This document shows, one piece after another, positions 1 through 64,000 of a stretch of DNA of 64,000 nucleotides; the stretch's first letter is position 1, and the number at the start of each line of letters is the position of its first letter. The notes below the pieces were generated by a model. The model was not told where the DNA came from, searched no databases, and saw only the letters and a program-made list of their open reading frames with translations. The translations under genes were made by a program, and so were the position numbers. This stretch comes from a virus. The stretch lies in the IMG/VR virus record IMGVR_UViG_3300021141_000001. One strand, 5' to 3'.

Positions 1-1494
1 AAGTAATATTCTGTGTGTGATTAAATCTGGATATCTACGAATCGGTGAAGTAAAGTGAGAATAGTGAGTAAATCCTAAACCATAGTGACCAATGTTCTTA
101 ATTGTGTAAGTTGCTTTAGACATACATCTAGTTACTAAAGTTTCAATCATATTTTCTTCAGGAGTATCTTTAATTTCTTTTAGTAAATTATTTAGAGTTT
201 TTTTAATTTCAGTTGAATCATCATATATCTCTATATCATATCCAAAAGTTTTACAAACACCAACTAAAGCATTTAACTTTTCCATATTTGGAGTATCGTG
301 AACTCTATATACATTTGCCCAACTAGCCTCTGATAAAGTCTTAGCAACTGACTTGTTAGCCAATAACATAAATTCTTCAATTAACTTGTTAGCTTCTTTT
401 TGTTCTTTGAAATAAACACCAATTGGTTTCTTATTATCTTCGGCTAATTTGAATCTTACTTCAATACCACCCATTTCAATAGAACCTTCTTTAATTCTTT
501 TCTTTCTAATTTTTCTAGCTAAAGTATCAAGTAATCTAATCTCAGTTGAATAATCACCGTCATTTCCTTCAATGATTTCTTGAGCTTCTTCATAAGCATA
601 TCTTCTATCAGAGTGAATAACTGTTTTGCCTTGCCAAGTGTTTAATATGTTACCTTCATTATCTAAAGTAAAGATAACTGAGAATGCCAATCTATCTTCG
701 TGTGGTTTCAATGAACATATACCATTACTTAAACGTTCTGGTAACATTGGAACACATCTATCAACTAAATATACTGATGTAGCTCTTTTGAAAGCCTCAT
801 CGTCTAATTTAGTTCCTGGTTTAACATAGTGTCCTACGTCGGCAATGTGAACTCCTACTTCAATTTTATTATCACTTATTATGTTAACTGAAAGGGCATC
901 GTCAAAATCTTTAGCATCAACTGGGTCAATTGTTAAAGTAGTAACACCTCTCATATCTTTACGAGATTTAATTTCTTTTTCTGTAATAACTTCAGGTACT
1001 AAGAAAGATTCATTGATGACATCTTGTGGAAATTCAACAGGTAGTCCATATTCAATCATAATTGAGTTCATTTCCGCGTTGTTATCTCCGGAATTTCCTA
1101 AAACTCTTGTTATTTTTCCTTGTGGTGATTTAGTATCCTCCCACTTTATTAATTCGACTACAACTTTTTGGTCGTGTTCGGCTTTTAATCCGCCTTTAAT
1201 ATAAAAGTCTACTGGAATTTTATTGCTATCTGGAACAACAAATGTAGTTTTCTTCCCAATTTGTACTTTTCCAACAAACTCTGTTTTAAATCTTGAAATA
1301 ACTTCAATAACTTTTCCTTCTAACTTTTTTTCAGCTTTGAATATCTGAACTTTTACTTTATCTAAATGTAATGAGTTAGTCGTGTTTTTCTTGTAAATGA
1401 AGATTTCTTTATCTTCTACTAATAAGGATGCGTTACCACTTGTTGAGAATTCAATCTGTCCTTCGTAAACATCCCCTTCTTTTAATTCTATCAT
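1..1494 (-). CDS. rnr: Ribonuclease R (RNB family 3'-5' exoribonuclease), 3' end runs off the window
   Basis: Manual minus-strand translation from ATG at 1494 gives TLTIDPVDAKDFDDALS, VGVHIADVGHYV and HYSHFTSPIRRYPDLITHR, the RNB catalytic motifs. Absent from the ORF track because no stop lies in the window. Confidence 0.93.
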   Translation of the reverse strand, partial: MIELKEGDVYEGQIEFSTSGNASLLVEDKEIFIYKKNTTNSLHLDKVKVQIFKAEKKLEGKVIEVISRFKTEFVGKVQIGKKTTFVVPDSNKIPVDFYIKGGLKAEHDQKVVVELIKWEDTKSPQGKITRVLGNSGDNNAEMNSIMIEYGLPVEFPQDVINESFLVPEVITEKEIKSRKDMRGVTTLTIDPVDAKDFDDALSVNIISDNKIEVGVHIADVGHYVKPGTKLDDEAFKRATSVYLVDRCVPMLPERLSNGICSLKPHEDRLAFSVIFTLDNEGNILNTWQGKTVIHSDRRYAYEEAQEIIEGNDGDYSTEIRLLDTLARKIRKKRIKEGSIEMGGIEVRFKLAEDNKKPIGVYFKEQKEANKLIEEFMLLANKSVAKTLSEASWANVYRVHDTPNMEKLNALVGVCKTFGYDIEIYDDSTEIKKTLNNLLKEIKDTPEENMIETLVTRCMSKATYTIKNIGHYGLGFTHYSHFTSPIRRYPDLITHRILL

Positions 1495-1507
1495 ATAGGT
1501 ATTCTAT

Positions 1508-1903
1508 TTAAGAAACCTCATTTTGTTTATCTCTTTTTGATATATTATCTACACCATACTTCTCTATAAGTGTATTTTTCATCTTACTAAGTACCTTTTT
1601 ATTCTGTATTGGATAGTCAACTCCAAAGTTTTTTCTTAATGTTTCTTTTCTTTTTGATTCAGAACATTTTCTACAATAATATTCTCCAAAGTTGTTATCA
1701 TATTTAACATAGTTTTTGAATATTACTTCTTTTTCGATTCCACAACCGTCACACTTACATTTTATTTTATAATGTGATCCTTTTGACATTAATTCAATTG
1801 GTATTTTAATAATCTCTCCAATTGCTACATCATATCCTAAATCATCATAGTACTGATAATTCGACTCATTAATTTTTATCTCTATCTCTCTTGTAAGGAT
1901 CAT
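1508..1903 (-). CDS. Zn-finger protein with KxFGV/KYGV repeats typical of phage homing-endonuclease-associated domains; no nuclease domain visible
   Basis: CKCDGC...CRKC plus KETLRKNFGVDYP and KNTLIEKYGVDN repeats. Confidence 0.5.
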   Translation of the reverse strand: MILTREIEIKINESNYQYYDDLGYDVAIGEIIKIPIELMSKGSHYKIKCKCDGCGIEKEVIFKNYVKYDNNFGEYYCRKCSESKRKETLRKNFGVDYPIQNKKVLSKMKNTLIEKYGVDNISKRDKQNEVS

Positions 1904-1994
1904 AAAAAACCGCTCAATTTCTTTTATTTATTAAAAATCACTTCTCTCCTCCATGGTTTTATACATGTTAAACCCAGCCTGAAACCTATCACTA

Positions 1995-2045
1995 CTATAA
2001 AAAATCCACGTTGAAAAAAAGACGGTTTCTTACTGATTATATATA
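1995..2045 (+). promoter_or_regulatory. Extended late-promoter element CTATAAAAAATCCAC-N30-TATATA
   Basis: Same element with the same 30-nt spacing at 4200-4250 and 47976-48026. Confidence 0.6.
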
Positions 2046-2074
2046 CTCTATATTTTAAAAAATAATAAACTTAA

Positions 2075-4198
2075 ATGAAACCAGTATTAATTATAGAAAA
2101 TTCACAAAACTCTCTTATTAGAGAGAATAATGGTTCTACTAAGAAGGATTATATTTTAGGTGGTACGTTCACAGAGTTCGGTGTTAAAAACCGTAATGAG
2201 AGAATTTACACTGCTGATAAATTTCTTCCAGCTTTAGATGAATTAAATGAAAGAATGAGCAGTTTAGGCGTTGTTTACGGTGAGTTTGATCACCCAGATG
2301 TTTTTGACACATCTCTTTCTAGAGCATCACACATTATCACAAAAGCTAATTATGTAAAAGAATCAAATTTAGTTAATGGTGAAATTAGATTACTAAACAC
2401 TTATTGGGGTAAAGAAGCAAAGGCATTAGTTGATGACGGATGTCCTGTTTTCGTTTCTTCAAGAGCCGCTGGTATCACTGAATCAGATGGTACTGTTTCA
2501 TTGAAAAAATTATTTACATATGATATCGTTGCTGATCCAGGTTTTGCTTCTGCTAAAATGTCGGTTAAGAATATCAACGAATCATTAGGATATAATGAAA
2601 ACTCTAACTTTAGGATATATGAAATGTCCGATGAGTCCAAAATAAATCAACTATTTGATATGAACAAAAATGAATTTGTTACAAAGCAACAATTAACTGA
2701 ATATTCTCAGTATTTAGTTAAAGAACTAGCTTCTACAAAGAAAGAAGTTAAAGGTGCTCTTACTAAAGGTAATTTATCTCCAAAGAAAATGGAGCAACTT
2801 TTAGAGTACTATGAAGAGTTAAATTCTACTAATTCTCAAGTTGTTAAATATTTAGATTATTTGGCTGAAAAAGTTCAAATTATGGTTAATGAAAACAAGT
2901 CGTTAAAGGAAACTACTGACAAACTTATTAAACATAATGACTATTTAGCTGAAAATTTAGAAAAAGCTGTTAACTACTCTGAATACTTAGCTGAAAACTT
3001 AGACAAAAATATTGAGTATTCTGAATACTTAGCTGAAAATCTTGATAAGAATATTTCTTATTCAGAATATATCGCTGAAAATCTTGATAAGAACATTTCT
3101 TATTCTGAATACTTAGCTGAAAACTTAGACAAAAATATTGAGTACTCTGAGTACTTAGCTGAAAATCTTGATAAGAATATTGCTTATTCAGAATATATCG
3201 CTGAAAACTTAGACAAAAATATTTCTTACGCAGAATATATTGCTGAGCACGTTGATAATTCAATTGCTTATTCTGAATACTTAGCTGAACACGTTGAAGG
3301 TAACATCGCTTACTCTGAATACATTGCTGAACATTTAGATGATAATATTGCTTACTCTGAATACATTGCTGAAAATCTTGATAAATCAATTAACTACCAA
3401 GGTTTAATCGTTGAAAAATTAAATTCAAGAAAATTAAATGAATCAATGAGTGAAGAAGAAGAAGCTTTCCCATCATTACAAGCGGCAGGTTTTGAAAATA
3501 CTCAAGAAGATGAGAATGAAGAAGAAGAAAATGAAGAAGAAGCATACAATGGTATTGCTTCAGCTCATGAAGAAGAAGCATATAATAAAGAAGAAGAAGA
3601 TGAAGACTGTGGTCCATCTGCTACTGAAGAAGAAAATAATGATGAAGAAGCTCATGATTACAAAGTAACTGGTAACAGTGATTCTGAATTATCTGAGTCA
3701 ATCAACAAATTAATAGAAGAAGCTAAAAAACGTAAAGTTTCTGAATCAACTGACTTGAATTTCTTAAAATTCTTAAACAAGTCACAAGTAGATAGTTACT
3801 ACGCTTTGTCTGATGAAGACCAAGAGGCTGTTAAATTTCACATAAACGAAAGAAATTACTTCACATCTAAAGATGTGTTAAGCCTAATCGCAGAAGCGCT
3901 ATCATCAAAGAATGAATCTCTTGAAGAAAGAGTAATCAGATTAATGCCTGAAAACACTAAGGCTATCTGGAGTCAAATGAATGAATCTGCTAAAAAATCT
4001 ATCTTATCACAAGCTAGACTTTACCCAGCTGAAGTTTTAATGACTGAATCACAAGTTGAGCATTTCTGGTTAACTAGAAAGCTTAAAACAAACGAGTCTG
4101 TAACTAAAAAGTTAGTAGCTCATGAAAGTTTAATACAAGAAGATAAACTTTCTGATAATGACGTTACTGCGATTATGGAAAGATTCAAAAACATTTAA
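2075..4198 (+). CDS. Prohead core protease (T4 gp21-like) fused to a scaffold-like coiled-coil/acidic region
   Basis: KNRNERIY, GEFDHP (catalytic His), VSSRAAG (catalytic Ser), YDIVADPGF; immediately upstream of the capsid gene. Confidence 0.9.
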   Translation: MKPVLIIENSQNSLIRENNGSTKKDYILGGTFTEFGVKNRNERIYTADKFLPALDELNERMSSLGVVYGEFDHPDVFDTSLSRASHIITKANYVKESNLVNGEIRLLNTYWGKEAKALVDDGCPVFVSSRAAGITESDGTVSLKKLFTYDIVADPGFASAKMSVKNINESLGYNENSNFRIYEMSDESKINQLFDMNKNEFVTKQQLTEYSQYLVKELASTKKEVKGALTKGNLSPKKMEQLLEYYEELNSTNSQVVKYLDYLAEKVQIMVNENKSLKETTDKLIKHNDYLAENLEKAVNYSEYLAENLDKNIEYSEYLAENLDKNISYSEYIAENLDKNISYSEYLAENLDKNIEYSEYLAENLDKNIAYSEYIAENLDKNISYAEYIAEHVDNSIAYSEYLAEHVEGNIAYSEYIAEHLDDNIAYSEYIAENLDKSINYQGLIVEKLNSRKLNESMSEEEEAFPSLQAAGFENTQEDENEEEENEEEAYNGIASAHEEEAYNKEEEDEDCGPSATEEENNDEEAHDYKVTGNSDSELSESINKLIEEAKKRKVSESTDLNFLKFLNKSQVDSYYALSDEDQEAVKFHINERNYFTSKDVLSLIAEALSSKNESLEERVIRLMPENTKAIWSQMNESAKKSILSQARLYPAEVLMTESQVEHFWLTRKLKTNESVTKKLVAHESLIQEDKLSDNDVTAIMERFKNI
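2933..3394 (+). repeat. 11 tandem 42-bp (14-aa) coding repeats, consensus YSEY(L/I)AENLDKNIx
   Basis: Visible in DNA and protein; variation is mostly synonymous or conservative. Confidence 0.95.
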
Positions 4199-4199
4199 T

Positions 4200-4250
4200 C
4201 TATAAAAAATCCACACTTGAAATTATTGAAATTTTGAAGGGTAATATATA
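4200..4250 (+). promoter_or_regulatory. Extended late promoter of the capsid gene (CTATAAAAAATCCAC...TAATATATA)
   Basis: Repeat of the 1995-2045 element; TAATATATA at 4242-4250. Confidence 0.65.
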
Positions 4251-4279
4251 GATAAACACAAAAAAAAATTAAAAAAATT

Positions 4280-5983
4280 ATGTCACACATTAGAATAGAC
4301 AAATCAAAAGCAGTTAAGAAATGGGCTCCAGTTTTGGAAAACATGGGTGTAACTGAAGATAGAGTAGAATGGATGTCAGAAATGGCTGAGTATCACTCAA
4401 TCAATGAAAATGCGTATGTAAACGCATCAAACGTAGCAGGTATGGGAGCTGTATTGAATCCAGTTGTTGGTTCATTAGCAGGTAATACATTAGCTACTTA
4501 CGCAAACGGTGGTGGTGTTGCTGGTTCTGGAGACGTAGGTCAAAACTTACTTCCAGTAGCTATGAAAATTGCTGCTCAAACAATCGGTTTAGACTTAGTA
4601 GCTGTTAAACCAACTCCAGGTCCAAAAATCGATTTATTATACATCGATTTCCAATACGATGATGTTAATAACTTAACAGATGGTTATGAAAAGCCACAAG
4701 TTTTCAAATTATATGCTAGTAACATTACTGACATCACTGCTCAAATCAGACTTGACGTTGCTGGTGCTGGTCCTTTAACTGCTTTACAAGAAACAACTGG
4801 TGGATTACAAGGTGGTAGATTATTCTACGGTATCACTGCTTCATCAGCATTTGTAAGTAACACTTTACCAGCATCTAAAACAAATATAGTTGAATTCTTA
4901 GGTTTCTCTCGTATCGATGGTTACCCAATGTTTAGAGTATTCAGACAAGCAAATACATCAGGTAACATTTCTGTTCCTCATACATTTGTTGCTGCTGACA
5001 ACACATTTGCTGCTTCAGGTAGTATGCTTTCTCAAATTTTAGGTTTAGCTGGTATCGTTCCTAACTCAGGAACAAAAGAAGTTCAATTAATCTCTGCTTT
5101 AGAAGATCATATCCCAGGATTTACATCAAACTGGACTGCTGCTTCAGGTGGTGCTTTAGGTAACTATCCAATGGATCGTGCTTCTGATGATAACAGTTAT
5201 GCTGGTGTTATCGGACCAAAAATCTCTTCTAAAACTGTAGCAGTTGGTACTATCGAAGTATCTTCAGCTCTTAGAAGAACTGAAATCGAAGATATCAAAG
5301 CTAACACAGGTATGGATATCGTTCAAAAAATGGAGTCTATCCTTGTTAACGAATTGTCTCAAACAATTTCTAAACAAATCGTTGCTAAAATCTTCGAAAT
5401 GGGTGCTCTTAATGCTGTTAACGCTCCTGCTGCGCCAGCTGGTTCTGCTAACTCTGGTGGTACTATCTTCGACTTGAACACTGCTTATGCTGCTACTACT
5501 TATGTTGGTGGTGAAACTACTCACGCTGTTCAACGTAAGTTAATCACTAAGATTGCTCACGCTTCTAACTACATTGCTACTGAAGGTCGTGTAGGTCCTG
5601 CTCAATACCTTATCACAAACGGAGGTCTTGCTGCTGCTTTACAAGATATCGCTGGTTACACAATTAACCCAGTTAAATCTAAATTAAACGGACAAGGTCA
5701 ATTATACCCTGTAGGTTCAATCGGAGACATCTCTATCTATGTAGATCCATATATGAGATATAACGATAACAGAATCGTGTTAGGTCGTAAGAACAACCCT
5801 GACCAACCAGGTATCATTTTCGTACCTTACTTAATGGCTCAGTCTATCTCAGTTATCTCTGAAGCTACATTCGCTCCAAGAATGTTGTTACGTTCAAGAT
5901 ACGCTGTAACTGAAGTTGGTTGGTTCCCACAAAAACAATATATGACTATTACAGTTACTGACGCTGCTCAGTTATTAAACTAA
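4280..5983 (+). CDS. Major capsid protein (T4 gp23-like)
   Basis: KKWAPVLE N-terminus, AAQTIGLDLVAVKP, IYVDPY, PGIIFVPY, RSRYA; strong codon bias; follows the prohead protease. Confidence 0.92.
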   Translation: MSHIRIDKSKAVKKWAPVLENMGVTEDRVEWMSEMAEYHSINENAYVNASNVAGMGAVLNPVVGSLAGNTLATYANGGGVAGSGDVGQNLLPVAMKIAAQTIGLDLVAVKPTPGPKIDLLYIDFQYDDVNNLTDGYEKPQVFKLYASNITDITAQIRLDVAGAGPLTALQETTGGLQGGRLFYGITASSAFVSNTLPASKTNIVEFLGFSRIDGYPMFRVFRQANTSGNISVPHTFVAADNTFAASGSMLSQILGLAGIVPNSGTKEVQLISALEDHIPGFTSNWTAASGGALGNYPMDRASDDNSYAGVIGPKISSKTVAVGTIEVSSALRRTEIEDIKANTGMDIVQKMESILVNELSQTISKQIVAKIFEMGALNAVNAPAAPAGSANSGGTIFDLNTAYAATTYVGGETTHAVQRKLITKIAHASNYIATEGRVGPAQYLITNGGLAAALQDIAGYTINPVKSKLNGQGQLYPVGSIGDISIYVDPYMRYNDNRIVLGRKNNPDQPGIIFVPYLMAQSISVISEATFAPRMLLRSRYAVTEVGWFPQKQYMTITVTDAAQLLN

Positions 5984-6007
5984 TCAATAGTCTTATTGAT
6001 ATTATTG

Positions 6008-6034
6008 AAAAAAGACCCTTTATGGGTCTTTTTT
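6008..6034 (+). terminator. Intrinsic terminator after the capsid gene
   Basis: AAAAAAGACCC-TTTAT-GGGTCTTTTTT hairpin with T tract. Confidence 0.85.
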
Positions 6035-6067
6035 CTTTTTAAAGAATTTGTAATTAATATATACACT

Positions 6068-6457
6068 ATGATAAAGAATTTTAATTTATTTAACGAATCT
6101 AAAAAAGACAAATTTCCTAATATTCAAAAATTAGAAATAGAAGGATTTGTTGTTTATGTTGGTAAAGATGCTAAATCTAATGATCATTTGACATTTAATG
6201 TTGCTGATAAAGAAGATATTTGGTTCCATGTTAAAGGTGTTCCAGGTAGTCACGTTGTTATTCGTGTAAGAGAAAATTTACCTACAGAAACTGTTATTAA
6301 ATCCGCGGCACAATTGGCTAAAAAGAATAGTAAAGGATCTAAAGAATCTAGTGTAACTGTTGTTTATTGTCAAAGAAGATTCGTTAAGAAAGAATCAGGT
6401 ATGAATGATGGTCAAGTTAAAGTAGATTATACAAATTCATATCAAATTGTAGTTTAA
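6068..6457 (+). CDS. Stand-alone NFACT-R (DUF814) RNA-binding domain protein with CTS-like leader
   Basis: VYVGKDAKSNDHLT, DIWFHVKGVPGSHVVIR, AAQLA; ATG 6068 follows TAATATATA at 6055-6063. Confidence 0.85.
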   Translation: MIKNFNLFNESKKDKFPNIQKLEIEGFVVYVGKDAKSNDHLTFNVADKEDIWFHVKGVPGSHVVIRVRENLPTETVIKSAAQLAKKNSKGSKESSVTVVYCQRRFVKKESGMNDGQVKVDYTNSYQIVV

Positions 6458-6492
6458 TATTTAATATATAACATAATAAAATAAATTAAAAA

Positions 6493-7848
6493 ATGGCAGA
6501 TACTAATGAACCTGTAAGAGTTAAATTTTCCGAAGAACTTCATGATTTATTAAAAGTTTTAGAAGATGAGAATAGTTATATCGCATTTGAAATGCTTTGG
6601 CTAAATGAACCTAATTCTAAATATCATAATGGTTTAGGAATTACTGATGTTAATATATCTAAGACAAAATCTTGTTTAGATGTTACATCTAGAGGTAAAG
6701 TACACCCTATGAAAATAGAAAATTTTATTAAATTTTACTTTAAAAATTATTTTCAAACTGCTGATATTCAAGATTTTATTGAACAATATGATATATTATC
6801 AGGTGGTGGTTCGGTTGAAAGTATTGCTGTTAATAGAATTACACCAGAACCTTTTACTTATAATCCTAAAGACGTTAGAAGTACATTTATTTCATTAGTT
6901 ACTAAGACATATCCTCACGGACACGAAGAAGAAGTAATGGCTTTTATGCCTAAATTGGATAAAGATATTGTAGGTAACTATTATAAGATTATTGGCGAGA
7001 ATTCAACAACAATGTTTACGTCTCACTTAGATACTGCTGATAGAAAACAAGGCATTACTAAACTTCTTTCTAAGAAAGATGATAAAGGTGATGAAATTAT
7101 CTATACAGATGGTTCTACTATATTAGGTGCTGATGATAAATCAGGTGTTGCTGTTATGCTTTATATGATGGCTCATAATGTACCAGGTCTTTATTACTTC
7201 TTTATGGGTGAAGAAAGAGGTGGTATTGGTTCAGGTTTATTATCTTCAGTGTATGAACAAGTTGAATATCTTAAAAATATTAAGAGATGTGTTTCTTTTG
7301 ATAGAAGAGATGTTTGTTCAGTTATCACTTCTCAATTAGGCAGAACTTGTTGTTCTGATCAATTTGGAACTGCTTTGGCTAAACAATATAATTCACACGG
7401 TCTTAATTTATCATTAGATCCAGGTGGTATATACACAGATTCTGCTTCATTTATTGACCAAATTCCTGAATGTACTAACATTTCAGTTGGTTATTATAGT
7501 GAACATACTGGTAAAGAAAGACAAAATATCAACTATTTAGAAAGACTTGCTAAAGCTAGTGTAAAAGTAAATTGGGATTCATTACCAACTACTAGAAAGA
7601 TAGGAATTGATGAAGAAACTATTAGAAAATATGGTAAGTTAATTAGTGATATAAAAGCAACACCATTTGGTATTGATGTTAAAATAGCATCTGATAGAGC
7701 TACTACATTTATTCAATGTGATTTAGAAGAAGGTTATATTGATGAAACATATGAGGCTTTAACAACATTACAATTCTTATTAAACAAACACAAAGTAAGT
7801 CAAAAGGTTTATTTTGACGCAGAATACATAAAAATAGATTTACTATAA
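6493..7848 (+). CDS. M28/M20-family zinc peptidase with N-terminal extension
   Basis: SHLDT, LGADDKSG, GEERG, SFDRR, YSEHT metal-ligand motifs. Confidence 0.85.
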   Translation: MADTNEPVRVKFSEELHDLLKVLEDENSYIAFEMLWLNEPNSKYHNGLGITDVNISKTKSCLDVTSRGKVHPMKIENFIKFYFKNYFQTADIQDFIEQYDILSGGGSVESIAVNRITPEPFTYNPKDVRSTFISLVTKTYPHGHEEEVMAFMPKLDKDIVGNYYKIIGENSTTMFTSHLDTADRKQGITKLLSKKDDKGDEIIYTDGSTILGADDKSGVAVMLYMMAHNVPGLYYFFMGEERGGIGSGLLSSVYEQVEYLKNIKRCVSFDRRDVCSVITSQLGRTCCSDQFGTALAKQYNSHGLNLSLDPGGIYTDSASFIDQIPECTNISVGYYSEHTGKERQNINYLERLAKASVKVNWDSLPTTRKIGIDEETIRKYGKLISDIKATPFGIDVKIASDRATTFIQCDLEEGYIDETYEALTTLQFLLNKHKVSQKVYFDAEYIKIDLL

Positions 7849-8294
7849 TGAAACTTAAAAAATTTAATCAATTATTTGAACGTGAGGGTTTTGATGATAT
7901 CGATGGATATGATTATGAAGATGATTACGATTATTCAAGAGAAGATGAATATAAAGGTGATGATGATGATTCAGATGATGATATGTCACATCTTTGTTAT
8001 CTTTTAAGATCCATGTTTAATAATAGTAATGTAGATGTTAATGTTGAAAATAGTGGATTGGATTTATCTATTACAGCTCAATTTGCTAGAAGAGAATCAC
8101 TTAGTGATATTGTTAAAGTATTTGAAATTGTTAGAAAAATTAAAAAAGACGTTTTAGCTCAATATTCTTCTTCTTATGAAATATGGGAAACTAAAACAGG
8201 TACGCCTATGATTACATTTGAATTTATGTTAGAAGACGATGATGATAAAGATGGTGTAGTTACTGATGATAAGAACGATGATTATCCTTGGTAA
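7848..8294 (+). CDS. Acidic hypothetical protein with CTS-like leader (MKLKKFNQLFE)
   Basis: ORF coupled to the upstream peptidase; leader motif. Confidence 0.7.
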   Translation: MKLKKFNQLFEREGFDDIDGYDYEDDYDYSREDEYKGDDDDSDDDMSHLCYLLRSMFNNSNVDVNVENSGLDLSITAQFARRESLSDIVKVFEIVRKIKKDVLAQYSSSYEIWETKTGTPMITFEFMLEDDDDKDGVVTDDKNDDYPW

Positions 8295-8314
8295 TTTTTA
8301 AAATTTCTAAACTT

Positions 8315-8346
8315 TTTGCTATTTTAGAATATTATATATATATTTG
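8315..8346 (+). promoter_or_regulatory. Bacteroidota-type housekeeping promoter (-33 TTTG, -7 TATATTTG) for tmRNA
   Basis: TTTG 8315-8318, 20-nt spacer, TATATTTG 8339-8346. Confidence 0.75.
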
Positions 8347-8363
8347 TAGAATATAACACACTT

Positions 8364-8743
8364 GGGGATGTTTTAGAATTGATTTGCGGAATGGTGGTGA
8401 TTATGTCAGGTATCGGTTGGTTAAGTATCCGATTAATAAATTAAGTAACAAATTTGTAAACGGCAACGTTAATGAAGTAGCAAGCAATGAAGATTTAGTA
8501 TTTGCGCTACAAAACAACATGATCTTGGTAGAAGATCTAGCAACTGTCTAACAACAGTTACTATCAAAAAATTCTCCAACTTGTATCACACAAGAATAAA
8601 ATGGTGAAACGGTTTTTTGTTACTTGTTAGAGTTTCTCAAAAAAAGTAAATAGTTTGTAAGTTTAGAAAAATTTACTAAGCCTGTGAATGAATAATTATT
8701 AACAACTGAAAAAGACACGTTGGGCAGTACAACGTCATCTCCA
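8364..8743 (+). ncRNA. ssrA: tmRNA (one-piece); tag ORF 8462-8551 GNVNEVASNEDLVFALQNNMILVEDLATV*
   Basis: Acceptor stem GGGGATG/CATCTCC-A with G3:U Ala identity pair; T-arm ACGTTG-GGCAGTA-CAACGT; TAAAC|GGC resume context; 380 nt; CCA not encoded. Confidence 0.9.
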
Positions 8744-8747
8744 CAAG

Positions 8748-8774
8748 AACAAAGACCAGTAATGGTCTTTTGTT
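8748..8774 (+). terminator. Intrinsic terminator after tmRNA
   Basis: AAAGACCA-GTAA-TGGTCTTT-TGTT. Confidence 0.7.
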
Positions 8775-8818
8775 ATTTTAAATAGGTAAACTTTATTCCT
8801 TTCGTTAATATAATAAGT

Positions 8819-9322
8819 ATGATTGATAAATTTGAAGGTCGTTATAGATTCTTATCCAACTTCTACCCTTGTACAATAGAACATCAGGGTATTACTTACC
8901 CATCTGTTGAGAACTTTTATGTTGCTATGAAAGTTAATGACCAACAATTAATTAATGGTAAATATTACACACCAGGTGACTTTCGTGAAATGATTGCTAG
9001 AATTTCTAATCCTGCTGAAGTTAAGAAGATTGGTTCTAAAATAAAATTAAGAACTGGTTGGGATGAAAAGAAATTAGAAGTAATGAACTGGGCTGTTCGC
9101 CAAAAGTTCAAAGATGAAACTTTATCTGAAATGTTATTATCTACTGGTGGCCAAGAGTTAATTGAAGGTAACTGGTGGAAAGATTATTTCTGGGGAGTTT
9201 GTAATGGTAAAGGTGATAATAATCTTGGTAAAATTTTAATGACTGTTCGTGAAGAAATTTCTTTACAAAATCAAAAACCTTCAATCGAAGATATAATAAA
9301 AGACAAAAATAAATTAAATTAA
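8819..9322 (+). CDS. NADAR (YbiA-like) ADP-ribose/N-glycosidase family protein
   Basis: FLSNFYP, LLSTG..ELIEGN, DYFWG, GDNNLGKILM..RE. Confidence 0.88.
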   Translation: MIDKFEGRYRFLSNFYPCTIEHQGITYPSVENFYVAMKVNDQQLINGKYYTPGDFREMIARISNPAEVKKIGSKIKLRTGWDEKKLEVMNWAVRQKFKDETLSEMLLSTGGQELIEGNWWKDYFWGVCNGKGDNNLGKILMTVREEISLQNQKPSIEDIIKDKNKLN

Positions 9323-9324
9323 TA

Positions 9325-10308
9325 ATGAGTGTAATTTCATATTTCGGAGGTAAGTCCTCAAATGTTTTCATTGAGTTTATTAACTCAAAAATTCCTAAAG
9401 ATGGTAGCATAAAAACCTACATAGAACCATTCTCTGGCTCTATGGGAACGTATATGGACGACCCAAACCTAAAGTTTGATGTAGTTGTTTATAATGATAA
9501 AAATCGTCACCAGACGAATCTATACAAGTGTTGTGCTCAACCAGAAGAATTCGTTAAGTATTTAGAAGCTTTGAAAAGAACTTTACTTCATACCGATGAA
9601 ACTGATCCATTGAAGAAGTGGGATTTCTATAAAGAGATTTACAAAAGATATATTAAGAACGATTTCTTAGATAATATGAATTTTGAGATTGGTGATTTCA
9701 AAAAAGCGTCTATCTATGCTTTCTTAATCACATCAGCACATAACTCGGTTTATCCTCGTGGTGCCGGTTTCAATGGTTATAAGAAAGATAAAGACCGTTT
9801 GAAGTTAGAAGTTCTTATTGATAAATTGAAAAAGAACAAGTACACATCTAAATTGGCTACTATTACAGACTTCTATAACATTGATTTTGAAGAGTTAATC
9901 AATCAATATGATGCTGAAGATACTTATTTGTATTTGGATCCTCCTTATCACAGACCTGATGAGAATGGCGATGATGATGCTAAGAGATTATCTTGGTATG
10001 GTGCTGACAAAGAAGGTATGTTTGGTCCGGCTTCACATAGAAGATTGTTAGATTTAATTAAGAAATCAAAATCTCGTTGGTCATTATCTTATTACTATTT
10101 TCCTTTATTAGAAGAATTGTTACCAAGAGACCAATATATCTGGACTGAGAAAGAAGTATTTAGAAGTTCAGCTCAAGGTGGTAATAACTCTGAGGGTAAA
10201 GGTGAACAAGCTAAAGGCGTAGAGTTATTAATTTTAAATTACGATCCAGTTACTGGTAAAAAATTAAACATTCAAGATGAACTATCCGCTACCGAGACAG
10301 AGATATAA
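9325..10308 (+). CDS. Dam-like (D12 class) DNA adenine methyltransferase, orphan
   Basis: SYFGGKS, YIEPFSGS, VYND, YLDPPY. Confidence 0.88.
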   Translation: MSVISYFGGKSSNVFIEFINSKIPKDGSIKTYIEPFSGSMGTYMDDPNLKFDVVVYNDKNRHQTNLYKCCAQPEEFVKYLEALKRTLLHTDETDPLKKWDFYKEIYKRYIKNDFLDNMNFEIGDFKKASIYAFLITSAHNSVYPRGAGFNGYKKDKDRLKLEVLIDKLKKNKYTSKLATITDFYNIDFEELINQYDAEDTYLYLDPPYHRPDENGDDDAKRLSWYGADKEGMFGPASHRRLLDLIKKSKSRWSLSYYYFPLLEELLPRDQYIWTEKEVFRSSAQGGNNSEGKGEQAKGVELLILNYDPVTGKKLNIQDELSATETEI

Positions 10309-10477
10309 GCATTATAAAGGTGGTACTTATGAAGTAATTACTTTAGCCACTCATACGGAAACAGGAGAAAAGTTAGTAGTTTACAAGTCTATCAACTTTG
10401 GTTCTATTTATGTTAGACCATTAGATATTTGGAACTCAACTTCTGAACATGGTCAAAAAAGATTTGAATTAATATAA
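10277..10477 (+). CDS. DUF1653-family protein
   Basis: YKHYKGGTYEV...HTETGEKLVVY...YVRPL..W...RF. Confidence 0.85.
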   Translation: MNYPLPRQRYKHYKGGTYEVITLATHTETGEKLVVYKSINFGSIYVRPLDIWNSTSEHGQKRFELI

Positions 10478-10701
10478 TGGCAATAGCTTGTAATCCTAGT
10501 GTATTTAATATAAATAACGCTTCAAATTCAACAGCAATTAATGTTGATTCAGATGGTTGTACAGTTATTAGTAAGTTGGTTCTATTAGATGAGAAGACTG
10601 GTAATAAATGGCAAATTAAAATATTAGATGGTGAGTTGATAGCTGAGCCACTTGAATTAGAAGATAAAAGAGAATATAAACTAAATAAAATACTAAAATG
10701 A
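10477..10701 (+). CDS. Small hypothetical protein with C-terminal RxxKI-type tag
   Basis: Ends EDKREYKLNKILK*. Confidence 0.65.
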   Translation: MAIACNPSVFNINNASNSTAINVDSDGCTVISKLVLLDEKTGNKWQIKILDGELIAEPLELEDKREYKLNKILK

Positions 10702-11246
10702 AAAAGTACAAAGTTACCATCTATGGATATGGCGCAGAAGTAACAATTGGTTCTGTTGATGAAGAACAAAAAGCAATTATTAATAACCCTGATAAAGAGT
10801 TATGGGAAATTGTGACTAATGATTTAGAAGATTGGGGTAGTTGGTATGAAATTGATGATCAATATCATCGTTGGGGTGCCGCTGGTACATTTACTATCCT
10901 TATTGAAGATGAGAATGGTGAAGAAGTATATAAAATTGATTCTGATAATTTAAGTGAATTTGATACTGAAGAATTTCAGTTAGTAGATTATGAATACACT
11001 GAGATTGATGAGTCTAAAGACTTATTAATGTGTGCTTCATTTGAAAAAGGTGGATTCTTTGAAGGTGATATTGAAACTGAAGAGTTTGATATTACTAAAC
11101 TTAAAATCACTATTGATGAAGAGATTGGTATTGAAGAATATTACTTTGGTGATATTGTTGCTGGTGTTTACTATGATGATGAGGAAGTAGATAACTACGG
11201 TGGTAGTACTAACGGTAAGTCATTTGATGTTACTAAGAACTTCTAA
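10698..11246 (+). CDS. Highly acidic hypothetical protein
   Basis: ORF with overlapping start/stop; D/E-rich. Confidence 0.7.
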   Translation: MKKYKVTIYGYGAEVTIGSVDEEQKAIINNPDKELWEIVTNDLEDWGSWYEIDDQYHRWGAAGTFTILIEDENGEEVYKIDSDNLSEFDTEEFQLVDYEYTEIDESKDLLMCASFEKGGFFEGDIETEEFDITKLKITIDEEIGIEEYYFGDIVAGVYYDDEEVDNYGGSTNGKSFDVTKNF

Positions 11247-11250
11247 AAAG

Positions 11251-11280
11251 AAAAACCTCAGAGAAATCTGAGGTTTTTTT
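11251..11280. terminator. Bidirectional terminator between convergent genes
   Basis: AAAAACCTCAGA-GAAA-TCTGAGGTTTTTTT. Confidence 0.85.
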
Positions 11281-11287
11281 ATGTTTT

Positions 11288-11767
11288 TTACCAACCAATA
11301 TGCTCATCAAGAGCTTCTTGTATAGCCGCATTATATGCCTTGTCGTGATCGCTATCACCTTCATCATATCCTATTTCATCAGATACTCTTTTTAATTCCT
11401 GATTAAAAGTATCAATAGATTTTTTGAACTCTTCTTTAAGAGTTTTATATGCTTCAGTTTTTTGAATTTTATTCATTACCTCATAATCAATATGTGATTC
11501 ATTAACAATTGACTCTTCCAATTCTTCAATAGCATCAATCTTATCTTTTATTTCAGCAGGACTTAAATCATCCATCTTACGAGTTGTGTTATTGAATTTA
11601 TATCTTGAATTAGCCATATTCTTTTGTTGGTTATCAGTATTAGGCTTGTTTTGTCTATCCATCTTCTTCAATTCTTCTTTTTCAGCATTAGGATTAGCTG
11701 AGAAGTCTTTGAAGTTAACTACTTTTCTATTTACATTGAATGTAGGTGTGTTATCTTTATAAGTCAT
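11288..11767 (-). CDS. Hypothetical late protein (VVNFKDF CTS-like motif; LEE/VNE putative cleavage sites)
   Basis: ORF; TAATATATA on the minus strand at 11788-11796. Confidence 0.7.
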   Translation of the reverse strand: MTYKDNTPTFNVNRKVVNFKDFSANPNAEKEELKKMDRQNKPNTDNQQKNMANSRYKFNNTTRKMDDLSPAEIKDKIDAIEELEESIVNESHIDYEVMNKIQKTEAYKTLKEEFKKSIDTFNQELKRVSDEIGYDEGDSDHDKAYNAAIQEALDEHIGW

Positions 11768-11890
11768 TTTATAGAATTACTTTTTTGTATATATTAATTG
11801 TCAAATCTCATTTCTTTCATTTTAGAGAGCCGGTTTTTTATATATACTTATGATAAAAAACAAAAATCAAAAAGAGTGTATAATAAAGAT

Positions 11891-13231
11891 ATGAGTAAAT
11901 TAGTAACGTTAAACGGAAATAATGATCAAGAACTTCTAAGTTCTATCTTTGACAATGAAATTGTTGTATTTGAAGATATTCAAGGATCAAAAATATGGGT
12001 TAATTGGGATGGTAAAGAATTTACTATTAAACCAAAGTCAATGAGTAGTGAAAAACTTAATCTTGTTGATTTGGCTATTCAAAACTATTATAATCCAGGT
12101 ATTAAATATTTAGAATCATTGGATGTAAGAGTTAAATCATTGTTGAATAAAAAATGGTGGTTTTGTTTTGAGTACTTTCCAGATGAACAACCTGCTAATA
12201 TTGGATATGATAGAGTTCCTAAAAATCATTTAGTTTTAACTGCTATTAATAAAGGTGGTAAGTATGACTTTAGTGTTGAAGAGTTAGATGAGTATGCTAG
12301 ATTATTTGATGTTGATATGTTACCGATTGTTTTTCAAGGTAAACTAACTGAGAGAATGATTGAAGCTATTAAATACTTTATTAATACAAGTGAAGAAGAT
12401 TTAGAGTATGTATTTGGAGAAAAGTCATTTTCATTTTTCTTCTACAGAATATTAAATCCAAGTTCTACTAACTCGTTCTTAATGAAAGATGAAGATTATC
12501 AATCAAATCTTGAGAAACTTATTGTAAGAACTAAAAGTGGTGATATTTCATTTGAAATATTAAATCCTTTATACAGAAGAATAAGTGATAGTAACTCAAC
12601 AGAATTTGTTGAAATTTATACACTTATATTAGTTAACTTCTTAAACTTCTGTCAATCATTTAACTTAGATGAAATTAAATTAAAAGGTGAAAGAAGAGAT
12701 GAAGTTTATATTTATCTAATGTCTAAACTATTCAATGTTTATGTTTCTGAAGTTAAACAAGATTTATTAGACTTTGATTTTGTAGTTCCTGAATTCTTTG
12801 ATAAAGAAAAGTTCAAAATCAATACAGAATTAATTCCTAATAAATTGACCAAAGATTATATTAAAGAATCTGATAAGTTAGAATATATCTTCAAAGTTAT
12901 TCTTGGTTCATTTAACAAGAAAAGAAAGAAAGCAATTGGTGTATTTACTGATAATACAGTTATATTATTTAACACATTTGTCAATGATATTAATGTTTAT
13001 ATTGAAAAGTATCTAAATAAAGTACACGAGGTTGAATTAACAAGAGCTGGTTTGCTTGACTTTGGTGATTTCTTTGAGATTCAATATGATCAAGATGGTG
13101 AAGGTGATGTTTATCCTGATGTTTACTCTGAGTTTGAAAAAGGAACACCTGAAGAAAAGAAGAAAAAAGGTAAAGGTGGTAAAGGTTTACCCGTACCAGA
13201 AGAAGGACCGTCTAAAACTCCTACTAAGTAA
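11891..13231 (+). CDS. RNA-ligase (Rnl2-like nucleotidyltransferase) fold protein lacking the catalytic Lys
   Basis: VVFEDIQGSKIWV where EK(I/L)xGxN is expected; WFCFEYF; MLPIVFQGKL; LEKLIVR; ATG 11891 preferred. Confidence 0.55.
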   Translation: MSKLVTLNGNNDQELLSSIFDNEIVVFEDIQGSKIWVNWDGKEFTIKPKSMSSEKLNLVDLAIQNYYNPGIKYLESLDVRVKSLLNKKWWFCFEYFPDEQPANIGYDRVPKNHLVLTAINKGGKYDFSVEELDEYARLFDVDMLPIVFQGKLTERMIEAIKYFINTSEEDLEYVFGEKSFSFFFYRILNPSSTNSFLMKDEDYQSNLEKLIVRTKSGDISFEILNPLYRRISDSNSTEFVEIYTLILVNFLNFCQSFNLDEIKLKGERRDEVYIYLMSKLFNVYVSEVKQDLLDFDFVVPEFFDKEKFKINTELIPNKLTKDYIKESDKLEYIFKVILGSFNKKRKKAIGVFTDNTVILFNTFVNDINVYIEKYLNKVHEVELTRAGLLDFGDFFEIQYDQDGEGDVYPDVYSEFEKGTPEEKKKKGKGGKGLPVPEEGPSKTPTK

Positions 13232-13443
13232 TGAACTCAATTGATATTAATATGAGAAGTGTTCAAGTTGAAACTAAAACAAGAGCGCTTAGATCTACTT
13301 GGACTCGTGAATTGGCAACTGATTTAGATTCATATCATAATATTGATATTGAAAAGGAACTTTCTCATCTTTTGAAAGAAGAGCTTCGTAAACAACGAGC
13401 TTCTAGTAGAAAAAAATCAATCAATAAAATCTTCCAAAATTAA
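13231..13443 (+). CDS. Mini-protein resembling the gp23 capsid segment that leads into the spine helix, with RxxKI-type tag
   Basis: VQVETKTRALRSTWTRELATDLDSYHNIDIEKELSHLLKEEL resembles T4-like gp23 IEAKSRQLKAAYSIELAQDL..HG.DA..EL..IL..EI (recalled); ends RKKSINKIFQN*. Confidence 0.7.
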   Translation: MNSIDINMRSVQVETKTRALRSTWTRELATDLDSYHNIDIEKELSHLLKEELRKQRASSRKKSINKIFQN

Positions 13444-13474
13444 GAACATAAACTTGGAATTTCATATAATTTAT

Positions 13475-14710
13475 ATGACAGTTTCAAGTGTAATTAAGCT
13501 CAGTGATATAGAGTCCTATTCTTCAATTAAGAAGAATTTAGAGGGTAAGAAATGTAGCTTACAGTTTCTACCGGTTTCGTTAGAAACAATTTCAAAACAA
13601 AAGAATTTTATTTATAAAGGTCAAAAGTTGAAGTCAGCTTATTTGATTGATATTATTCATAATTTAATTCTAAAGTATTATTTCAAAAAAGAAAATAAAT
13701 TTCATTTAATGTCTCCTATTTTAAAGGAGAAGTATGGTTATTTATATAACTACTATATGGATTTTCTTACAGAGAATAAAATTATTATTCTTTTAGCAAA
13801 ACATCAAAAGGGTAAAAGTGCTAGAGTTTATGCCATTAATGAATATATTCTCAGAGGAACTATCATTCGATTTAATAATAGTGATAGGACTTTACTTAAA
13901 AAGTATAAAGCAAAGGTAGCTCAGATAGTAGAAGATAAATTAGAAAACTCACTCATTGATAATGATATAAAGATTAAGTTAGTCGATGATTTATTTAAGA
14001 TTCAAATTGAATTTGATAGGTCAATATTTTATTTAGACTCCTTAAAAAGTGATGATATTGATATTTATAATAGAAATAAATATTCAGTTGAGTGTATTAA
14101 TGATAAACACATATTTTATCATTTTGATAGTTATGGTCGCATGCATACTAACTTTACTATATTAAAGTCTTTTATTAGAAAGAATTGTCTATTAATTAAT
14201 GGTGAAGAAACTCATGAAATAGATATTAAAAACTCACAACCTCTTTTCCTAACTAAATTGATTCAAGATTCCGGTACTAAATGGGTTAATCAAGAAGAAT
14301 TTGAACTATTCAAAAATCTTACTATTAATGGTACTTACTATAACTATATAATGGATCACCTTAAAACAAAAGATAGAGGTATGGTTAAAGAATTAACATA
14401 TAAAGTACTATTTGGTAGAAATGGTGTTAATAGTAAAGCCGATAAGATATTTAGTAGTCTTTTTCCAACTATACATTATTTTATTAAATTGTATAAAAAA
14501 GAACACGGAGATTATAAAGTATTGGCTTATGAATTACAAAAGTCTGAAAGTAATCTTATTTTTAATAAAATTATTAGACAAATAATGACACTTTATCCAG
14601 AAATAAATTTAGTTACTGTACATGACAGTATAATTATACCAAAGTCTTATAAAGATTCGGTTTGGGCAATTTTTCAAACCAAACTTTATGAAGAATTCGG
14701 ACTTATTTAA
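13475..14710 (+). CDS. Family-A polymerase-like (palm motifs A/B/C) protein without exonuclease domains
   Basis: GRMHT, EIDIKNSQP (motif A), R..VK..TYKVLFG (motif B), LQKSES, VTVHDSII (motif C). Confidence 0.6.
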   Translation: MTVSSVIKLSDIESYSSIKKNLEGKKCSLQFLPVSLETISKQKNFIYKGQKLKSAYLIDIIHNLILKYYFKKENKFHLMSPILKEKYGYLYNYYMDFLTENKIIILLAKHQKGKSARVYAINEYILRGTIIRFNNSDRTLLKKYKAKVAQIVEDKLENSLIDNDIKIKLVDDLFKIQIEFDRSIFYLDSLKSDDIDIYNRNKYSVECINDKHIFYHFDSYGRMHTNFTILKSFIRKNCLLINGEETHEIDIKNSQPLFLTKLIQDSGTKWVNQEEFELFKNLTINGTYYNYIMDHLKTKDRGMVKELTYKVLFGRNGVNSKADKIFSSLFPTIHYFIKLYKKEHGDYKVLAYELQKSESNLIFNKIIRQIMTLYPEINLVTVHDSIIIPKSYKDSVWAIFQTKLYEEFGLI

Positions 14711-14735
14711 GAAATAAAAACTTATATATAACTTT

Positions 14736-14885
14736 ATGAAACAATATCATTTAAAATCTAAAATTTCTGAAGAATCTTTTGCCAAATTTGTAGCATCATC
14801 TTTAGAAGAAGCCATTGAGTACTTTTCAAGATTAAAAAAATTATCTAAAAAAGACTTACTTAATATCTACACCGTTACAGATTAA
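14736..14885 (+). CDS. Small hypothetical protein (49 aa, MKQYHLKSK...YTVTD)
   Basis: Manual translation; fills the intergenic gap after TTATATATA. Confidence 0.55.
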   Translation: MKQYHLKSKISEESFAKFVASSLEEAIEYFSRLKKLSKKDLLNIYTVTD

Positions 14886-14910
14886 GTATATTATTTTTAA
14901 TATATACTTT

Positions 14911-15450
14911 ATGACAGGATTGGAACACAAGGATGCCTCATTTATTCTACTATCATCTACACGTTTAGATGATATGATATCTATTTTATATGCCAAAGAA
15001 TATCAAGTATTACCCATTAAAGGTTACTACAAGGGTCAATATGAAGACTCTGTAATGGCTTATGGTAAAGTAGATAATGATACTTTAAGAAAAGATGTTC
15101 TTTTTCTTTTAAATCATTTCCATGAAGAATGTGCTATTATTAAATACACTGAAGAAACTAATGCTAAAAAGATATTTAAAGATGGATCTGAGATACCTAT
15201 GGGTATTGTAATGTATAATACAGATTCTGATAATATGTCTTATTTACATAATGGTACATCATTCTCATTTGTTGAATCTAAAAGATATTGGAGACCAACT
15301 AAAAAAGAAGATTTCAGAGTTGGTATGCTAGTTGAATATTTCAATAATAATAAGTGGTTTGAAAAGCTTGTTGAGAATCCTAATGATGAATATGAAAAAC
15401 TTTATAAACTACTTATAAAGTATGATAAAGTTAGAGTTCCTTCTAAATAA
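14911..15450 (+). CDS. Hypothetical protein
   Basis: ORF; TAATATATA at 14898-14906. Confidence 0.7.
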   Translation: MTGLEHKDASFILLSSTRLDDMISILYAKEYQVLPIKGYYKGQYEDSVMAYGKVDNDTLRKDVLFLLNHFHEECAIIKYTEETNAKKIFKDGSEIPMGIVMYNTDSDNMSYLHNGTSFSFVESKRYWRPTKKEDFRVGMLVEYFNNNKWFEKLVENPNDEYEKLYKLLIKYDKVRVPSK

Positions 15451-16222
15451 TTTCAAACCAATTTATAATCTTAGAATAATTAGGAGTTTCTTTTAAGAAA
15501 TATCTCATGTCATTTGGACAGTTAATTACATTTAATCCATTCTCAGTTTTCTGAGCATTTCTCATCATAATAATCTTATTTGATTTGATATAAGGAGAAG
15601 GTATAACATTCATACCATTTATATTTCCATCCACAACACCATCTTTTATATCAGACATCATCATTCCATTAGACATCAGAAGATATTTATAAGCATCTAA
15701 ACCAACTATAATAGTATTGGCTGGTCCTGTTCTTCCGGTTGATGATATTAGATTACTGGTCATCATTAATCTTGTTATAACTTTTCTTGATGTTGATGAC
15801 TCATTTTCATAATCTGTTAGATTAGGATCTTTTTGAATAGAAACATTCAAATTTTGAGGAATATTCATTGACTTTGATGTTAATGATTCTAATGTCATCA
15901 TAACATCATTGTAAATATCAAATAAGTCTAAATAGGTTTTACCTTGAACATTAATAGAGTTAAGTTTAGGAGTTATAGTCATCATATAACTTTCGTTATC
16001 TAATGGATTTGAAAACGGTTCTCTATTTTTGAACTCTTCAACTTTATCATCTATAATAGCATCAATCGCAAGTTCACGATTCTTTCTTTTTAATTCTCTT
16101 TGATATTCCTCATTGGATGATTCATCCCAATCCATAAAAGTCATTACACCTTGTGGCAAAGAAGGCTTTGTAGATTCTACATAGTTACAGATTTTCTCTA
16201 AATCTTTAGATGAAATTATCAT
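15443..16222 (-). CDS. Protein containing a gp23 capsid A-domain-like region and an internal RxxAI tag
   Basis: SRKVITRLMMTSNLISSTGRTGPANTIIV...GNINGMNVIPSPYIKSNKIIMMRN aligns by eye with this phage's MCP QRKLITKIAHASNYIATEGRVGPAQYLIT...GSIGDISIYVDPYMRYNDNRIVLGRK. Confidence 0.7.
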   Translation of the reverse strand: MIISSKDLEKICNYVESTKPSLPQGVMTFMDWDESSNEEYQRELKRKNRELAIDAIIDDKVEEFKNREPFSNPLDNESYMMTITPKLNSINVQGKTYLDLFDIYNDVMMTLESLTSKSMNIPQNLNVSIQKDPNLTDYENESSTSRKVITRLMMTSNLISSTGRTGPANTIIVGLDAYKYLLMSNGMMMSDIKDGVVDGNINGMNVIPSPYIKSNKIIMMRNAQKTENGLNVINCPNDMRYFLKETPNYSKIINWFEII

Positions 16223-16970
16223 ATTTATTCTTCATTCCAATTTTTGGCAATTGGTTAAGAATAACCTTTTGTAACTGAGATTTATCCATTTGAGAGGTTT
16301 TAGTTAGTAAATCTAAATTTCTTTGATACCACTTCATATCTGGCATTCCTCTTTCATGATATAAATGAAAACATTTAGATTGTAGCTCAGTCCAAGTTAA
16401 GAATTGTTTAACCTTTATTGATTGAAAGTCATCTTCACCACCCCATCCTATAAAATCTTCATTCCAACCAGCTATTCTTTGAATTGCGTCTCTTCTAAAA
16501 ATACAAATTCCACCACATAAAGGCACTTTTTGTATATCGGTTTCGCCTCTACCTGGTCTGTTAATTTGAAGAAGTTGTTCTAGTGATAAATTACTTTCTT
16601 GTTGAGTTAAATCAATTACTGTATGATATGGATTACACATTTCAAATTCATTCATTGACTCTAAACCTCTTATAAAAGAGTTTGGTTCCATTATTAAATC
16701 TGAATCACCAAATACAATTATGTTTGATGTTGAATGTTTTAAACCTACATTAAATGCCAGTGACTTATTAAAAGGTAGATTTGACTTTGTGAAGATATGT
16801 TTTGATTTGAGACCTAGATGAGATATTTTAGAGTGTGTGTCTTGTTCTACAACAATTACTTCAACTCTAGCAAAGCCATTAATCCAGTCAAGTACTCTTC
16901 TTAAATTTTGTAACCTTTCTAAACTATGTCTATAGGCTATGATAAATGTAAATGTATAATTTGAATTCAT
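16206..16970 (-). CDS. Glycosyltransferase (GT2/GT7-like)
   Basis: IIAYR, VVEQD, FNKSLAFNVG, FGDSD (DxD), GWNEDFIGWGGEDDF, HLYH. Confidence 0.88.
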   Translation of the reverse strand: MNSNYTFTFIIAYRHSLERLQNLRRVLDWINGFARVEVIVVEQDTHSKISHLGLKSKHIFTKSNLPFNKSLAFNVGLKHSTSNIIVFGDSDLIMEPNSFIRGLESMNEFEMCNPYHTVIDLTQQESNLSLEQLLQINRPGRGETDIQKVPLCGGICIFRRDAIQRIAGWNEDFIGWGGEDDFQSIKVKQFLTWTELQSKCFHLYHERGMPDMKWYQRNLDLLTKTSQMDKSQLQKVILNQLPKIGMKNKYDNFI

Positions 16971-17061
16971 TAAAGAATATTATTTTTTATTTATATCAAA
17001 TAGAATCTATTTGTTTAGTGTATAAGTATTGATACTTTATATATAAGTAATATAAAATGTT

Positions 17062-17724
17062 ATGAAAACAAATCGTAAAAATAATTTAATTTTAAACTAC
17101 TATAAAGATGAAGTAGAAGATAGAAATTTAGAACTATTAACTTGCTTTGTGAAAAATTTAAATAATGATTATATTCATAATATAGTTGTTATTTCAAACG
17201 AAAATGATTATTACTCATTAAATACAAATTTAGTAGATAATAAAAATAAAATTATTCCTATATTAACTGAAGTGAGACCGACCTATAATGATTACTTTTC
17301 AATAATAAGAAATCTATTTAATGATGATAATAACATAAATATCATATCAAACTTGGACATTATAATTCCACAAGAAACATTATATAGCGAAGTATCAAAA
17401 ACAATAAATGATTATATAGATAGTAAAACTTGTCTAGCTTTATCTCGTTGGGATATACAAGAAGACAACACTTATGTTCATTTTGATAGATCTGATTCTC
17501 AAGATACCTGGATTTTTCTTGGTGGTATTCCTAACATTGATGGTGCTGATTTTACTCTTGGTAGATCTGGTTGTGATAATAAAATATCATATCTTCTTGA
17601 TGAAAGTGGATACTTTGTTATAAACCCCTCAAAGACATTAAAAACATATCATTTACATTTAACAAATATTAGAAACTATGGTAGTGTAATACCGCCTCCA
17701 TATAAATTATTACCGACTTTTTAA
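17062..17724 (+). CDS. Putative glycosyltransferase-like protein
   Basis: ISNLDI, ALSRWD, DSQDTWIF, GCDNKI, HLH motifs; located in the GT island. Confidence 0.5.
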   Translation: MKTNRKNNLILNYYKDEVEDRNLELLTCFVKNLNNDYIHNIVVISNENDYYSLNTNLVDNKNKIIPILTEVRPTYNDYFSIIRNLFNDDNNINIISNLDIIIPQETLYSEVSKTINDYIDSKTCLALSRWDIQEDNTYVHFDRSDSQDTWIFLGGIPNIDGADFTLGRSGCDNKISYLLDESGYFVINPSKTLKTYHLHLTNIRNYGSVIPPPYKLLPTF

Positions 17725-18735
17725 TTAAGATATACTTACAAAAAAATCCGCTAGTTTTTTAACATATTCTTTACCAAATTTATCTCTCACATATTCTTTT
17801 CCTTGATTGGCTATCATATGACCTTCATCGCTTTCTATCCATTTTTTATAAAAAGAATTATCTTTTATAAGACCATTTTCATCAAAACAAGGTATATAAT
17901 GAATATATTCTATCAGACCTAATTGTTCTTTCAGTAGCGGATTTGGTTCAAAAAATCCAATACATCCACACATAAGTACTTCTATATGTTTAGCCAATAA
18001 AAAATTTATCGGATATACATAATGACCTACAAATGCTGCTTTATATTTAGATAATTCTTTATAGTAATTTAACTCAGTCATATGATCATTATTTTTATAT
18101 CCTGGGTGATCAATTTTGTAAATTAAATCCTTAAATAATACATCCTTTCTTAAATTATCAAATTCGACTCTAGAGTCATAACCTTTTACTATATCACCCG
18201 ACAAGACAACACCATTTATTCTTTTTTCAAATTTTGACTCATCTATGTACTCGTAGTTTTCTTCATTTAAGAAATAAAAAAAGTCTACTATTTTTTCATC
18301 AAATTCATTTATTTTTAAATTTTTAAAATATATTGAAGATGGTGTTATTAGATAGTCTACATCTTTAATGTAAAATGGTTCGTATTTTTTTGAAAATCTC
18401 TGTACAATCTCGCCATCTCTTTCAACAAAATGAGCAAAGTAGTGAAGGTCATCTTGCCACATGACTTTTTTTATTCCCTTTCCATTTTTTATTGCGATTT
18501 CCCATCCATATGGATGTATTCCAAATATTATAAAGTCTTTTTTATTTTCAATCTCTTCTAAAAACTCAATTTCTGTCTTATTTAAAACTTCTTTAATATA
18601 TTTTGATGTTATTATTTCAATTCCTCTTTCTTCAAATATTTTTATTATAGACTCGTCATAAAACATCTTTATTAGATTTCTAATAAGACTTGAGACACTA
18701 TAGTTGTCGCTTTCACTTAGTACAATTAGTTTCAT
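17725..18735 (-). CDS. Putative GT-B glycosyltransferase
   Basis: WQDDLH, HPGY, KHIEVLMCG, IANQGKEYV C-terminal GT-B pattern; ATG 18735 preferred. Confidence 0.6.
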   Translation of the reverse strand: MKLIVLSESDNYSVSSLIRNLIKMFYDESIIKIFEERGIEIITSKYIKEVLNKTEIEFLEEIENKKDFIIFGIHPYGWEIAIKNGKGIKKVMWQDDLHYFAHFVERDGEIVQRFSKKYEPFYIKDVDYLITPSSIYFKNLKINEFDEKIVDFFYFLNEENYEYIDESKFEKRINGVVLSGDIVKGYDSRVEFDNLRKDVLFKDLIYKIDHPGYKNNDHMTELNYYKELSKYKAAFVGHYVYPINFLLAKHIEVLMCGCIGFFEPNPLLKEQLGLIEYIHYIPCFDENGLIKDNSFYKKWIESDEGHMIANQGKEYVRDKFGKEYVKKLADFFVSIS

Positions 18736-18739
18736 GTGT

Positions 18740-19843
18740 TTAGTATATTTTATATATTTTTCTTCCATTTAACTCGTATAGATATTCAATTTCATCTTTA
18801 TTTGTCTCAGTTTTGACAAAATCTATAAACTCTTCTGGTGTTAAATTTAAAAATGCTGACTCCATTTGTGGTTCATCGGTTGAGTGTACTTGTATAAATA
18901 ATTCTTTGAATTTAATTGAATTTAAATAACTTCTAAGATTGTTATATAAATTTTCTGTTTTTAGAAAGTGATGGAAAATATTAAATGCTACGATTATATC
19001 AAAATTAAATTCAACATCAAAAAATGAATCTTCGATTATTTTATAATTCATTTCATATGATTTGTGTAGTTTTTTCATAACATTTAGATATTTACTGTCG
19101 GTCTCAATTGCTGTACAATTAAATCCTTCTAACTCAGCTTGATAACATATATTTCCAAAAAGACTACCTATATCTACTAAAGTACTGCCTATTGGGAGTT
19201 TTGTATTATTTTTTATAATATCAAATCTCACATCTGGCCACATAGTTTGTATGTCTGTGAAGTCTGGATGTGGTAAATTTTGATATGTTCTTCCATTCCA
19301 TAATTTATCACACATTTCTTTTATTTCTAATTTATACTTAGACCAATTTTCATGTACTCTAAATACTTTAACTGGTATAGTTTTAAAGTTTAATATTTTT
19401 GATATACACAATCTATGAGTTCCGTTTTTAGCAAATAAAAAACCACCTTCTCTATCAATTGATACGCAAATATCATCTTCTTCATAATATCCTTTTGGTA
19501 TCTCACCTGTTTCCTTCATATATTTATAAAGGTCTTTTAGATATTCTCCTCTTTTTAATATCAATTCAATTGAATTACAACTCCACATAGGGTTTCCATT
19601 ATTTAAATTTTCCAATAAATGAGTATATAATTTGGTTTCTATCCAAGGAGTTCCATTTTTTAAAAAATCAAATAAACTTCTATATATCATTAGTTCACTA
19701 AAATCTATCACATTAAGATCCCAATCTCCATTTTCTGTACATGTTTCTATAATAGAATTTATATCTTCTATATTATAGAATGGGCCACCACCATCAATAT
19801 TTGATTTTTTTATCTTTGATGGATTTATAAAAAGTGTTTTCAT
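18740..19843 (-). CDS. ParB/Srx-like domain fused to a class I SAM-dependent methyltransferase
   Basis: ICVSIDREG..NGTHRLCISKIL..IPVKV; LVDIGSLFGNIC, TAIETD, FNIFHHF. Confidence 0.65.
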   Translation of the reverse strand: MKTLFINPSKIKKSNIDGGGPFYNIEDINSIIETCTENGDWDLNVIDFSELMIYRSLFDFLKNGTPWIETKLYTHLLENLNNGNPMWSCNSIELILKRGEYLKDLYKYMKETGEIPKGYYEEDDICVSIDREGGFLFAKNGTHRLCISKILNFKTIPVKVFRVHENWSKYKLEIKEMCDKLWNGRTYQNLPHPDFTDIQTMWPDVRFDIIKNNTKLPIGSTLVDIGSLFGNICYQAELEGFNCTAIETDSKYLNVMKKLHKSYEMNYKIIEDSFFDVEFNFDIIVAFNIFHHFLKTENLYNNLRSYLNSIKFKELFIQVHSTDEPQMESAFLNLTPEEFIDFVKTETNKDEIEYLYELNGRKIYKIY

Positions 19844-22800
19844 TTTTTTACATAGTTTTTAATCAGTATTTCAGGACTGATTGGTTTATTGTTATTTGTA
19901 ATAAATTTGAATTCTTTTTTTGAAACCAAATTTTCTATTCTTTCGAAATTATTATCTTTAATTAAAAAGTTTTTTTCTCTATTTCTTAAAGGTGATTCAT
20001 TTGATATGCTAGTCATAGCACCCATGAGCGCAAATAGATTAATATCACTTGGATCTGATTTAAATATTTCCATTAATTTAGCTGGTAGTTCATCTAACCA
20101 ATTATATTTGAACACTTTCCATTTTTCCATTAAATCAAAATATCTTTCATATATTAATTGTTCTGTCCATTTTGGACTATGTTGACCAACAACCTCAGGG
20201 CACATTAGTGTTTCAAATCCGTCATTTTGTAACCTTGACATTTGTTCAACTTCACAAGATATTATTTCTAAATTGTATGGGTATTTTTTTAAGATGGTGT
20301 GTTTGTAGCCTTTTATACCGTAGATATCAAAATCTAAATGAACATCATTTAACATATGAGTAACTGTACTTATATTTTCTTCAGTTTTTATTAACCTGTC
20401 ATATATTTTTTCAATTGTATCTTCATATAAAATCATATCTTCATCAACTTGTATGTAGTAATCTGTTTTACAATCATCTATCATTTTTTGAAATGCTTTA
20501 GACATTGGTGCTATGTCTTTTATTTCGATTAAATTAAATTTCACAGTTTGGTTTAATAAAGATTTTAAACAATCTTCATAATTTGGATTTTGACCACATC
20601 TTATTATAAATACTGTTAAATAATCCGATAAATCTTTAGAACTATTTGTAAATAAATTTGACTTTTCTTTTGATAAAACATTTAAGAAGAAGTTAGCAAA
20701 CTTATTAGCGGTTTTTTTATAAGTAAAGTTTTCTAAGACAACCTCTCTTGCTTTTTTACCAACTTCTTTACATTCTGTTCTATTTTTTTTAAGATTATTA
20801 ATTATTTTAATAAAGTCTTCTTTACTCTCACCTGTAAAACAAGGTATTAACTTAGATAATTCATTATCATTTCTAATTAACATTGGAACCTCACAAAGAC
20901 CTGCTTCTAAAAAAGTTTGTGGACCACCTTCTGATGTACTAAAGTTTATACATATATCAGCCTTATTATAATAATTAACAAGATCGTCGTTATTAACGTT
21001 TGTACAGGTTATTAATTTTATATCAGCCTTGTTACAAATTTCAACTATATCCTCATAGTTTTTTACCTTTCTGTTAGTGTTACCTACAAAGATTGCCGTA
21101 AATTCATTTTCTTTTACATTATCTATATGATAGAATTTTTCTTCATCAGCAGAATCGTGTATTATAGTTTGTGGATAATCCTGAGGTAAAAATTTACATA
21201 TAGAATTCTTTAAATAGTTATTAACAAAAACACCACCTCTACTTGCCTTGAAAAACTCAGAGATTTTTTCTTCACTAAAATATGAATTTTCTAGCCAAAA
21301 AGCTGAGTAACATCCTCTGATCACATTATCACCATCTGGTATACATCTTTCAGCTTCCCACATTACAAATATTAAATCCCATTCATCTGATATAACGTTA
21401 TCTCTTTTTTGATGTATATCTCTAGCGTACTTTATAGTGTATTCTATTTTATCTGGATATGGATTATATTTAACTACTGATTTTGCTATATTATCAAATG
21501 CCCAATCTTTTACATCTGGTAATAATAGAATTTTTTTCTTTTTTATAATATTAAAATTTGAAAGATTCCATCTTACTAAATTTGAATATGTAATGATATT
21601 TTTTGATTCTCTTATATCAGAGCTTTCAACATCAGATATCACTATATTTGGATAGAATGTATAGCACTTACCGTAATTATTTGATTGTATCTCGGATAAT
21701 AAGTTATCTACAGATTTTCTTTTTGTTTCTAATAGATTTATCACATCGTCATATATTGATGATTCAATCGCATAAGCAAAGGTCCCTAGCGTGTTCTTAC
21801 ACAAGTAGAAACAATCTTTTTCTTCAATTCCGCTCCAGTTGAATTGACTAGCCCCTAAATAAACAATACTCCAATCTATTTTTGATATTTTTTTGATACT
21901 TTCTGTAAAGTCTTTACTAAATGTTATATCATCTTCAAAAATTAATATTCTTTTATAATTATTTATTTTTGCTGTTTTAATCAATTCTATGTGTGATAGT
22001 AGACAAGCTAGTGAGTTTTTATTTTCAATTAAGCCATTTAAACTAGCACTTTCACCGGTTAGTCTATTCGGATTATATTTATTTAGTATATTATTAAATT
22101 CTTCATCACTAATTGTCAGACCATTTATTGCTTCAAATCTTTCAACTTCTATTAAGTTTTCATTAAATAATTTTTCAACTCTTTCCCATCTATCTTTTTT
22201 ATTTTGTAAATTAATACAATAGATTTTATCAAAGTATTTATTTATATCAAATGATTGTTCGGTTTCATTCAAAAATAATTCATTTTCTATAAATCTTTTA
22301 GTTTTTCTACCTTCCCAGTTTTGACATGTTTGACCAAGATGTAGAACGGTCGTATTTAATTCGGTCTCGTTTTTATTAAATGTGTCTCTGAATATAATAT
22401 CACTCCAGGCAGCATCATTTGAGTTTTCTGGAAAAATATTTGATTTTTTTTGAAATTTTTTAATATTAAACATTTGAAAGTATCCAAATCCTTTGGCTCT
22501 TTCTAATCTTCCTACATCTTTATTATTTAGAAAATCTAAAAATAGTTCATAACTATCAAGTATTAGTCTTTTACAAACTATTAAATTTTGATGAATTAAA
22601 TTTGTTTTTTCTAATACTTCTAAGAAATCATCTTGTAAATAAATATCAGCATCTAATAGTAAAATCCATTCTGGATTTTTTAAAGATTTTATACCTTCAT
22701 TTATTGCTTTACCTTTATTGAAGATAGCTCCGTCTTCATACATTCTTTCCGTTATAATACAATTTGCTCCAAATTTTTTACATAATTCTTGACAGATTAT

Positions 22801-23475
22801 ATCATTTTTTGATGTTACGACAGTTACGTTTGAAACTTTTGTCGTACTTTTAAGAGTTATTGACAGAAAATCATTGTAGTTAACTGATACTATAATAATG
22901 TCTAATTTAATATTTGTTTCATTTGATAACTCTTTTCGTCTTTTGTTTAAGTAAGACTCCTTTCGTCTCACATTTTTTTCTAACAAACTTCTTGATATAT
23001 TTGGTTGTCTTTTTTCGGGTATTATATTATCTTCATTCTTTATTAATAGATTTTTTCTTTCTATTAAAATTTTATTATTTGATGTGTTTATTCTTAATAT
23101 ACTATCTATGTTATCGCCCATTTCTAACTCAGTATTTTTATTAAAAATATAACAACCGTCATCTATTTTAATAGTTTTGTCTACAGGTGTTTCCAAATTT
23201 ATTAGACTATTATTGAATTTAATAAATGGATTTGAGAATATAAATACATCATCATTATAAATTCTTTTACAATATTCAATTATTTCTCTATCTGTATAGC
23301 CATTTTTAATAACTAACTTAACTTTATTGTTTTTTGGTAATACAATATTTGTATTATTATAAAAAATAACTATATTTGATATAAAACTAATATCTGAATT
23401 GTTGATTAAACATTCGATTAAATCTTTTTGATAGGCTTCGTTAGCAAATGGTGTTACTTTATTAATAAGAATCAT
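19840..23475 (-). CDS. Multi-module glycosyltransferase (GT2-like + GT25-like + GT4-like + GT2-like)
   Basis: FNKGKAINEG/LLLDAD; YCINL..RWER/CLLSH/IFEDD; STSEGGPQTFLEAG; YIQVDEDM. Confidence 0.8.
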   Translation of the reverse strand: MILINKVTPFANEAYQKDLIECLINNSDISFISNIVIFYNNTNIVLPKNNKVKLVIKNGYTDREIIEYCKRIYNDDVFIFSNPFIKFNNSLINLETPVDKTIKIDDGCYIFNKNTELEMGDNIDSILRINTSNNKILIERKNLLIKNEDNIIPEKRQPNISRSLLEKNVRRKESYLNKRRKELSNETNIKLDIIIVSVNYNDFLSITLKSTTKVSNVTVVTSKNDIICQELCKKFGANCIITERMYEDGAIFNKGKAINEGIKSLKNPEWILLLDADIYLQDDFLEVLEKTNLIHQNLIVCKRLILDSYELFLDFLNNKDVGRLERAKGFGYFQMFNIKKFQKKSNIFPENSNDAAWSDIIFRDTFNKNETELNTTVLHLGQTCQNWEGRKTKRFIENELFLNETEQSFDINKYFDKIYCINLQNKKDRWERVEKLFNENLIEVERFEAINGLTISDEEFNNILNKYNPNRLTGESASLNGLIENKNSLACLLSHIELIKTAKINNYKRILIFEDDITFSKDFTESIKKISKIDWSIVYLGASQFNWSGIEEKDCFYLCKNTLGTFAYAIESSIYDDVINLLETKRKSVDNLLSEIQSNNYGKCYTFYPNIVISDVESSDIRESKNIITYSNLVRWNLSNFNIIKKKKILLLPDVKDWAFDNIAKSVVKYNPYPDKIEYTIKYARDIHQKRDNVISDEWDLIFVMWEAERCIPDGDNVIRGCYSAFWLENSYFSEEKISEFFKASRGGVFVNNYLKNSICKFLPQDYPQTIIHDSADEEKFYHIDNVKENEFTAIFVGNTNRKVKNYEDIVEICNKADIKLITCTNVNNDDLVNYYNKADICINFSTSEGGPQTFLEAGLCEVPMLIRNDNELSKLIPCFTGESKEDFIKIINNLKKNRTECKEVGKKAREVVLENFTYKKTANKFANFFLNVLSKEKSNLFTNSSKDLSDYLTVFIIRCGQNPNYEDCLKSLLNQTVKFNLIEIKDIAPMSKAFQKMIDDCKTDYYIQVDEDMILYEDTIEKIYDRLIKTEENISTVTHMLNDVHLDFDIYGIKGYKHTILKKYPYNLEIISCEVEQMSRLQNDGFETLMCPEVVGQHSPKWTEQLIYERYFDLMEKWKVFKYNWLDELPAKLMEIFKSDPSDINLFALMGAMTSISNESPLRNREKNFLIKDNNFERIENLVSKKEFKFITNNNKPISPEILIKNYVKK

Positions 23476-23514
23476 ATTTGTTATATATAAAAAAATATTG
23501 TTTTTAACAGAAAA

Positions 23515-23916
23515 ATGGAGAAAAAAGTAGGAAGAATTGAAAATATTTCTTTTCCGGAACTTAAAATAGAAAAGATAAAGGCAAAAGTAGATACTGGTGC
23601 TTATGGAGTTGCTTTACATGTTGATAGTATAAAACTTGAAGATGGTAAGTTATATTTTACAGTTGGTAATGAAGAGTTTTCTTATAATAAATTCAAAACT
23701 ATTATAGTTAAAAATTCATTTGGTAAAGTTCAGAAAAGATTTTCTATATTTACTAAATTAACAATTGGTGATTCAATATATAAATTTTATGTATCTTTAA
23801 CAGATAGAAAAAAAATGAGATATCCTGTTTTAATAGGTAGAAGATTCCTTTACAAATTCAACTATTTAGTTGATGTAACAAAAAAGAATATAAATGATAG
23901 AAATAAAAAGGTGTAA
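23515..23916 (+). CDS. RimK-associated retropepsin-like putative protease
   Basis: AKVDTGA, VKNSFG, LTDRKKMRYPVLIGRRFL. Confidence 0.85.
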   Translation: MEKKVGRIENISFPELKIEKIKAKVDTGAYGVALHVDSIKLEDGKLYFTVGNEEFSYNKFKTIIVKNSFGKVQKRFSIFTKLTIGDSIYKFYVSLTDRKKMRYPVLIGRRFLYKFNYLVDVTKKNINDRNKKV

Positions 23917-24424
23917 TTATATTACCGGAAATCCTTCAGACGTTTCTTATGCTGTTAAGAAAATAGTTGACTTCTTAGATATGGAGGGTAGAAATCCGGT
24001 CTTATTTTGTAAACCAAGAAGTTCAAACTCTACTGCTACTACACTTAAATATTTAATGGAACCTAAAATAAACTTCAATAATATTGAAGATTTTACAGAA
24101 GTATTAAATAATAAAGGTAATCTATTTAGAGTTGATTTATTAGTATTCGATTTTTGGCATTTGAGTGTTTCTTCAATAATAGAATATAAACAAGTTATTG
24201 ATAAATTAAATATTGATTATATAATATTAGCCAAAGAGTATCATTATAAATCATCTGAGGATGTTAATGATTATCATGTTAAAATTGAATCTAGAGAATT
24301 ATATCACAGTGAATACTCAATAACTGATAAAATATCTGGATGGACTTCAAACTTAGAAAATTTATCAAAATCTTACATTCGTAATAAAAAAATTGACGAT
24401 ATTTTCAATAAAAATGATGAATAA
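23894..24424 (+). CDS. Possible degenerate RecA/DnaB-like domain with C-terminal RxxKI tag
   Basis: NYITGNPSDVS (no Walker A), VDLLVFDF (Walker-B-like), ends YIRNKKIDDIFNKNDE*. Confidence 0.45.
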   Translation: MIEIKRCNYITGNPSDVSYAVKKIVDFLDMEGRNPVLFCKPRSSNSTATTLKYLMEPKINFNNIEDFTEVLNNKGNLFRVDLLVFDFWHLSVSSIIEYKQVIDKLNIDYIILAKEYHYKSSEDVNDYHVKIESRELYHSEYSITDKISGWTSNLENLSKSYIRNKKIDDIFNKNDE

Positions 24425-24425
24425 T

Positions 24426-24456
24426 TTTGTAATTGTTAATAAGTTGTTTATATTTG
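24426..24456 (+). promoter_or_regulatory. Bacteroidota-type promoter
   Basis: TTTG 24426-29, 19-nt spacer, TATATTTG 24449-56. Confidence 0.7.
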
Positions 24457-24480
24457 TATAATAAATATAATTATACATTC

Positions 24481-25575
24481 ATGAGAATACGCAGAAAGTT
24501 TTTACAACTTACGAAATACACTTATCCACACGGCACAGAGGGATTTTTAAAATCATATCTTCCGGAAGGTACTAAAAAAGATGCCTATGGTAATTTTTAC
24601 TACCTAATTGGTGAGGATCCTACAACAATGTTTACTTGTCATTTAGATACTGCTTGTTCTAAACAAGTAAAAGTAAATCATGTTCAAACACAAAATATAA
24701 TTAAGACTGACGGTTCTTCTATTTTAGGAGCCGATGATAAAGCAGGAATGGTTGTTATTCTTAATATGATTGAGAATAAAGTTCCAGGTCTTTATTATTT
24801 CTTTATTGGCGAGGAAGTTGGTTGTGTTGGTTCTAGTAAATTAGCTCAAAATTGGGTAAATAGTGAATTCAGTTATACTATTTCTAAAGTTGTTTCTTTT
24901 GATAGAAGAAGTACCGGATCTGTTATTACACATCAATGGTATGGTCGTTGTTGTTCTGATGAATTTGCTGATGAATTATCTTTTAGATTAAATGGAACCG
25001 GTCAAAGATTAAAACTTGAACCAGATGATACGGGTGTTTTAACAGACTCTGCCCAATTTATGGATATCGTACCAGAGTGTACTAATATTTCAGTTGGTTA
25101 TATGTATGAACATACAACCGGTGAGTATCAAGATATTGAGTTTCTACAAAGACTTTGTAAAGCTGTTTGTTTAATTGATTGGGAATCACTTCCTGTTGAA
25201 AGAAATCCATATGATATTTCAAATGAAGATGATGATGATGATGATTTAGAATTTTCAACAGATGATGAAGTTTATTCAGAAGAATACTATTCTTACTTTT
25301 CAGTAAATGGTAAAACAAAGAAAATGTATATTGCTACTGATTTGATAAAAAAAGAAACTGAATTAATCAGAAATTATTTAACAAATAATGGTTATGGTGA
25401 TATGTATGGTATTACCTGGAATGGTCATAAGTGTTATGCTCAAAATGAAACAAATTGTTATGACTTTGTTGGCTCTCGTACAGATCTTATGGATGTGATA
25501 TCTGAATTGTGTTCAGTTCCTTTGAATAAGATTAAAGAGAAATTGAGAAATGATATTAGTCATTTAGTATTCTAA
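24481..25575 (+). CDS. M28/M20-family zinc peptidase (paralog of 6493-7848)
   Basis: TYPHG, TTMFTCHLDT, LGADDKAG, GEEVG, SFDRR, PECTNISVGY..EHT; ATG 24481 preferred. Confidence 0.85.
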   Translation: MRIRRKFLQLTKYTYPHGTEGFLKSYLPEGTKKDAYGNFYYLIGEDPTTMFTCHLDTACSKQVKVNHVQTQNIIKTDGSSILGADDKAGMVVILNMIENKVPGLYYFFIGEEVGCVGSSKLAQNWVNSEFSYTISKVVSFDRRSTGSVITHQWYGRCCSDEFADELSFRLNGTGQRLKLEPDDTGVLTDSAQFMDIVPECTNISVGYMYEHTTGEYQDIEFLQRLCKAVCLIDWESLPVERNPYDISNEDDDDDDLEFSTDDEVYSEEYYSYFSVNGKTKKMYIATDLIKKETELIRNYLTNNGYGDMYGITWNGHKCYAQNETNCYDFVGSRTDLMDVISELCSVPLNKIKEKLRNDISHLVF

Positions 25576-25577
25576 AT

Positions 25578-25607
25578 AAAAAAAGAGAACTTAAAGTTCT
25601 CTTTTTT
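25578..25607. terminator. Bidirectional terminator
   Basis: AAAAAAAGAGAAC-TTAAA-GTTCTCTTTTTT. Confidence 0.8.
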
Positions 25608-25608
25608 G

Positions 25609-25794
25609 TTATCCTAATATTAAACCAGGTGCTTTATATTGTTTTTGAGAAACTATCTCTAACATTTGATTAGTTGATAATTCATTTGGATTCCAACCTT
25701 TGTTTTTAGAGTATTCGTGTAAAAACTTTTCTCTTAACATGTTTATTTCTTCTTGAGATAAACTGGAATTCTTGATTAATTCTGAATCTTTCAT
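25609..25794 (-). CDS. Small hypothetical protein
   Basis: ORF in an operon with 25810-26238. Confidence 0.6.
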   Translation of the reverse strand: MKDSELIKNSSLSQEEINMLREKFLHEYSKNKGWNPNELSTNQMLEIVSQKQYKAPGLILG

Positions 25795-25809
25795 AATTTT
25801 ATTTAATTT

Positions 25810-26238
25810 TTATAATAAAAATAGGTATATAAATATTTGAGCTAAAACTCCAATTACCATACCTAATGTTCTTTTACTGTATGTAGTTAGTGGTGTGAAT
25901 CTTGGAAATGTTTTAGACTCATCTTTCCATCTTTTTGGATAAGATCTTCCATCTAATTTATTTCTTGTATAGTAATAAGTTCCATTGTGAAAGAAATTAA
26001 ACATTAAGAATATACAAGCCAAACAAAGTAGTGAAAACCAACCAAGTGTGTGTACCATGAAACCACCAGTTATTAACATAACTAAAACTCTTTGTAGGTT
26101 AAAGATAGGATTTATATCAAAATCACATACTCTTCTACTGTTATTTTCATAGTGCCAGTAGAAACCTTCTCTTACTCCTTCTGTTAGTGCGTAACCAACC
26201 CAAATCAAATTTGTTAATATAAGTGTTATTAGTATCAT
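25810..26238 (-). CDS. Membrane protein (3-4 hydrophobic segments)
   Basis: Hydrophobic stretches; TTATATATA upstream on the minus strand. Confidence 0.7.
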   Translation of the reverse strand: MILITLILTNLIWVGYALTEGVREGFYWHYENNSRRVCDFDINPIFNLQRVLVMLITGGFMVHTLGWFSLLCLACIFLMFNFFHNGTYYYTRNKLDGRSYPKRWKDESKTFPRFTPLTTYSKRTLGMVIGVLAQIFIYLFLL

Positions 26239-26288
26239 ATACCTAATTATTTATTGTATATATAAATTTTTATTTGTATCTTTGTTCC

Positions 26289-26762
26289 ATGTTAGAAATG
26301 AAAGGCATATTAGAATTCGACCCAGTTAACGTCACCAAGAAGCACTTAGCACAGTCTTCTTGGAAGAGAACTGCTATGGTTAGATTTGACTGTGACCTTT
26401 ATGCTTACTACTCTTGGTTCTTAGAAAAAAGATTCAACTTAAAACTAAACAAACCTTTAAGAGGAACTCACTTAACTATCATCAATGATAGATTTGAGTC
26501 TGATGAATTATATGCTCAAGCTCGTCAGTTATTTCACGGTAAAGAAATCACTGTAAAATACGATCCTGCTTTAATTCGTGCTAATCACAAAGGTCACTGG
26601 TGGATTGGTGCTGATAGTGATGATGCTAGAAACATTAGAAGTGTTATTGGATTAGATCCTAACCCTTACTTTGGTTTTCACATCACTGTTGGTTTAGCTA
26701 CTCACTTACAATTAGAACACTCTAAATATATCTTAGACCAATGTATAAGATTCAGCCTGTAA
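26289..26762 (+). CDS. 2H phosphoesterase family protein
   Basis: Two HxT motifs, GTHLTII and GFHITVG; TATCTTTG -7 box at 26277-84. Confidence 0.75.
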   Translation: MLEMKGILEFDPVNVTKKHLAQSSWKRTAMVRFDCDLYAYYSWFLEKRFNLKLNKPLRGTHLTIINDRFESDELYAQARQLFHGKEITVKYDPALIRANHKGHWWIGADSDDARNIRSVIGLDPNPYFGFHITVGLATHLQLEHSKYILDQCIRFSL

Positions 26763-26818
26763 TATAAACTTTAATAGGTCATTAAAGTATAAATTAAAAA
26801 TTAAAAATTAAAAATAAT

Positions 26819-27658
26819 ATGAATTATTGGATTACTTATTCTGATAAAAACTATATGAAAAATACAGATATTTTATTAAGTCTGTTAGATAAATTTTCAA
26901 ATATAAAATTAATATTTTTTACTCTTGGTTTTGAGTATGATAATAATTATGAAAATGTTATTCCTATTTATTATGATTTAAATGGTAAAGGTATACCAGA
27001 GATTAAGTTTCTAAAGGCTGAGTTGTGTCAAAAAGCTTTAGAATATGATAAAGAAGCTAACTTTTGTTTTTTAGATGCTGATATTACACCAACTAGGAAT
27101 TGTGATTCTATATTTAATAATATTAACTATATCACAAATTATCCTTTAGTTACAAGACATGCTTATGATTTTATAAATCACTTCAATCAGGAGATTGATA
27201 AAAATCATGAGATAAATCTCTTAAATTATATAGATTCGTCTATTGATAAAAGAACATTGTTTTACAAACAAACTTGTGTTGTTCTTTTTAATTATGGATG
27301 TTTAGATATAATTAATCAATGGGTTGTTTTATGTAATGATAAATTTATTGTTGATAATAAAAATAAATTTGCTCCAGTTCATGAAGAAAGTATCTTAAAT
27401 GCTTTATTATGGAAATATGACTATAATAATTGTTTACAAGAATTACATATGGATGTTCCTCACTTCAACTATAACAATGTTTTTGATTTTATTCATACTT
27501 TGAGAAATCCAAAGGATTATGCGGACTTTTTCTGTGACTGGGTAAAAGTGCCATCTAGAGAAAGTATAAATAATGTTTGCTTTCTACATGGTTTAATCTA
27601 CAATGATGCTAAAATTCCACTATTACATTTTTTAGAAAAGTATTTCCAAAATGGATGA
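26819..27658 (+). CDS. Putative GT-A glycosyltransferase
   Basis: FCFLDADI (DxD), HEESILNALLWK, FLHG. Confidence 0.6.
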   Translation: MNYWITYSDKNYMKNTDILLSLLDKFSNIKLIFFTLGFEYDNNYENVIPIYYDLNGKGIPEIKFLKAELCQKALEYDKEANFCFLDADITPTRNCDSIFNNINYITNYPLVTRHAYDFINHFNQEIDKNHEINLLNYIDSSIDKRTLFYKQTCVVLFNYGCLDIINQWVVLCNDKFIVDNKNKFAPVHEESILNALLWKYDYNNCLQELHMDVPHFNYNNVFDFIHTLRNPKDYADFFCDWVKVPSRESINNVCFLHGLIYNDAKIPLLHFLEKYFQNG

Positions 27659-28001
27659 TTTTTTTGATAGCTTTAAGGGTAAGCCTAAATATGACCATAA
27701 AGTCAGAGTAGTTCATTTTAAGAAAGAACACTTTGATATTTATATTGGTCGACTTCCAAATGGTAAGTACAATAAATGGGCTTACCCTAAAGAACTTCGT
27801 GAATCATTTCTAGAAGGAACACCAAGAAAAACAATCGTAGATGCTTATGAGAATTATCTCATAAATAATGAAGAACTAATGAATTCACTTCATGAATTAA
27901 AAGATAAAGTTCTTGGATGTTGGTGTAAAGATGAAGGTGGTAAAGGTAAATCTTGCCACGGTGATATTTTAGTAAAGTGGGTAAAAAGGAATTGTAATTA
28001 A
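27651..28001 (+). CDS. DUF4326-family protein
   Basis: DIYIGR, ELKDKVLGCWCK, CHGDIL. Confidence 0.85.
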   Translation: MDDFFDSFKGKPKYDHKVRVVHFKKEHFDIYIGRLPNGKYNKWAYPKELRESFLEGTPRKTIVDAYENYLINNEELMNSLHELKDKVLGCWCKDEGGKGKSCHGDILVKWVKRNCN

Positions 28002-28003
28002 AT

Positions 28004-28519
28004 TTATTTAGTCTTACTTGAAATCCAAGCACTGGCTAGTATAGAAATAGTTAAGGCCATTGCGCCAGTAAAAACTCCCCAGAAATTATTATTTATAACA
28101 CCACTAACAATCATAAATATTGACAAAATTGGACCTCCAAGTCCAAAAATATATGAAAAGAATTTCAATAATTTCTCTTTAATATAGTCACCAAGACCTT
28201 CTTGAACTGCCTCAAGTTCTTTATCTTTATTTCTCATTATTATTTCTCTATCTAACCACTCTTTTACTAATACTGGATTTGTTAAATCTTCTAAAGTACA
28301 TCCAAACTTTTCAGTTAATTTTTCTAACTCTTCAGAGACTTTTAATTTATCCAAACTATTCATTTTATTTATTATGTCAGTAGTCTCATGCTTAATTTTC
28401 ACATCTTCTTCTTTGTTTAAGTGTAAATCCTCAACATTATATTGATATAAATCTTTATCATGAAAATGTAGATGAGTAGTGTTCTCATTAAATTGTTTAA
28501 AGGTCTTTATTGATTTCAT
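28004..28519 (-). CDS. CTS-leader protein with two C-terminal TM helices
   Basis: MKSIKTFKQFNE; VQE|GLGDYIKEKL; hydrophobic C-terminus. Confidence 0.7.
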   Translation of the reverse strand: MKSIKTFKQFNENTTHLHFHDKDLYQYNVEDLHLNKEEDVKIKHETTDIINKMNSLDKLKVSEELEKLTEKFGCTLEDLTNPVLVKEWLDREIIMRNKDKELEAVQEGLGDYIKEKLLKFFSYIFGLGGPILSIFMIVSGVINNNFWGVFTGAMALTISILASAWISSKTK

Positions 28520-28534
28520 TCTAAATTTAATATT

Positions 28535-30397
28535 TTAATGTGCGTGAACAAAACTATAGAATCCTTTACATACATTCGGTAATAAAGGAGCTTTACTTGC
28601 TAAATTTTTACCCCAAGAAGTCTCTGTAAAGATATATCCAAGAGTTGCTAAAATTAAAAGTATCAGTGATATTGTCTCAAATGCTGCGTGTAATCCAGGT
28701 ATAGCATGTGTGAAAAGAGATACTAAGAAGGCTAAAAGGAGACTACCGGCTCCAATCGCTAATCCTTTCCAATTAATTCCCTTTCCTTCTCCACCTTCTG
28801 ATTCGTTAACTTTTTTGAAATCTTCAAATTTACTCACTCTGGATTCCTTGGCTATGGGAATGCCAACTTCTGCCAAAACTTCTTTAGATTTTTCCACTGC
28901 TCCACCTAGCCCAATCATTTCACCAGATTTCTCAATCCATTCTCCTGGTAAATGTGTCGTTAAGGCAAATGATTCAGCAGCAACTCCTGCTATAAAGCCA
29001 ATTAATGTACCAATCATTGTAAATTTAGCAGCGTATGAAACAAGATTTTTCGCACCTTCATATAAAACCCCTAATTTACCTGATAACCACGCTGGTAAAG
29101 CGGCCATTCCTTTTGCCACAACCTCTCCGAGAATTTCCATAAGTTTTCCAAAAGGTGATAAAACCCATAATACTAAATTTTTAACCCAGCCTTTAATTCC
29201 TCTCGATTCGGTTTTTTTACCTTCTTTTTCAACTTGTTCTTCTGTATTGTCAGCCTCAAATATCTTCTCAATTTTAGTTTCGTGAAGTTTAATGAGTTCA
29301 ATTGTATCAAAATTTCTATTCATTGACATATACCCTTTAAGAGAGTCCCAAATAAAACTATCATTGACAACTTCTTTTTTATCTTCTTTTTCAGGAGTAG
29401 ATTCTTTACCTTCTTCAGAATTTCCTTCTTCTCCTGTCGATAAAATTTTATTAGCCGAAGAACTTGCTACTTCCTCAAATGACCCACCAACCGATCCACT
29501 TATTTCACCTCTGAAATATTTCACCATATCTTTGACATCCGCACCAACTGTCTTCACTTCTTCGCCTAATTTAGTGGCATCTACTTTTTCCCCTAATTTT
29601 GTCATTTTCTGAAGTTTAGGCTTCAACCCTGGTAATACTTTTACAGCATGTGTTTTTATGAAACCCCAAACTTTCATCAATACTTCTTTAATCTTAGCCC
29701 AAATCTCTTTAACTATATTAGCAATTTTTTGTGCAAAATCCTTTAATGAGGCATAAACTCCGTCAAATATAGATTTGGATGTTTTCATAAAATCATCAAT
29801 TGAATTGAGAACCTTTTTTGCGGTTGTTTCAATAGCAGCTACTACTTCTGGACCAAATAGTTTTGTTGCTACATTTTTAAGAGCCTCAAGTCCAGGTTTG
29901 AAAATATCTTCAACAATAGAGTCCCAAACAACTTTAGCACTTGAAGAAAGAAAGTTCCAAATCTTAGATAGACCTTTTTTAACAACTTCAGTTCCTGCAT
30001 TTACCTTATCTTTAATCCAATCTACTAAACCTTCACTCATTATAATTGACTCTAAGTTTTCCTCAATTAATTTTATATCAGCTTCTGAAATGTTTTTACT
30101 TTCTAAATAAGTTCTTGTTTCTTTTGCAATATCTTTTATTCCGTCTTGATAAAACTTAGCACACACCATGTTCTTAGTATCCTGAAGTAATTCCTTATCT
30201 TCTAGAATAAGACCATAACTTTCATTGATTCTTATGTTATTTTTAAGATGAATTGTTACAACATCATGTTTTTTACCTTCATAGCAGATTGATTCAAATT
30301 CTCTTATCTTCATATCATTAATGAAACTAATCTTTTGGGCTCTTTTAGTAGCCATTTGCTTTAAGTAAAAATCATTGTATCGATTAAGTCTTGCCAT
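28535..30397 (-). CDS. Large CTS-leader protein with amphipathic helices and TM segments (putative virion-internal)
   Basis: MARLNRYNDF; MSE|GLVDWIKDKV; internal KESRVSKFEDFKKVNE; TAATATATA at 30422-30430 (minus). Confidence 0.7.
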   Translation of the reverse strand: MARLNRYNDFYLKQMATKRAQKISFINDMKIREFESICYEGKKHDVVTIHLKNNIRINESYGLILEDKELLQDTKNMVCAKFYQDGIKDIAKETRTYLESKNISEADIKLIEENLESIIMSEGLVDWIKDKVNAGTEVVKKGLSKIWNFLSSSAKVVWDSIVEDIFKPGLEALKNVATKLFGPEVVAAIETTAKKVLNSIDDFMKTSKSIFDGVYASLKDFAQKIANIVKEIWAKIKEVLMKVWGFIKTHAVKVLPGLKPKLQKMTKLGEKVDATKLGEEVKTVGADVKDMVKYFRGEISGSVGGSFEEVASSSANKILSTGEEGNSEEGKESTPEKEDKKEVVNDSFIWDSLKGYMSMNRNFDTIELIKLHETKIEKIFEADNTEEQVEKEGKKTESRGIKGWVKNLVLWVLSPFGKLMEILGEVVAKGMAALPAWLSGKLGVLYEGAKNLVSYAAKFTMIGTLIGFIAGVAAESFALTTHLPGEWIEKSGEMIGLGGAVEKSKEVLAEVGIPIAKESRVSKFEDFKKVNESEGGEGKGINWKGLAIGAGSLLLAFLVSLFTHAIPGLHAAFETISLILLILATLGYIFTETSWGKNLASKAPLLPNVCKGFYSFVHAH

Positions 30398-30482
30398 ATT
30401 ATATTTTAATTTTTTACAGGATATATATTAAAATATAAACCTTTTTTTTTTCAATTTATATAACCTTAATAAAATTATATCT

Positions 30483-31268
30483 ATGCCAGAGTTAGCAGAA
30501 TTGAAAATAATGTCTGATTATATTAATCAGAATGTCAAAGACAAAACATTTACAAAACTATATCACGTTGAAAAAGGAAATATTCCTGTTGATTCAAATC
30601 TAATTGAAAAATTCAAACTTGAAGCTGACTCTAATGGTAAAGAGTTAGTATTAAAGTTATATAATGATAATGTTGATATTAGTATCTCAGTTTTTATGGG
30701 TATGTCTGGTAATTGGCTTTTTACACCAACAGAAACTTGGTCTGATAGAAAGTTCACTAGAATGAGATTAGATACTACTGATGGTAGTTCACTACTTCTT
30801 TATGGTCTTTATATGGGTCCTAAATATAGAGTTGGTGGCTTTACTGGTGTTAAAAGAGGTCTTGACCCAACTAAAGAATTTGATAGTTTCAAGAATGTAG
30901 TTATATCTAATTTAGATAAAAAGGTTTTTGACAAACCTATTTGTGAGGCTTTATTAGACCAAAAATATTTCAATGGTATTGGTAACTATTTAAGAAGCAC
31001 AATTCTTTATTACTTAGATGTTAATCCTTTTGAAACGGCTAGAACTATTATCAAATCACATCCACAAGTTTTAGATATGTGTAAGGATATTCCTATGAAG
31101 GCATATGAACTAAATGGTGGTCAGTTACAAGATTGGAAGAATCCATTTGATACAGACTTTGAAGAATTCAAAAAATGGGTATTCTATCAAAAAGGAATTT
31201 CTTGTAAAGATAATACCGGAAGAACCTTCTGGTTCAATGAAAAGTGGAAAGATAGTTGTCCATACTAA
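30483..31268 (+). CDS. Fpg/Nei-family DNA glycosylase, NEIL1-like zincless finger
   Basis: N-terminal MPELAE, GKEL, MGMSG, LLDQKYFNGIGNYLR (H2TH), DNTGRTFWF. Confidence 0.88.
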   Translation: MPELAELKIMSDYINQNVKDKTFTKLYHVEKGNIPVDSNLIEKFKLEADSNGKELVLKLYNDNVDISISVFMGMSGNWLFTPTETWSDRKFTRMRLDTTDGSSLLLYGLYMGPKYRVGGFTGVKRGLDPTKEFDSFKNVVISNLDKKVFDKPICEALLDQKYFNGIGNYLRSTILYYLDVNPFETARTIIKSHPQVLDMCKDIPMKAYELNGGQLQDWKNPFDTDFEEFKKWVFYQKGISCKDNTGRTFWFNEKWKDSCPY

Positions 31269-31299
31269 AACATATTTCTATTATTTAATATAATAATTG

Positions 31300-31776
31300 A
31301 TGTTTGATAAAAATTTCAATATTATACATGGTGATAGAATTTCTGGTAGAACAGAGTTTCTATTTAATATTTCTAATAGTTTTAATAAAGTAGGATTAAA
31401 ACTATTTTTCTTATCATGTACAGGTGATATTGAGACTAAAGATAGATTTAATGATATCTTTGATGATTATAGAATTATAAACACATTTGATGAAGTCAAT
31501 AATTATAAAGTAATAGAAGTTGTAAAAGAACTATCTGAAAAAAGAAAGTATAATTTTCTAATTATAGATGATATTGATTACTTGCCAAAATCTTGTGTTG
31601 ATTTATTATCAGAAATAGATACTTCTAAAATTGTAACTTGTTTAAGTGACAATTATAAAAAACTACCTGAAGAATCTAATTTTTATAATATAAGTGATGT
31701 TAGTGATTTATCTAATATTGATGAAATTGTTAAAAAAATAATTAGAGACCAAAAAATAAATTCAGTATTAAAATGA
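31300..31776 (+). CDS. Degenerate RecA/DnaB-like P-loop domain with C-terminal RxxKI tag
   Basis: NIIHGDRISGRTEFL (Walker A with K to R), FLIIDDID (Walker B), ends IIRDQKINSVLK*. Confidence 0.55.
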   Translation: MFDKNFNIIHGDRISGRTEFLFNISNSFNKVGLKLFFLSCTGDIETKDRFNDIFDDYRIINTFDEVNNYKVIEVVKELSEKRKYNFLIIDDIDYLPKSCVDLLSEIDTSKIVTCLSDNYKKLPEESNFYNISDVSDLSNIDEIVKKIIRDQKINSVLK

Positions 31777-32612
31777 TTAAAGCAGATAAATATTACATCG
31801 ATAATCTAAATCGAATTGTCTTAGAAGATGGTGACGGAACTTGGGATGAGAATCCAAGACCAAAGTATATTGATGGTCAACCTGGTCATAGTAAATTTAT
31901 AACTCAAATATTTGAAGAGTATGATTTATCAAAAGGAGAGTTTCCAATTACTACATTAAGAAACACCGCAATTAAAACAGGTATCAGAGAGATACTTTGG
32001 ATTTATCAAAAACAATCTAACTCATTAGAAGTTGCTAGAGAAATGGGTATTAACTGGTGGGATGAATGGAATGTTGGTGATGGTACAATTGGTCAGCGAT
32101 ATGGTGCTACTGTTCAAAGATATGACTTAATGAATAAGTTATTGAAGTCTTTGAAAGAAGATCCTTTTTCAAGAAGACATATAATGAATATGTACCAAGA
32201 GTCTGATATGGCTGAAACTAAAGGTTTACATCCTTGTGCTTATGAAACTATTTGGTCAGTTAGAAAAATTAATGATACTTACTATTTAGATATGACTTTG
32301 AATCAAAGAAGTAACGACTATATTATGGCTGGATATATAAATAAAATTCAGTATGTGGCTTTACAAATGATGGTTGCTTCACATTTAGGTTATAAAGTGG
32401 GTAAGTTCTGTCATTTTGTTCAAAATCTTCATGTTTATGATAGACATTTTGATGCGGCATCAGAGTTATTAAATAGAACACCACTAGAACAACAACCTAG
32501 AATTGAGTTATTATCTAATAAGTCATTTTATGATTTTACAGTAGATGATTTCAAAGTAATTGATACTGATGGTATTAAAAAAATAGAAAGTAAGCTAGAG
32601 ATAGCTATATAA
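31773..32612 (+). CDS. thyA: Thymidylate synthase
   Basis: FPITTLR, EILWI, DPFSRRH, LHPCAY, QRSND, NLHVYDRH. Confidence 0.93.
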   Translation: MIKADKYYIDNLNRIVLEDGDGTWDENPRPKYIDGQPGHSKFITQIFEEYDLSKGEFPITTLRNTAIKTGIREILWIYQKQSNSLEVAREMGINWWDEWNVGDGTIGQRYGATVQRYDLMNKLLKSLKEDPFSRRHIMNMYQESDMAETKGLHPCAYETIWSVRKINDTYYLDMTLNQRSNDYIMAGYINKIQYVALQMMVASHLGYKVGKFCHFVQNLHVYDRHFDAASELLNRTPLEQQPRIELLSNKSFYDFTVDDFKVIDTDGIKKIESKLEIAI

Positions 32613-32625
32613 AATAATTATTAAT

Positions 32626-33096
32626 ATGGGAAGATATGATAATTTAGTAGAACAAATAAAGACAATTGACACTGAAGTTGTTAAAGATTGGAATAAGAAT
32701 ACAGATCCAGCTATGAAAATTCTTGAAGAACAGAAGGTTTATATTTGGATAAGACTTTATTTAAAAGAGGAATCTGATGTTGAGATTGGTGATGATATTT
32801 TTATGACATATACGCCAAGTGGTGAGAAATTAGAAACTAAATTTATTTGTTTTGGAAAAGAGGGTATGGAAAAGGATAACGATGGATTAGTTAATTGGAA
32901 TTCAGAAGAAAATAAGAAAGTTCTTTGTTTAATGGTTAATCAAGATAAGATAAACAAAGGAACTGATATACCATTTATTAGAACATTATTTAAGACAGGA
33001 ATTCACTACGAATATCAATTAGTAAGAAGAGATGAATTATTATTCATTAATAGTAGAACTGGTGAGACTTTAGACTATTTTGACTGTGATTATTAA
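32626..33096 (+). CDS. Hypothetical protein
   Basis: ORF only. Confidence 0.65.
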   Translation: MGRYDNLVEQIKTIDTEVVKDWNKNTDPAMKILEEQKVYIWIRLYLKEESDVEIGDDIFMTYTPSGEKLETKFICFGKEGMEKDNDGLVNWNSEENKKVLCLMVNQDKINKGTDIPFIRTLFKTGIHYEYQLVRRDELLFINSRTGETLDYFDCDY

Positions 33097-33168
33097 AAAA
33101 AATTTAAAAATGTAAAAAAAATGAGTTTTTCAATATAATATATACATTATAAAAATAAACTAATAGAC

Positions 33169-33711
33169 ATGAGATATTTAAAAACTTATGAATCATTTTC
33201 AACAAACGAAGAGTTCTTAGGTGGACTTTGGAACAAAATTAGTTCAGCATTCGCTAATTGGAAAAATGAAAAATTGAAAAATGCTGGTGAAAAACTAGCT
33301 AAGGCAATTGAAGAAAAGAAAGACCAACCAGAAATGGCTAAGGCTCTTGCTGACTTAAAATCTGCTTATGCTTCTTTACCACAAGAAGATAAAGCTAAAA
33401 TTGAATCACTTAAAGATGAGAAAAATATTCCTGTTCATACTGAAGCTTCTACAGAAGAAGAAATAATGGCTGAATCACTTCTTCTTGAAGAAGAAGGATT
33501 AGCTATGAAAATTATTGGTTGGTTAGGTTTATCTGCTAGTGCTATTTCTTTTGTAACTTTAATCGTTACTGTTGTTCAAATAGCAATCGCTGGTTCTGGT
33601 TTCCCACTTACATTATTTGGATTATCATTAGGTACTTTAGGTGCTATCTGTATGGTCGCTGTGATGGTATTTGGTATCGGTGGTAGTATGGCAATGGAAT
33701 ATGCTGACTAA
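33169..33711 (+). CDS. CTS-leader protein with two TM helices
   Basis: MRYLKTYESFSTNE|EFLGGLWNKI; LEEE|GLAMKIIGWL; TAATATATA at 33136-44. Confidence 0.72.
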   Translation: MRYLKTYESFSTNEEFLGGLWNKISSAFANWKNEKLKNAGEKLAKAIEEKKDQPEMAKALADLKSAYASLPQEDKAKIESLKDEKNIPVHTEASTEEEIMAESLLLEEEGLAMKIIGWLGLSASAISFVTLIVTVVQIAIAGSGFPLTLFGLSLGTLGAICMVAVMVFGIGGSMAMEYAD

Positions 33712-33732
33712 TTAAAATATTAAACAATATAT

Positions 33733-33767
33733 AAAAAGGAGATAATATTAATTATCTCCTTTTTTTT
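33733..33767. terminator. Bidirectional terminator
   Basis: AAAAAGGAGATAAT-ATTA-ATTATCTCCTTTTTTTT. Confidence 0.75.
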
Positions 33768-33978
33768 CTGCCAAGATTTTTTCAACTTCAGCGTCAATTC
33801 CACTAACTCTTAAAGTCCACTTAGTTAAGAAAAAGTTTCCAGCTAATACAGCTAATTGAAATGGAAAACTAGTTAAGATTTGTTTTTGACCTCCTAAGAA
33901 GTATAAAGCGAATACAAACATAGCTAAAGAAACTGTGTGATGAATTGCTTTGTAGTTTTTACAGTATAATGTTTTCAT
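33748..33978 (-). CDS. Small two-TM membrane protein with a host-type promoter
   Basis: Hydrophobic ORF; minus-strand TTTG (34032-35)-N19-TATCTTTG (34005-12). Confidence 0.65.
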   Translation of the reverse strand: MKTLYCKNYKAIHHTVSLAMFVFALYFLGGQKQILTSFPFQLAVLAGNFFLTKWTLRVSGIDAEVEKILAEKKGDN

Positions 33979-34093
33979 GTTGTAGTGATTTTTTAATTGT
34001 TTAACAAAGATAAGCTATTTTATCTAAATACCAAAAATAAAATAACTTTTTTCTAAAAAATATCTATAACTCATGTAAAAATAAATAGAATAG

Positions 34094-35620
34094 ATGTTAG
34101 TTGAAACACAATACTTAACAAATAGTAAGAAATTAGTAGTTAGTTACGTTGATAAAACCGGTGATATAAAGCTTAAATATTATAATTGGGAAGATCCAAT
34201 GAAATATGTTGCTTGTGAAGATACAGATGTACAAAAACATCCTGAGTTTAGATCATGGGATGGTAAATCTGTAAAACAAATAGAAGTAAATCACCCTGAT
34301 AGATATGCTATCTATGAGTTCTTGGATGGTTTACCTGAATCAGAAAAAAATGAAATATTTGAATTTAATCTTCCTAAGATTTATTTTATAGATATTGAAA
34401 CCGAAATCGTTGATGGTTTCCCGGAAGCGGCTGATGTTAAAGACCAAGATGGTAATGTAACAAAAGAAGGTGCTTCTACTCAAGTTCTTTCAATTTCAAT
34501 TGTATATGATGATAAAATCATTCTTTTAGGTCTTAAAGAAATGTCAGAAGAAGTTCAAGAAAGAATTACAAATAACACTAATAAATACTTTGAGAAGTTT
34601 GGTACTGAATATAAATTCAAATACATTAAATATGATGATGAGTTTGATATGCTTTATGCTTTCTTCTATAAGATGATTCCTAAGATGCCAATTCTAACTG
34701 GATGGAACTTTCTTCAGTATGACTGGTTATATTTAGTGAATCGTTCTAGAAAGATTTCTAAATGGGTAAATGGTAAAGAATATAAAATTGATCCAGCTGT
34801 TTCATCTTTGACAAAAAGAATGAATAAGATTTGGTCTACTGAATTTGAAGTACCTGCTCATCGAATGATTTTTGATTACATGCAACTTTATGAAATATGT
34901 GATACTTCTATTAAAGTAAAAGAGTCATCATCATTAGATTTCGTTGCTAATAAATTAGTTGGTGTTGAAAAGATTAAATATAATGGTTCATTACAAAAAC
35001 TTTATGAAGATGATTTTGAAACATTTATGTATTATAACGCAGTTGATAGTGTTCTAGTACAAAAGATTCATGAAGCTCGTAACTATATCTCAATTATTTA
35101 TGCGATTTCATCATTGGCTCAAATTAGAATCATCGATGTTGTTTCTCAAATGAATAATGCTCTAGGTTCTTTGGCTATTACAGAAGGCGTTTTAAGAAAT
35201 AGATTCCGTAAGATGGACAACATTGTACTTTTCCGAGATGAAAGAGGTGATGCTGATTCTACAATTGCTGGTGGTTGGGTAAAAGATCCTGTGGTCGGTA
35301 TGAATCAGTGGTGTGTTACTTATGACTTTGCCTCACTTTATCCAACAACTCAAAGACAATTCTTTATTGCTCCTGAAACATTTATTGGTCTTCAAGATGA
35401 AAAAGATAAATCTAAGTGTACTAACGGTAGACCTATCGATCCTGATAAACACGTTCTTTGTATCAATGGTGTTGTATTTGAAAAAAGAATATCTCCAACT
35501 TTAAATATGCTTGAAGACGTTTATGCTGATAGAAAGAAAGCTAAGAAAGTCATGATGGATAAAAAAGAAGATTTGAAGAAGATTTTAGACGAAATCAAAC
35601 AGTTAGAGGCGGAAATTTAA
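34094..35620 (+). CDS. Family-B DNA polymerase, N-terminal subunit of a split enzyme (gp43A-like)
   Basis: Exo I FIDIETE, Exo II TGWNFLQYDW, Exo III YNAVD, motif A YDFASLYP; stops in the fingers (YADRKKAK...) before motifs B and C. Confidence 0.85.
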   Translation: MLVETQYLTNSKKLVVSYVDKTGDIKLKYYNWEDPMKYVACEDTDVQKHPEFRSWDGKSVKQIEVNHPDRYAIYEFLDGLPESEKNEIFEFNLPKIYFIDIETEIVDGFPEAADVKDQDGNVTKEGASTQVLSISIVYDDKIILLGLKEMSEEVQERITNNTNKYFEKFGTEYKFKYIKYDDEFDMLYAFFYKMIPKMPILTGWNFLQYDWLYLVNRSRKISKWVNGKEYKIDPAVSSLTKRMNKIWSTEFEVPAHRMIFDYMQLYEICDTSIKVKESSSLDFVANKLVGVEKIKYNGSLQKLYEDDFETFMYYNAVDSVLVQKIHEARNYISIIYAISSLAQIRIIDVVSQMNNALGSLAITEGVLRNRFRKMDNIVLFRDERGDADSTIAGGWVKDPVVGMNQWCVTYDFASLYPTTQRQFFIAPETFIGLQDEKDKSKCTNGRPIDPDKHVLCINGVVFEKRISPTLNMLEDVYADRKKAKKVMMDKKEDLKKILDEIKQLEAEI

Positions 35621-35669
35621 CAAAATAGATTTTACTTTTTAATATATACAGAAAAATAAAATATTTTTT

Positions 35670-38060
35670 ATGGAAATTAAAAAGTTTTCTGATTTTGAAT
35701 ATCTTAACGAAGAAGAGAATCTTTGGGGTAATATAAAATACGGTCTTAGTAAACTAGGTAGATATAAAGCTAATGGTAAAATCTTTGGTAAAGGCGAAAC
35801 TGATAAAAAAGCCGCTGAAGAAATTGGTAGAATTATGGGTAATACTACTAATGCTGCTCTTAGTGCTGTTTATGATAAAGTAAAAGAAAAATCACCTGAG
35901 TGGCCCAATGATAAAAGTAGAGTTGCTTTTTTAAGAGGTGTTTTAATGTATGGTCAATTCTATGACTCTATTGTTGCTGCCGCTGAAAAAAGTCCAGAGG
36001 AAGAAGGATATTTAGATCCAGAAGTTGCTAATAAACTTATTGAGAATACAAGAAAGGTTGTTAAAAAAGCATTAGATACTGATTTAGCGGCGGTTTATTC
36101 TGTGATGGATTCTAATAATTCTATTGATTTAAACAAAGAAGAATTACTTTTTGAAGAAATATTTAATTTAGAAAATGAGCCTATTAATGAGGAGTTCTTA
36201 AAGAAGTTAGGTCAGTTAAAAGACAAAGCTATGGATGCTCTTTTTGGTAAAAAAGATGAAGATTCAGAAGCTAGAAAAGCTGGAAACAGACAATCTGCTA
36301 AGTTACAAGGTGCTGGAGACGACAACGTTGTTGATAGTGAGAGAATGAAAACTCTTAAATCTAATAAACTTCCTTTAATTTTAGCTGGAGTTGGTGGTGC
36401 TTTAGGTGCTATTGGTTGGATTGCTCAAACTCAATGGTTTAAAGACTTAATTACTACAACAATTAAACACCCTGCTCAGTTTGGTGAGAAAACATTTACA
36501 ACTACTGTTGAGAATAATCTTAAAGTAGATCCAAAAGGATGGTCATATACTATTCAAAATAATGGATTTATGGATGCTACTGGTAAATCATTGAATTTCA
36601 ATCAACCAGTTGGTAACTTAAAAGACGCTTTCAGTTTCTATGGTGGTGGTGATCAGGCAAAAGGTATTGAAGCTATGTCGAGCTTCTTAGGAGGTGGCGG
36701 AAAAGCTTCTTCTGTTGCTGATATTACTAGTCAATTAGCAAATCCAGCAAATAAAACAGTTGGTGATATTTTTAATCATCTTGAAGGAACTTGGGGAGAT
36801 AACGTTTTAATGAACCAAAATGGTGGTGCTAAAAGTTTTATTGCTAAACAAGTTTATACTCAAACTAAAAAAGTTTTAATTAGAGCTGGTTTTACAACAA
36901 CTACAACATCTGCTGCTGGTAGTTATTTAATTTCAATAGCTCCTGTTCTTTCAGCTTTAGGTATTGCTCTTATTGGTGCCGGTGCTGTTGTTAAATTATT
37001 AAGAGAAAAAGGACAAAGACAATCAAGAGCTAAAACTCTTAACGATTTATTACAATCATTAGTTTTAGTTAAAATAACAGATAAAAATAAATCTAAAGGT
37101 GAAGAAGAAGGAACTGGAAAAGATGAAGAAATAAATACTACTGATGTTCCAACTGAAAAGTCAATTTATCCTTTAATGATTAAAAACCTTACTCAATTAA
37201 AAAGTTTAATTATTACTTCTGCTGGTGTTAAACTAGAAGGTGAAGGTGGTGATAAAGGTGCTGGTAATATTAAAATTGGTAAAGAGTATTACTTTACAAA
37301 TAAAAAAGGAGATAAGAAAAAAGTTAAAGTTATTTCATTAACACACGATACAACAGTTGGTAAAGATAGAACTTGGTTAACTAAAGATGATGTGAAACAA
37401 ACAACTTTATCTAAAGGAAAAGCATCTGTTATCTTCAAAGATAAAAAAGGTGAATATACTGCTAGTTCTCCAGAAATGGCTGTTAATTTTGACCAATTAA
37501 GTCCAGTTAAAGAGTCAATCTCAATTAGTAAGTTTGATGATATCGTATTAGAAGATAAAAAAATTGGTACTCAAAGAAATGTTGAAGTAACTAAAGGTGA
37601 AGATTATTTAACACAAGCAGTTTCTAATATTAGAAAATCTCTTAAAAGTATTGTTGATGAGAAAGATAAAGGAGTTGGAATAACTGAAGATTTTATACAA
37701 GCTATACTAGACAAGAAAATGGATTCTGAAACTAAAGCTCCAGTTAAAGAATTATACGCTGAAGTTTATGATTATTTATATGGTAAAAAGGCTAGCACTT
37801 TGGGAGATTTTGCTCCTTTGTATAAAGAAAGTGTTGATGTTATATCTAACAAAGGTAAACGTCAAGTAGTAGCTGAAAAAATGGCGAGATTTACAAAAAG
37901 ATCTTTACAATTTGAAGGTGAAGGATTCTATGGTGGAATGGGTGAGTTTGGTGCTGACTTACAAGATTTTAATAAGTCATTCAAACAAATTATGAGTTAC
38001 TTCAAAGAAAAGAAAGACGAAGTTAAAGAAAGTAAAATTTACAAATTCAAAGATATGTAA
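35670..38060 (+). CDS. Large CTS-leader protein with TM helices (putative virion-internal)
   Basis: MEIKKFSDFEYLNE; two hydrophobic Gly-rich helices; motif repeated internally and at the C-terminus; TAATATATA at 35640-48. Confidence 0.72.
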   Translation: MEIKKFSDFEYLNEEENLWGNIKYGLSKLGRYKANGKIFGKGETDKKAAEEIGRIMGNTTNAALSAVYDKVKEKSPEWPNDKSRVAFLRGVLMYGQFYDSIVAAAEKSPEEEGYLDPEVANKLIENTRKVVKKALDTDLAAVYSVMDSNNSIDLNKEELLFEEIFNLENEPINEEFLKKLGQLKDKAMDALFGKKDEDSEARKAGNRQSAKLQGAGDDNVVDSERMKTLKSNKLPLILAGVGGALGAIGWIAQTQWFKDLITTTIKHPAQFGEKTFTTTVENNLKVDPKGWSYTIQNNGFMDATGKSLNFNQPVGNLKDAFSFYGGGDQAKGIEAMSSFLGGGGKASSVADITSQLANPANKTVGDIFNHLEGTWGDNVLMNQNGGAKSFIAKQVYTQTKKVLIRAGFTTTTTSAAGSYLISIAPVLSALGIALIGAGAVVKLLREKGQRQSRAKTLNDLLQSLVLVKITDKNKSKGEEEGTGKDEEINTTDVPTEKSIYPLMIKNLTQLKSLIITSAGVKLEGEGGDKGAGNIKIGKEYYFTNKKGDKKKVKVISLTHDTTVGKDRTWLTKDDVKQTTLSKGKASVIFKDKKGEYTASSPEMAVNFDQLSPVKESISISKFDDIVLEDKKIGTQRNVEVTKGEDYLTQAVSNIRKSLKSIVDEKDKGVGITEDFIQAILDKKMDSETKAPVKELYAEVYDYLYGKKASTLGDFAPLYKESVDVISNKGKRQVVAEKMARFTKRSLQFEGEGFYGGMGEFGADLQDFNKSFKQIMSYFKEKKDEVKESKIYKFKDM

Positions 38061-38065
38061 AAAAG

Positions 38066-38093
38066 AAACCTCTGAGAAATCAGAGGTTTTTTT
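38066..38093. terminator. Bidirectional terminator (variant of 11251-11280)
   Basis: AAACCTCTGA-GAAA-TCAGAGGTTTTTTT. Confidence 0.85.
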
Positions 38094-38736
38094 ATACCTT
38101 AACAGGTGTGAAATCAAAGTTAGGTAATTTTTCTCGAACTACTTTAGTAGCTCTTTTAATATATTTAGCATTGTCATCATAGAAGATAGCTTTTTGAAAT
38201 CCTGTTTCATTTATTATTTCTACTATTCTTTCACCTTTCCAATGTCCAGAATTTTTTGTTCCATTTGGAGCCATATGTAAACCGTATTTAGGTAATTCTA
38301 ATCCTAAGTCTAATAATGTTCTAGTTATCTTATTTCTTAGTGATTCTTCTCTAGCTGTTACTATACATTTATTTTCAACTGATTTGTATAATTCTGAAAG
38401 ATCTTTTAATGTACTTGGTAAACTTAAATCTGATAAGTGAAAAGCATTTGGAGTGAACATATATAATCTATCTCCTTTTCTAACCCAGTTACCGAACTCT
38501 TTAAGCTCTTTATTAGGGTCAAGTACATAGATTCTACCATCTTGCCATTTTAGGTCGTCTAATGTAACGCCTACTCTATTTATAGATTGATTTAATAAGT
38601 CTTTGATTGTTATATCTTCCTTTAGATAATTTATAGCTAATTCATCAAAACTTGGCGAATTCACAAGCGTGTCATCAAAGTCAAAAATGTAAAGCACATT
38701 CTCGCTTGTAAATTCATTGTAGTTTTTAATCTTCAT
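38092..38736 (-). CDS. HAD-superfamily phosphatase with CTS-like leader
   Basis: LYIFDFDDTL (motif I), IVTAR (II), WKG (III), FYDDN (IV); leader MKIKNYNEF. Confidence 0.8.
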   Translation of the reverse strand: MKIKNYNEFTSENVLYIFDFDDTLVNSPSFDELAINYLKEDITIKDLLNQSINRVGVTLDDLKWQDGRIYVLDPNKELKEFGNWVRKGDRLYMFTPNAFHLSDLSLPSTLKDLSELYKSVENKCIVTAREESLRNKITRTLLDLGLELPKYGLHMAPNGTKNSGHWKGERIVEIINETGFQKAIFYDDNAKYIKRATKVVREKLPNFDFTPVKV

Positions 38737-38911
38737 ATTCAAAAAATATATCTATAATATCTTGAAACTCTTTTCCAAAGTGTTTAAGACATAGTGTATA
38801 TATTTCTTCTTTCAACTCATATCCTTGTGAAAAAAGTTGGTGTACATAAGTTTCTATATCATCAACAGATGTATAGATGTTAAATTCGTCATAATCAGGT
38901 ACTAATAGCAT
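38726..38911 (-). CDS. Small hypothetical protein
   Basis: ORF; TAATATATA at 38934-42 (minus). Confidence 0.6.
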   Translation of the reverse strand: MLLVPDYDEFNIYTSVDDIETYVHQLFSQGYELKEEIYTLCLKHFGKEFQDIIDIFFEYED

Positions 38912-39021
38912 AATAAAGGAAGGTAATTTATTCTATATATTACGAAAAATCGCCAAAAATTTAGATTTTTCAAACATTTATCAAAAAAATCATATAAATT
39001 TTACAAAAAGATTAAAAAAGT

Positions 39022-40689
39022 ATGTCATTAAAAACGGATCTTGCCAAATACAAGCCTAGAAAGGAACAAAAAGAAGCTCTTAATTTTATAGAAGCTGAAT
39101 ATCAAAAGAATAAATTGAATAAATTTTTCTTACTAAATCTTCCAGTTGGTTCTGGTAAATCTCACTTAGCTTTAATGATTGCTGATTGGTATAAAAAGAA
39201 TGTTAATAAACTTGCTAAAGTTGATATCATTACTAATAGTAAACTTCTTCAAGACCAATATTCAAACGAATATGAATCTATTTCTGATTTGAAAGGTAAA
39301 GATAATTATGAATGTGAACAATACTCTTGTTCTTGTGCTCAAGGTGCTGAATTTAATCGTTTAAATAAAACATCTTGTGAATCTTGTCCTTATACTTCTG
39401 CTAAAGAATCTTTTATCAGTGGTAATATATCACTTACTAATTTTTACTTATACATTCTTTATGCTATCTATAATCCAAAATTATTAGAAAGTAGAGATTC
39501 AAGAGTTCTTATTGTCGATGAAGCTCATGAGTTTGATGATGTTATGTCTGACTTTATCACTATTAAAGTAACTGAAAATATGGTTAAAAGATTTAAGTTT
39601 GCTGATGAGTATTCTATTATGAAACAACTTAAAGCCGTTACTTCTATTTCAAATTATGTTGACTTTTTGAAATATCTTAATGGTGAAGTTTTAACGACAC
39701 TTGAATCTATGGAAAAAGGAATGTCAACTTCTCCAAGAAATGTTAAACAAGATAAAAGAGACTTAAAAATTAATAAACTTATTGGTGGTAAAAACTCTGA
39801 TGTTAAAACCATGCAATTGGCTACTGATTTAAGACAGTTACAATTAAAAATTGAAATCTTCTTAAAAGAGTATAAAGAAAATCCTAACAACTGGGTATTA
39901 GAAACTTATTATAATGAGAAGTTAAAACAAAAAGAATTGTCTTTGGAGCCTATTTGGGCTTATGATTACTTAGATAAGTATGTTTTTAGTAATTATGATA
40001 TGGTTATTCTTATGTCAGGTACTATTTTAGATAAGAACCTATTCTGTCAGTTAAATGGTTTAGACGTAGCTAAAGCTGTGTACTACTCAATTCGTTCACC
40101 GTTTAATCCTAAGAATCGACCTATCTTTTATATGCCTTTAGGTAAGATGTCTTATAAATCTAAAGAAGAAACATTTAAGAAGTATATTCCTTATATTAAG
40201 AAGTTATTAGATAAGTATAAAAATAAGAAAGGTATCATTCATACTAACTCATTTGAATTAGCTAAATGGATTGAACAATCAATTCGAGATCCAAGATTGA
40301 TATTTCACGACTCTTCTAATAAAGATGAAATGTTGAAACTTCATAAGGAATCAGAAGAACCAACAGTTATTGTTTCTCCTTCTATGGATACTGGAGTTTC
40401 TTTTGATAATGATGATGCTCGCTTTCAAATTATTGCTAAAGTTCCTTATCCTTCTTTAGGTTCTCAAAAGAATAAATTGAGACAATCAAATAATCCTGAT
40501 TGGTATGCTTGGAAAACAGTTTCTGGTTTAGTTCAGATGTCAGGTAGACCAGTTCGTTCAGAAATTGATTATGCTGATACTATTATCTTAGATGGTTCAT
40601 TTGGTGATGTTATTAAACACAGTTCACACTTTATACCGGATTGGATTCAAGAGGCTATTAAAAAGATAAACGTTAACATTAACGCATAA
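39022..40689 (+). CDS. DinG/Rad3-like SF2 helicase
   Basis: PRKEQ (Q motif), LPVGSGKS, LKGKDNYEC with Cys cluster, IVDEAH, MSGT, KVPYP, QMSGRPVR. Confidence 0.9.
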   Translation: MSLKTDLAKYKPRKEQKEALNFIEAEYQKNKLNKFFLLNLPVGSGKSHLALMIADWYKKNVNKLAKVDIITNSKLLQDQYSNEYESISDLKGKDNYECEQYSCSCAQGAEFNRLNKTSCESCPYTSAKESFISGNISLTNFYLYILYAIYNPKLLESRDSRVLIVDEAHEFDDVMSDFITIKVTENMVKRFKFADEYSIMKQLKAVTSISNYVDFLKYLNGEVLTTLESMEKGMSTSPRNVKQDKRDLKINKLIGGKNSDVKTMQLATDLRQLQLKIEIFLKEYKENPNNWVLETYYNEKLKQKELSLEPIWAYDYLDKYVFSNYDMVILMSGTILDKNLFCQLNGLDVAKAVYYSIRSPFNPKNRPIFYMPLGKMSYKSKEETFKKYIPYIKKLLDKYKNKKGIIHTNSFELAKWIEQSIRDPRLIFHDSSNKDEMLKLHKESEEPTVIVSPSMDTGVSFDNDDARFQIIAKVPYPSLGSQKNKLRQSNNPDWYAWKTVSGLVQMSGRPVRSEIDYADTIILDGSFGDVIKHSSHFIPDWIQEAIKKINVNINA

Positions 40690-40717
40690 AAAAACCCACT
40701 CATTTGAGTGGGTTTTT
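40688..40717. terminator. Bidirectional terminator (identical core to 49988-50017)
   Basis: AAAAACCCACTC-ATTT-GAGTGGGTTTTT. Confidence 0.85.
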
Positions 40718-40738
40718 GTTTTATATTAAATTTAAAAA

Positions 40739-41272
40739 TTATTTCTTTTTTGCTTCAATTGCTTTTCTTAATCCTTCAGGTAATTTAGATTGTGCTTTAG
40801 ATAAACCTTTAGTTTCCTTCTTATCATCTTTCTTATCATCTTTAGCGTCTTTAGCCGCTTTTTTCATAGATTCTTTTTTGTTACCATCTTTGTCTAAGTC
40901 TAAAAAGTCAGGTTTAGCTTTTTTGCCACCTTTTTCTTCTTTATCTTCTTTCTTATCAGCTTTTTTACCAGCTTTTTTATCTAAGTAAGCTTGAAAACCA
41001 GCGTTGATTTTTTTTCTCTCAACTACTTCGTCACCCCAAACTCTACCTCTTTCTTCTTCTCTTTCATCTTCGTAAGTATCTTCTTCTTCAGATTCTTCTC
41101 TTTCTTCTAATTCTTCTTCCTCTTCTTCAGAGTTGAAAATTTCTTCTTCTTCTTGATCAAAAGCTTGCTGATTTTCAGCAGGATTAGTCATAAGATTTTT
41201 ATTTTCCTCTTCTTCAGAGAATCTACCTAGGTCATGACCTGTGAAGTTTTCGAATTTTTTTAAGTATTTCAT
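40739..41272 (-). CDS. CTS-leader protein with acidic N-half and basic C-half (prohead core-like)
   Basis: MKYLKKFENF; KPDFLDLDKDGNKKESMKKAAKD motif; TAATATATA at 41298-306 (minus). Confidence 0.7.
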   Translation of the reverse strand: MKYLKKFENFTGHDLGRFSEEEENKNLMTNPAENQQAFDQEEEEIFNSEEEEEELEEREESEEEDTYEDEREEERGRVWGDEVVERKKINAGFQAYLDKKAGKKADKKEDKEEKGGKKAKPDFLDLDKDGNKKESMKKAAKDAKDDKKDDKKETKGLSKAQSKLPEGLRKAIEAKKK

Positions 41273-41402
41273 TTTAGCACAATAATTTTTTATAACTTAT
41301 ATATTAATTACAAAACATCAAATAACCTATTTTTCTTAGTTTCTTGAAAATATTTTGAAACTTTAAGAAAAATGATGGTAAATAAATAATATATACTTTA
41401 AT

Positions 41403-42191
41403 ATGAAGATTCAAAGATATACTGACTATACACTACAAAATGAAATGGCTGAAGAATTCTTAAACTCATTTGATAAAATGGTTAAAGAATCAGATGGTGG
41501 TACATCATATCAAAAAGTCGCTAAAAAAGTAATTTCAGACTTAAAGTTAAATGTTAGTTTAGTTGCCACATTTGGTGCTGGTATTGGTGCTCTTTATCCT
41601 GTTGTTCAAGGATTAATGGAAAATATGAATCTTGATTCATTTATTCTTACACCTGAATCAATTGTTCTATTAACATTATCTTCTGTTACTATAGCATATT
41701 TACAAGAGAAAAAATTCAAATCTGCTGAAGAAGAAGACCAACTAACAAAAGATTCTAAATCTATGTTAGAAGAGTTAAAAATGAAAGGATTTGGAAATGG
41801 TATAGTTAAAAAACTAATCAAAAGTCTAGAATCTGTTAAAAACATATTTTTGGTAATTGGTAAACATATAGGTGCTGTTATTGGTAGTATTGTGGATATG
41901 TTTGCTTATACTTCACTTTTAATTCCTTTATTGAATGGCGTTATGACTATAATACATAAATATGATTTGAATCTAGAAACACTTCCTCAAAATTTTCTAG
42001 GATTGGCTGTTGGTGTTGGTACTATTATAGCTAAACATGGTATTGTAGAAATTATAAACAGAATTAAAAATAAATTTCCTATTAATCCAAAAGAAGTTCT
42101 AGATGATATAGAAACTCCTGCTATTCAAAGATTTGCTACGTTTGGAGACTCAGAAGAGAAACAAGACGGTGATTTAATCAAGGAGCAATAA
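41403..42191 (+). CDS. CTS-leader multi-TM membrane protein
   Basis: MKIQRYTDY..QNE; about four hydrophobic segments; TAATATATA at 41387-95. Confidence 0.7.
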   Translation: MKIQRYTDYTLQNEMAEEFLNSFDKMVKESDGGTSYQKVAKKVISDLKLNVSLVATFGAGIGALYPVVQGLMENMNLDSFILTPESIVLLTLSSVTIAYLQEKKFKSAEEEDQLTKDSKSMLEELKMKGFGNGIVKKLIKSLESVKNIFLVIGKHIGAVIGSIVDMFAYTSLLIPLLNGVMTIIHKYDLNLETLPQNFLGLAVGVGTIIAKHGIVEIINRIKNKFPINPKEVLDDIETPAIQRFATFGDSEEKQDGDLIKEQ

Positions 42192-42248
42192 GTTTAAATC
42201 TAAACTTAGTCCTTTCATTTGATATAATATAAAAATGAAAATGGTTAA

Positions 42249-43583
42249 ATGACTCCACAACTGGAAAAAGTATTCTTTAATTTTATACTCAAGAACAAGA
42301 AGTACTTCGATATTGTAAAACCCTATTTTTTCAGAAACTCAGAAATCCAACTTGTATATGGTATTATTCGTGAGTATATGATTAAAGGTAATGATACTCA
42401 AACTCCGACACCTCGTCAGATTTTGGATATGGTTTCTTTAGATGATAAAGAAGGTGTTATTACAAAAGAGATTCTTAAATCTATTCTTCAAGTTGATCTT
42501 AAAGAATATGATGAGAAGAACTTTATCGAACCTAAGTTTAATGCTTGGATATTATCCAATCGTTTGAAAACGGGTACAGTTGATATTATTGACGAAACAA
42601 GAAATCTTGACTCTATTTCAGACTTTGAAAAGGCTGTTGAAGCCGCTGATAGAATTAGAAGTATAGTTGATGAGATGTCATCTACCAATTTTGTACAAGA
42701 CGATGATATGGGTTCTGACTTTGATGATCCTGAAAATCACGTTCAAGACTCCTCTAAATTTAAAGTAAAGTGTGGATTTGAATCTATTGACCATATGTTA
42801 GGTGGTGGTTGGGATATTTCCACATTAAATGTTGTAATGGCTGAGACTAATAACGGTAAGTCTCTCTGGATGCAAAATTTTGCTTTTAAGGCAGCAGATA
42901 TGGGTAACAATGTTCTTTATATTACACTTGAAATGAGTGAAAGAAAAGTTATGAAGAGAATTGGTGCTATGCGTTTAAGAATTCCTATTAATGATTATGA
43001 TGTAATGTCAAAAGACACTGAAATGATTAAGAAAAGAATTCAAAATCTTAGTAAACCAGATGGCAGTGGTGCTGACTTATTTGAAAGAAAAGTTGGTAAA
43101 ATCTACACTAAGTTTTGGGCGGCTGGTACAGCAACAGTAAATGACTTTGATAATTACATACAAAAGTTAAAAGAGAAAAAAGATATTAAAATTGACTTGG
43201 TTATTGTTGATTATATTACTCTTGTTACAGCTGGTAAAGTTGCTGCCGCTGATAACCTTTATACAAAAGGTAAATTTTTAGCAGAGGCTTTAAGAGCTTT
43301 AGGTGCTAAATATAAATGTCCGGTCATTACCGGTGTTCAAGTGGCTAAGGATGCTTGGAATTCAGCTGATATTACATTAGAAAGTGTTCCAGAATCTAAG
43401 GCAATAGCTGAAACTGCTGATACATTTTTTGCTATAATAAGAACAGAAGAAATGAAAAGGCAGAATATTTACAGATTCAAATTATTAAAACAAAGAGATG
43501 GTGATTTCTTAAAATCTCAAATCAAGTTGAATTTGAATTCTACATATCTGACTTTAGAAAACGACCAATTTATAGACCAGTAA
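42249..43583 (+). CDS. Replicative DnaB-like helicase (T4 gp41-like)
   Basis: MAETNNGKS, VLYITLEMSE, LVIVDYI, ESKAIAETAD, LLKQRDG. Confidence 0.9.
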   Translation: MTPQLEKVFFNFILKNKKYFDIVKPYFFRNSEIQLVYGIIREYMIKGNDTQTPTPRQILDMVSLDDKEGVITKEILKSILQVDLKEYDEKNFIEPKFNAWILSNRLKTGTVDIIDETRNLDSISDFEKAVEAADRIRSIVDEMSSTNFVQDDDMGSDFDDPENHVQDSSKFKVKCGFESIDHMLGGGWDISTLNVVMAETNNGKSLWMQNFAFKAADMGNNVLYITLEMSERKVMKRIGAMRLRIPINDYDVMSKDTEMIKKRIQNLSKPDGSGADLFERKVGKIYTKFWAAGTATVNDFDNYIQKLKEKKDIKIDLVIVDYITLVTAGKVAAADNLYTKGKFLAEALRALGAKYKCPVITGVQVAKDAWNSADITLESVPESKAIAETADTFFAIIRTEEMKRQNIYRFKLLKQRDGDFLKSQIKLNLNSTYLTLENDQFIDQ

Positions 43584-43611
43584 TTGGTTTAAAAAAAATT
43601 AAAAAAACTCT

Positions 43612-44586
43612 ATGGCTAAAAAAGTTAGAGATGATGAAGAATTCGATGATATAGAAAATGAATTCGATGAAGAATCAACTGAACAAGAATCAGTACCAGA
43701 AGATGACTCAGATGATAATGATTCTGATGATGAAGAAGGTGGTGGTTTAGGTCTTGATGATGATGATGAGAATATAGACATCATTATTGAGATTGATGAA
43801 GATGATCTTGATATCATTGAACCTGAATCGGAAGTAAAAACAGAAGAACCAGACCCAGATGAAGTTGTTCTTTCTAAACATAAATTAGAAGGTAAACACT
43901 CATTAAAATATGATTCTATTTTCAAAGGTAAAAAAGAAGATCCATTAGATGAAGAAGATGGTACAAGTTCTTTTGACACATATCATAAAGATACAATTGA
44001 AGTAGATAGATCTTCTAACTACTATTTTGAATCAATTGATAATGAAAAATACATAAGGTCTAAACAAGTAAAAGAAAGAGTATATGAAGTTCTTGAAAAA
44101 AATACATCAATTAATTTCTTGAACAATCGTAGAAAACCTTCTAGAACAGACTTTAATCAATACTACAATATTTTGAAAGATAATCTTCAAAGTGAAAGTT
44201 TTACTAATGTAGAATTGTTTAATGAATTAGCTGTTTATTTTTCTGATAATTTATTCAACATGTTTAAATTATTGGATAAAAAATGGAGAAATCTTATAAT
44301 TTTAGAATTACAAGACCATATTGGTAAAAATAATAATTCTAAAGAAATTACAAATAGAAATATTTATGAAGGTACTGAAATTGAATTTCAATGGCTTGAT
44401 GAATTTACAAACCATATGATTACAATAACTGGTGATGTGGTTGAAGTAGATTATGAAAATTCTAAGTTTAAAGTAAACTCATATGAAAGAATTTATGAAG
44501 TTAAATTAGAAATGATTAGTAAAATACTTAATAACACCAAGTTTAAGTATAATTTAAATAAACTTAATAATATTGATTTTCTATAA
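43612..44586 (+). CDS. Hypothetical protein with a long acidic N-terminus
   Basis: ORF; first ~120 aa are D/E-rich. Confidence 0.7.
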   Translation: MAKKVRDDEEFDDIENEFDEESTEQESVPEDDSDDNDSDDEEGGGLGLDDDDENIDIIIEIDEDDLDIIEPESEVKTEEPDPDEVVLSKHKLEGKHSLKYDSIFKGKKEDPLDEEDGTSSFDTYHKDTIEVDRSSNYYFESIDNEKYIRSKQVKERVYEVLEKNTSINFLNNRRKPSRTDFNQYYNILKDNLQSESFTNVELFNELAVYFSDNLFNMFKLLDKKWRNLIILELQDHIGKNNNSKEITNRNIYEGTEIEFQWLDEFTNHMITITGDVVEVDYENSKFKVNSYERIYEVKLEMISKILNNTKFKYNLNKLNNIDFL

Positions 44587-44685
44587 TTTTTCTGAGCAGT
44601 ATAAAAAACCTCAAAAAATTAAAATTTTAGATTTTTCAGTAAAAAAATGAACCAATATATAAAAGACAAAAAAATTAAATAAAAT

Positions 44686-47232
44686 ATGAATATAAAAGTA
44701 GTAAAAAGAAATGGGAAGAAAGAACCGGTAATGTTAGATAAAATCTTAGATAGAATCACTCAACAAACATATGGTTTAGACAAGTTAATTATTCCTTTTG
44801 AGGTGGCTCAAAAAGTAATTGAAGGTATTATGCCGGATATTAAAACACAAGTTTTGGACCAATTGGCAATGGAAACAGCAGCATCATTGGCAACTAAGCA
44901 TCCAGACTATTCTATATTAGCGGCTCGATTAGCAATCACAAACTTACACAAAGAAACTAAGAAAAGTTTTTCAGAAACTGTTACGGATTTGTATAAGTAT
45001 ATTGATCCAAAAACTGGTAAACATTCACCAATTGTTTCTGAATCATTTTATAGAATTGTTAAAAGACATGCTGATGAGATTGATTCGGCAATTGTTCACT
45101 CAAGAGACCATAACTTTGATTACTTTGGTTTCAAAACATTAGAGAAATCTTATCTTTTGAAATTAGATGGTAAAGTTGCTGAACGTCCTCAATATATGTA
45201 TATGAGAACAGCTCTTCAAGTATGGGGTGAGAATTTAGAAAAAGTTATTGAAACTTATAATACACTTTCAGAAGGATATTATACTCACGCAACTCCAACT
45301 TTATTTAATTCTGGTACAGGTAGACCACAATTATCATCTTGTTTCTTATTAGATTTAGAGTCTGATTCTATTGAAGGTATCTTTAATACTCTTAAAGAAT
45401 CTGCTCAAATTTCTAAGAATGCTGGTGGTATTGGTATTTCTTTCACTAAAGTTAGATCTAAAGGAACTTACATTGCTGGTACTAACGGTACTTCAAATGG
45501 TATTATTCCTTTCTTGAAAATCTTTAATGAAACAGCAAGAGCCGTTGACCAAGGTGGTGGTAAACGTAAAGGTTCAATTGCTATTTATATGGAGCCTTGG
45601 CATTCAGACATTATGGAATTCTTGGATCTTCGTAAAAACCAAGGTAAAGATGAAGTTCGTGCTCGTGATTTATTCTTGGCTATGTGGATGAATGACTTGT
45701 TCATGGAAAGAGTTGAACTTGATGAAGATTGGACTTTGATGTGTCCTCATGAGTGTTCTGGTTTAACAGAAACTTATGGTCAAGAATTCAGAGAACTTTA
45801 TACTAAATATGAAAATTTAGGAAAAGGTAAAAGAACTCTTAAAGCAAGAGAAGTTTGGAATAAAATTCTTGAATCTCAAATTGAAACAGGAACTCCTTAT
45901 ATTCTTTATAAAGATTCTATCAATGAGAAATCAAACCAAGCTAACATTGGTGTAGTTAGAAGTTCTAACTTATGTGCTGAAATCGTTGAAGCTACTGGTA
46001 TCACAAAAACTCAAGGTGAGATTTTGAAAAACAAAGAGTTACTTACTAAATTAGGATTAAGTGAGTTCTATGGCGAAGAATCAGTAAATGAAACTGCTGT
46101 TTGTAACTTGGCTTCAATCGCTTTGCCTAAGTTCATTAACAAAAACAAAACTTACAACTTCAATAAGTTATATGAAGTGGCTTATGCGGCTACAATTAAC
46201 TTAAACAATGTAATTGATGTTAATTTTTATCCATCACCTGCTGCTAAGTTCTCTAACTTATTACACAGACCAATTGGATTAGGTGTTCAAGGTTTAGCTG
46301 ATGTGTTCTTTATGTTAGGTTTACCTTATGAATCAGAAGAAGCTAAATCAATAAACAAAGAAATCTTTGAAACTATTTACTATGCTTCGATTAAAGCTTC
46401 TTGTGACTTAGCCAAAACTGAGGGTGCTTATGCTACTTATGAAGGTTCACCTATCTCTAAAGGTAAATTACAATTCGACCTATGGGCTGTTACTCCAACT
46501 AAGAGATGGGATTGGGATAAATTAAGAGAAGATATTAAAAAGTATGGTGTTAGAAATTCTTTAACAACTTGTATCATGCCAACTGCTTCTACAGCATCTA
46601 TTTTAGGTAATGAAGCATCTTGTGAAGCTCAAACTTCAAATATGTACACTCGTTCAGTTTTATCTGGTACTTTTATCTTAGTAAACAAATACTTAGTTAA
46701 AGAATTAGTTAAGTTAAACTTGTGGGGTGATACTTTAAGAAAGAAAATTATCAATGAGAATGGATCTATTCAGAATATACCTGAGGTTCCAACTAACTTA
46801 AAAGAAGTTTACAAAACAGTTTATGAAATTAAGCAAAGAGATGTTATTGATATGGCGGCTGATAGAGGTGCCTTTATTGACCAAACACAATCAATGAATA
46901 TCTTTATGGACTCTCCAAACTTTGCGAAGTTAACAGCCATGCATTTTTATGGTTGGGGAAGAAGAAACTTCATTATGAACGCTGATGGTACTCCTAATGT
47001 TCCTCAAGGTGAAACTATTGAAGTTATTTATGATAAAGATGGTAAACCAAGATGTTACCGTGATAAGAAATCAAATCTTAAAACAGGTATCTACTACTTG
47101 AGAAATAAAGCAGCATCTGATGCTGTTAAGTTCACAGTACAAGAAGAACAAAAGAAATCTGTTGACGAACAAATGGCTGAAATTAGTTGTTCACTTGATA
47201 ATCCAGATGATTGTTTAGCTTGTGGTTCTTAA
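44686..47232 (+). CDS. nrdA: Ribonucleoside-diphosphate reductase class Ia alpha subunit with ATP cone
   Basis: VVKRNG ATP cone, ATPTLFN, QLSSCFL, SSNLCAE, MPTAST, TGIYYLR, C-terminal CLACGS. Confidence 0.95.
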   Translation: MNIKVVKRNGKKEPVMLDKILDRITQQTYGLDKLIIPFEVAQKVIEGIMPDIKTQVLDQLAMETAASLATKHPDYSILAARLAITNLHKETKKSFSETVTDLYKYIDPKTGKHSPIVSESFYRIVKRHADEIDSAIVHSRDHNFDYFGFKTLEKSYLLKLDGKVAERPQYMYMRTALQVWGENLEKVIETYNTLSEGYYTHATPTLFNSGTGRPQLSSCFLLDLESDSIEGIFNTLKESAQISKNAGGIGISFTKVRSKGTYIAGTNGTSNGIIPFLKIFNETARAVDQGGGKRKGSIAIYMEPWHSDIMEFLDLRKNQGKDEVRARDLFLAMWMNDLFMERVELDEDWTLMCPHECSGLTETYGQEFRELYTKYENLGKGKRTLKAREVWNKILESQIETGTPYILYKDSINEKSNQANIGVVRSSNLCAEIVEATGITKTQGEILKNKELLTKLGLSEFYGEESVNETAVCNLASIALPKFINKNKTYNFNKLYEVAYAATINLNNVIDVNFYPSPAAKFSNLLHRPIGLGVQGLADVFFMLGLPYESEEAKSINKEIFETIYYASIKASCDLAKTEGAYATYEGSPISKGKLQFDLWAVTPTKRWDWDKLREDIKKYGVRNSLTTCIMPTASTASILGNEASCEAQTSNMYTRSVLSGTFILVNKYLVKELVKLNLWGDTLRKKIINENGSIQNIPEVPTNLKEVYKTVYEIKQRDVIDMAADRGAFIDQTQSMNIFMDSPNFAKLTAMHFYGWGRRNFIMNADGTPNVPQGETIEVIYDKDGKPRCYRDKKSNLKTGIYYLRNKAASDAVKFTVQEEQKKSVDEQMAEISCSLDNPDDCLACGS

Positions 47233-47248
47233 TCACTAAATAATATTG

Positions 47249-47279
47249 AAAAGGGATTGTGTGAACAATCCCTTTTTTT
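47249..47279 (+). terminator. Intrinsic terminator after nrdA
   Basis: AAAAGGGATTGT-GTGA-ACAATCCCTTTTTTT. Confidence 0.85.
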
Positions 47280-47308
47280 ATTATATAAATAAAAAGAAAA
47301 TTATTTTT

Positions 47309-47953
47309 ATGAATAAAATTGAGATAGAAGAAAAATTAGATAGAGGTTGGGTAATTGAGTTGATATCTAATGGATATACAACTTATGATATAGTTAATGA
47401 ATATGAATTAAATGAAGATACTATTTTAGAATGTACAGATCTTTTAGATAAAGAAGTACTTATACAAGGATTGAGTTTTTCTGAAGATTTTATAAACAAG
47501 GCACTAGAATTGGAATATTTTAACAATGAAGATATCTATGAATTGAATATGACTACCTATTCTAATTTATCTGATGAATTTATTACTGAATATAAAGAAA
47601 ATATAAATTGGGATAGAATGATACTTTATATCTCTACTCAATCAGATTCATTTGATAACCATACTAAAGTTATTGAAGATAAAAATCTTTGGTCTATTAT
47701 TAGTGCCAATGATTTATCAATTGATTTTATTAGACAATGGAAAGACAAATTAGATTGGTCTTACTTATCAATGGTTAAGTCATTTACTGATGAAGAAAAG
47801 TTAGAATTTGATAACTATATTATGACACCTGTTCAACAAGAACTACCTGGAGACTTAATAAATACTGATGATTTGAAAGTTACTGATAAAATGTCTGATG
47901 AAGAATTAGAAAACTTAATTGAGGAAATTTCAAAACATTTTGGAAAGTATTAG
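47309..47953 (+). CDS. Tryptophan-repeat-like hypothetical protein
   Basis: LS..FI..(Y/W)K..(I/L)(N/D)W repeats; ATG 47309 preferred. Confidence 0.6.
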   Translation: MNKIEIEEKLDRGWVIELISNGYTTYDIVNEYELNEDTILECTDLLDKEVLIQGLSFSEDFINKALELEYFNNEDIYELNMTTYSNLSDEFITEYKENINWDRMILYISTQSDSFDNHTKVIEDKNLWSIISANDLSIDFIRQWKDKLDWSYLSMVKSFTDEEKLEFDNYIMTPVQQELPGDLINTDDLKVTDKMSDEELENLIEEISKHFGKY

Positions 47954-48087
47954 TATAACTACTATCTTTGTAGAACTATAAACAATCCACCTTTGAAAAA
48001 AACGAAATTTTAGAGGTTGATATATACTAAACAAATTAAAAAAAACTTTTTTGAAGAAAATTAAAACTTTTTGATTTTCTGATATAA
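47939..48087 (+). promoter_or_regulatory. Stacked host-type, late-type and AAACTT/TATAA promoters upstream of the ncRNA-Ro60 locus
   Basis: TTTG-N20-TATCTTTG (47939-70); CTATAAACAATCCAC-N30-TATATA (47976-48026); AAACTT-N13-TATAA (48064-87). Confidence 0.55.
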
Positions 48088-48108
48088 AAGAAAGACAATT
48101 AAAATACT

Positions 48109-48171
48109 CCAGTAGTGAATTAGAGAGTTACTTCGGTTCAGAAAAAAACACTCTTTGATAGCTTACTCTGG
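48109..48171 (+). ncRNA. Candidate Y-like RNA 1
   Basis: Ends pair (CCAG/CTGG, bulged T, AGTGA/TTACT), inner stem TAGAGAGT/ACTCTTTG; shares TAGYGA-N9-WTACTTCG with the next element; upstream of Ro60. Confidence 0.55.
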
Positions 48172-48186
48172 TCAACATAATTAAAA

Positions 48187-48448
48187 CGCAAGCATAGCGA
48201 TAGTTTGAGATACTTCGATAAATATCAATTAAACTATGACAGCCAAAGTGCCTAGCAACAGCGAAGCTACCTTACAAGAACATTAAGATTCTTGACCAAG
48301 GTGAAAAAGTTTGGAAAGTACCACATTAAGGACTAAGGAATTCAGAAACTTCCTTTAAATAAAGAACTGAGTGATATGGTCACTACAACTATAGGCAAAG
48401 TTTCGGGAGAATTCTTTGTAACGCTTAGGCTAAATTTACTTGTTTGCG
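48187..48448 (+). ncRNA. Candidate Y-like RNA 2 with a ~190-nt structured insertion
   Basis: CGCAAGCA/TGTTTGCG outer stem, same core motif, nested stems GCCTAGC/GCTTAGGC, CGAAGCT/AGTTTCG, CAAGAA/TTCTTG. Confidence 0.55.
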
Positions 48449-48458
48449 ATAATTATAT

Positions 48459-48495
48459 AAGACCAGATTAACAGAAATGTTATCTGGTCTTTTTT
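48459..48495 (+). terminator. Intrinsic terminator between the ncRNAs and the Ro60 gene
   Basis: AAGACCAGAT(T)AACA-GAAA-TGTTATCTGGTCTTTTTT. Confidence 0.8.
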
Positions 48496-48528
48496 ATTTA
48501 AAATAAATTAAAAATTAAAATATAAATT

Positions 48529-49980
48529 ATGTCAAAATTTAACACAACAATGCCAAAGGCAAAGACTTTAACTGAAAACCTAGCAGGTGGACAAGCTTAT
48601 TCTGAATCAAACGAGTTAGCACTTGTATCACTATTATTAACATCATTTGTTAATGATCAGTTCTATAGAAATGCTCAAACGTCATTAGATGAATTGAGAA
48701 AGCTTTCTGAGAAAGTAAAGGATAAAGAATTTGTTGCTAAGGCGGCTATCTTTGCTCGTGACCGTTTCGGTATGAGAAGTATTACTCATGCTCTTGCTGG
48801 TGAATTAACTTCACAACTATCGGGTGCCGAGTGGGGTAAAAACTTCTATGACAAAGTAGTTGTTCGTGTTGATGATATGACAGAAATCATGTCATACTAC
48901 TTGGCTTACAAGACATCTAAAGATAGTCCTAAGTTTCCAAATGCTTTGAAGAAAGGATTCGCTAAAGCTTTTGATAAGTTTGATGGTTACCAATTGGCTA
49001 AGTACAAAGGTGATAACAAAGAAGTAAAACTTGTTGACTTGGTTAACATTGTTCACCCAATTCCAACTGTTAGAAATAAAGCGGCTCTTGAGTCACTTGT
49101 TAAAGGTGAGTTGAAAAACACTCAAACTTGGGAGTCTATGTTATCTCAAGCTGGTCAAGTAGCTGAGTCTGAAGAAGACTTGACTAAATTGAAAGCTGAT
49201 GCTTGGTCAGAATTGATTTCTACTAAAAAGATTGGTTACTTTGCGCTTCTTAGAAACTTGAGAAATATCATTACTCAATCTCCAACTGCTGTTAGTTCAG
49301 CTTGTGAAATGTTAGTTGATGAAAGATTGATTAAGAGCTCAAGAGTTCTTCCATTCCGTTTCTCAACTGCTTATGAAGAAATCAGTAAGATTGGTTCTTC
49401 TAAAGACGTAAGAGACGTTCTTATGGCAATTGGTCAAGCACTTGATATTTCTGTTGCTAACGTACCAGTATTTGATGGTGAGACACTTGTTGTTATGGAC
49501 GTTTCTGGTTCTATGTCGGGTAAGCCATCTGAGATTGCTTCATTGTTTGGTGCTATCTTGGCTAAAGTTAATAACTGTGATGTTATGACTTTCTCTACTG
49601 ATGCTAAGTATATGTCTTACAATCCAATGGATTCTGTAATGACTATTAGAAATAGTTTCAGATTCTCAGGTGGTGGTACCAATTTCAAAGCCATCTTTGA
49701 TAGAGCTAACAAGAAGTATGACAGAGTTATTATCTTGTCAGACATGCAAGGTTGGATGGGTTATACAACTCCATCTGCTGAGTTCTCTAAGTACAAGAGT
49801 AAGTTTGGTGCTAACCCATACGTTTACTCTTGGGATCTTGCTGGAATGGGTACTTTACAGTTCCCTGAACAAAATGTCTTCGCTTTAGCTGGCTTCAGCG
49901 ATAAAGTTTTTGACATCATGAAAATGATGGAGTTAGACAAGAAAGCTCTTTACAATGAGATTAAGGCTATCAAGCTTTAA
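48529..49980 (+). CDS. Ro60/TROVE-domain RNA-binding protein with vWA domain
   Basis: ENLAGGQAY, FARDRFGMRS, YQLAKY, TWES, ALLRNLRNI, RVLPFRF, vWA MIDAS DVSGSMS, GGTN, IILSDMQ. Confidence 0.92.
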   Translation: MSKFNTTMPKAKTLTENLAGGQAYSESNELALVSLLLTSFVNDQFYRNAQTSLDELRKLSEKVKDKEFVAKAAIFARDRFGMRSITHALAGELTSQLSGAEWGKNFYDKVVVRVDDMTEIMSYYLAYKTSKDSPKFPNALKKGFAKAFDKFDGYQLAKYKGDNKEVKLVDLVNIVHPIPTVRNKAALESLVKGELKNTQTWESMLSQAGQVAESEEDLTKLKADAWSELISTKKIGYFALLRNLRNIITQSPTAVSSACEMLVDERLIKSSRVLPFRFSTAYEEISKIGSSKDVRDVLMAIGQALDISVANVPVFDGETLVVMDVSGSMSGKPSEIASLFGAILAKVNNCDVMTFSTDAKYMSYNPMDSVMTIRNSFRFSGGGTNFKAIFDRANKKYDRVIILSDMQGWMGYTTPSAEFSKYKSKFGANPYVYSWDLAGMGTLQFPEQNVFALAGFSDKVFDIMKMMELDKKALYNEIKAIKL

Positions 49981-49987
49981 TTAAACT

Positions 49988-50017
49988 AAAAACCCACTCA
50001 TTTGAGTGGGTTTTTTT
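49988..50017. terminator. Bidirectional terminator
   Basis: AAAAACCCACTC-ATTT-GAGTGGGTTTTTTT. Confidence 0.85.
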
Positions 50018-50738
50018 ATTCGTCTCTAAAAGTATAAGCGTCTATAGAATTAGCAATTTCATCCTCATCTATAGTGAATTGTTTAGTCTTCATATTATAT
50101 GAAGCCACTCCATATAAATCATCACCTAGAAATACACCAACTTCAATATATTCCTCATCATCAGTTGTGTCCATATATCTATCAAAGTCTATATTATCTT
50201 CTTTATAGATTTGTCTTAATCTTTTTAGACCATCTAAGTATTCTTTATCTTGAGATGTTTTGTAAATATCAAATGTATCTTTTAGTTCTTTTGTACTTAT
50301 CTCATCACTTATAAATGATATAGAAAAAGTGTGAATAACTCTTTCGTGTCCTGTTGTTTTATCTAACCAATACTCATTTTTTTCAAGTTTTAATTCTTCC
50401 GCTTCAACTCTATCTATCATTTCATCTACAGATATCTTAATAGTATTTAGATTATCAAGAACTTTATTAAAATCATTTTTACCTGGTATCAAACTGTATT
50501 GAATTTGACAAGTATAAAGTAATCTATATTTTTCATTATCATCAACTTCAGTATTAACGGCGTGACCCTTTGTATCAATTAGATATCTATAGTTACTAAC
50601 TCTAGCAAATTGTTTAACATCAAATAAACTATCATTAAATATATCAGTTGAAATAGCCTTAGATGTTAAGAAGTCCGAATATTGTTGAGATGTTCCAAAA
50701 GACTCTTTAATAAAGTCGTTATACTTTTTAAGTTTCAT
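50016..50738 (-). CDS. CTS-leader hypothetical protein
   Basis: MKLKKYNDFIKES; TAATATATA at 50743-51 (minus). Confidence 0.7.
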   Translation of the reverse strand: MKLKKYNDFIKESFGTSQQYSDFLTSKAISTDIFNDSLFDVKQFARVSNYRYLIDTKGHAVNTEVDDNEKYRLLYTCQIQYSLIPGKNDFNKVLDNLNTIKISVDEMIDRVEAEELKLEKNEYWLDKTTGHERVIHTFSISFISDEISTKELKDTFDIYKTSQDKEYLDGLKRLRQIYKEDNIDFDRYMDTTDDEEYIEVGVFLGDDLYGVASYNMKTKQFTIDEDEIANSIDAYTFRDE

Positions 50739-50752
50739 ATAATATATATTAA

Positions 50753-51523
50753 TTACTTCCAGATTTTTTCTAGATCTATCTTTGAGTTAATTTCAATTAT
50801 TTTATTTCCTCTTTTAAGAGAATACTTTTGAATTGGTTGAAACATTTTAATTACTTTTCTAACTTTTTTAGAATCAGATTCTTCTATATCGTAATTAAAT
50901 ATTTGAATTAAATTATCTATTTCATTAAAATTAACACTTCTTTTATTTCCTAGAAAGAATATAAAGTCATAGTTGAATTCATTATACTTAGCAACATCAT
51001 AGTCATCTGATTTGTCTATTAGATAATTTGTAACACAGTTTTCAACACCAATTGATGGTAGGCTGAATTTGAAATCTTCTATAATAAATTCTTTAGAATC
51101 TTTATTATAATGTTCCATTACTTCTTCTGAAAGTCTAAAGTAATTAAAATAATTAGATGAGAATTCTATAATTTTTTCTTCACCTAATTCATCATCAAAG
51201 TAAGTTAATTTTACTGCCTTACCTTTTGTAAATCTAACTATTTCTAAAAATATAAAAACAACATCAATACTTTTGATGTCGTTGAAATTGTAGCCAGTTG
51301 AGAACATAGTATTTTTCTCAACAATTTTTTTAAGTTTAGTAATAACTAAGCCTAAGTCATCTTTAATATAATCGTGTTCATATTCAATGATGTCACCAAC
51401 ATCAGCTTTTTTAATAATGATTTCAAAGTCATTATTATAGAATAAACCTTGAGAAGGAAGAGATTTAATATCTACTTTTTTTTGAAGGTTTAATAACCCT
51501 TTTAATAAATTTACTAAGTTCAT
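50753..51523 (-). CDS. Putative baseplate hub assembly protein (T4 gp26-like)
   Basis: LPSQGLFY motif, D..FIFLEIVRFT; late promoter at 51545-53 (minus). Confidence 0.55.
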   Translation of the reverse strand: MNLVNLLKGLLNLQKKVDIKSLPSQGLFYNNDFEIIIKKADVGDIIEYEHDYIKDDLGLVITKLKKIVEKNTMFSTGYNFNDIKSIDVVFIFLEIVRFTKGKAVKLTYFDDELGEEKIIEFSSNYFNYFRLSEEVMEHYNKDSKEFIIEDFKFSLPSIGVENCVTNYLIDKSDDYDVAKYNEFNYDFIFFLGNKRSVNFNEIDNLIQIFNYDIEESDSKKVRKVIKMFQPIQKYSLKRGNKIIEINSKIDLEKIWK

Positions 51524-51589
51524 ATTTCACTGGTTATTTTTTATTATATATTATTTTCACGAAGGTCATGTTGTCGAATATATACTTTG

Positions 51590-52306
51590 ATGATTTTACA
51601 AGGTGACTGTTTTGAGTTAATAAAAAATATTGAAAGTAAGTCTGTGGATTTGATTTTAGTCGATCCACCATACTTAATATCCAGACCATCTGGTTTTTCA
51701 AATTATTCAGATGACGCTTCAAAAGAATTAATAACAAAGTATGGTAAAGTATCAATTGATTTTGGTGATTGGGATAAAGGTGAGTTAGATTGGAACTTTC
51801 TTTTTAAAGAGTATAATCGAGTTTTAAAAGATGGTGGAACTTTAATTATTTTTTATGATGTTTGGAAATCTACAGAGATTAAAACTATGGCGGATAAATA
51901 CAAGTTCAAACAACCAAGAGTTTGTCAGTGGCAAAAATCAAATCCAGTTCCTATTAATTCTAAGTTAAATTACTTATCAAATGCTATTGAATACTTTTTC
52001 ACTTTTGTAAAAGGAAAAAAACCCACTTTTCATTCTGTTTATGATAATGGTGTTTATAGATATCCAATTTGTCACGGTAAAGAAAGATATGAACATCCAA
52101 CTCAAAAGCCATTACAATTGATTACTGATATTGTAAATAAACATTCAAATCCGGGTGATTTAGTTTTAGACAACTTTGCTGGTACTGGTACAACAGCACA
52201 CGCTTGTATATTAACTGATAGAAAATATATAGTGATGGAAAGAGATGAAAAGTATTTTGAAATAATAAAATCAAGAATCAATGGTTTAGTAGAACCAATA
52301 AAATAA
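51590..52306 (+). CDS. N4/N6 DNA methyltransferase (beta class), orphan
   Basis: GDC, DLILVDPPY, HPTQKP, VLDNFAGTGTT. Confidence 0.9.
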   Translation: MILQGDCFELIKNIESKSVDLILVDPPYLISRPSGFSNYSDDASKELITKYGKVSIDFGDWDKGELDWNFLFKEYNRVLKDGGTLIIFYDVWKSTEIKTMADKYKFKQPRVCQWQKSNPVPINSKLNYLSNAIEYFFTFVKGKKPTFHSVYDNGVYRYPICHGKERYEHPTQKPLQLITDIVNKHSNPGDLVLDNFAGTGTTAHACILTDRKYIVMERDEKYFEIIKSRINGLVEPIK

Positions 52307-52317
52307 AATATAAAATT

Positions 52318-52713
52318 ATGTCTATTATAATAAGAAACTCACAATTAAATGATGAAACAATTGCCGCTTTAAATAAATTAGTTGATGTTGATATTAACGC
52401 TTCGGTGGCATTTAAATTAATGAGAATTATTAAAGAAATATCTTCTATTGTTGATGATAAGAATAAGATGGAACAAATGATTATTAGTAAACACTCTGAA
52501 AAGGATGAAGAAGGTAAAGTTGTTCAAGCTAAGGATGACCAAGGTAATCCAATAGGTATTAATATTAAAAATATAGAATCATTTTCTGCTGATATGGAGG
52601 ATTTTATGAGTGTTGAGAATGAGATAGGATATGATAAAATTAATTTTGAAGATTTAAATTTACAAACTGCTAGAGTCAAAGATTTAATGAAATTAGAATT
52701 TTTATTCAATTAA
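52318..52713 (+). CDS. Hypothetical helical phage protein
   Basis: ORF only. Confidence 0.65.
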   Translation: MSIIIRNSQLNDETIAALNKLVDVDINASVAFKLMRIIKEISSIVDDKNKMEQMIISKHSEKDEEGKVVQAKDDQGNPIGINIKNIESFSADMEDFMSVENEIGYDKINFEDLNLQTARVKDLMKLEFLFN

Positions 52714-52738
52714 AAAAAAGTCCTTCAGGACTTTTTTT
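52712..52738 (+). terminator. Intrinsic terminator
   Basis: AAAAAAAAGTCC-TTCA-GGACTTTTTTT. Confidence 0.75.
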
Positions 52739-52797
52739 GTTTTAAACCAATAAATAGTCTTGTCTTTTTAATATATACAAAAAAAGAATAAGATTAA

Positions 52798-54375
52798 ATG
52801 CCAGCTACATATAGTATAAGTGTTGGAACACCAACAGAAGCTTTGAGAAAGCAGGATATTAACAGTGTTCTATTAGATTTACCTGATAATACCCAAAAAT
52901 TAATATCACCTAGAGATGTTAGAGATGCTTTTGTAACTACTTGGGCTAATTCGGCTTTTAAACAAACGATTGGACAAGCTAGTATTGAATATTTAGGTAT
53001 TGACTCTGGTAATCCTAATAATAGAGATATCAAACAAAAGATTTTTATTGGTAAAAGAAGTTATGCTGGTTTGGATATAATGAATAATTCTTTATTAAAT
53101 GATACTAATAATGATATTTATATTTTTAACACAAAACCAGATAATTATTCAACACAAAGTACAACAATTACTATCTTAGCTGGAACTAATTCTTCATTAC
53201 ATTCATATGCTCCTTATATACAATCAAATGTTGTAAATTCTGGTAATGCTTTAGGATTAGATTTTATTAATCCTTCGCAGTTTTCAGGACCTATTAATGT
53301 TTATAGTAATACCGGTAGAGTTGCTATTAATGGTATTTTATTTCCAACAGTTTCTGAGACTTCTGCTTCAGCATCTAATGGTAAGATATTAAAATATTCT
53401 GGTACTTATCCAAATGGTGTTCTTAGATGGACCGAACCAACAGTTAGTATTGCTAATATTGGATCTCCTGGATTACCAACAAATATTTATGGTAGTCCAA
53501 GTAATGTAAATGGTCATTCTTTAGAGTTTGTTGATAGTTCTCCTGTGCCTATTGCGGTTGGTGGTATTGCTCAAGGTAGTTCTTTTTCAGCTGGTTCTTA
53601 TAATGGTCAGAATTGGCCCTTATCAGAAGTTATTAGAAAAATATTATATCCTTATGTACCACCTACTTTATCATTGAGTGTTGATACTAATGGTGTGAAT
53701 TATTTTACAACAGGTTTGACTCACTCAGCTTTATTTAGTTATTCAATTACTAGATATACAAATGATATTAATAGTTATAATATAACAGGTACTACATATT
53801 CTGGTTTATCTTTTAGTGGTGTTGTTGGTAGTCAATTTAGTGCTACTTTTAGTTCTAGTATTTATAGTAATGCTACCATTACAAATAATTTATTAAATAC
53901 TCTTCCATATGTTAGTGGACTAACACAAAGTTATGTTTTAAGTGCTCGTGATAATACAGTTCTTTTAACTTTTTCACATAGTGCTACAGCTTCTGTGAAG
54001 TTTGTACATCCTAGCTTTTATGGATTTAGTTTAACTAAAATAACATCTGGTTCTTTGTTGGGATCTTTTGTTAATTCATCTACTAGACTTGCTCTTCCTT
54101 ATTTAGGATCTCAGTCAGTTTCTTTGAATTATAATGGTTCTGGTTATGTTTATTTTGTAGTTCCTAATATTTATCCAGATTTATCTAAAATTAAAGATCC
54201 AAATGGATTTATTATACATGACTCTACATTACCAGCATTGACCGTATTTACACATTCTACATATGCTCCATCTGGAGGTAATAATTTACCAACACCAGTG
54301 CCTTCTTATAGAGTATATAGAACAATTGGAACATGTAGTTATACCAGTAGTGGTAATTTTGAATTTATATTTTAA
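52798..54375 (+). CDS. Putative virion structural/tail protein (paralog A)
   Basis: S/T/G/N-rich, beta-like; TAATATATA at 52769-77; collinear with the next gene. Confidence 0.65.
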   Translation: MPATYSISVGTPTEALRKQDINSVLLDLPDNTQKLISPRDVRDAFVTTWANSAFKQTIGQASIEYLGIDSGNPNNRDIKQKIFIGKRSYAGLDIMNNSLLNDTNNDIYIFNTKPDNYSTQSTTITILAGTNSSLHSYAPYIQSNVVNSGNALGLDFINPSQFSGPINVYSNTGRVAINGILFPTVSETSASASNGKILKYSGTYPNGVLRWTEPTVSIANIGSPGLPTNIYGSPSNVNGHSLEFVDSSPVPIAVGGIAQGSSFSAGSYNGQNWPLSEVIRKILYPYVPPTLSLSVDTNGVNYFTTGLTHSALFSYSITRYTNDINSYNITGTTYSGLSFSGVVGSQFSATFSSSIYSNATITNNLLNTLPYVSGLTQSYVLSARDNTVLLTFSHSATASVKFVHPSFYGFSLTKITSGSLLGSFVNSSTRLALPYLGSQSVSLNYNGSGYVYFVVPNIYPDLSKIKDPNGFIIHDSTLPALTVFTHSTYAPSGGNNLPTPVPSYRVYRTIGTCSYTSSGNFEFIF

Positions 54376-54377
54376 TA

Positions 54378-55919
54378 ATGGCAACATATAGTATCAATAC
54401 AGGAACTTCAACAGAAACGATGACCTATAATATAATAGGAGCTACTGCTATTGATTTAAGTCCAGTTCTTGATATTTTAAAAGATAATAGTAATAAAGAA
54501 ATAAATCCTAAGGATATTAGAGATGCTGTTTTAACATCATTTTCTAATTCAGCATTTAAACAAACATTAGCATCACAATCAACTATTTCTTACATTGGTG
54601 TTGATACAGTTAATCCTAATTATTTAAATAAAGATGTTAAGAAAAAAGTTTATTTTGGAAAAAGAGCTTTTTCACAATTAAATTCTTATTCATATACAGA
54701 TGATATAATGACTTCTAGTTTGTTAAATTCTGATACTGATATTTTTCTTTATAATACTAAAAAAGATACAGTATCTAATAATCGAACAAAAATTGCTATA
54801 TTAGCAGGTACTAATTCTTCTTTATATACAAATTCACCTTATTTACAATCACAAATAATTACTGTTGGTACTTATTCTTCTTTATCTTTAGATATTATTA
54901 ACCCAACTATTACTGGCGCTACTTATGCCGTTATTAATTTCAATAGTGACTCTGGAACTGTTTCTTTTAATAATATAGCTTTTCCTAGTCCTCAATCATC
55001 ATATGGTTTGATACCTGGATTAACTGCTGCTGGTAATGATAGAGTTTTAAAATGGAATAATGGTATTTTAGGTTGGGATGATATTTTATTACCAGATACT
55101 AGTTATATAGGCGTAACTGGAAGTGCTATTAATATTTATGGTTCTCCAGTAAATGTTAATGGTTATCCTTTAGAGTTTACTGATAGTCGACAATGTACAG
55201 TGCCTATTGGAGATATTCAATTAGGTGAAACATTTAATTCAGTTTCAATTGTTGAAATGTTAAGAAGAATGGTTTATGATTATTTACCACCTACATGTAG
55301 TTTATCTGTTTTACCTCCTTATTCATCAGGTTATGTTGAGGTTGGTTCAACACCTTTAATAAAATTAGGTTACACTATTAATAAAAAAAGTTTACCTACT
55401 CAGACATCTATATTTTATTATATGATACCAAGTAGTTATCCACCTATTACAACCAATGGTCAAGTATCTGTTTCGGGTACAGTTAATGGTGTTGTTATTA
55501 CACCTATTACTAGTGCTACTACTTCATTTACAATAACAGTGAGTGATGGTACTCAATCTAATTCATCAAGTACTACAGTGACTGGTATTTATCCTTATTT
55601 TTATGGATTCAGTTCACTTACAACAATGACAACAGCCGGTTTGGCAGCATTGACAAAATTAGTAGAGCCTCAAGGAATAAAAAATATTGATGTTATTGGT
55701 AATGGTAATTTATATTTTATTTATGATAGTAATTATCCTTTATTAAGTGCTATCTATAATGAATTTGGAAATACAATTTCTGGTTCTTTTTCATCACCTA
55801 CAATTTTAACATTATCATCACCTACTGGTCTTTGGGCTTCAAAACAGTTTAGAGTTTATCAATATAATGGTGTTCCTCAAATTGGACCACCATCAATAAA
55901 TTATCAATTCAAATATTAA
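54378..55919 (+). CDS. Putative virion structural/tail protein (paralog B)
   Basis: INPKDIRDA..NSAFKQT and NIYGSP.NVNG..LEF shared with 52798-54375. Confidence 0.65.
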   Translation: MATYSINTGTSTETMTYNIIGATAIDLSPVLDILKDNSNKEINPKDIRDAVLTSFSNSAFKQTLASQSTISYIGVDTVNPNYLNKDVKKKVYFGKRAFSQLNSYSYTDDIMTSSLLNSDTDIFLYNTKKDTVSNNRTKIAILAGTNSSLYTNSPYLQSQIITVGTYSSLSLDIINPTITGATYAVINFNSDSGTVSFNNIAFPSPQSSYGLIPGLTAAGNDRVLKWNNGILGWDDILLPDTSYIGVTGSAINIYGSPVNVNGYPLEFTDSRQCTVPIGDIQLGETFNSVSIVEMLRRMVYDYLPPTCSLSVLPPYSSGYVEVGSTPLIKLGYTINKKSLPTQTSIFYYMIPSSYPPITTNGQVSVSGTVNGVVITPITSATTSFTITVSDGTQSNSSSTTVTGIYPYFYGFSSLTTMTTAGLAALTKLVEPQGIKNIDVIGNGNLYFIYDSNYPLLSAIYNEFGNTISGSFSSPTILTLSSPTGLWASKQFRVYQYNGVPQIGPPSINYQFKY

Positions 55920-55937
55920 AAATTTTATATATACACT

Positions 55938-57158
55938 ATGGCAATACAAATTATAGATGGATTTCAAGTAAACACCGCTTTACCGATAGATAACAGAATA
56001 GTTGCTTCTGGATCAACAGCAAGAAATGCTATACCTTATAAATATCATGGTTTAAGAGTATTTGATATATCAAATAATATACCTTATGTTTGGAATGGTT
56101 CATCTTGGGTTTCTGAGAATGCCTCCGGTATTGTTGGTTCTGGTACAAGTACTTTTTTCCCTTTATTTACATCATCTAATGTTGTAGGTGATAGTTTTTT
56201 ATATCAAGATGGTGGAGTTATTAAAACAGGTGATGATGGTGGTGGATCTGATTTAGTTGAAATTAGTCCATATTATGGAACAGTTACTGTCCAAGGTGGT
56301 TTTGTTGGACCTGGTACTTCTATTACTAACATAAATGGTTCTAATATAAATAGTGGTTCTATACCAGTTAATAAACTAGTAAATGGTTCAACTGGTCAAG
56401 TTTTAGTATCAAGTGTTACTAATCCTTTTTGGTCAAATACTAGTCAATTATCTGTAGGTACTGCTTCTGTTGCTGTTAATGCTACACAGGTTTCTATTAC
56501 CGGCACCGATGCTTCATCTACCGAAAGATATTTGACATTTATTGATACAATCAATATTAGTCCTGTTAATAATATAGTTAAGGCGAATACAACTTTAAGA
56601 TTTAAACCATCTACTGGTCAATTATTGATAAATTCTGGTGCTGTTGCTACTCCAGGTATTGGTATTATAGGTACTACAAATACTGGTATTTATAAATATA
56701 GTACTAGTGGACTTGGTATAACGGTTGCTGGTTCTGAAAAGGCATCTTTTAATACTGATGGTATCAGACATGTGAATACTACTTTTAGTAATCCTGGAAA
56801 TATTGCTTCTTTTGTAGTTGGTACTGGTAATTTAACTCGAGCAACACAAATAACTATTGCTTCTGTTACTTATGATAGAGTTATATATGTTTATAGCAGT
56901 AGTAATGAAAATAATTATTATTCTACTTCTGGCTTCTTTGAAATAGAAATTTACATCATTAATGGAGGAGTTAATCAACAAATATATACTATTTTTCATG
57001 GAAATGATAGTGATATTAGACCTACAGGTATAGGATATAACTATATTTTACCTGCCGGTTCATCATCTACTATAAGTCTTTATAAGGGTAATAACTTAGC
57101 GTGGAATGCCGGGTCTGGGCCTACAATTTATGCTAAGTCTTTGAAATTTGGTCTTTAA
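55938..57158 (+). CDS. Putative tail fibre/appendage protein
   Basis: PIDNR...YHGLRVFD..YVWNGSSW N-terminus; G/S/T-rich; TTATATATA upstream. Confidence 0.6.
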   Translation: MAIQIIDGFQVNTALPIDNRIVASGSTARNAIPYKYHGLRVFDISNNIPYVWNGSSWVSENASGIVGSGTSTFFPLFTSSNVVGDSFLYQDGGVIKTGDDGGGSDLVEISPYYGTVTVQGGFVGPGTSITNINGSNINSGSIPVNKLVNGSTGQVLVSSVTNPFWSNTSQLSVGTASVAVNATQVSITGTDASSTERYLTFIDTINISPVNNIVKANTTLRFKPSTGQLLINSGAVATPGIGIIGTTNTGIYKYSTSGLGITVAGSEKASFNTDGIRHVNTTFSNPGNIASFVVGTGNLTRATQITIASVTYDRVIYVYSSSNENNYYSTSGFFEIEIYIINGGVNQQIYTIFHGNDSDIRPTGIGYNYILPAGSSSTISLYKGNNLAWNAGSGPTIYAKSLKFGL

Positions 57159-57160
57159 GA

Positions 57161-57847
57161 TTACTCTTCTATTTTTTCAAACCACCAATTGAAATAAATG
57201 TAGTTATCACCAACTAGATTGTAATAATCGGTTTCGTATTTAACAACCATTTTATTATCATGAGCTCTAATTAATTCTATTTCAATTCCTTTATCCATTT
57301 TTAACTGTTTACCAGTCTCAGTTGAATAACAATATAACTCATCGTTTAGCAGTTTATACATACCTGGTTCAGGTTTTAGCCAAGATTTAATTGTTTTAAT
57401 AATAAGTCCTTTGATTTTAATAATCCATTCTTTACTTTGATATAAATCAAAATCTTTGAATACTTCTGATGTGAATTCTGGATTAGGACTCATAACATTT
57501 TCAATAACACCCCAATATTCATAATCATCAATTACAAAAGTAATATAAGCGTCATAGAATATACTATTTGATTTAACAATTCTAAGAATTTTCATCTTTT
57601 GAATATCTTGACTTTCTAAACCTAATTTACTTCTTAAATTTTTATAAGCACTAGTACCTGCTAAATTATAAAGAATGTCATTAACTCTTGACATTGCTTG
57701 TCTAATAGCATCTGCGTGTTTATCAAAGGCATTAGTTGATAAAGATGGATCATCAACACCACCAATTGCTCCAGCAGCAGAATCTGGATTCATTCTTTGC
57801 ATGTTAAATTCAGTAAATTCTAAAATAAGTTTATTCTTACGTTTCAT
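57161..57847 (-). CDS. Hypothetical late protein (LILEFTEFN CTS-like motif)
   Basis: ORF; bidirectional promoter upstream. Confidence 0.7.
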   Translation of the reverse strand: MKRKNKLILEFTEFNMQRMNPDSAAGAIGGVDDPSLSTNAFDKHADAIRQAMSRVNDILYNLAGTSAYKNLRSKLGLESQDIQKMKILRIVKSNSIFYDAYITFVIDDYEYWGVIENVMSPNPEFTSEVFKDFDLYQSKEWIIKIKGLIIKTIKSWLKPEPGMYKLLNDELYCYSTETGKQLKMDKGIEIELIRAHDNKMVVKYETDYYNLVGDNYIYFNWWFEKIEE

Positions 57848-57851
57848 AATA

Positions 57852-57867
57852 TTAATATATATATTAA
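57852..57867. promoter_or_regulatory. Palindromic bidirectional late promoter TTAATATATATATTAA
   Basis: Contains TAATATATA on both strands between divergent genes. Confidence 0.65.
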
Positions 57868-57885
57868 AATTATCAAACCATTATT

Positions 57886-58203
57886 ATGAAAATTAAAAGA
57901 TTCAATGAAGACGAACAAGTAGATATCTCATCTGAAAGAGTTAGTGAAATTAATGAAGAATTAAAAGACTTTGCTGCTATTATGTTAGATAAATCTAAAT
58001 ATATTGAGTCTCTTCTAAATGAACTTAATAACTTCAGAAGTGATTCTAAAAAAGGTAATGATCAAATAGATGATTCTATTGCGGCTCTTCAAGTTATAAA
58101 GAAAGATGTTGATGATTGTAATGATAAGATTGATACTGTTATCAATAATTTAATGGATTACAATGATGGTGGTAGAAAATATATGTATACCGAAAACAAG
58201 TAA
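57886..58203 (+). CDS. CTS-leader coiled-coil protein
   Basis: MKIKRFNE; heptad pattern. Confidence 0.7.
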   Translation: MKIKRFNEDEQVDISSERVSEINEELKDFAAIMLDKSKYIESLLNELNNFRSDSKKGNDQIDDSIAALQVIKKDVDDCNDKIDTVINNLMDYNDGGRKYMYTENK

Positions 58204-58224
58204 TTAAATTTACTGTATAATACT

Positions 58225-58347
58225 ATGGCGGTTTGGGAAAATATACCTGAGTGTAAAAAAGAGTCTATAATTAAATCTTTATATAGATTTGATAGGATTC
58301 AAAAAAGAAAGAAAACAATCAAAAGATTATTTAATGTTAATAGGTAA
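58225..58347 (+). CDS. 40-aa peptide ending in an RxxTI-type tag (MAVWENIPECKKESIIKSLYRFDRIQKRKKTIKRLFNVNR)
   Basis: Manual translation; overlaps the start of the next gene; carries the shared tag. Confidence 0.5.
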   Translation: MAVWENIPECKKESIIKSLYRFDRIQKRKKTIKRLFNVNR

Positions 58348-58597
58348 AAAGTCTGATAATTTAATAGAACCAGGTTATGTTTATGCTCCTTATATACCAA
58401 TGACTACGGCTCAGACTGTAGTTGGATATGGTTCAAAAAATGTAAGTAGAAAGAGAAAAATTAATAAGATATTTGATTTAGGTTTAGATGTTAAAGATGA
58501 ATTCTCACCAAGTAAATCAATTATGAGTAGATACTCTAAAAAGATTATAAATAATAAATTTTACGGAACTATAGAAATAAAAAATCCCACTTATTAA
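58334..58597 (+). CDS. Mini-protein resembling the C-terminal segment of a gp23-like capsid protein, with an inserted RxxKI tag
   Basis: MLIGKKSDNLIEPGYVYAPYIPM...FSPSKSIMSRYSKKIINNKFYGTIEI resembles gp23 G.KG....AG..YAPY...F.P..G.(K/M)TRY; ATG 58334 preferred. Confidence 0.7.
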   Translation: MLIGKKSDNLIEPGYVYAPYIPMTTAQTVVGYGSKNVSRKRKINKIFDLGLDVKDEFSPSKSIMSRYSKKIINNKFYGTIEIKNPTY

Positions 58598-58607
58598 GTG
58601 GGATTTT
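58579..58607. terminator. Bidirectional terminator
   Basis: AAAAAATCCCACTT-ATT-AAGTGGGATTTT. Confidence 0.75.
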
Positions 58608-58609
58608 AA

Positions 58610-58912
58610 TTATAATTCATTGAACTTTTTTAAATGATTAAGACTTTCTGCTAAGAATTTCTCACCATCTAAATTCTTATTAGAAGGCTTATTAGGTTTT
58701 TTAGTATTGATTGTAGGATCTGCTAAGAATTTCTCACCATCTAAATTTTTGTTAGAAGGCTTAGTAACTTTCATAGAAACATCAGCATCACTTAAAGATT
58801 TATCAGCATCTAATTTCTTTTTTGATGCTGGTTTACTATGATCTTGTTTCTTTATATCTTTTGATAAATTTGATAACTTATCATTAATTGGATGTTTCTT
58901 AATGTGTTTCAT
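58610..58912 (-). CDS. Basic low-complexity protein with duplicated KPSNKNLDGEKFLA and a C-terminal CTS-like motif
   Basis: Direct repeat in DNA; ends LAESLNHLKKFNEL*. Confidence 0.65.
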   Translation of the reverse strand: MKHIKKHPINDKLSNLSKDIKKQDHSKPASKKKLDADKSLSDADVSMKVTKPSNKNLDGEKFLADPTINTKKPNKPSNKNLDGEKFLAESLNHLKKFNEL

Positions 58913-58913
58913 C

Positions 58914-59507
58914 TTATTTAGTGAATTTTAGTTTATATACTGTTTGATATATTAAAACTAATATATCGTCAATTATATTTGAAAATTCTGTATCTTCTTC
59001 ATTGAAGCAATTTTTTCTTTCTGATTTGATAAATTTACCCAAATCCATAAAATATTCAATTGGATCTTTTGAGTTAGACTCTTTAGTGTCTATTATATCA
59101 TAACCTTCTATTAGACCATATTGTGCTTGATATATTTCAATTAGTGTATCAAGTGAGTCTAATACTCCACCTTCTCCTTCATCATCTCCTTCATAGTATT
59201 CTTGTAGTGCTATATGTTTAGCATGAGATCCCATATCTCCTTTAACTTGTAGGTGATAAACGTGAGCCATTTGTCTTGATTCAAATATTTTAGATATAAA
59301 TTTTATAACATCATTAGAACCTGGTGTTTCAGAATTTTCTGACTTTTCTTCTTCAGTCTCATTATCTTCAACTTCTTCAGTTTTAGATTGACCAGCCATT
59401 AACTTAATCAATTCTTCTTTTGACATATCTTCGTAATTACCAGGAAGATTTGCTTCTGCCTCGAATATCTTCTTTTTAACTGGTTTAAAATCTGAAAACT
59501 TTTTCAT
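58914..59507 (-). CDS. Ferritin/Dps-like four-helix protein (DUF5856-like) with CTS leader
   Basis: AHVYHLQVKG..SHAKHIALQEYYE, D.LIE.YQ..YG, YKLKF; leader MKKFSDF..IFE. Confidence 0.7.
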   Translation of the reverse strand: MKKFSDFKPVKKKIFEAEANLPGNYEDMSKEELIKLMAGQSKTEEVEDNETEEEKSENSETPGSNDVIKFISKIFESRQMAHVYHLQVKGDMGSHAKHIALQEYYEGDDEGEGGVLDSLDTLIEIYQAQYGLIEGYDIIDTKESNSKDPIEYFMDLGKFIKSERKNCFNEEDTEFSNIIDDILVLIYQTVYKLKFTK

Positions 59508-59550
59508 ATTATTCTTTTTAATTTTATAATTTATATATTAATTTCTAAGA

Positions 59551-59952
59551 TCACTTTAATGTATCTAAGAAATTATCATAATCAAATTTGATTTTTTCTT
59601 TTTTGAATTGAGTTACCATATCATTGGCAATCTCCATTCTATTTTCTTTATCTTTAACTTTTTTTAGAATATCAATAATACCTGAAACCATTTGATAGTC
59701 GTTGTTATCTTTTAATTCAGTCTTTATTTTTGACTTTGACTCAAATATAATAGACTCTTCTATTCTTTTTTCAGTTTGGTCTATATTGTCTATAACATAT
59801 TCGGAACCATATTCTAAAGAAGATAAAATAGAATCTGCTAAATATCCAGCCTCTCCTTCATTTTCAGCTGGTATGATTAACTCAACTTGAGCATCTACTT
59901 TATAGAAACTTTCATTTTCTACTTCTTCTAATATTTTAGTAAATTTTTTCAT
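59551..59952 (-). CDS. CTS-leader hypothetical protein
   Basis: MKKFTKILEE; IEE/IFE putative cleavage sites. Confidence 0.65.
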   Translation of the reverse strand: MKKFTKILEEVENESFYKVDAQVELIIPAENEGEAGYLADSILSSLEYGSEYVIDNIDQTEKRIEESIIFESKSKIKTELKDNNDYQMVSGIIDILKKVKDKENRMEIANDMVTQFKKEKIKFDYDNFLDTLK

Positions 59953-59953
59953 T

Positions 59954-61060
59954 TTATTTAGTTTTTATTTTCCCAATTTTATTCATAAGATATCTTCCGT
60001 TTTCATTAAACTCTTTACTCCAATACTCAACAAATTGTTTACAATTCATTTTCTTAAAAGTGTTTATTGGTATAACTGATTTACCTTTTTGTCCTTTTAA
60101 CTCACTCTCATATACTGATACCCACATATCTTTAAGTTTATCAGCAATTTCGTGTTCGTCTTTAGCTCCAACTAATAAAGCATTACCCATATCTCTCAAA
60201 TTATAATGAGATGATATTGTGTTAATTAATGAGTTGTAAAATTCATCAGCATTAAAATATTTCATTTTTTCAGATATTTTGTATATCTTAAACTCTTTTA
60301 AATCTTTATTTGGATACTTATCAATAAAGTAATTGATTTCTTGAATGTTAGCATTCATCTCTTGTCTTTCACTAAAGTAGATGTATGATAAAAAATCTGA
60401 AGTCCATTTATACCAAATTTCTTTAGGAAACTTCCATTTGTTTTTCTCAGCATAGGTAAGAGCAGTATTGAAAGATCTATCATAAATAGGCTTTCTATAT
60501 TCACCTCTTTTAGCACCTTTAATAGTTCTTTTATAATGTTCGTAACAGTGATTTAACTCGTGATATAAAGTTGAGTTTATACCATCTATTAATTCTTGTT
60601 TATTTTCAGGATTATTAATGTCAAAGTTTCTTTTATCTACATCAACACCAACACTTAATTGAATTATTAGACCAACATCAGCAATTTTTCTAGCTGGTTT
60701 AACTATTTTAGAGTAGTTTTTCCAGTTTTTATTTCCAAAACCTGAAGCATATCCACCAATAGCAACGTGATTAGGGTAATCATACATTCCTTTAAATCTT
60801 GATGTAGTCATTTTTTTGAACTCCAATATCAATTCAAATCCAACAACTGGAAAATCAGGATATAAATTTTTATCTATAAATCTAGCTAAGTCTCTGTATT
60901 TAATTTCTACTTTTTCATCTAGTATATTTTCAGTAGATTCTAAAAAATCTAAGAATTTATAATATGTCTTTTTTTGTAAGACATCAGCAAACATAATACT
61001 TGACCTAGATAAGCCATGAGCCTCGTTTATTACGAATTGTTTAAAATTAAAAATCCCCAT
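59954..61060 (-). CDS. CTS-leader protein with HExxH zincin-like motif
   Basis: MGIFNFKQFVINE; LYHELNHCYE...QEMNA; TAATATATA at 61066-74 (minus). Confidence 0.65.
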   Translation of the reverse strand: MGIFNFKQFVINEAHGLSRSSIMFADVLQKKTYYKFLDFLESTENILDEKVEIKYRDLARFIDKNLYPDFPVVGFELILEFKKMTTSRFKGMYDYPNHVAIGGYASGFGNKNWKNYSKIVKPARKIADVGLIIQLSVGVDVDKRNFDINNPENKQELIDGINSTLYHELNHCYEHYKRTIKGAKRGEYRKPIYDRSFNTALTYAEKNKWKFPKEIWYKWTSDFLSYIYFSERQEMNANIQEINYFIDKYPNKDLKEFKIYKISEKMKYFNADEFYNSLINTISSHYNLRDMGNALLVGAKDEHEIADKLKDMWVSVYESELKGQKGKSVIPINTFKKMNCKQFVEYWSKEFNENGRYLMNKIGKIKTK

Positions 61061-61106
61061 AAGTCTATATATTAAAAACCTATGGGGATTTATTGAATTA
61101 TTTATA

Positions 61107-61535
61107 TTAGTTCAAGATTTCAGTTATCTTTTTCTCTCTATATGATCTAACATCGATATCAGTCTCAACAGCTTCATAGAATGATAGTTTAACCATATTC
61201 GTATATTTTTGAGTTTCTTCTTCATTAGCCATTGGGTGTAATCTGTTTTCATAAGACTCCCATCTATTTTTTGATTCTGGCTTACCATATTTTTGATTAA
61301 GAGATTCATTGAATTTATCATATTCATCAATTTCTACTGTTAGAATATCTTCCATATCATATGAGTATTCTGATATTGAACACTGCTTAAATTCTTTAGC
61401 ATTTAATTCATTCACCTTTCTATTAGCATCTTCTTTAGAAAATACAATTAGACTTGGACTACCACCTTCGGATTCACTGTAGATATTATCATCATATTCA
61501 AATCCTTTTCTTAAAATTACATACGCCTTTTCCAT
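61107..61535 (-). CDS. Hypothetical protein with C-terminal RxxKI tag
   Basis: Ends SYREKKITEILN*. Confidence 0.65.
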   Translation of the reverse strand: MEKAYVILRKGFEYDDNIYSESEGGSPSLIVFSKEDANRKVNELNAKEFKQCSISEYSYDMEDILTVEIDEYDKFNESLNQKYGKPESKNRWESYENRLHPMANEEETQKYTNMVKLSFYEAVETDIDVRSYREKKITEILN

Positions 61536-62020
61536 TACTTAATCTCTATATTTGTTAACCATTTATTTACTTGCTTTTCTGACATATCACAAATTTGTTC
61601 TTTGGTGAATCCCATTTGTGTCATAATATCAAATATCATTATTAAACAATCTGTTGATTCTAATAAGATATTATAGTTTATTTGTTCTTTAGTTTCTAAA
61701 CTTCTTTTATAGCCGGCTAATTTAAGGATTTCTGCTGACAATTCACCATATTCTTCGCCTAATTTTAAACCTCTTTCTAATATTCCTTCTTCTTCATATT
61801 GAGAAGCATTTGATACTAAATCAAAAACATAATCAATTAAAGGTTCTATTACTAAATCTTCTTTCGATACTTTACCTTTTCTTTCAAATTCTTCCATAAG
61901 AATTTCTAATATGGCAACATCATTAGATTCATCTTCTGTTAACTCTTTATGAAAAATAGACTCAAGATATTTTTGAGCTTGATTGTAGTCATAAAGTGTT
62001 TTTATAGGTTTTATTTTCAT
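61535..62020 (-). CDS. HigA-antitoxin N-terminal-like domain fused to a MazG-like NTP pyrophosphohydrolase
   Basis: MKIKPIKTLYDYNQA...E.NDVAILEILMEEFE; KLGEEYGELSAEIL...LLESTDCL (EExxE...ExxD). Confidence 0.65.
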   Translation of the reverse strand: MKIKPIKTLYDYNQAQKYLESIFHKELTEDESNDVAILEILMEEFERKGKVSKEDLVIEPLIDYVFDLVSNASQYEEEGILERGLKLGEEYGELSAEILKLAGYKRSLETKEQINYNILLESTDCLIMIFDIMTQMGFTKEQICDMSEKQVNKWLTNIEIK

Positions 62021-62070
62021 TTTTGAGAATTGATAATTAATATATAAAGTGTAAAAATATAAGCTTATAT

Positions 62071-62331
62071 ATGGGAATAATTAAAAAGTTTGATAGTTTT
62101 CTTAGTGAAAAATTAGTTGCGGCAGCACCTGCTCCTGTTACTACACCTACTCCTACGATTACACCAACAACACCAAAACCAAGCAGACCTGGTATTACAC
62201 CAACTGAAGTACCTTCTGAGGAAGATGCTCCTTTAGCTTCTGCTCAAAAAGTAATTGATAGATTTGAATCTGTTTATAATAATGCTTCTGATGAAGATAA
62301 AAAAGAGATTGACTCTTATTTCGAAAAATAA
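62071..62331 (+). CDS. CTS-leader Pro/Thr-rich small protein
   Basis: MGIIKKFDSFLSE; PAPVTTPTPTITP; TAATATATA at 62038-46. Confidence 0.7.
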   Translation: MGIIKKFDSFLSEKLVAAAPAPVTTPTPTITPTTPKPSRPGITPTEVPSEEDAPLASAQKVIDRFESVYNNASDEDKKEIDSYFEK

Positions 62332-62339
62332 TTTTAACT

Positions 62340-64000
62340 ATGAAAAATTTTGAACAATTTATAAAAGAAGAAGTTGATTTAAGAGGCAATACTGGTGTTC
62401 CTGATGACTTTATGAGAAAGTCTGATGAAGAAGCTAGAAAGAATCTAGGTGTTAGACCAGATGACGAGTCTCAAATGAGAAATCTTTGGCCCTCTTTTGA
62501 AGGTGCTATGAGACAATCTCAACAAATTTTATCAACAGGTCCTAATGGACAAAGATTATCCCAACAAGAAGTACAAGAAAGAATTACTAAACTAGAAAAA
62601 CTTGCTGAAAAAGTAGTAAGAGATCAATTTGATGAAATTTTAGATGCTTCTATTAAGCCAATTGAATTAGATATTAAATTAGTACCGATGGGTTCTGTTA
62701 ATAGAGAAATTGAAGATATTAATCAAGTTCCTCAACAAGCTAAACAGCCTACTGAAGAAGAACAAGAAGAACAAGATGAGAGAGATGAGGAAAATCAAGA
62801 ACAAGAAGAACAAACACCTGAAGAAAGAATGGAAGGTGAAGAAACACCAGGAACTGATTTAGTTGCTGCTGTTGAAAAGAAGAAAATTCTTAATATGATT
62901 ACTCAAGCCGCTGGTAAATCTACAAAAGATATTATTAGAGCTTCTGATATTGTTGATGAAGGATTACAGCAAATTTTTGGTGATGGTTATAGAACAATAT
63001 TGAACTTATGGGTTCAAATGTCTGACATTGCTGATAAAATGGATTGGGTTATTCCAATTGATAGAAAAGCAGGTATGATGAAAAATGCGCCGGGTGGTAT
63101 GGCTGGTGCTGTTCAAGTTAAATGGGAAAGTTTTTCAGGTAACTTATATAATATGAACTTTCTTTTAGAAAAAGAAGCTACTAAAATAGTTATTAAATCT
63201 ACAGGTGTTGATTTTCCAATGCTGATTCATGAAACAATTAAAGGTATATTCCTTTTCTTACAGTCTGGTGCTATCAAAAAAGATAAAAAAACAGCGGAGA
63301 TAGTTAAAAAAGCTACTTCATCTTTTATGGATGAGGCTCAAGATTTTAGATATGGTCCTCCAGCTTTACAAATGTTATTACTTTTTGTAAATAAATTCTC
63401 TGAATCTGGTGATTATAAAAGATTAGAAGCCAGAGTATTTACAATGCTGGCTGTTGATAAAGAAAGAGCTATGTCAGAAGCTAAAAATGCTCCTGAAGAA
63501 CATAAAGAACTTTTACAAAAGAAAGCCAATATTGCTAGAACGGATAAAGAATTCTTAGATATTATGAAAAGTATATTCTCAGTATTTGATAGTGTTGAAA
63601 GAGGTGGTAAAATTGAATTCACTGTTAATGAGGAAAAATTCAATACATCTTTGGCTAAAAGAGAAGTTAAAAAGATAATCGATTATATTGTTGAAGATAT
63701 TGAAGATTATAAGAGAGAAATTGAAGAGTGGGAACAAGAACAAAGAGAAAGAGAAGAAGAGTCTAAATATCGTCAAGATGATGAACCTAGTCAATCAGGA
63801 GATGATGAATTTGCTAAACCTGATGAGGCTGAGTCCGATCTTGATGCTTTGATTAAGAAAAGTTTATATGGTGGTGAAGAAGAAAAAGAAACTGGAGAAG
63901 TTGACTATTCCGAATTAACTCAAAGAGAATTACAAGAGTTAATTGACGACGCTTTAGATGCCGGTGATTATAAGAGAGTTCAAATGTTAGCTCAGTATAT
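62340..64000 (+). CDS. Large CTS-leader protein, 3' end runs off the window
   Basis: Manual translation MKNFEQFIKEEVDLRG...FPMLIHETIKG...; absent from the ORF track because no stop lies in the window. Confidence 0.75.
   Translation, partial: MKNFEQFIKEEVDLRGNTGVPDDFMRKSDEEARKNLGVRPDDESQMRNLWPSFEGAMRQSQQILSTGPNGQRLSQQEVQERITKLEKLAEKVVRDQFDEILDASIKPIELDIKLVPMGSVNREIEDINQVPQQAKQPTEEEQEEQDERDEENQEQEEQTPEERMEGEETPGTDLVAAVEKKKILNMITQAAGKSTKDIIRASDIVDEGLQQIFGDGYRTILNLWVQMSDIADKMDWVIPIDRKAGMMKNAPGGMAGAVQVKWESFSGNLYNMNFLLEKEATKIVIKSTGVDFPMLIHETIKGIFLFLQSGAIKKDKKTAEIVKKATSSFMDEAQDFRYGPPALQMLLLFVNKFSESGDYKRLEARVFTMLAVDKERAMSEAKNAPEEHKELLQKKANIARTDKEFLDIMKSIFSVFDSVERGGKIEFTVNEEKFNTSLAKREVKKIIDYIVEDIEDYKREIEEWEQEQREREEESKYRQDDEPSQSGDDEFAKPDEAESDLDALIKKSLYGGEEEKETGEVDYSELTQRELQELIDDALDAGDYKRVQMLAQY

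Follow-up and report, generated by a model that had tools for sequence, protein, structure and literature searches.

The closest described parallel to the locus reported here is the capsid-targeting sequence (CTS) of phage T4 (sequence from PMC8442874), a short N-terminal propeptide borne by internal proteins that are otherwise unrelated, in which residues 4 and 7 serve targeting and residues 8 and 10 serve processing (PMC9026906). The T4 internal protein genes vary in position and turn over quickly, as do the tagged genes of the huge phages considered below, and the two systems also share a gp21 homologue, a gp23-type capsid protein and, on our reading, late expression. The large phages phiKZ, 201phi2-1 and SPN3US (PMC5694885) likewise use gp21-related proteases that cut after Glu; their heads hold dozens of proteins, some of which are ejected, and a role in directing proteins into the prohead has been proposed for their propeptides. 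These, most of them above 100 residues in length, have no common consensus and are cleaved at (S/A/G)-x-E or A-x-E, whereas the tag described here is short and has a hydrophobic residue at P3.

In the protease-scaffold fusions or nested genes of other tailed phages, P2 gpO and lambda C/Nu3 among them, protease and scaffold functions reside in one polypeptide whose scaffold part is degraded at maturation. The protein described below differs in that its scaffold part is a 14-residue tandem repeat with a CTS-like motif in every unit, and in that separate, candidate cargo genes are also tagged with the scaffold motif. Encapsulins offer a further parallel: a short terminal peptide sends unrelated enzymes inside an HK97-fold shell, and since this peptide addresses enzymes to the shell interior their cargo is predictable from sequence. 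Encapsulin peptides usually sit at the C-terminus, make direct contact with the shell protein and stay on, and they have no sequence relationship to the huge-phage tag.

The window analysed here, a stretch of 64,000 nucleotides, is a piece of a roughly 0.6-Mb uncultured phage genome; the genome has 29% G+C, and its proteins are rich in K, N, F, I and Y. This phage probably packs a large and varied protein cargo, a reading that follows from a T4-matching tag on 12 (perhaps 19) unrelated late proteins and from 11 copies of the motif in its own head protease-scaffold. We think it reasonably probable that this common N-terminal stretch serves as a capsid-targeting propeptide of the T4 type, deployed at far larger scale. 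The T4-type CTS is known already, and the new element would be a variant of it used on a large scale in an uncultured huge phage. Our literature search found no paper describing the leader and no virion proteome of these uncultured phages.

A shared N-terminal tag on unrelated proteins

The tag is 10-14 residues long, conserved at the protein level, disordered and fused to unrelated domains, with the consensus M-K-x-(I/L)-K-(K/T)-(F/Y)-x-x-(F/Y)-(I/L/V/N)-x-E. The pattern [KRNTI][FY][NSEDTK][DEQNKSL][FYL], counted within the first 16 residues, is present at the N-terminus of 13 of the window's 70 ORFs, compared with 14 of 1037 interior stretches of 16 residues (14-fold; binomial p=1e-11). Across the whole LR756502 genome 72 of 956 ORFs have it, the rate in interior windows being 1.7% (p=8e-25). 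A PSSM trained solely on this other genome (LR756502.1, 642 kb) gave 12 strong N-terminal leaders in our window at a cut-off of at least 12.5 bits, with scores of 12.5-21 bits and the next score at 5.2. They are listed here with their promoters (genes start at the lower coordinate on the plus strand and at the higher on the minus strand):

6068..6457, plus strand: NFACT-R protein, leader 18.9 bits, promoter at 6055
7848..8294, plus strand: acidic protein without family match, leader 18.1 bits, second gene of the unit headed at 6462
28004..28519, minus strand: protein without family match, leader 19.5 bits, after the 620-residue gene in a shared late unit
28535..30397, minus strand: 620-residue protein, leader 12.5 bits, promoter at 30430
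33169..33711, plus strand: leader 19.2 bits, two hydrophobic segments, promoter at 33136
35670..38060, plus strand: 796-residue protein, leader 18.8 bits, promoter at 35640
38092..38736, minus strand: leader 17.8 bits, immediately followed by HAD motif I (FDFDDT), second gene behind the promoter at 38942
40739..41272, minus strand: leader 13.8 bits, promoter at 41306
50016..50738, minus strand: leader 21.0 bits, the highest score of the set, Y-x-x-F-I-K-E, promoter at 50751
59954..61060, minus strand: leader 13.6 bits, HELNH at residue 167, promoter at 61074
62071..62331, plus strand: leader 18.6 bits, F-x-x-F-L-S-E, promoter at 62038
62340..64000, plus strand: leader 13.6 bits in the T4 register M-K-x-F-x-x-F-I-x-E, gene extending past the window end

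The original prediction had counted about 19 leader proteins. Its other seven are weak or variant, with the motif kept in the LR756502 orthologue in most cases:

11288..11767, minus strand: variant, leader-like motif shifted to residues 16-22 (at the N-terminus in the LR756502 orthologue), promoter at 11796
38726..38911, minus strand: weak variant D-Y-D-E-F, promoter at 38942
41403..42191, plus strand: weak variant R-Y-T-D-Y, His replacing the second aromatic in the orthologue, promoter at 41387
57161..57847, minus strand: variant L-I-L-E-F-T-E-F, kept in the orthologue, promoter at 57866
57886..58203, plus strand: weak, truncated leader K-R-F-N-E, promoter at 57853
58914..59507, minus strand: DUF5856 protein, weak leader K-K-F-S-D-F, promoter at 59540
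59551..59952, minus strand: weak variant K-K-F-T-K-I-L-E-E, after the 59954..61060 gene and within its unit

Strong leaders in LR756502 number 64 at N-termini and 21 across every other six-frame position. The tag is carried by about 17-27% of the window genes and about 7% of genes in the 642-kb relative, compared with a handful of genes in T4. To our knowledge, no known packaged set comes near 7% of all genes, and this share counts against a packaging reading. So does the lack of the tag in the regions sampled from Lak-A1 and from PTm1, the closest relative in culture; both phages have gp23-like capsids.

The leader is modular. Its information content lies within about 10 residues and is zero past +8, and no similarity was seen among the tagged proteins past residue 14. 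In a Pfam scan of 63 tagged LR756502 proteins each family was matched once, the families being RNA ligase, NUDIX, SET, GNAT, ankyrin, methyltransferase, RNase T and DHH. In the AlphaFold model of the NFACT-R protein, whose domain assignment is secure (Pfam, 7e-18), residues 1-11 have pLDDT below 50 and the domain 97-98, which places the leader outside the fold; diverged NFACT-R homologues, fused forms included, keep both the leader and the junction of its E with SKK. Among HAD-like homologues at least 87% identical, whole leaders have been swapped while the aromatic pair is invariant. Other enzyme labels given earlier to tagged proteins are weak: the HAD phosphatase label is drawn from motif I only, the HExxH protein has the bare HELNH motif, and the ferritin-like label comes from the DUF5856 match only.

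The head protease-scaffold and the T4 signal

At lower coordinates than the tagged genes lie the genes for head maturation and the capsid:

2075..4198, plus strand: gp21-family (S77) prohead protease with scaffold-like C-terminal extension, 707 residues (phrog_207 head maturation protease, 2.5e-30)
2938..3375, plus strand: 42-nt tandem repeat inside the protease-scaffold gene, 10.4 copies, 14-residue units with Y-(S/A)-E-Y-(I/L)-A-E
4280..5983, plus strand: gp23-type major capsid protein (Pfam Gp23, 5.9e-28), without leader

The protease matches T4 gp21 in BLASTP (E=4e-6) with conservation of the catalytic His and Ser motifs GE(F/L)(D/N)HP and VSSR(A/G)xG, and its near-identical relatives carry a precomputed PF03420 assignment. 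The protease-scaffold has 11 motif sites, one of them upstream of the tandem repeat. On columns 0..+6 of the leader PSSM the repeat units reach 8.8-9.4 bits (p~5e-4 per position), and the repeat is conserved in relatives, with 11 copies in LR756502 and 13 in LR756501. As the scaffold coiled coil repeats the tag motif 11 times, the tag resembles one scaffold unit. In T4 the protease is not fused to such a motif-repeating scaffold.

The aromatic pair of the leader and its candidate (I/L/V/F)-x-Glu ending correspond to T4 CTS residues 4/7 and 8/10, respectively. Both signals space their aromatics three residues apart, with K-T or K-K ahead of the pair and, in many of the huge-phage leaders, (I/L)-x-E behind it; the huge-phage tag differs in usually having three extra N-terminal residues (M-K-x-I/L). 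The T4 CTS itself scores 10.4 bits on the leader PSSM (p=2e-4 per position). Run over 100 kb of T4, the PSSM placed IPIII, IPII and IPI at ranks 4, 5 and 7 of 943 Met-starts (p~5e-5), so that the T4 resemblance proposed from the first reading is upheld by an independent test. The highest score among T4 starts belonged to Rnl2, which is no head protein, indicating that single matches can be false.

A candidate cleavage Glu lies no more than four residues past the second aromatic in 47 of 64 LR756502 leaders (23.5% expected), with I, L, F or V at P3 in 43 of 55. The capsid protein has a conserved (I/M/L)-x-E-N at residues ~41-44, a candidate propeptide cut in N-terminal alignment with its relatives and T4 gp23. 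Nine of the 64 LR756502 leaders and two of the 12 in the window have no Glu within eight residues, and in the HAD-like homologues Glu12 alternates with Asp, which blocks cleavage in T4. This polymorphism and the Glu-less leaders count against a packaging and cleavage reading, as does the composition of the tagged proteins, mostly acidic and in several cases with hydrophobic segments, unlike the basic internal proteins of T4. The candidate cargo also differs from that of T4 in including many enzymes, and a CTS role for the tag is here read from the genes.

Predicted late expression and possible destination

The late-promoter-like motif TAATATATA occurs 20 times in the window. An ORF start follows within 4-29 nt of 19 copies, that of the capsid gene included:

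4242..4250, plus strand: TAATATATA copy in front of the capsid gene, at a distance of 29 nt

Every one of the 12 strong leaders belongs to a unit with TAATATATA at its head, compared with 0 for the 44 other genes (p=9e-7). The first reading had already placed most leader genes behind this motif, and the comparison with promoter class confirms it. It had likewise been claimed that no replication gene bears the leader; we looked for it in the window's DNA polymerase, helicases, ribonucleotide reductase (RNR), thymidylate synthase, Fpg and DNA methylases, and all are without it. In LR756502 the motif precedes the neck, baseplate and two other structural homologues, and does not precede SSB, helicase or RNR. 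Judged by this promoter motif, the tagged genes would be expressed late, alongside the head genes.

Such a link to structural genes is one of co-expression and not of head location, and the tag might instead sort or dock proteins to another late destination. This could be a membrane site, a dedicated chaperone, a factory or compartment for assembly, or the tail or baseplate, and the likeness to the T4 CTS would then be convergent. The hydrophobic segments of several tagged proteins would fit this explanation, as would a cargo set that is unusually large and enzymatic. We nevertheless consider it unlikely, because the tag is missing from the homologues identified for neck, sheath, baseplate, head completion and terminase, the head protease-scaffold repeats the motif, the motif singles out the experimentally proven head cargo of T4, and a candidate gp21-type cleavage ending follows it.

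A possible loading mechanism

Under the capsid-targeting reading we infer docking, cleavage, head retention and injection of the tagged proteins. Genes driven by TAATATATA would make the cargo proteins late in infection, each with its disordered tag of 10-14 residues, and the aromatic pair (equivalent to T4 Tyr4/Phe7) would dock the cargo on the assembling head core. This core would consist of the protease-scaffold fusion, whose coiled-coil part carries Y-x-E-Y-(I/L)-A-E 11 times. The gp21-family protease would then cut after Glu in (I/L/V/F)-x-E, shredding the scaffold and freeing the cargo inside the head, from which it would exit together with the DNA. Our more specific proposal, put forward tentatively and at less than even odds, is that the tag represents one unit of the repeat in a protease-scaffold that shreds itself, such that cargo would co-assemble with the coiled coil by mimicry and the cut that breaks up the scaffold would also free it.

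Huge phages have not been brought into culture, and for most of their genes no function is known. If the tag is a head-loading signal, sequence alone would mark the virion proteins that act first in the next host, and many candidate enzymes for host takeover and counter-defence could be catalogued. The T4 CTS would in that case reflect an old and widespread rule with a mechanistic link to the scaffold and not a peculiarity of the T-even phages. Should the mimicry proposal hold, the whole packaged and injected proteome of these 0.5-0.7-Mb phages, at least 60 proteins each, could be readable from sequence alone, with enzymes of the RNA-repair, NUDIX, SET, GNAT and NFACT-R kinds in it, and the T4 CTS would be what is left, in reduced form, of an ancient and general code for head loading. 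A short, portable tag of this kind could help in loading proteins into capsids.

Mimicry of the scaffold repeat would also be expected if the tagged proteins were transient parts of the core or scaffold, degraded and expelled like T4 gp22, gp67 and gp68 with no delivery. Many of them are small, acidic and without family match, and (I/L)-x-E sites are common inside the proteins of this AT-rich proteome. This explanation appears quite improbable, since the tag is found on folded enzymes (NFACT-R, HAD-like, RNA ligase, NUDIX, SET, GNAT), and the late synthesis of enzymes just for their destruction is hard to explain.

An origin of the motif in a nucleotide-level feature of late mRNA (translation start context or AT-rich codon bias), in paralogy or in chance has a very low probability and is largely refuted: the base composition and common residues noted above and the correlation with a single promoter class would suit it, but synonymous codons in the conserved leader columns vary in the genome-wide pattern, F and Y are freely exchanged at a variable distance from Met, the capsid gene, which is the most highly expressed late gene, has no motif, the enrichment is 14-fold over interior windows of the same proteins, and similarity among the tagged proteins stops by residue 14.

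Assignment to the phiKZ_IP type of internal head protein was rejected, as one protein matched at 16.1 bits against a cutoff of 27, and the tags are short with a hydrophobic P3. The 620-residue protein (28535..30397) has weak, sub-threshold matches only, to phiKZ_IP (0.0068) and tape-measure PHROGs; its C-terminus is hydrophobic, and it has an internal leader-like copy at about residues 517-534. The 796-residue protein (35670..38060) has K-E-S..K-F-x-D copies internally and C-terminally. The internal and C-terminal copies pointed out in the first reading are close to chance expectation in number, but three of them share the extended form K-E-S-x-x-(S/Y)-K-F-x-D.

A shared leader and the genome that encodes it

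The short N-terminal leader shared by proteins of the window is best explained, on the sequence comparisons described here, as a T4-type capsid-targeting propeptide that is used at a much larger scale and is tied to a repeat-bearing protease-scaffold. We lean, with some reserve, towards head targeting as its role. Literature searches found no paper describing the leader, with the leader strings themselves giving nothing, and none linking 'capsid targeting' with huge phages or megaphages; a multi-omics paper on phage G contained nothing on propeptides.

The window is phage DNA with a G+C content of 29%. Its closest public records are the uncultured phages LR756502.1 (642 kb) and LR745206.1 (635 kb), to which it shows about 77% nucleotide identity over parts, with capsid proteins 69% identical. 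A published study assigns both to the clade that holds the largest phages known (PMC9723777). Database relatives of the window's prohead protease number over 4000, with identities of at least 86% for the best 120; the lineage is very abundant in metagenomes. Public metagenomes sample it heavily, and the contig recorded for one protease homologue (among proteins P0271-P0390) has 816,658 bases. Besides DNA polymerase B, two helicases, ribonucleotide reductase, thymidylate synthase, Fpg and two DNA methylases, the window encodes the following.

Features of the window (coordinates, strand, identity)
1-1494, minus: RNase II/R-type exoribonuclease (RNB 8e-110, cold-shock domains)
1508-1903, minus: homing-endonuclease-like gene, adjoining the exoribonuclease gene
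2075-4198, plus: gp21-family prohead protease, a head gene
4280-5983, plus: gp23-type capsid protein, a head gene
6493-7848, plus: M20 metallopeptidase, peptidase T/tripeptidase-like (phrog_4191 5e-64; PDB 3rza 4e-7)
8819-9322, plus: NADAR domain protein, without leader (Pfam 1e-24), of a family linked to ADP-ribose processing
15443-23475, minus: glycosyltransferase gene cluster, including a 1211-aa protein with GT25, GT2 and GT1-type domains
48529-49980, plus: phage-encoded Ro60/TROVE protein with vWA domain (Pfam TROVE 3e-17)

The leader as a modular tag of late genes

Of the window's 70 ORFs, 13 have a simple leader pattern within their first 16 residues, and the interior windows of these proteins have it in 14 of 1037 (p = 1e-11); chance or composition was rejected as its source on these counts. 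Because the motif should not be fitted to the window, a position matrix was built from the leaders of the complete LR756502.1, where the pattern occurs in 72 of 956 ORFs (p = 8e-25) and strong matches number 64 at N-termini versus 21 across all other six-frame positions. The conserved span of these leaders is about 10 residues, M-K-(H/Y)-(I/L)-K-(K/T)-(F/Y)-x-x-(F/Y), with a weak excess of Glu directly after it and no conservation past position +8. Scanning the window with this matrix gave 12 leaders at 12.5-21 bits, the next score being 5.2. The original prediction of about 19 leader proteins stands for 12; the other seven are weak or variant, with the motif mostly kept in the LR756502 orthologue, and for the variant at 11288-11767 that orthologue carries it at the true N-terminus. 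Internal and C-terminal copies had also been noted; their number is near chance, but three copies, in the 620-aa (28535-30397, minus) and 796-aa (35670-38060, plus) proteins, share the longer K-E-S-x-x-(S/Y)-K-F-x-D. These two proteins are otherwise dissimilar and, with conservation ending where it does, paralogy was rejected as the source of the shared leader.

The strong leaders lie in units headed by TAATATATA, the late-promoter-like motif that precedes the capsid gene. It has 20 copies in the window, 19 of them 4-29 nt upstream of an ORF start, that of the capsid gene included. Eight of the 12 strong leaders are on the first gene after a copy and four on the next gene of such a unit, while the 44 genes that lie elsewhere include no strong leader (p = 9e-7), which bears out the predicted tie between leader and promoter class. 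The class was tested in LR756502 through homologues of structural and replication proteins of Tenacibaculum phage PTm1, the nearest cultured relative with a virion proteome (capsid 28% identical). The motif lies upstream of homologues of the neck, the baseplate and two other PTm1 structural proteins, with near-matches upstream of terminase and sheath, and was absent before SSB, helicase and RNR, so it behaves as a late promoter, as predicted from sequence. A PHROG summary of 117 promoter-only genes returned mostly collagen-like tail fibre matches and little information, and a PHROG search of nine other late genes nothing useful. Statistically, the leader holds up well as a genuine N-terminal tag, and its predicted control is late. 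The M20 metallopeptidase gene, between the capsid gene and a tagged gene, has its own TAATATATA upstream; speculatively, the enzyme might dispose of short peptides released at head maturation.

The leader is a signal in the protein sequence. Within its conserved columns, synonymous codons match genome-wide usage, F and Y are interchangeable, and the spacing from Met differs by a few residues, all of which led us to reject a nucleotide-level signal. For the NFACT-R protein (6068-6457, plus), the AlphaFold model gives the domain a pLDDT of 97-98 and residues 1-11 less than 50, and two homologues begin directly at the domain; on this model the leader is an appendage, outside the fold.

The majority of tagged LR756502 proteins have no Pfam match, and the others include one match each to RNA ligase, NUDIX, SET, GNAT, ankyrin, methyltransferase, RNase T and DHH families. 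The cargo is mostly acidic and sometimes hydrophobic. The set has a fast turnover: when 20 window proteins were compared with LR756502, no homologue could be detected for eight of them. Among homologues of the HAD-like protein (38092-38736, minus) that are at least 87% identical, some have exchanged the entire leader for another version, with the two aromatics invariant, which points to leader exchange through recombination or to very rapid change within the constraint of the motif. Seven such proteins (among P0001-P0120) bear a completely different version. A protein atlas search with the 620-aa cargo and PDB searches with the DUF5856 and HAD-like proteins gave nothing useful.

Comparison with T4 and a candidate cleavage site

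The T4 capsid-targeting sequence (CTS) is a 10-residue peptide (PMC8442874) in which residues 4 and 7 mainly govern targeting and residues 8 and 10 processing, and an Asp at position 10 prevents cutting yet leaves targeting intact (PMC9026906). In the huge-phage leader the positions equivalent to residues 4 and 7 are aromatic. A Glu follows within four residues of the second aromatic in 47 of 64 LR756502 leaders (23.5% expected; p = 4e-17), and in 43 of 55 cases I, L, F or V stands two positions ahead of that Glu, an ending that agrees with the (I/L)-x-E rule of T4 gp21. Some leaders have no nearby Glu, and the HAD-like cargo often has Asp in place of the candidate cleavage Glu. Diverged NFACT-R homologues keep a Glu before S-K-K whether a tag or another domain lies upstream. 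At about 229240-229940 of LR756502.1 (P0121, P0122) an in-frame fusion places the NFACT-R gene after a domain of about 105 residues, with the leader retained internally, right after an I-K-E site; this arrangement hints at polyprotein-style processing.

In a blind test the huge-phage matrix was run on 100 kb of the T4 genome. Among 943 Met-starts, IPIII ranked 4th, IPII 5th and IPI 7th (p about 5e-5, counted as two independent matches because IPII and IPIII share one leader), upholding the likeness to the T4 CTS that had been proposed; gp24 ranked 22nd, gp23 27th and Alt 34th. The top match was Rnl2 (RNA ligase 2, rnlB; position 9640, minus strand, of the T4 sequence), which is not a head protein and whose N-terminus is part of the enzyme fold. 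Single matches can therefore be false, and single-protein leader calls, such as the tagged RNA ligase of LR756502, need care.

The protease repeat and the tag in other phages

Residues 1 to about 170 of the protease align with T4 gp21 and keep both catalytic motifs (BLASTP against the T4 record, E = 4e-6); a sequence search against solved structures found no match. The remainder holds a 42-nt tandem repeat encoding eleven Y-(S/A)-E-Y-(I/L)-A-E sites at 14-residue spacing, then an acidic stretch and a helical tail. LR756502 and LR756501 keep the repeat, with 11 and 13 sites respectively; in LR756500 it is degenerate. The window's 20,255 residues contain 20 instances of a strict aromatic-x-x-aromatic-hydrophobic-x-E pattern, 11 of them in the repeat and three in leaders, and on the leader matrix the repeat units reach 8.8-9.4 bits (about 5e-4 per position), so the protease-scaffold bears multiple copies of the leader core. 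T4 is similar in that the start of its scaffold gp22 resembles the end of the CTS. In LR756500, His occupies the second aromatic position in leader and scaffold repeat alike, in a 50-kb sample with small numbers. We read the repeat sites as putative self-cleavage sites, and the repeat is likely to be a docking partner or template for the tag. A candidate site for propeptide removal in the capsid protein is an (I/M/L)-x-E-N near residue 43, kept across four huge phages.

In LR756501 many genes bear the tag, about 12 of 50 near the capsid gene; LR756500 has it less often. No leader was found in the first 50 kb of PTm1, a region rich in structural genes, and neither leader nor protease homologue in 50 kb around the capsid gene of Lak-A1. 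Among 40 ORFs around the capsid gene of Lak-A1, three (at 9240, 35222 on the minus strand and 46101 of the region) have another N-terminal motif in common, L-(I/L)-E-(N/S)-L-F-D-D-x-D-D at residues 8-19 or so, which may be a tag of the Lak-A1 clade's own.

Follow-up and report, generated by a model that had tools for sequence, protein, structure and literature searches.

A nine-residue C-terminal helix shared by unrelated small proteins of a huge Bacteroidetes-type phage behaves like a portable address label

Why should small phage proteins that are otherwise unrelated end in the same short peptide? This question is raised by the window, by which we mean the whole 64,000-nucleotide stretch of viral DNA analysed here. 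A sequence-only reading of it had listed eight such peptides, usually at the extreme C-terminus, and all eight are present at the positions it gave. A strict pattern, R-x-x-K-[IL]-x-x-[IVL]-[LF], occurs five times in real genes of the window, and four of the five matches end 1 to 5 residues before the stop. Whole-genome counts were taken from relatives; their major capsid proteins share 69% and 52% identity with that of the window. In the complete relative LR745206.1 (635 kb, 910 proteins), the tag stands at the end of 73 to 122 of the 910 proteins; about one in ten proteins of this huge Bacteroidetes-type phage share the one nine-residue C-terminal helix. We found no paper describing the tag in the literature.

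The simplest explanation would be chance in a K/I/N-rich, AT-rich proteome, and the tag residues do use AT-rich codons. The shuffled-composition check that the sequence-only reading had proposed was run. Composition-preserving shuffles gave 0.01 C-terminal strict matches for the window (maximum 1 in 200), compared with 4 observed, and 0.12 for LR745206.1 (maximum 2), compared with 73. Equally AT-rich relatives have 0 or 1 matches. Both results refute a chance origin, to which we assign practically no probability.

A scoring matrix built from the 73 tags of LR745206.1 detected 107 C-terminal and 22 internal copies, against 0 to 2 in shuffles. The tag (R-type hereafter) occurs as one copy per protein and is C-terminal in 83% of cases. 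The consensus reads [K]-x-x-[ILV]-R-[DEN]-x-K-[IL]-x-x-[ILV]-[LF], after which come 0 to 6 residues of variable identity and then the stop. Its R and K are invariant residues, it closes with I/L/V and then L/F, and Q is absent.

Five of the eight listed copies are strong by the matrix (18.0 to 25.9). They lie at 10669..10695 (plus strand; score 19.9; one residue after the tag) in the 74-aa protein 10477-10701, whose 47% identical LR745206.1 orthologue keeps the tag pattern; at 24380..24406 (plus; 25.9; five residues after) in the 176-aa protein 23894-24424; at 31744..31770 (plus; 23.3) in the 158-aa protein 31300-31776; at 58448..58474 (plus; 20.2), inserted in the Gp23-like C-terminal piece 58289/58334-58597; and at 61113..61139 (minus; 18.0; one residue after) in the 142-aa orphan protein 61107-61535. 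Two others are weaker, those at 13408..13434 (plus; 5.1) in the 70-aa protein 13231-13443 and at 58306..58332 (plus; 7.3; four residues after) in the 40-aa ORF 58225-58347, with S and T, respectively, at the fourth position. The same peptides are kept in the relative's counterparts: two LR745206.1 homologues of 13231-13443 retain S-I-N-K-I-F while their bodies carry indels, and a 50-aa ORF at the place matching 58225-58347 (LR745206.1 255215-255367) has the same tag. The eighth, R-E-L-A-I-D-A-I-I at 16052..16078 (minus), is a degenerate N-proximal internal copy in the 259-aa Gp23-like protein 15443-16222; with A at the fourth position and a score of only 1.0 it is too weak to stand alone, and in the relative's orthologue the copy at this place scores 14.7. 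One copy had been missed, an internal tag-like insertion at 39757..39783 (plus; 13.4) in the 555-aa XPD/ResIII-type helicase 39022-40689. By alignment it is an insertion of 11 to 13 residues, kept in the relative's helicase (17.0) and absent from three more distant helicases.

What do the carriers look like? Capsid fragments and dead ATPase domains had been named among them, and Gp23-like pieces and two degenerate P-loop domains are indeed there. The body of 13231-13443 matches Pfam Gp23 positions 132-182 (E 2.5e-11), 15443-16222 matches positions 185-305 (E 6e-4), and 58289/58334-58597 matches positions 302-354, with the tag set among some 25 additional residues; aligned with the capsid protein of this phage, the piece shows a 22-residue insertion, and the relative's counterpart is tagged too. 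The fold of protein 23894-24424 is RecA/KaiC-like, and its P-loop lysine is missing (Foldseek matches to KaiC and RecA, E 3e-5). Protein 31300-31776, which adjoins thyA, is a thymidine-kinase-like P-loop domain with K changed to R and no lasso domain (Foldseek matches to type II thymidine kinases, E 1e-4). In AF2 models the tag is the predicted, exposed tip of an amphipathic helix at the C-terminus, with confidence falling along it: in 31300-31776 (pLDDT 84) it is the end of helix 138-158, and in 23894-24424 it lies within helix 154-174, where pLDDT is below 50. The hydrophobic moment of the tag is 1.1 to 1.65 at 100 degrees.

A C-terminal, basic, amphipathic helix could direct early proteins to the inner membrane in the manner of MinD or FtsA, and R-K-K-T-I-K-R-L-F of 58225-58347 has what we take to be a resemblance to the E. 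coli MinD tail. We consider this very unlikely. Lipid binding does not need an R and a K invariant at fixed positions, and it is disfavoured by the acidic residue directly after the R in 49 of the 73 LR745206.1 copies and by the D or E common at the sixth and seventh positions. Moreover, only three positions of the tag are hydrophobic, and the counterpart of the tag in a sister lineage (see below) is strongly acidic.

Alternatively, the tag could be a remnant of common descent, from one exploded gene family or a recombining 3' cassette, with no common reader implied. Some LR756504.1 carriers form tandem paralogue arrays in which residues ahead of the tag are conserved too, the largest clusters there have 7, 5 and 4 members, and tagged genes are adjacent beyond chance (35 pairs versus 16 expected). 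Against this, the 118 carrier bodies of LR745206.1 fall into 117 sequence clusters and the 41 of LR756501.1 into 40, and the carrier folds (thymidine-kinase-like, RecA-like, Gp23 pieces) are unlike each other. The tag is also inserted in a conserved helicase and in a capsid-like piece. At the DNA level it is not conserved: the nine tag codons vary between copies, the codons at invariant positions follow genome usage, and the flanking DNA shows no conservation. Finally, alignments of two carrier families have their invariant columns in the tag while the bodies diverge down to 47-50% identity (R163, K165, K166 and I167 in 26 homologues of 23894-24424 down to 48% identity; R150, K153, I154, N155 and L158 in 17 homologues of 31300-31776), which requires ongoing selection. 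Common descent is thus improbable to a high degree. The tag is selected at the protein level, and the sequence-only reading's modular amphipathic helix on unrelated carriers is borne out by the clusters, the differing folds and the hydrophobic moment.

The carriers are one class: small, soluble, mutually unrelated, fast-evolving and almost always without the N-terminal leader MKYLKxFE. Their median length is 108 aa compared with 161 aa, a membrane-like segment occurs in 5%, and 3% have a homologue in LR756504.1 compared with 11% of size-matched untagged proteins. The leader, which is T4-CTS-like, is found on about 100 proteins and is conserved across all four lineages. It had been suggested that tag and leader do not co-occur, and only 2 proteins of LR745206.1 have both, compared with 14.3 expected (p 3e-5). 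The two sets also differ in their promoters. In three genomes, the motif TAATATATA, which precedes the capsid gene, is found in the 60 nt upstream of 30-41% of leader genes, 13-20% of untagged genes and 2-4% of tagged genes. The promoter-like motif closest to tagged genes is TAnnTTTG in place of TAATATATA (odds ratio 8, p 2e-14). Since the tagged genes are not driven by the phage's TAATATATA promoter, the class is probably early and transcribed by host RNA polymerase, as judged from promoter-like motifs and crude gene calls.

This bears on a capsid or prohead signal, by which the helix would dock cargo to the scaffold or inner capsid surface for packaging. Packaging signals with which the tag can be compared are the T4 CTS, the HK97 protease tail and encapsulin cargo peptides. 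Like the T4 capsid targeting sequence, the tag is a portable label of roughly ten residues on phage proteins with nothing else in common; as a basic, amphipathic helix at a terminus it also resembles the coat-binding ends of scaffolding proteins. The tag of 13231-13443 aligns to a helix in the capsid protein of the phage itself, and the only carriers recognisable across lineages are partial copies: of the capsid protein, of the prohead protease, of scaffold repeats and of a large 1295-aa unannotated protein. However, the T4 label stands at the N-terminus, precedes a prohead-protease site and marks late proteins, whereas the tag does not follow the start methionine (107 of the 129 matrix matches lie within 6 residues of the C-terminus) and has no conserved E-containing site of the [LI]-x-E type on either side in the logo of 73 copies. 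The promoter found ahead of capsid, protease and other virion genes is fivefold depleted at tagged genes, and the phage already has a T4-CTS-like leader that excludes the C-terminal tag. The tag is wholly different between lineages whose capsid protein is still 51-52% identical; the protease-scaffold protein is still 46% identical between the window and LR756504.1. In addition, the tagged protease copy lacks both catalytic residues. Microcompartment encapsulation and encapsulin cargo peptides are likewise short terminal amphipathic helices or peptides that bring diverse cargo to one shell protein; the microcompartment type is a helix of about 15 to 20 residues, with which the AF2 helices of the tag agree. 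The W03 variant R-K-x-I-I-E-D-L-L presumably resembles the PduD peptide, but the tag carriers lie outside the virion-gene promoter class and PF00936, the search for BMC shell genes, had no match in four relatives. We therefore regard capsid targeting as unlikely; the scaffold docking proposed in the sequence-only reading is disfavoured by the carriers' promoter class and by the separate, lineage-conserved leader.

A sister lineage uses a different label. LR756501.1 has no R-type tag and has D-P-Y-G-E-E-x-W in 107 copies in 94 proteins of the same promoter class. These carriers, like the R-tag carriers, include mini-copies of capsid, protease and scaffold proteins, and a scaffold-repeat mini-protein with D-P-Y-G-E-E-x-W has a counterpart in LR745206.1 that carries the R-tag. 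Thus, the labels appear interchangeable between lineages. The sister motif lies at N-terminal, internal and C-terminal sites, up to four per protein, which would suit self-association or a multivalent scaffold. In this reading the tags, by binding each other or one abundant multivalent partner, would draw the class together in an assembly or condensate, for example a factory for replication or takeover, with no processing enzyme. The internal copy in a replication or repair helicase points the same way, and the tagged genes exceed what a simple stoichiometric hub could serve. Such a scaffold may exist, but the probability is low: the R-type tag is single-copy and mostly terminal, a helix of 9 to 13 residues is short for stable self-association, and the P and G of the sister motif rule out a helix of this kind, which leaves no common tag-tag chemistry.

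The spacing I-x-x-I-[LF] near the C-terminus raises a further possibility, a sliding-clamp binding tail of the PIP-box-like or T4 gp45-binding type. PIP-boxes and T4/RB69 clamp-binding tails also place a hydrophobic triad (i, i+3, i+4; [ILM]-x-x-[FY]-[FY]) near the C-terminus of several clients, the helicase has a copy of the tag, and the polymerase has Q-I-M-S-Y-F 19 residues before its end. The consensus Q-x-x-[ILM]-x-x-[FY]-[FY] and the acidic-aromatic T4 type were nonetheless rejected; the tag fits neither, with Q absent and R and K as its invariant residues. The split family B polymerase has the tag at the end of neither of its pieces. The carriers are orphans and probably early rather than replisome parts (only the one helicase, with its internal copy), and a search of four genomes for a gp45-type or beta-type clamp, or for a clamp loader, found none. 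PF09116 had no match in LR745206.1 and the 85-kb nearest record, and PF02916, PF02768 and PF13177 had none in four relatives, searches whose reach does not extend to a very divergent or host clamp. We hold this reading to be very improbable.

The motif is selected and defines one protein class. We infer that it docks to one reader, and that the selected, portable motif is a docking label through which one common reader handles the whole class is the account we favour, with somewhat better than even confidence. The leading candidate would be the phage Clp machinery, a ClpC-type unfoldase without N-domain, two or three ClpP and ClpS. Clp degrons and adaptor tails (ssrA, MuA-type, SspB/MecA-type) are likewise short terminal peptides that bring unrelated proteins to one machine with its cognate unfoldase and peptidase, and both R-tag relatives encode ClpC without Clp_N, ClpP and ClpS. 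In two genomes ClpC has tagged ORFs as immediate neighbours, and such ORFs also lie upstream of one ClpP. The phyletic support covers four genomes: LR756500.1, with ClpP and no ClpC-type or ClpS match, has no comparable tag on unrelated proteins, and LR756501.1 has no ClpP and no ClpS, yet has its own tag system. Forty-four IMG/VR loci whose ClpC is related, at no more than 63% identity, have no tag in their 20-kb flanks. Unlike Clp degrons, the tag is helical, has an invariant R and K, is followed by 0 to 6 variable residues and has internal copies, and the N-domain on which adaptors normally dock is missing from the phage ClpC. A carboxylate-anchored degron of the ssrA/ClpX C-motif type, with its fixed end position, was rejected, and the degron of the sequence-only reading fits poorly in the strict sense because of the variable residues after the motif and the conserved internal copies. 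This circumstantial case makes Clp a possible but doubtful reader, and a host hub and an unrecognised phage protein, taken together, are likelier than any single named candidate. As for other machines, PF07726 (MoxR) had no match over the cut-off in four relatives, and PrkA is not specific to tagged phages. More than 100 different ligands would compete for any stoichiometric hub.

Families of effectors with terminal motifs, such as poxvirus ANK/PRANC proteins with F-box-like tails, Legionella Dot/Icm substrates with C-terminal signals and oomycete RXLR proteins, take up a large share of their proteomes and have fast-evolving, unrelated bodies with one short terminal label that varies by lineage. 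Their readers are Skp1, a coupling protein and a host uptake route. The tagged phage proteins have no homology to these families and are like them in the pattern of the label, and the tag behaves like a portable address label. If the phage Clp machinery is its reader, the tag would be a recruitment signal for the timed removal of early proteins or, alternatively, for the delivery of whatever these early proteins bind.

All eight nine-residue peptides that the sequence-only reading had listed on small, otherwise unrelated proteins were found where it had placed them. With the strict pattern R-x-x-K-[IL]-x-x-[IVL]-[LF] for this C-terminal tag, the six frames of the window contain six matches, five of them in real genes, and four of these five sit 1-5 residues before the stop codon. 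The G+C content of the window is 29%, and the same reading had allowed that such a motif might be no more frequent at C-termini than composition predicts. Shuffling each protein gave 0.3 matches per window and 0.01 at C-termini, compared with four observed C-terminal matches, and the motif thus stands well above composition. At the fourth position, two of the instances bear S or T; in LR745206.1, a relative that carries this tag, the counterparts of both retain the same peptide. Taken alone, R-E-L-A-I-D-A-I-I inside 15443-16222 is a weak match, but in the orthologue a good copy stands in the same place. An additional copy, absent from the original list, is a motif insertion in the helicase at 39022-40689; this insertion is common to LR745206.1 and missing from three more distant orthologues.

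The nearest public relatives of the window are uncultured huge phages, whose capsid proteins are 69% (LR745206.1, 635 kb, and LR756502.1), 52% (LR756504.1), 51% (LR756501.1, 735 kb) and 36% (LR756500.1) identical to that of the window. More remote relatives are the Prevotella Lak phages and phages of Tenacibaculum and Chryseobacterium, which makes a Bacteroidetes host likely. The genome-wide analysis covered four complete relatives and a near-identical 85-kb fragment, with genes called by a simple in-house caller. In LR745206.1, the strict pattern terminates 73 of 910 proteins, compared with 0.12 in shuffled proteins (maximum 2). A scoring matrix built from these 73 copies found 107 C-terminal and 22 internal copies in that genome. 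The logo of the 73 copies is [K]-x-x-[ILV]-R-[DEN]-x-K-[IL]-x-x-[ILV]-[LF], after which 0-6 further residues remain. The nine tag codons vary between copies, the flanking DNA has no common features, and at the invariant positions of the 73 copies synonymous codons occur in their genome-wide proportions. Therefore, the signal resides in the protein, and a DNA or RNA element at gene ends is ruled out. The tag shares its spacing of R, D, K, I and L with the catalytic loop of protein kinases; this identity is also ruled out, since the catalytic N is not conserved.

The carriers are diverse. The tail-less bodies of 118 carriers from LR745206.1 fell into 117 BLAST clusters. Two carriers of the window, 31300-31776 and 23894-24424, have many metagenome homologues, among which R150, K153, I154, N155 and L158 of the former are invariant down to 47% identity and R163, K165, K166 and I167 of the latter down to 48%. 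AlphaFold2 models of the two (pLDDT 84 and 79, respectively) gave a P-loop domain for 31300-31776, with type II thymidine kinases as its nearest relatives, which adjoins thyA, lacks the lasso domain and has its P-loop lysine replaced by R, and a RecA/KaiC-like domain, also without the P-loop lysine, for 23894-24424. The description of some cargo as dead ATPase domains was thus a fair one. In both models, the tag forms the distal end of a long C-terminal helix with dropping confidence. These results show the tag to be a selected, modular, terminal and helical motif that defines a class of proteins.

Other carriers resemble virion proteins. The T4-like head genes of the window encode a prohead protease (Peptidase_S77) fused to a scaffold-like protein (2075-4198) and a Gp23-family major capsid protein (4280-5983). 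Three Gp23-like mini-proteins, at 13231-13443 (+), 15443-16222 (-) and 58289-58597 (+), match positions 132-182, 185-305 and 302-354 of the Pfam Gp23 profile and so cover successive, almost non-overlapping parts of it. None of them is a close copy of the capsid protein that the phage itself encodes, and LR745206.1 has the same set of three. The scaffold-like region of 2075-4198 contains repeats of about fourteen residues at roughly residues 257-453, which are copied by small tagged proteins in two relatives.

Tagged proteins also differ from the rest of the proteome as a class. In LR745206.1, their median length is 108 aa, compared with 161 aa for untagged proteins; a membrane-like segment is rare among them (5%), and adjacent pairs of tagged genes number 35 where 16 are expected. 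Only 3% have a homologue in LR756504.1, compared with 11% of size-matched untagged proteins; tagged proteins evolve faster than untagged ones.

The promoter-like motif TAATATATA precedes the capsid gene, the second polymerase piece, the reductase and numerous further genes by about 30 nt. As T-A-A-T-A-T-A-T-A (for example at 4243-4251, 6463-6471, 35640-35648 and 44654-44662), it stands about 28-37 nt before the start codons of these genes and of a peptidase gene, and of the 71 called genes of the window, 27 have it no more than 100 nt upstream. The C-termini are set by stop codons; start codons are less certain, as are the N-termini and promoter distances that depend on them, and with this reservation TAATATATA was present within 60 nt upstream of 2-4% of tagged genes, 13-20% of untagged genes and 30-41% of genes encoding an N-terminal leader, MKYLKxFE, in each of three genomes. 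When the nearest upstream promoter-like motif was considered, tagged genes were associated with TAnnTTTG (odds ratio 8, p 2e-14), the -7 element of Bacteroidetes sigma-A. On the basis of these promoter-like motifs, we assign the tagged class to the non-late, probably early, genes. Besides methylases, glycosyltransferases and a Ro60-like protein, the DNA-metabolism block of the window encodes Fpg, ThyA, a split family B polymerase, XPD-type and DnaB-type helicases and ribonucleotide reductase. The 49 nt between the two polymerase genes, for the exonuclease with the start of the polymerase domain (34094-35620) and for the rest of that domain (35670-38060), contain the promoter-like motif at 35640-35648.

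The leader, M-K-Y-L-K-x-F-E-x-F in its longer form, resembles the T4 capsid targeting sequence. It is conserved in all four relatives, starting about 70-105 proteins in each of three and 25 in the fourth, and is enriched behind TAATATATA. Examples in the window are 33169-33711, 40739-41272, 28004-28519 (-) and 62071-62331; oddly, a similar leader begins the second polymerase piece. In line with the sequence-only reading, the tag and the leader almost never co-occur: both are found on 2 proteins, compared with 14.3 expected.

The label differs between lineages. In LR756504.1, about 80-110 proteins bear a variant of the R-type tag, R-K-x-[IK]-I-x-x-L-[LI], and a part of these carriers stand in paralogue arrays. 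LR756501.1 lacks R-type tags altogether, and the motif D-P-Y-G-E-E-x-W occurs there in 107 copies in 94 of 971 proteins (0.08 in shuffles), at loci throughout L047-L083 such as L047:11317-11850 (-) and L049:4455-6983 (-). Of these copies, 41 are C-terminal, 22 near the N-terminus and 44 internal, with at most four per protein. The C-terminally tagged genes are likewise depleted of TAATATATA, the bodies of their products are also mutually unrelated, and only five have any homologue in the R-tag genomes. These five are a copy of the prohead protease domain in which neither catalytic residue is retained (L047:11317-11850 (-), H to Y and S to P, ending in a tag of this type), two fragments of the capsid protein, one of the scaffold repeats and one of a 1295-aa protein. 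A further small copy of the prohead protease domain is present in LR756500.1 at 154840-155244 (-). The LR745206.1 counterpart of the scaffold-repeat mini-protein bears the R-tag instead. The same kind of protein is thus marked by two chemically unrelated peptides in two lineages, which argues for a label whose partner differs or has diverged between lineages and against a function of the helix in itself, for instance in binding lipids.

LR756500.1 has neither the R-type tag nor D-P-Y-G-E-E-x-W. About 16 of its proteins, mostly of 250-280 aa (for example 13446-14282, 14298-15077 and 198758-199531), end in N-A-D-D-F-G-[FL]-[FLI]-D-N, and many of these begin with the N-terminal leader; they are probably one paralogue family rather than unrelated proteins with a tag.

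We read the tag as a docking label that would bring the carriers to one reader. The relatives contain no detectable genes for a gp45-type or beta-type clamp, a clamp loader, a MoxR ATPase or a microcompartment shell protein. Three unannotated ORFs of the replication module that might be clamps (41403-42191, 43612-44586 and 47246-47953) had no match in PHROGs or PDB sequences, nor did the first and third in the ESM Atlas. A 131-aa protein of the window (52318-52713; phrog_1401, function unknown) ends in L-E-F-L-F-N, which resembles the acidic-aromatic clamp-binding tails of T4 gp33, gp55 and gp43.

A phyletic screen gave 59 untagged genes of LR745206.1 that are common to LR756504.1 and missing from LR756501.1. 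The list is topped by PrkA/YeaG, of an AAA+ Ser kinase family, and DUF444/YeaH, which are present in both R-tag relatives and missing from the two without, and which flank a 46-aa tagged ORF in LR745206.1 (480112-483419; L030:112-3416). However, the viral contigs of IMG/VR that contain a PrkA relative number at least 128, and tags were found in the 20-kb flanks only for close relatives (83-86% identity) and in none of about 60 others; as a reader, the pair is not favoured. Hsp70 is encoded by all three genomes that have a tag system and is missing from LR756500.1, but DnaK prefers contiguous hydrophobic stretches, which the motif does not offer, and neighbourhood support came from one genome only; we rejected it as well.

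Two ClpP genes and ClpS are also among the 59. LR745206.1 and LR756504.1 both encode a ClpC without Clp_N together with ClpP and ClpS; LR756501.1 has a ClpC with Clp_N and neither ClpP nor ClpS, and the untagged LR756500.1 has ClpP but no ClpC-type gene and no ClpS. Tagged ORFs directly adjoin the ClpC gene in two genomes and lie upstream of one ClpP. Among 80 IMG/VR loci with a related ClpC, R-type tags were found in the flanks only at 65% identity or more. Resting on a phyletic pattern and a few neighbours in four genomes, the link to Clp is suggestive, and among single candidates for the reader the phage Clp machinery ranks first, if still as a doubtful one. The C-terminal helix of the phage ClpP itself has tag-like spacing.

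The tag belongs to none of the known families with which we compared it. Unlike the T4 capsid targeting sequence, it lies at the other end of the protein, has no cleavage site and probably marks another gene class; unlike ssrA-type degrons, it is not anchored at the carboxylate. It differs from clamp-binding tails in its invariant residues, in the untagged polymerase and in that the relatives yielded no clamp, and from microcompartment encapsulation peptides in that they yielded no shell gene. The shared docking tails of effector families would, by analogy, come closest in mode of action. A broader reading, which we consider improbable, is a lineage-specific, proteome-wide address code, in which the early, fast-evolving class would be denoted by a C-terminal label, either the R-helix or, in LR756501.1, D-P-Y-G-E-E-x-W, and a later class by the N-terminal leader. 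Labelled copies of the phage's own capsid protein, protease, scaffold and P-loop enzymes, either incomplete or catalytically dead, would then be decoys or adaptors, passed with bound ligands, such as host sensors of virion proteins, to a phage Clp-type machine. Such an address code would make the tag system the phage counterpart of F-box adaptor families.

Among the searched papers, none describes such tags in huge phages and none has D-P-Y-G-E-E-x-W in a phage context. New here are the replacement motif of the 735-kb phage, placed at any protein position, the mini-copy carriers shared across both labels, the promoter contrast in three genomes, the exclusion between tag and leader, and the negative outcomes for a clamp, MoxR, PrkA and a shell. 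Genes of huge phages are mostly orphans without a handle for study. A label on a tenth of the proteome groups such orphans into one functional class, and the tag peptide offers one experimental way in to the machine that handles it. Because the sister lineage marks the same class with a chemically unrelated peptide, the same mini-copies of virion proteins bear whichever label the lineage uses, and the N-terminal leader marks a complementary class, the findings suggest a general principle of sorting, one that evolves together with its reader. If that reader is a protease or unfoldase, the peptide would be a ready-made portable tag for engineering, and the system would amount to phage-encoded regulated proteolysis of the phage's own early proteins or of host targets.

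Follow-up and report, generated by a model that had tools for sequence, protein, structure and literature searches.

A compact capsid-protein paralog and tagged capsid-slice mini-genes in a huge freshwater phage

Why does a phage that encodes an intact major capsid protein (MCP) also carry three dispersed genes that resemble the T4 capsid protein gp23? The question is raised by the window, a 64,000-nucleotide stretch of IMG/VR record IMGVR_UViG_3300021141_000001, whose source phage is huge and belongs to a freshwater, uncultured clade. A first-pass annotation had described three open reading frames (ORFs), at 13231-13443, 15443-16222 and 58334-58597, as separate, consecutive pieces of gp23, and had proposed them as decoys for capsid sensors or poisons of a competing phage's head assembly. 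All three ORFs are present, and each matches the Pfam Gp23 profile (positions 132-182, 185-305 and 302-354). The intact gp23-type MCP gene is also there, at 4280-5983 on the plus strand (567 aa; Pfam Gp23 E 5.9e-28), with TAATATATA 5' of it at 4242-4250; the protein has 246 relatives in IMG/VR, among which the C-terminal half is nearly invariant. The gene at 2075-4198 encodes acidic scaffold repeats. Overall, the observation was partly confirmed and its interpretation partly supported, and we give an even chance to the explanation that the finding mixes two things: a complete capsid paralog and a clade-wide set of tagged mini-genes acting as mimics.

The middle ORF (15443-16222, minus strand) encodes a complete protein of 259 aa, a compact HK97-fold capsid-protein paralog and a candidate minor or vertex shell protein. 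Its AF2 model had a pLDDT of 93.2 and a pTM of 0.85, and residues 1-259 aligned with residues 106-519 of T4 gp23 and 29-419 of T4 gp24. Comparison by VIA gave Z values of 17.6 for gp23 (216 aligned, rmsd 8.4), 15.0 for gp24 (1yue; 232 aligned, rmsd 6.8) and 12.6 for HK97, and Foldseek returned whole-length matches to the same three proteins. The model contains the N-arm, E-loop, spine helix, A-domain and P-domain. In hhalign, the paralog matched the phage's own MCP with a probability of 97.5%, and its family profile aligned to own-MCP residues 394-516, overlapping the region matched by the third ORF (498-560); the match to Pfam Gp23 (profile 185-305, E 6e-4) falls under the curated cut-off. 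With an E value of 8e-7, the own MCP is a nearer match to the paralog than is the MCP of Microcystis phage Mel-JY01 (E 0.003). Its relatives form 120 clusters at 50% identity, none longer than 281 aa and most of about 230-280 aa, and 290 homologs are of near-equal length. The gene is under strong purifying selection, with a dN/dS of 0.14-0.26 compared with 0.27-0.38 for the MCP. As modeled, the product belongs to the T4 gp23/gp24 lineage and is a capsid protein that is minimal but complete.

The paralog shares the HK97-type fold over its whole length with T4 gp23 and gp24 (PF07068; PDB 1yue, 5vf3, 7vrt; Z 15-17.6) and, like gp24, would be a second, MCP-derived shell protein in a T4-like head module. 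It differs from these proteins in its size (259 versus 427-521 aa), in the absence of the delta domain from the model and in a helical hairpin at the place of the insertion domain. Unlike the gene for gp24, its gene lies away from the MCP gene, at a distance of 9.5 kb and on the opposite strand, and is coupled to a family-2 glycosyltransferase gene (16206-16970, minus strand; Pfam Glycos_transf_2 / Glyco_transf_7C), which overlaps the start of the paralog gene by 17 nt. The two genes form one operon behind TTATATATA at 17038-17046 on the minus strand. The paralog would be a minor shell protein, most likely the counterpart of a vertex (penton) protein, although the distance from the MCP gene, the opposite strand and the Pfam score under the cut-off count against a vertex role. 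A helix at the insertion-domain place (residues 38-57, modeled at pLDDT ~89-96) contains the tag-like motif NRELAIDAII (residues 48-57; 16052-16081, minus strand), a placement based on strand order and on the alignment with gp23 and gp24. Arg49 is invariant in 71 sequences. The first-pass annotation had assigned a common tag to all three ORFs. For the first and third, this is statistically clear, but the middle protein has the spacing of the tag and only a weak likeness to it (hhalign E 0.05-0.16).

The whole fold of the middle protein contradicts the claim that the three ORFs are separate, consecutive pieces partitioning one gene. If they were, the dispersed products would reassemble non-covalently into one gp24-like protein, with the tags as zippers. 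The local Pfam matches are indeed consecutive, further pieces in relatives cover the N-terminus and the A-domain helix, and this clade does have a split gene, its DNA polymerase B being divided between two distant genes; T4-like phages such as Aeromonas phage Aeh1, in which gp43 or nrdA is split, likewise encode essential families as ORFs at separate loci. However, the pieces of a true split gene partition its only copy and then reassemble, whereas here the full-length genes, that of the MCP included, are intact, the slices take in conserved blocks only, and a whole fold that overlaps both other ORFs makes up one "piece". Mapped on the canonical MCP, the fragments cover only residues 1-113, 294-355, 405-439 and 477-536, and the nearest relatives of the fragments differ from those of the middle gene. 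Largely refuted by the whole fold, the overlaps and the partial coverage, a capsid gene in pieces is extremely improbable.

The first ORF, mini-gene 1 (13231-13443, plus strand; 70 aa), corresponds to a P-domain strand and the spine helix of a T4-type MCP, with the tag at its end. It matched Pfam Gp23 (PF07068) with 44 bits (E 2.5e-11, profile 132-182) and T4 gp23 directly at residues 256-299 (E 0.004); the 85 database homologs are all of 60-70 aa. In the sequence TAATG its start codon overlaps the stop codon of the gene before it, a translationally coupled gene with no assigned function (11891-13231, plus strand) that has TTATATATA at 11838-11846, and one metatranscriptome contig spans the whole mini-gene. 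The tag, RKKSINKIF (residues 60-68; 13408-13434, plus strand), is invariant in a 28-sequence alignment in which other columns drop to 41% identity, and it aligns weakly with ISKQIVAKIFE, in which the spine helix of the own MCP ends. In some pairs the dN/dS of mini-gene 1 reaches 0.8-0.95, and the spine-helix part is deleted in LR745206 and LR756502, which indicates that the constraint on the slice is loose.

The third ORF belongs to an operon of plus-strand genes, which is headed by an exact copy of the late-type promoter motif TAATATATA (57853-57861). The operon's first gene (57886-58203) encodes a conserved 105-aa helical protein that gave no match in a family search and is also found 5' of tagged mini-ORFs in G002, G003 and LR745206. 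It is followed by a tagged mini-ORF of 40 aa (58225-58347) with QKRKKTIKRLF near its C-terminus (tag HMM E 1.4e-4), for which a parent protein was looked for and not found; it lies directly 5' of mini-gene 3, as do homologous mini-ORFs in G002 and G003. Mini-gene 3 (58334-58597; 87 aa) comprises the C-terminal ~65 residues of a T4-type MCP, namely the P-domain hairpin and C-terminal strand, and an inserted tag module. Its start is more likely to be ATG 58334 than TTG 58289, as in its homologs, which number 314 and are of 85-102 aa. It matched Pfam Gp23 at profile 302-354 (E 2e-5), and in the hhalign alignment to own-MCP residues 498-560 a 23-aa tag insert appears as a gap. The tag, RKRKINKIF (residues 39-47; 58448-58474), is internal here; LR745206 has it at the C-terminus of its version. 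The protein alone does not fold in AF2 (pLDDT 45), and the tag helix (32-47) is the only helix predicted. The operon ends at a bidirectional terminator-like hairpin (58581-58607) with a 12-bp stem; two such hairpins were found versus 0.2 expected.

The window contains 20 copies of TAATATATA versus 5.3 expected, and the variant TTATATATA is also found 5' of the protease-scaffold gene. That none of the three ORFs has a TAATATATA promoter of its own is literally true; the first two are downstream genes in operons behind TTATATATA, but the operon of the third carries the exact copy described above. Each of the related records examined, among them LR745206 and LR756502 (33-36% identity), has all three as separate genes. 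The claim that the first and third are intact held up. We give scarcely any credence to the idea that they are functionless and are what decay has left of a former second capsid gene. The high dN/dS of mini-gene 1 in some pairs and its partial deletion in distant relatives are what decay would produce, yet the frames are open throughout the relatives, even where the neighboring gene has only 33% identity, the tag is invariant with synonymous changes, and the homologs, 85 and 314 in number, are of the same size. These observations contradict decay, as do the coupled starts, the promoter and terminator around the operon and the low dN/dS of the middle gene. The mini-genes are genuine and conserved, selection acts on their peptides, and their operons have late-type promoter motifs.

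The tag has the consensus R-K-x-[KS]-I-x-[KN]-[IL]-F and forms a basic amphipathic helix. Its HMM gave E values of 2e-5 to 1e-4 in ORF 1, ORF 3 and the 40-aa ORF, the next best in the window being 0.19. Among orthologs the peptide is invariant while its codons vary synonymously, which points to selection on the peptide. In relatives the tag matched nothing but open frames, which are 35-102 aa long and number 9-14 in each large record. A looser form was observed at four C-termini versus 0.12 expected; in the window, about one-eighth of ORFs contain a loose tag, including a P-loop protein and proteins with no assigned function. Rather than a protein-docking motif, the tag might be a generic tail, either a cationic amphipathic membrane helix, a ClpX-type recognition tail or a clamp-binding tail, through which the mini-proteins are localized or degraded. 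Its basic residues and I..IF lie on the same helix face, it is mostly C-terminal, and it presumably resembles peptides of MinD, whose C-terminal helix is a membrane-attachment helix, of MuA and of RB69. The polymerase of one relative has a similar C-terminal tail, RRLSVVMDIF.... However, invariance of R, K, I, I/L and F across unrelated carriers exceeds what a lipid-binding helix needs, and we find the generic tail very doubtful.

Which parents do the slices resemble? Both fragments have MCP matches in Pfam and PHROG and retain blocks conserved across the MCP family, and in tblastn against cultured T4-like phages (Microcystis, Synechococcus and Flavobacterium phages) both hit the same MCP genes. 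Their identity to the Mel-JY01 MCP is 35-43%: mini-gene 1 is 43% identical to residues 294-346, compared with 25% to the own MCP, and mini-gene 3 is 35% identical to residues 477-536. The E values are 4e-14 and 1.8e-12 against Mel-JY01 and 0.046 and 0.02 against the own MCP. These values bear out the earlier statement that the first and third ORFs are nearer to canonical T4 MCPs and are not recent copies of the phage's own gene, and they fit a mimic aimed elsewhere than at the own capsid. One such aim would be interference between phages, in which the slices would enter the assembling capsid protein of ordinary T4-like phages in the same cell and poison it in a dominant-negative way, the strongly diverged own MCP being immune. 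At both segments the own MCP, to which the fragments barely align, is invariant in the clade yet unlike the canonical sequence, which speaks for interference. Nevertheless, for the C-terminal fragment of LR745206 the nearer MCP is that of the clade itself, the scaffold fragment of one relative has 59% identity to this clade's scaffold, and assembly would not be poisoned by short motifs of a terminase or polymerase. We consider interference decidedly unlikely.

Those last fragments belong to a wider class. Relatives have 9-14 such tagged mini-genes. The scaffold fragment is clearly a slice of the scaffold repeat (E 2e-19), other fragments have weak, short matches to protease and TerL segments (E 0.002-0.018), and some resemble terminase ATPase motifs or a polymerase motif; the non-MCP fragments had no match in a Pfam search. 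The full-length TerL and MCP genes are intact, so the mini-genes are neither pseudogenes nor a split gene. By sequence, 13231-13443, 58334-58597 and 58225-58347 are members of this clade-wide class. T4 encodes no such MCP-slice mini-genes of 70-87 aa, although its gp23 contains the matching segments, 256-299 and the C-terminal hairpin.

The suggested parents are mostly head proteins (MCP, scaffold, protease), and the operons have late-type promoter motifs. The tag could serve to direct proteins to the head or the scaffold, and the mini-proteins, comparable to T4 gp67, gp68 and its internal proteins, could belong to the prohead core or to the assembly machinery of the huge capsid, either packaged or acting as assembly primers or chaperones. 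The acidic scaffold repeats encoded at 2075-4198 could offer the basic tag a binding site, and the capsid paralog contains a tag-like helix. T4 internal proteins IPI-III share an N-terminal capsid-targeting sequence (CTS) cleaved at an L-x-E site, and encapsulin cargo-loading peptides dock on an HK97-fold shell; in both, as the tag would here, a short peptide common to unrelated small proteins serves as an address. Unlike the CTS, the tag is basic, C-terminal or internal and has no protease site, and capsid localization is putative. Fragments resembling a terminase ATPase or a polymerase motif do not fit a head core, nor does a loose tag in so many window ORFs, and this role in morphogenesis is distinctly improbable.

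The mimic explanation would work as follows. Each mini-gene combines a short slice of a conserved phage protein, unable to fold alone, with a tag helix. The slice would pair, by strand addition or helix packing, with the usual contacts of that part of a T4-type capsid protein, and the tag would be a short linear docking motif that ties all the mini-proteins to one shared partner. A precedent for a fragment as ligand is the Gol peptide of T4 gp23, a short linear MCP slice that acts by itself on a host defense, with the Lit protease and EF-Tu. It differs in being part of a full-length protein with no separate gene, in triggering rather than blocking defense and in having no shared tag, and the window fragments are other parts of the protein; neither covers the Gol region (gp23 93-122).

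This last point weighs against the slices being immune decoys, which would show conserved epitopes of core phage proteins to host sensors (Lit/Gol, CapRel, Avs-type STAND) and so blunt or divert defense while the tag recruits a common neutralizing partner. The conserved blocks and the nearness to canonical T4-type MCPs suit such decoys, the late-type promoter motifs mean that the fragments would be made together with the sensor targets, and among the parents suggested for the mini-genes of relatives (MCP, terminase, protease, polymerase) are proteins that such sensors are known to target (bioRxiv 10.64898/2026.01.04.697583). However, known Avs sensors recognize whole folds (bioRxiv 10.64898/2026.01.04.697583), whereas the slices adopt no fold by themselves; by binding a sensor, a fragment could equally set it off, and scaffold repeats are not a known sensor target. 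Immune decoys are possible but unlikely.

In relatives, part of the tagged fragments are copies of sequences from within the clade, namely its scaffold repeats or, in LR745206, its MCP tail. A single foreign target does not fit all of the class, and a purely anti-foreign role leaves these copies unexplained. Eukaryotic microProteins of plants and animals (such as Id and LITTLE ZIPPER) are small, parent-derived and dominant-negative. The phage mini-genes resemble them in being small and stand-alone, with one interaction segment of a larger parent that is intact in the genome. MicroProteins target the parent's own complexes and share no common tag, whereas the phage mini-genes have many parents and a single tag, and part of the slices look like the parent protein in a foreign version. 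Literature searches returned no description of a tagged mini-gene class, which is apparently undescribed so far. The job of these mini-genes is probably molecular mimicry, and the mimics might be aimed at a host sensor, at a T4-like phage infecting the same cell or at head assembly of the phage itself.

The source of the window is an uncultured huge phage from fresh water, whose DNA was found in many lake-water metagenomes (at least 14 lake runs) and whose nearest named relatives are LR745206 (634,780 bp) and LR756502 (642,428 bp), both "uncultured phage" records. In its head module, one gene (2075-4198) joins a prohead protease to a scaffold rich in repeats and has TTATATATA 30 nt upstream, and the gp23-type major capsid protein (MCP) gene is intact (4280-5983; 567 aa; Pfam Gp23, E 5.9e-28). 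The protease part matches Peptidase_S77 weakly (residues 23-139), and the scaffold-like region carries about a dozen 14-residue repeats of the AENLDKNISYSEYL type along with an acidic tail. Scanning the window for Rfam families and tRNAs gave no match. The 524-bp intergenic gap at 8295-8818 had a summed contig depth of 160 and 631 in two metatranscriptome runs, against single digits for its neighbours. It contains TTATATATA at 8332 and a sole ORF of 55 codons (8384-8551), matches nothing in Rfam and has a fold z-score of -1.2; it may encode an abundant small transcript or a small protein.

The first-pass annotation had described three dispersed genes as three pieces of a gp23-like MCP. All three ORFs exist: mini-gene 1 (13231-13443, plus strand, 70 aa), the middle gene (15443-16222, minus strand, 259 aa) and mini-gene 3 (58334-58597, plus strand, 87 aa). 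Against Pfam Gp23 (PF07068; cut-off 24.4 bits), mini-gene 1 matched profile positions 132-182 (44 bits, E 2.5e-11), in agreement with PHROG 138, mini-gene 3 matched 302-354 (24.6 bits), and the middle gene matched 185-305 at 19.8 bits, under the cut-off. These matches are far above chance, and the ORFs are conserved: all three are separate genes in the nearest IMG/VR record, in 476-kb and 176-kb records, in LR745206 and in LR756502, and mini-gene 1 and the middle gene remain divergently oriented and 2 kb apart as far as the most distant records. The description as pieces was borne out for mini-genes 1 and 3, which are fragments, but not for the middle gene, which has a complete fold.

Because phmmer found no match for the 259-aa protein among PDB sequences, a fold search was required. 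An AlphaFold2 model built with a 71-sequence alignment (pLDDT 93.2, pTM 0.85) was matched over its whole length (1-259) by Foldseek and VIA-align. The matches were T4 gp23 of the unexpanded head (Z 17.6, 216 aligned residues, rmsd 8.4, chain 106-519), the T4 vertex protein gp24 (1yue; Z 15.0, 232 aligned, rmsd 6.8, chain 29-419), and the HK97 and encapsulin shells (Z about 12.6). The family profile matched residues 394-516 of the phage's own MCP (probability 97.5%, E 7.4e-12), and a weak BLAST segment joined residues 69-92 to MCP 297-320; this segment, together with the strand-helix order of the model, would place the pre-spine strand and spine helix at residues 82-114. Because the fold matches over its whole length and a pre-spine strand and spine helix of its own can be placed, the middle gene is predicted to encode a complete minimal T4-lineage capsid protein with N-arm, E-loop, spine helix, and A and P domains. 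It has no delta domain, and its helical hairpin at residues 38-65 would, judging from topology, occupy the insertion-domain site of gp23 and gp24.

The family of this protein comprises 290 near-length homologs (120 clusters at 50% identity), all of at most 281 aa and mostly of about 230-280 aa. Full-length homologs align across the entire query, including the N-terminal 100 residues, and there was no full-length MCP among the homology matches. Its dN/dS of 0.14-0.26 is tighter than that of the MCP (0.27-0.38), and it is the sole other full HK97-type match in the relatives. The protein is nearer to the phage's own MCP than to a foreign MCP, as would be expected for a lineage-specific paralog such as a vertex protein. 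It resembles the T4 gp24-type vertex protein in being an extra paralog of the same fold besides the MCP; however, a gp24-type gene adjoins the MCP gene in the late head module, whereas the middle gene is on the other strand, 9.5 kb downstream, and shares an operon with a family-2 glycosyltransferase gene, the end of which it overlaps with its start. The middle gene is a candidate second shell protein of gp24 type with a putative vertex site. The related record G003 (L028, 1258-2007) also encodes a 249-aa protein that resembles the undivided C-terminal half of the clade MCP (E 1.4e-8 against own MCP 444-501) and ends in a tag-like QRDIKIDNIL.

Neither mini-gene 1 nor mini-gene 3 contains a complete HK97 fold. 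The first aligns directly to T4 gp23 256-299, covering the strand into the spine helix and the helix, and the second aligns to the last ~65 MCP residues (MCP 498-560), with a 23-residue insertion that bears a short peptide tag. Modeled alone by AlphaFold2, mini-gene 3 gave no confident fold (pLDDT 45), the tag helix at residues 32-47 being the sole predicted element, and phmmer found no match for it among PDB sequences. A complex prediction for mini-genes 3 and 1 (alignments A4 and A3) scored 0.00, a "no answer" that weighs neither way. The earlier statement that these genes are not copies of the phage's own MCP was upheld by a comparison with the capsid protein of Microcystis phage Mel-JY01, to which mini-gene 1 showed 43% identity over 53 residues (E 4e-14), against 25% identity to the own MCP (E 0.046), and mini-gene 3 showed 35% identity over 82 columns (E 1.8e-12), against only a 21-residue match to the own MCP (E 0.02). 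In tblastn, the two matched one and the same set of MCP genes, from cultured T4-like cyanophages and Flavobacterium phages. On the Mel-JY01 MCP, the clade's MCP-like mini-ORFs map to residues 1-113, 294-355, 405-439 and 477-536; these are four conserved blocks and not a partition of the gene. The Gol region (gp23 about 93-122), the trigger in the Lit/Gol system, is not covered by the window fragments, which correspond to gp23 256-299 and the C-terminal hairpin; a piece of the N-arm region is present in relatives. In G002 (L034, 1138-1756) and G003 (L030, 1308-1974), the N-terminal MCP piece consists of the delta domain, the N-arm, the first E-loop strand and a tag-like charged insert. It is followed by a chimera of 66-81 aa that is sheath-like at its N-terminus (SPGVY..E.D) and also includes the tag and the terminase motif IITSTP.GPNNF; a T5orf172/GIY-YIG-like gene adjoins.

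Two simple explanations for such fragments are decay and a capsid gene in pieces. Decaying pseudogenes, an outcome that the first-pass annotation had itself raised, are excluded by open frames in all copies from relatives, by peptide-level constraint and by family sizes: dN/dS is 0.2-0.95 for mini-gene 1 and 0.28-0.67 for mini-gene 3, the tag is invariant, and the families number 85 proteins for mini-gene 1 and 314 for mini-gene 3, all similarly small. Three observations exclude a capsid gene encoded in pieces: the middle gene is whole and overlaps both others (its matched MCP stretch, 394-516, runs into that of mini-gene 3, 498-560), coverage is patchy, and the phage has an intact MCP. This leaves a bona fide second protein of capsid fold, plus members of a class of tagged slices.

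The tag has the pattern R-K-x-[KS]-I-x-[KN]-[IL]-F. Within the window, its profile matched three ORFs, mini-genes 1 and 3 and a 40-codon ORF at 58225-58347 that overlaps the start of mini-gene 3 (E 2e-5 to 1e-4; next best 0.19). The nine residues RKKSINKIF of mini-gene 1 are invariant in 28 sequences, while the remaining columns fall to 41% identity. The codons used for these residues vary (AGA/AGG/CGA/CGT, ATA/ATT/ATC, TTT/TTC); therefore, selection acts on the peptide and not on a DNA signal, and explanations at the nucleotide level, such as a mobile element or a promoter or terminator signal, are out. The tag is modular: it is C-terminal in mini-gene 1 and in the mini-gene 3 version of LR745206 but lies inside mini-gene 3 of this phage. 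In the relatives, the profile matched exclusively open frames of 35-102 aa, 9-14 per large record.

The class takes in tagged ORFs of about 35-100 aa, as all three strict matches of the window are, and the non-tag part of such an ORF would correspond to a stretch of a conserved phage protein that is also encoded in full. Matches of the MCP slices are significant, and the full-length terminase (TerL) and MCP genes are both intact. Compared with the clade's own proteins, the non-tag parts of the relatives' ORFs matched scaffold repeats (E 2e-19) and, weakly, a protease motif (E 0.002) and terminase residues 85-125 and 237-249 (E 0.007-0.018). Four scaffold repeats of the type in 2075-4198 are copied by a tagged mini-ORF in LR745206. 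Pfam identified no family in ten other tagged mini-ORFs bar a weak repeat match common to scaffold, and a search among window proteins for parents of the 40-aa ORF and eleven other mini-ORFs gave nothing significant. Our full-text literature searches found no published description of tagged fragment mini-genes, which possibly form a new gene class.

A looser form of the motif occurs in 9 of the 71 ORFs of the window (1.7 expected) and within the last 25 residues of 4 (0.12 expected). ORFs with looser C-terminal tags include 23894-24424 (176 aa, IRNKKIDDIF), 31297-31776 (159 aa, IRDQKINSVL) and 61107-61535 (142 aa, REKKITEIL), the second of which, a short AAA_22-like P-loop piece, falls below the size of a full helicase. 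The middle gene fails the strict profile; its NRELAIDAII has the tag spacing and an invariant arginine, a weak resemblance. The family-B DNA polymerase of this clade is split. The window gene (34094-35620, plus strand, 508 aa) is limited to the exonuclease part and motif A; in LR745206 (L150 and L151; also L152 of G002), the two halves are about 100 kb apart, and the 474-aa C-terminal one contains motifs B and C. That half ends in RRLSVVMDIFGGFK, a loose likeness of the tag, and it was not found in G001-G003, records that may be incomplete.

The tag profile matched no PDB sequence at E <= 10. Its possible likeness to the delta-domain helix of T4 gp23, the clamp peptide of RB69 polymerase, the membrane helix of MinD and the ClpX tail of MuA is therefore a lead only. 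A sliding clamp (Pfam gp45: PF02916, PF09116) was not found in four relatives; this lends no support to the idea of clamp binding and does not prove that a clamp is absent. The T4 CTS signal forms a leader of about 10 aa at the N-terminus and is cleaved off at an L-x-E site; the tag, in contrast, is C-terminal or internal and has no L-x-E alongside.

Mini-gene 3 is the final gene of a compact operon, in which an exact TAATATATA (57853) is followed by a conserved 105-aa gene (57886-58203), the 40-codon tagged ORF, mini-gene 3 and a terminator hairpin (58581-58607). Even in LR745206 this 105-aa helical protein is highly conserved, and in every case it is encoded directly upstream of the tagged mini-ORF cluster; it is a candidate functional partner of the tagged mini-ORFs. 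The start of mini-gene 1 sits on the stop codon of the upstream gene (TAATG), and TTATATATA precedes both its operon and the glycosyltransferase-paralog operon. One 575-nt metatranscriptome-library contig spans all of mini-gene 1, so that the region is present in one RNA library; such contigs indicate presence alone, and not strand, level or ends.

On the best reading, the slice would act by mimicry and the tag would act as an address. Because mini-genes 1 and 3 are foreign-like, their sequences point away from the phage's own capsid as the target and towards a host sensor or a T4-like competitor, which matches the first-pass idea of decoys for capsid sensors or poisons of competitor heads. 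A role of the tagged slices in assembly is kept alive by the own-type scaffold and MCP-tail fragments in relatives and by the late-type, head-like expression context. The mimicry reading can be extended, speculatively and with rather low confidence, to a "peptide mimic library": at least a dozen tiny late genes would each supply a single conserved block from a core phage protein in canonical, foreign-like form, and one docking helix would address all of them to a common partner. Together they would counter host pattern-recognition immunity or co-infecting T4-like phages, with the phage's own diverged capsid protein exempt.

Gene callers name the tagged ORFs "hypothetical" or "Gp23", and recognizing the class avoids their being read as broken capsid genes or assembly errors. 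The invariant nine-residue tag is a handle for a receptor search by pull-down or co-folding screen. The 259-aa paralog, coupled to a glycosyltransferase, is among the smallest T4-lineage capsid proteins and is a candidate for closing or decorating very large capsids. If the tagged slices are mimics, they would represent a novel type of phage gene, encoding modular "bait plus address" peptides whose baits come from those blocks of core virion and replication proteins that are most conserved. They would then bear directly on the ways in which giant phages deal with host sensors of conserved phage folds and compete with smaller phages.
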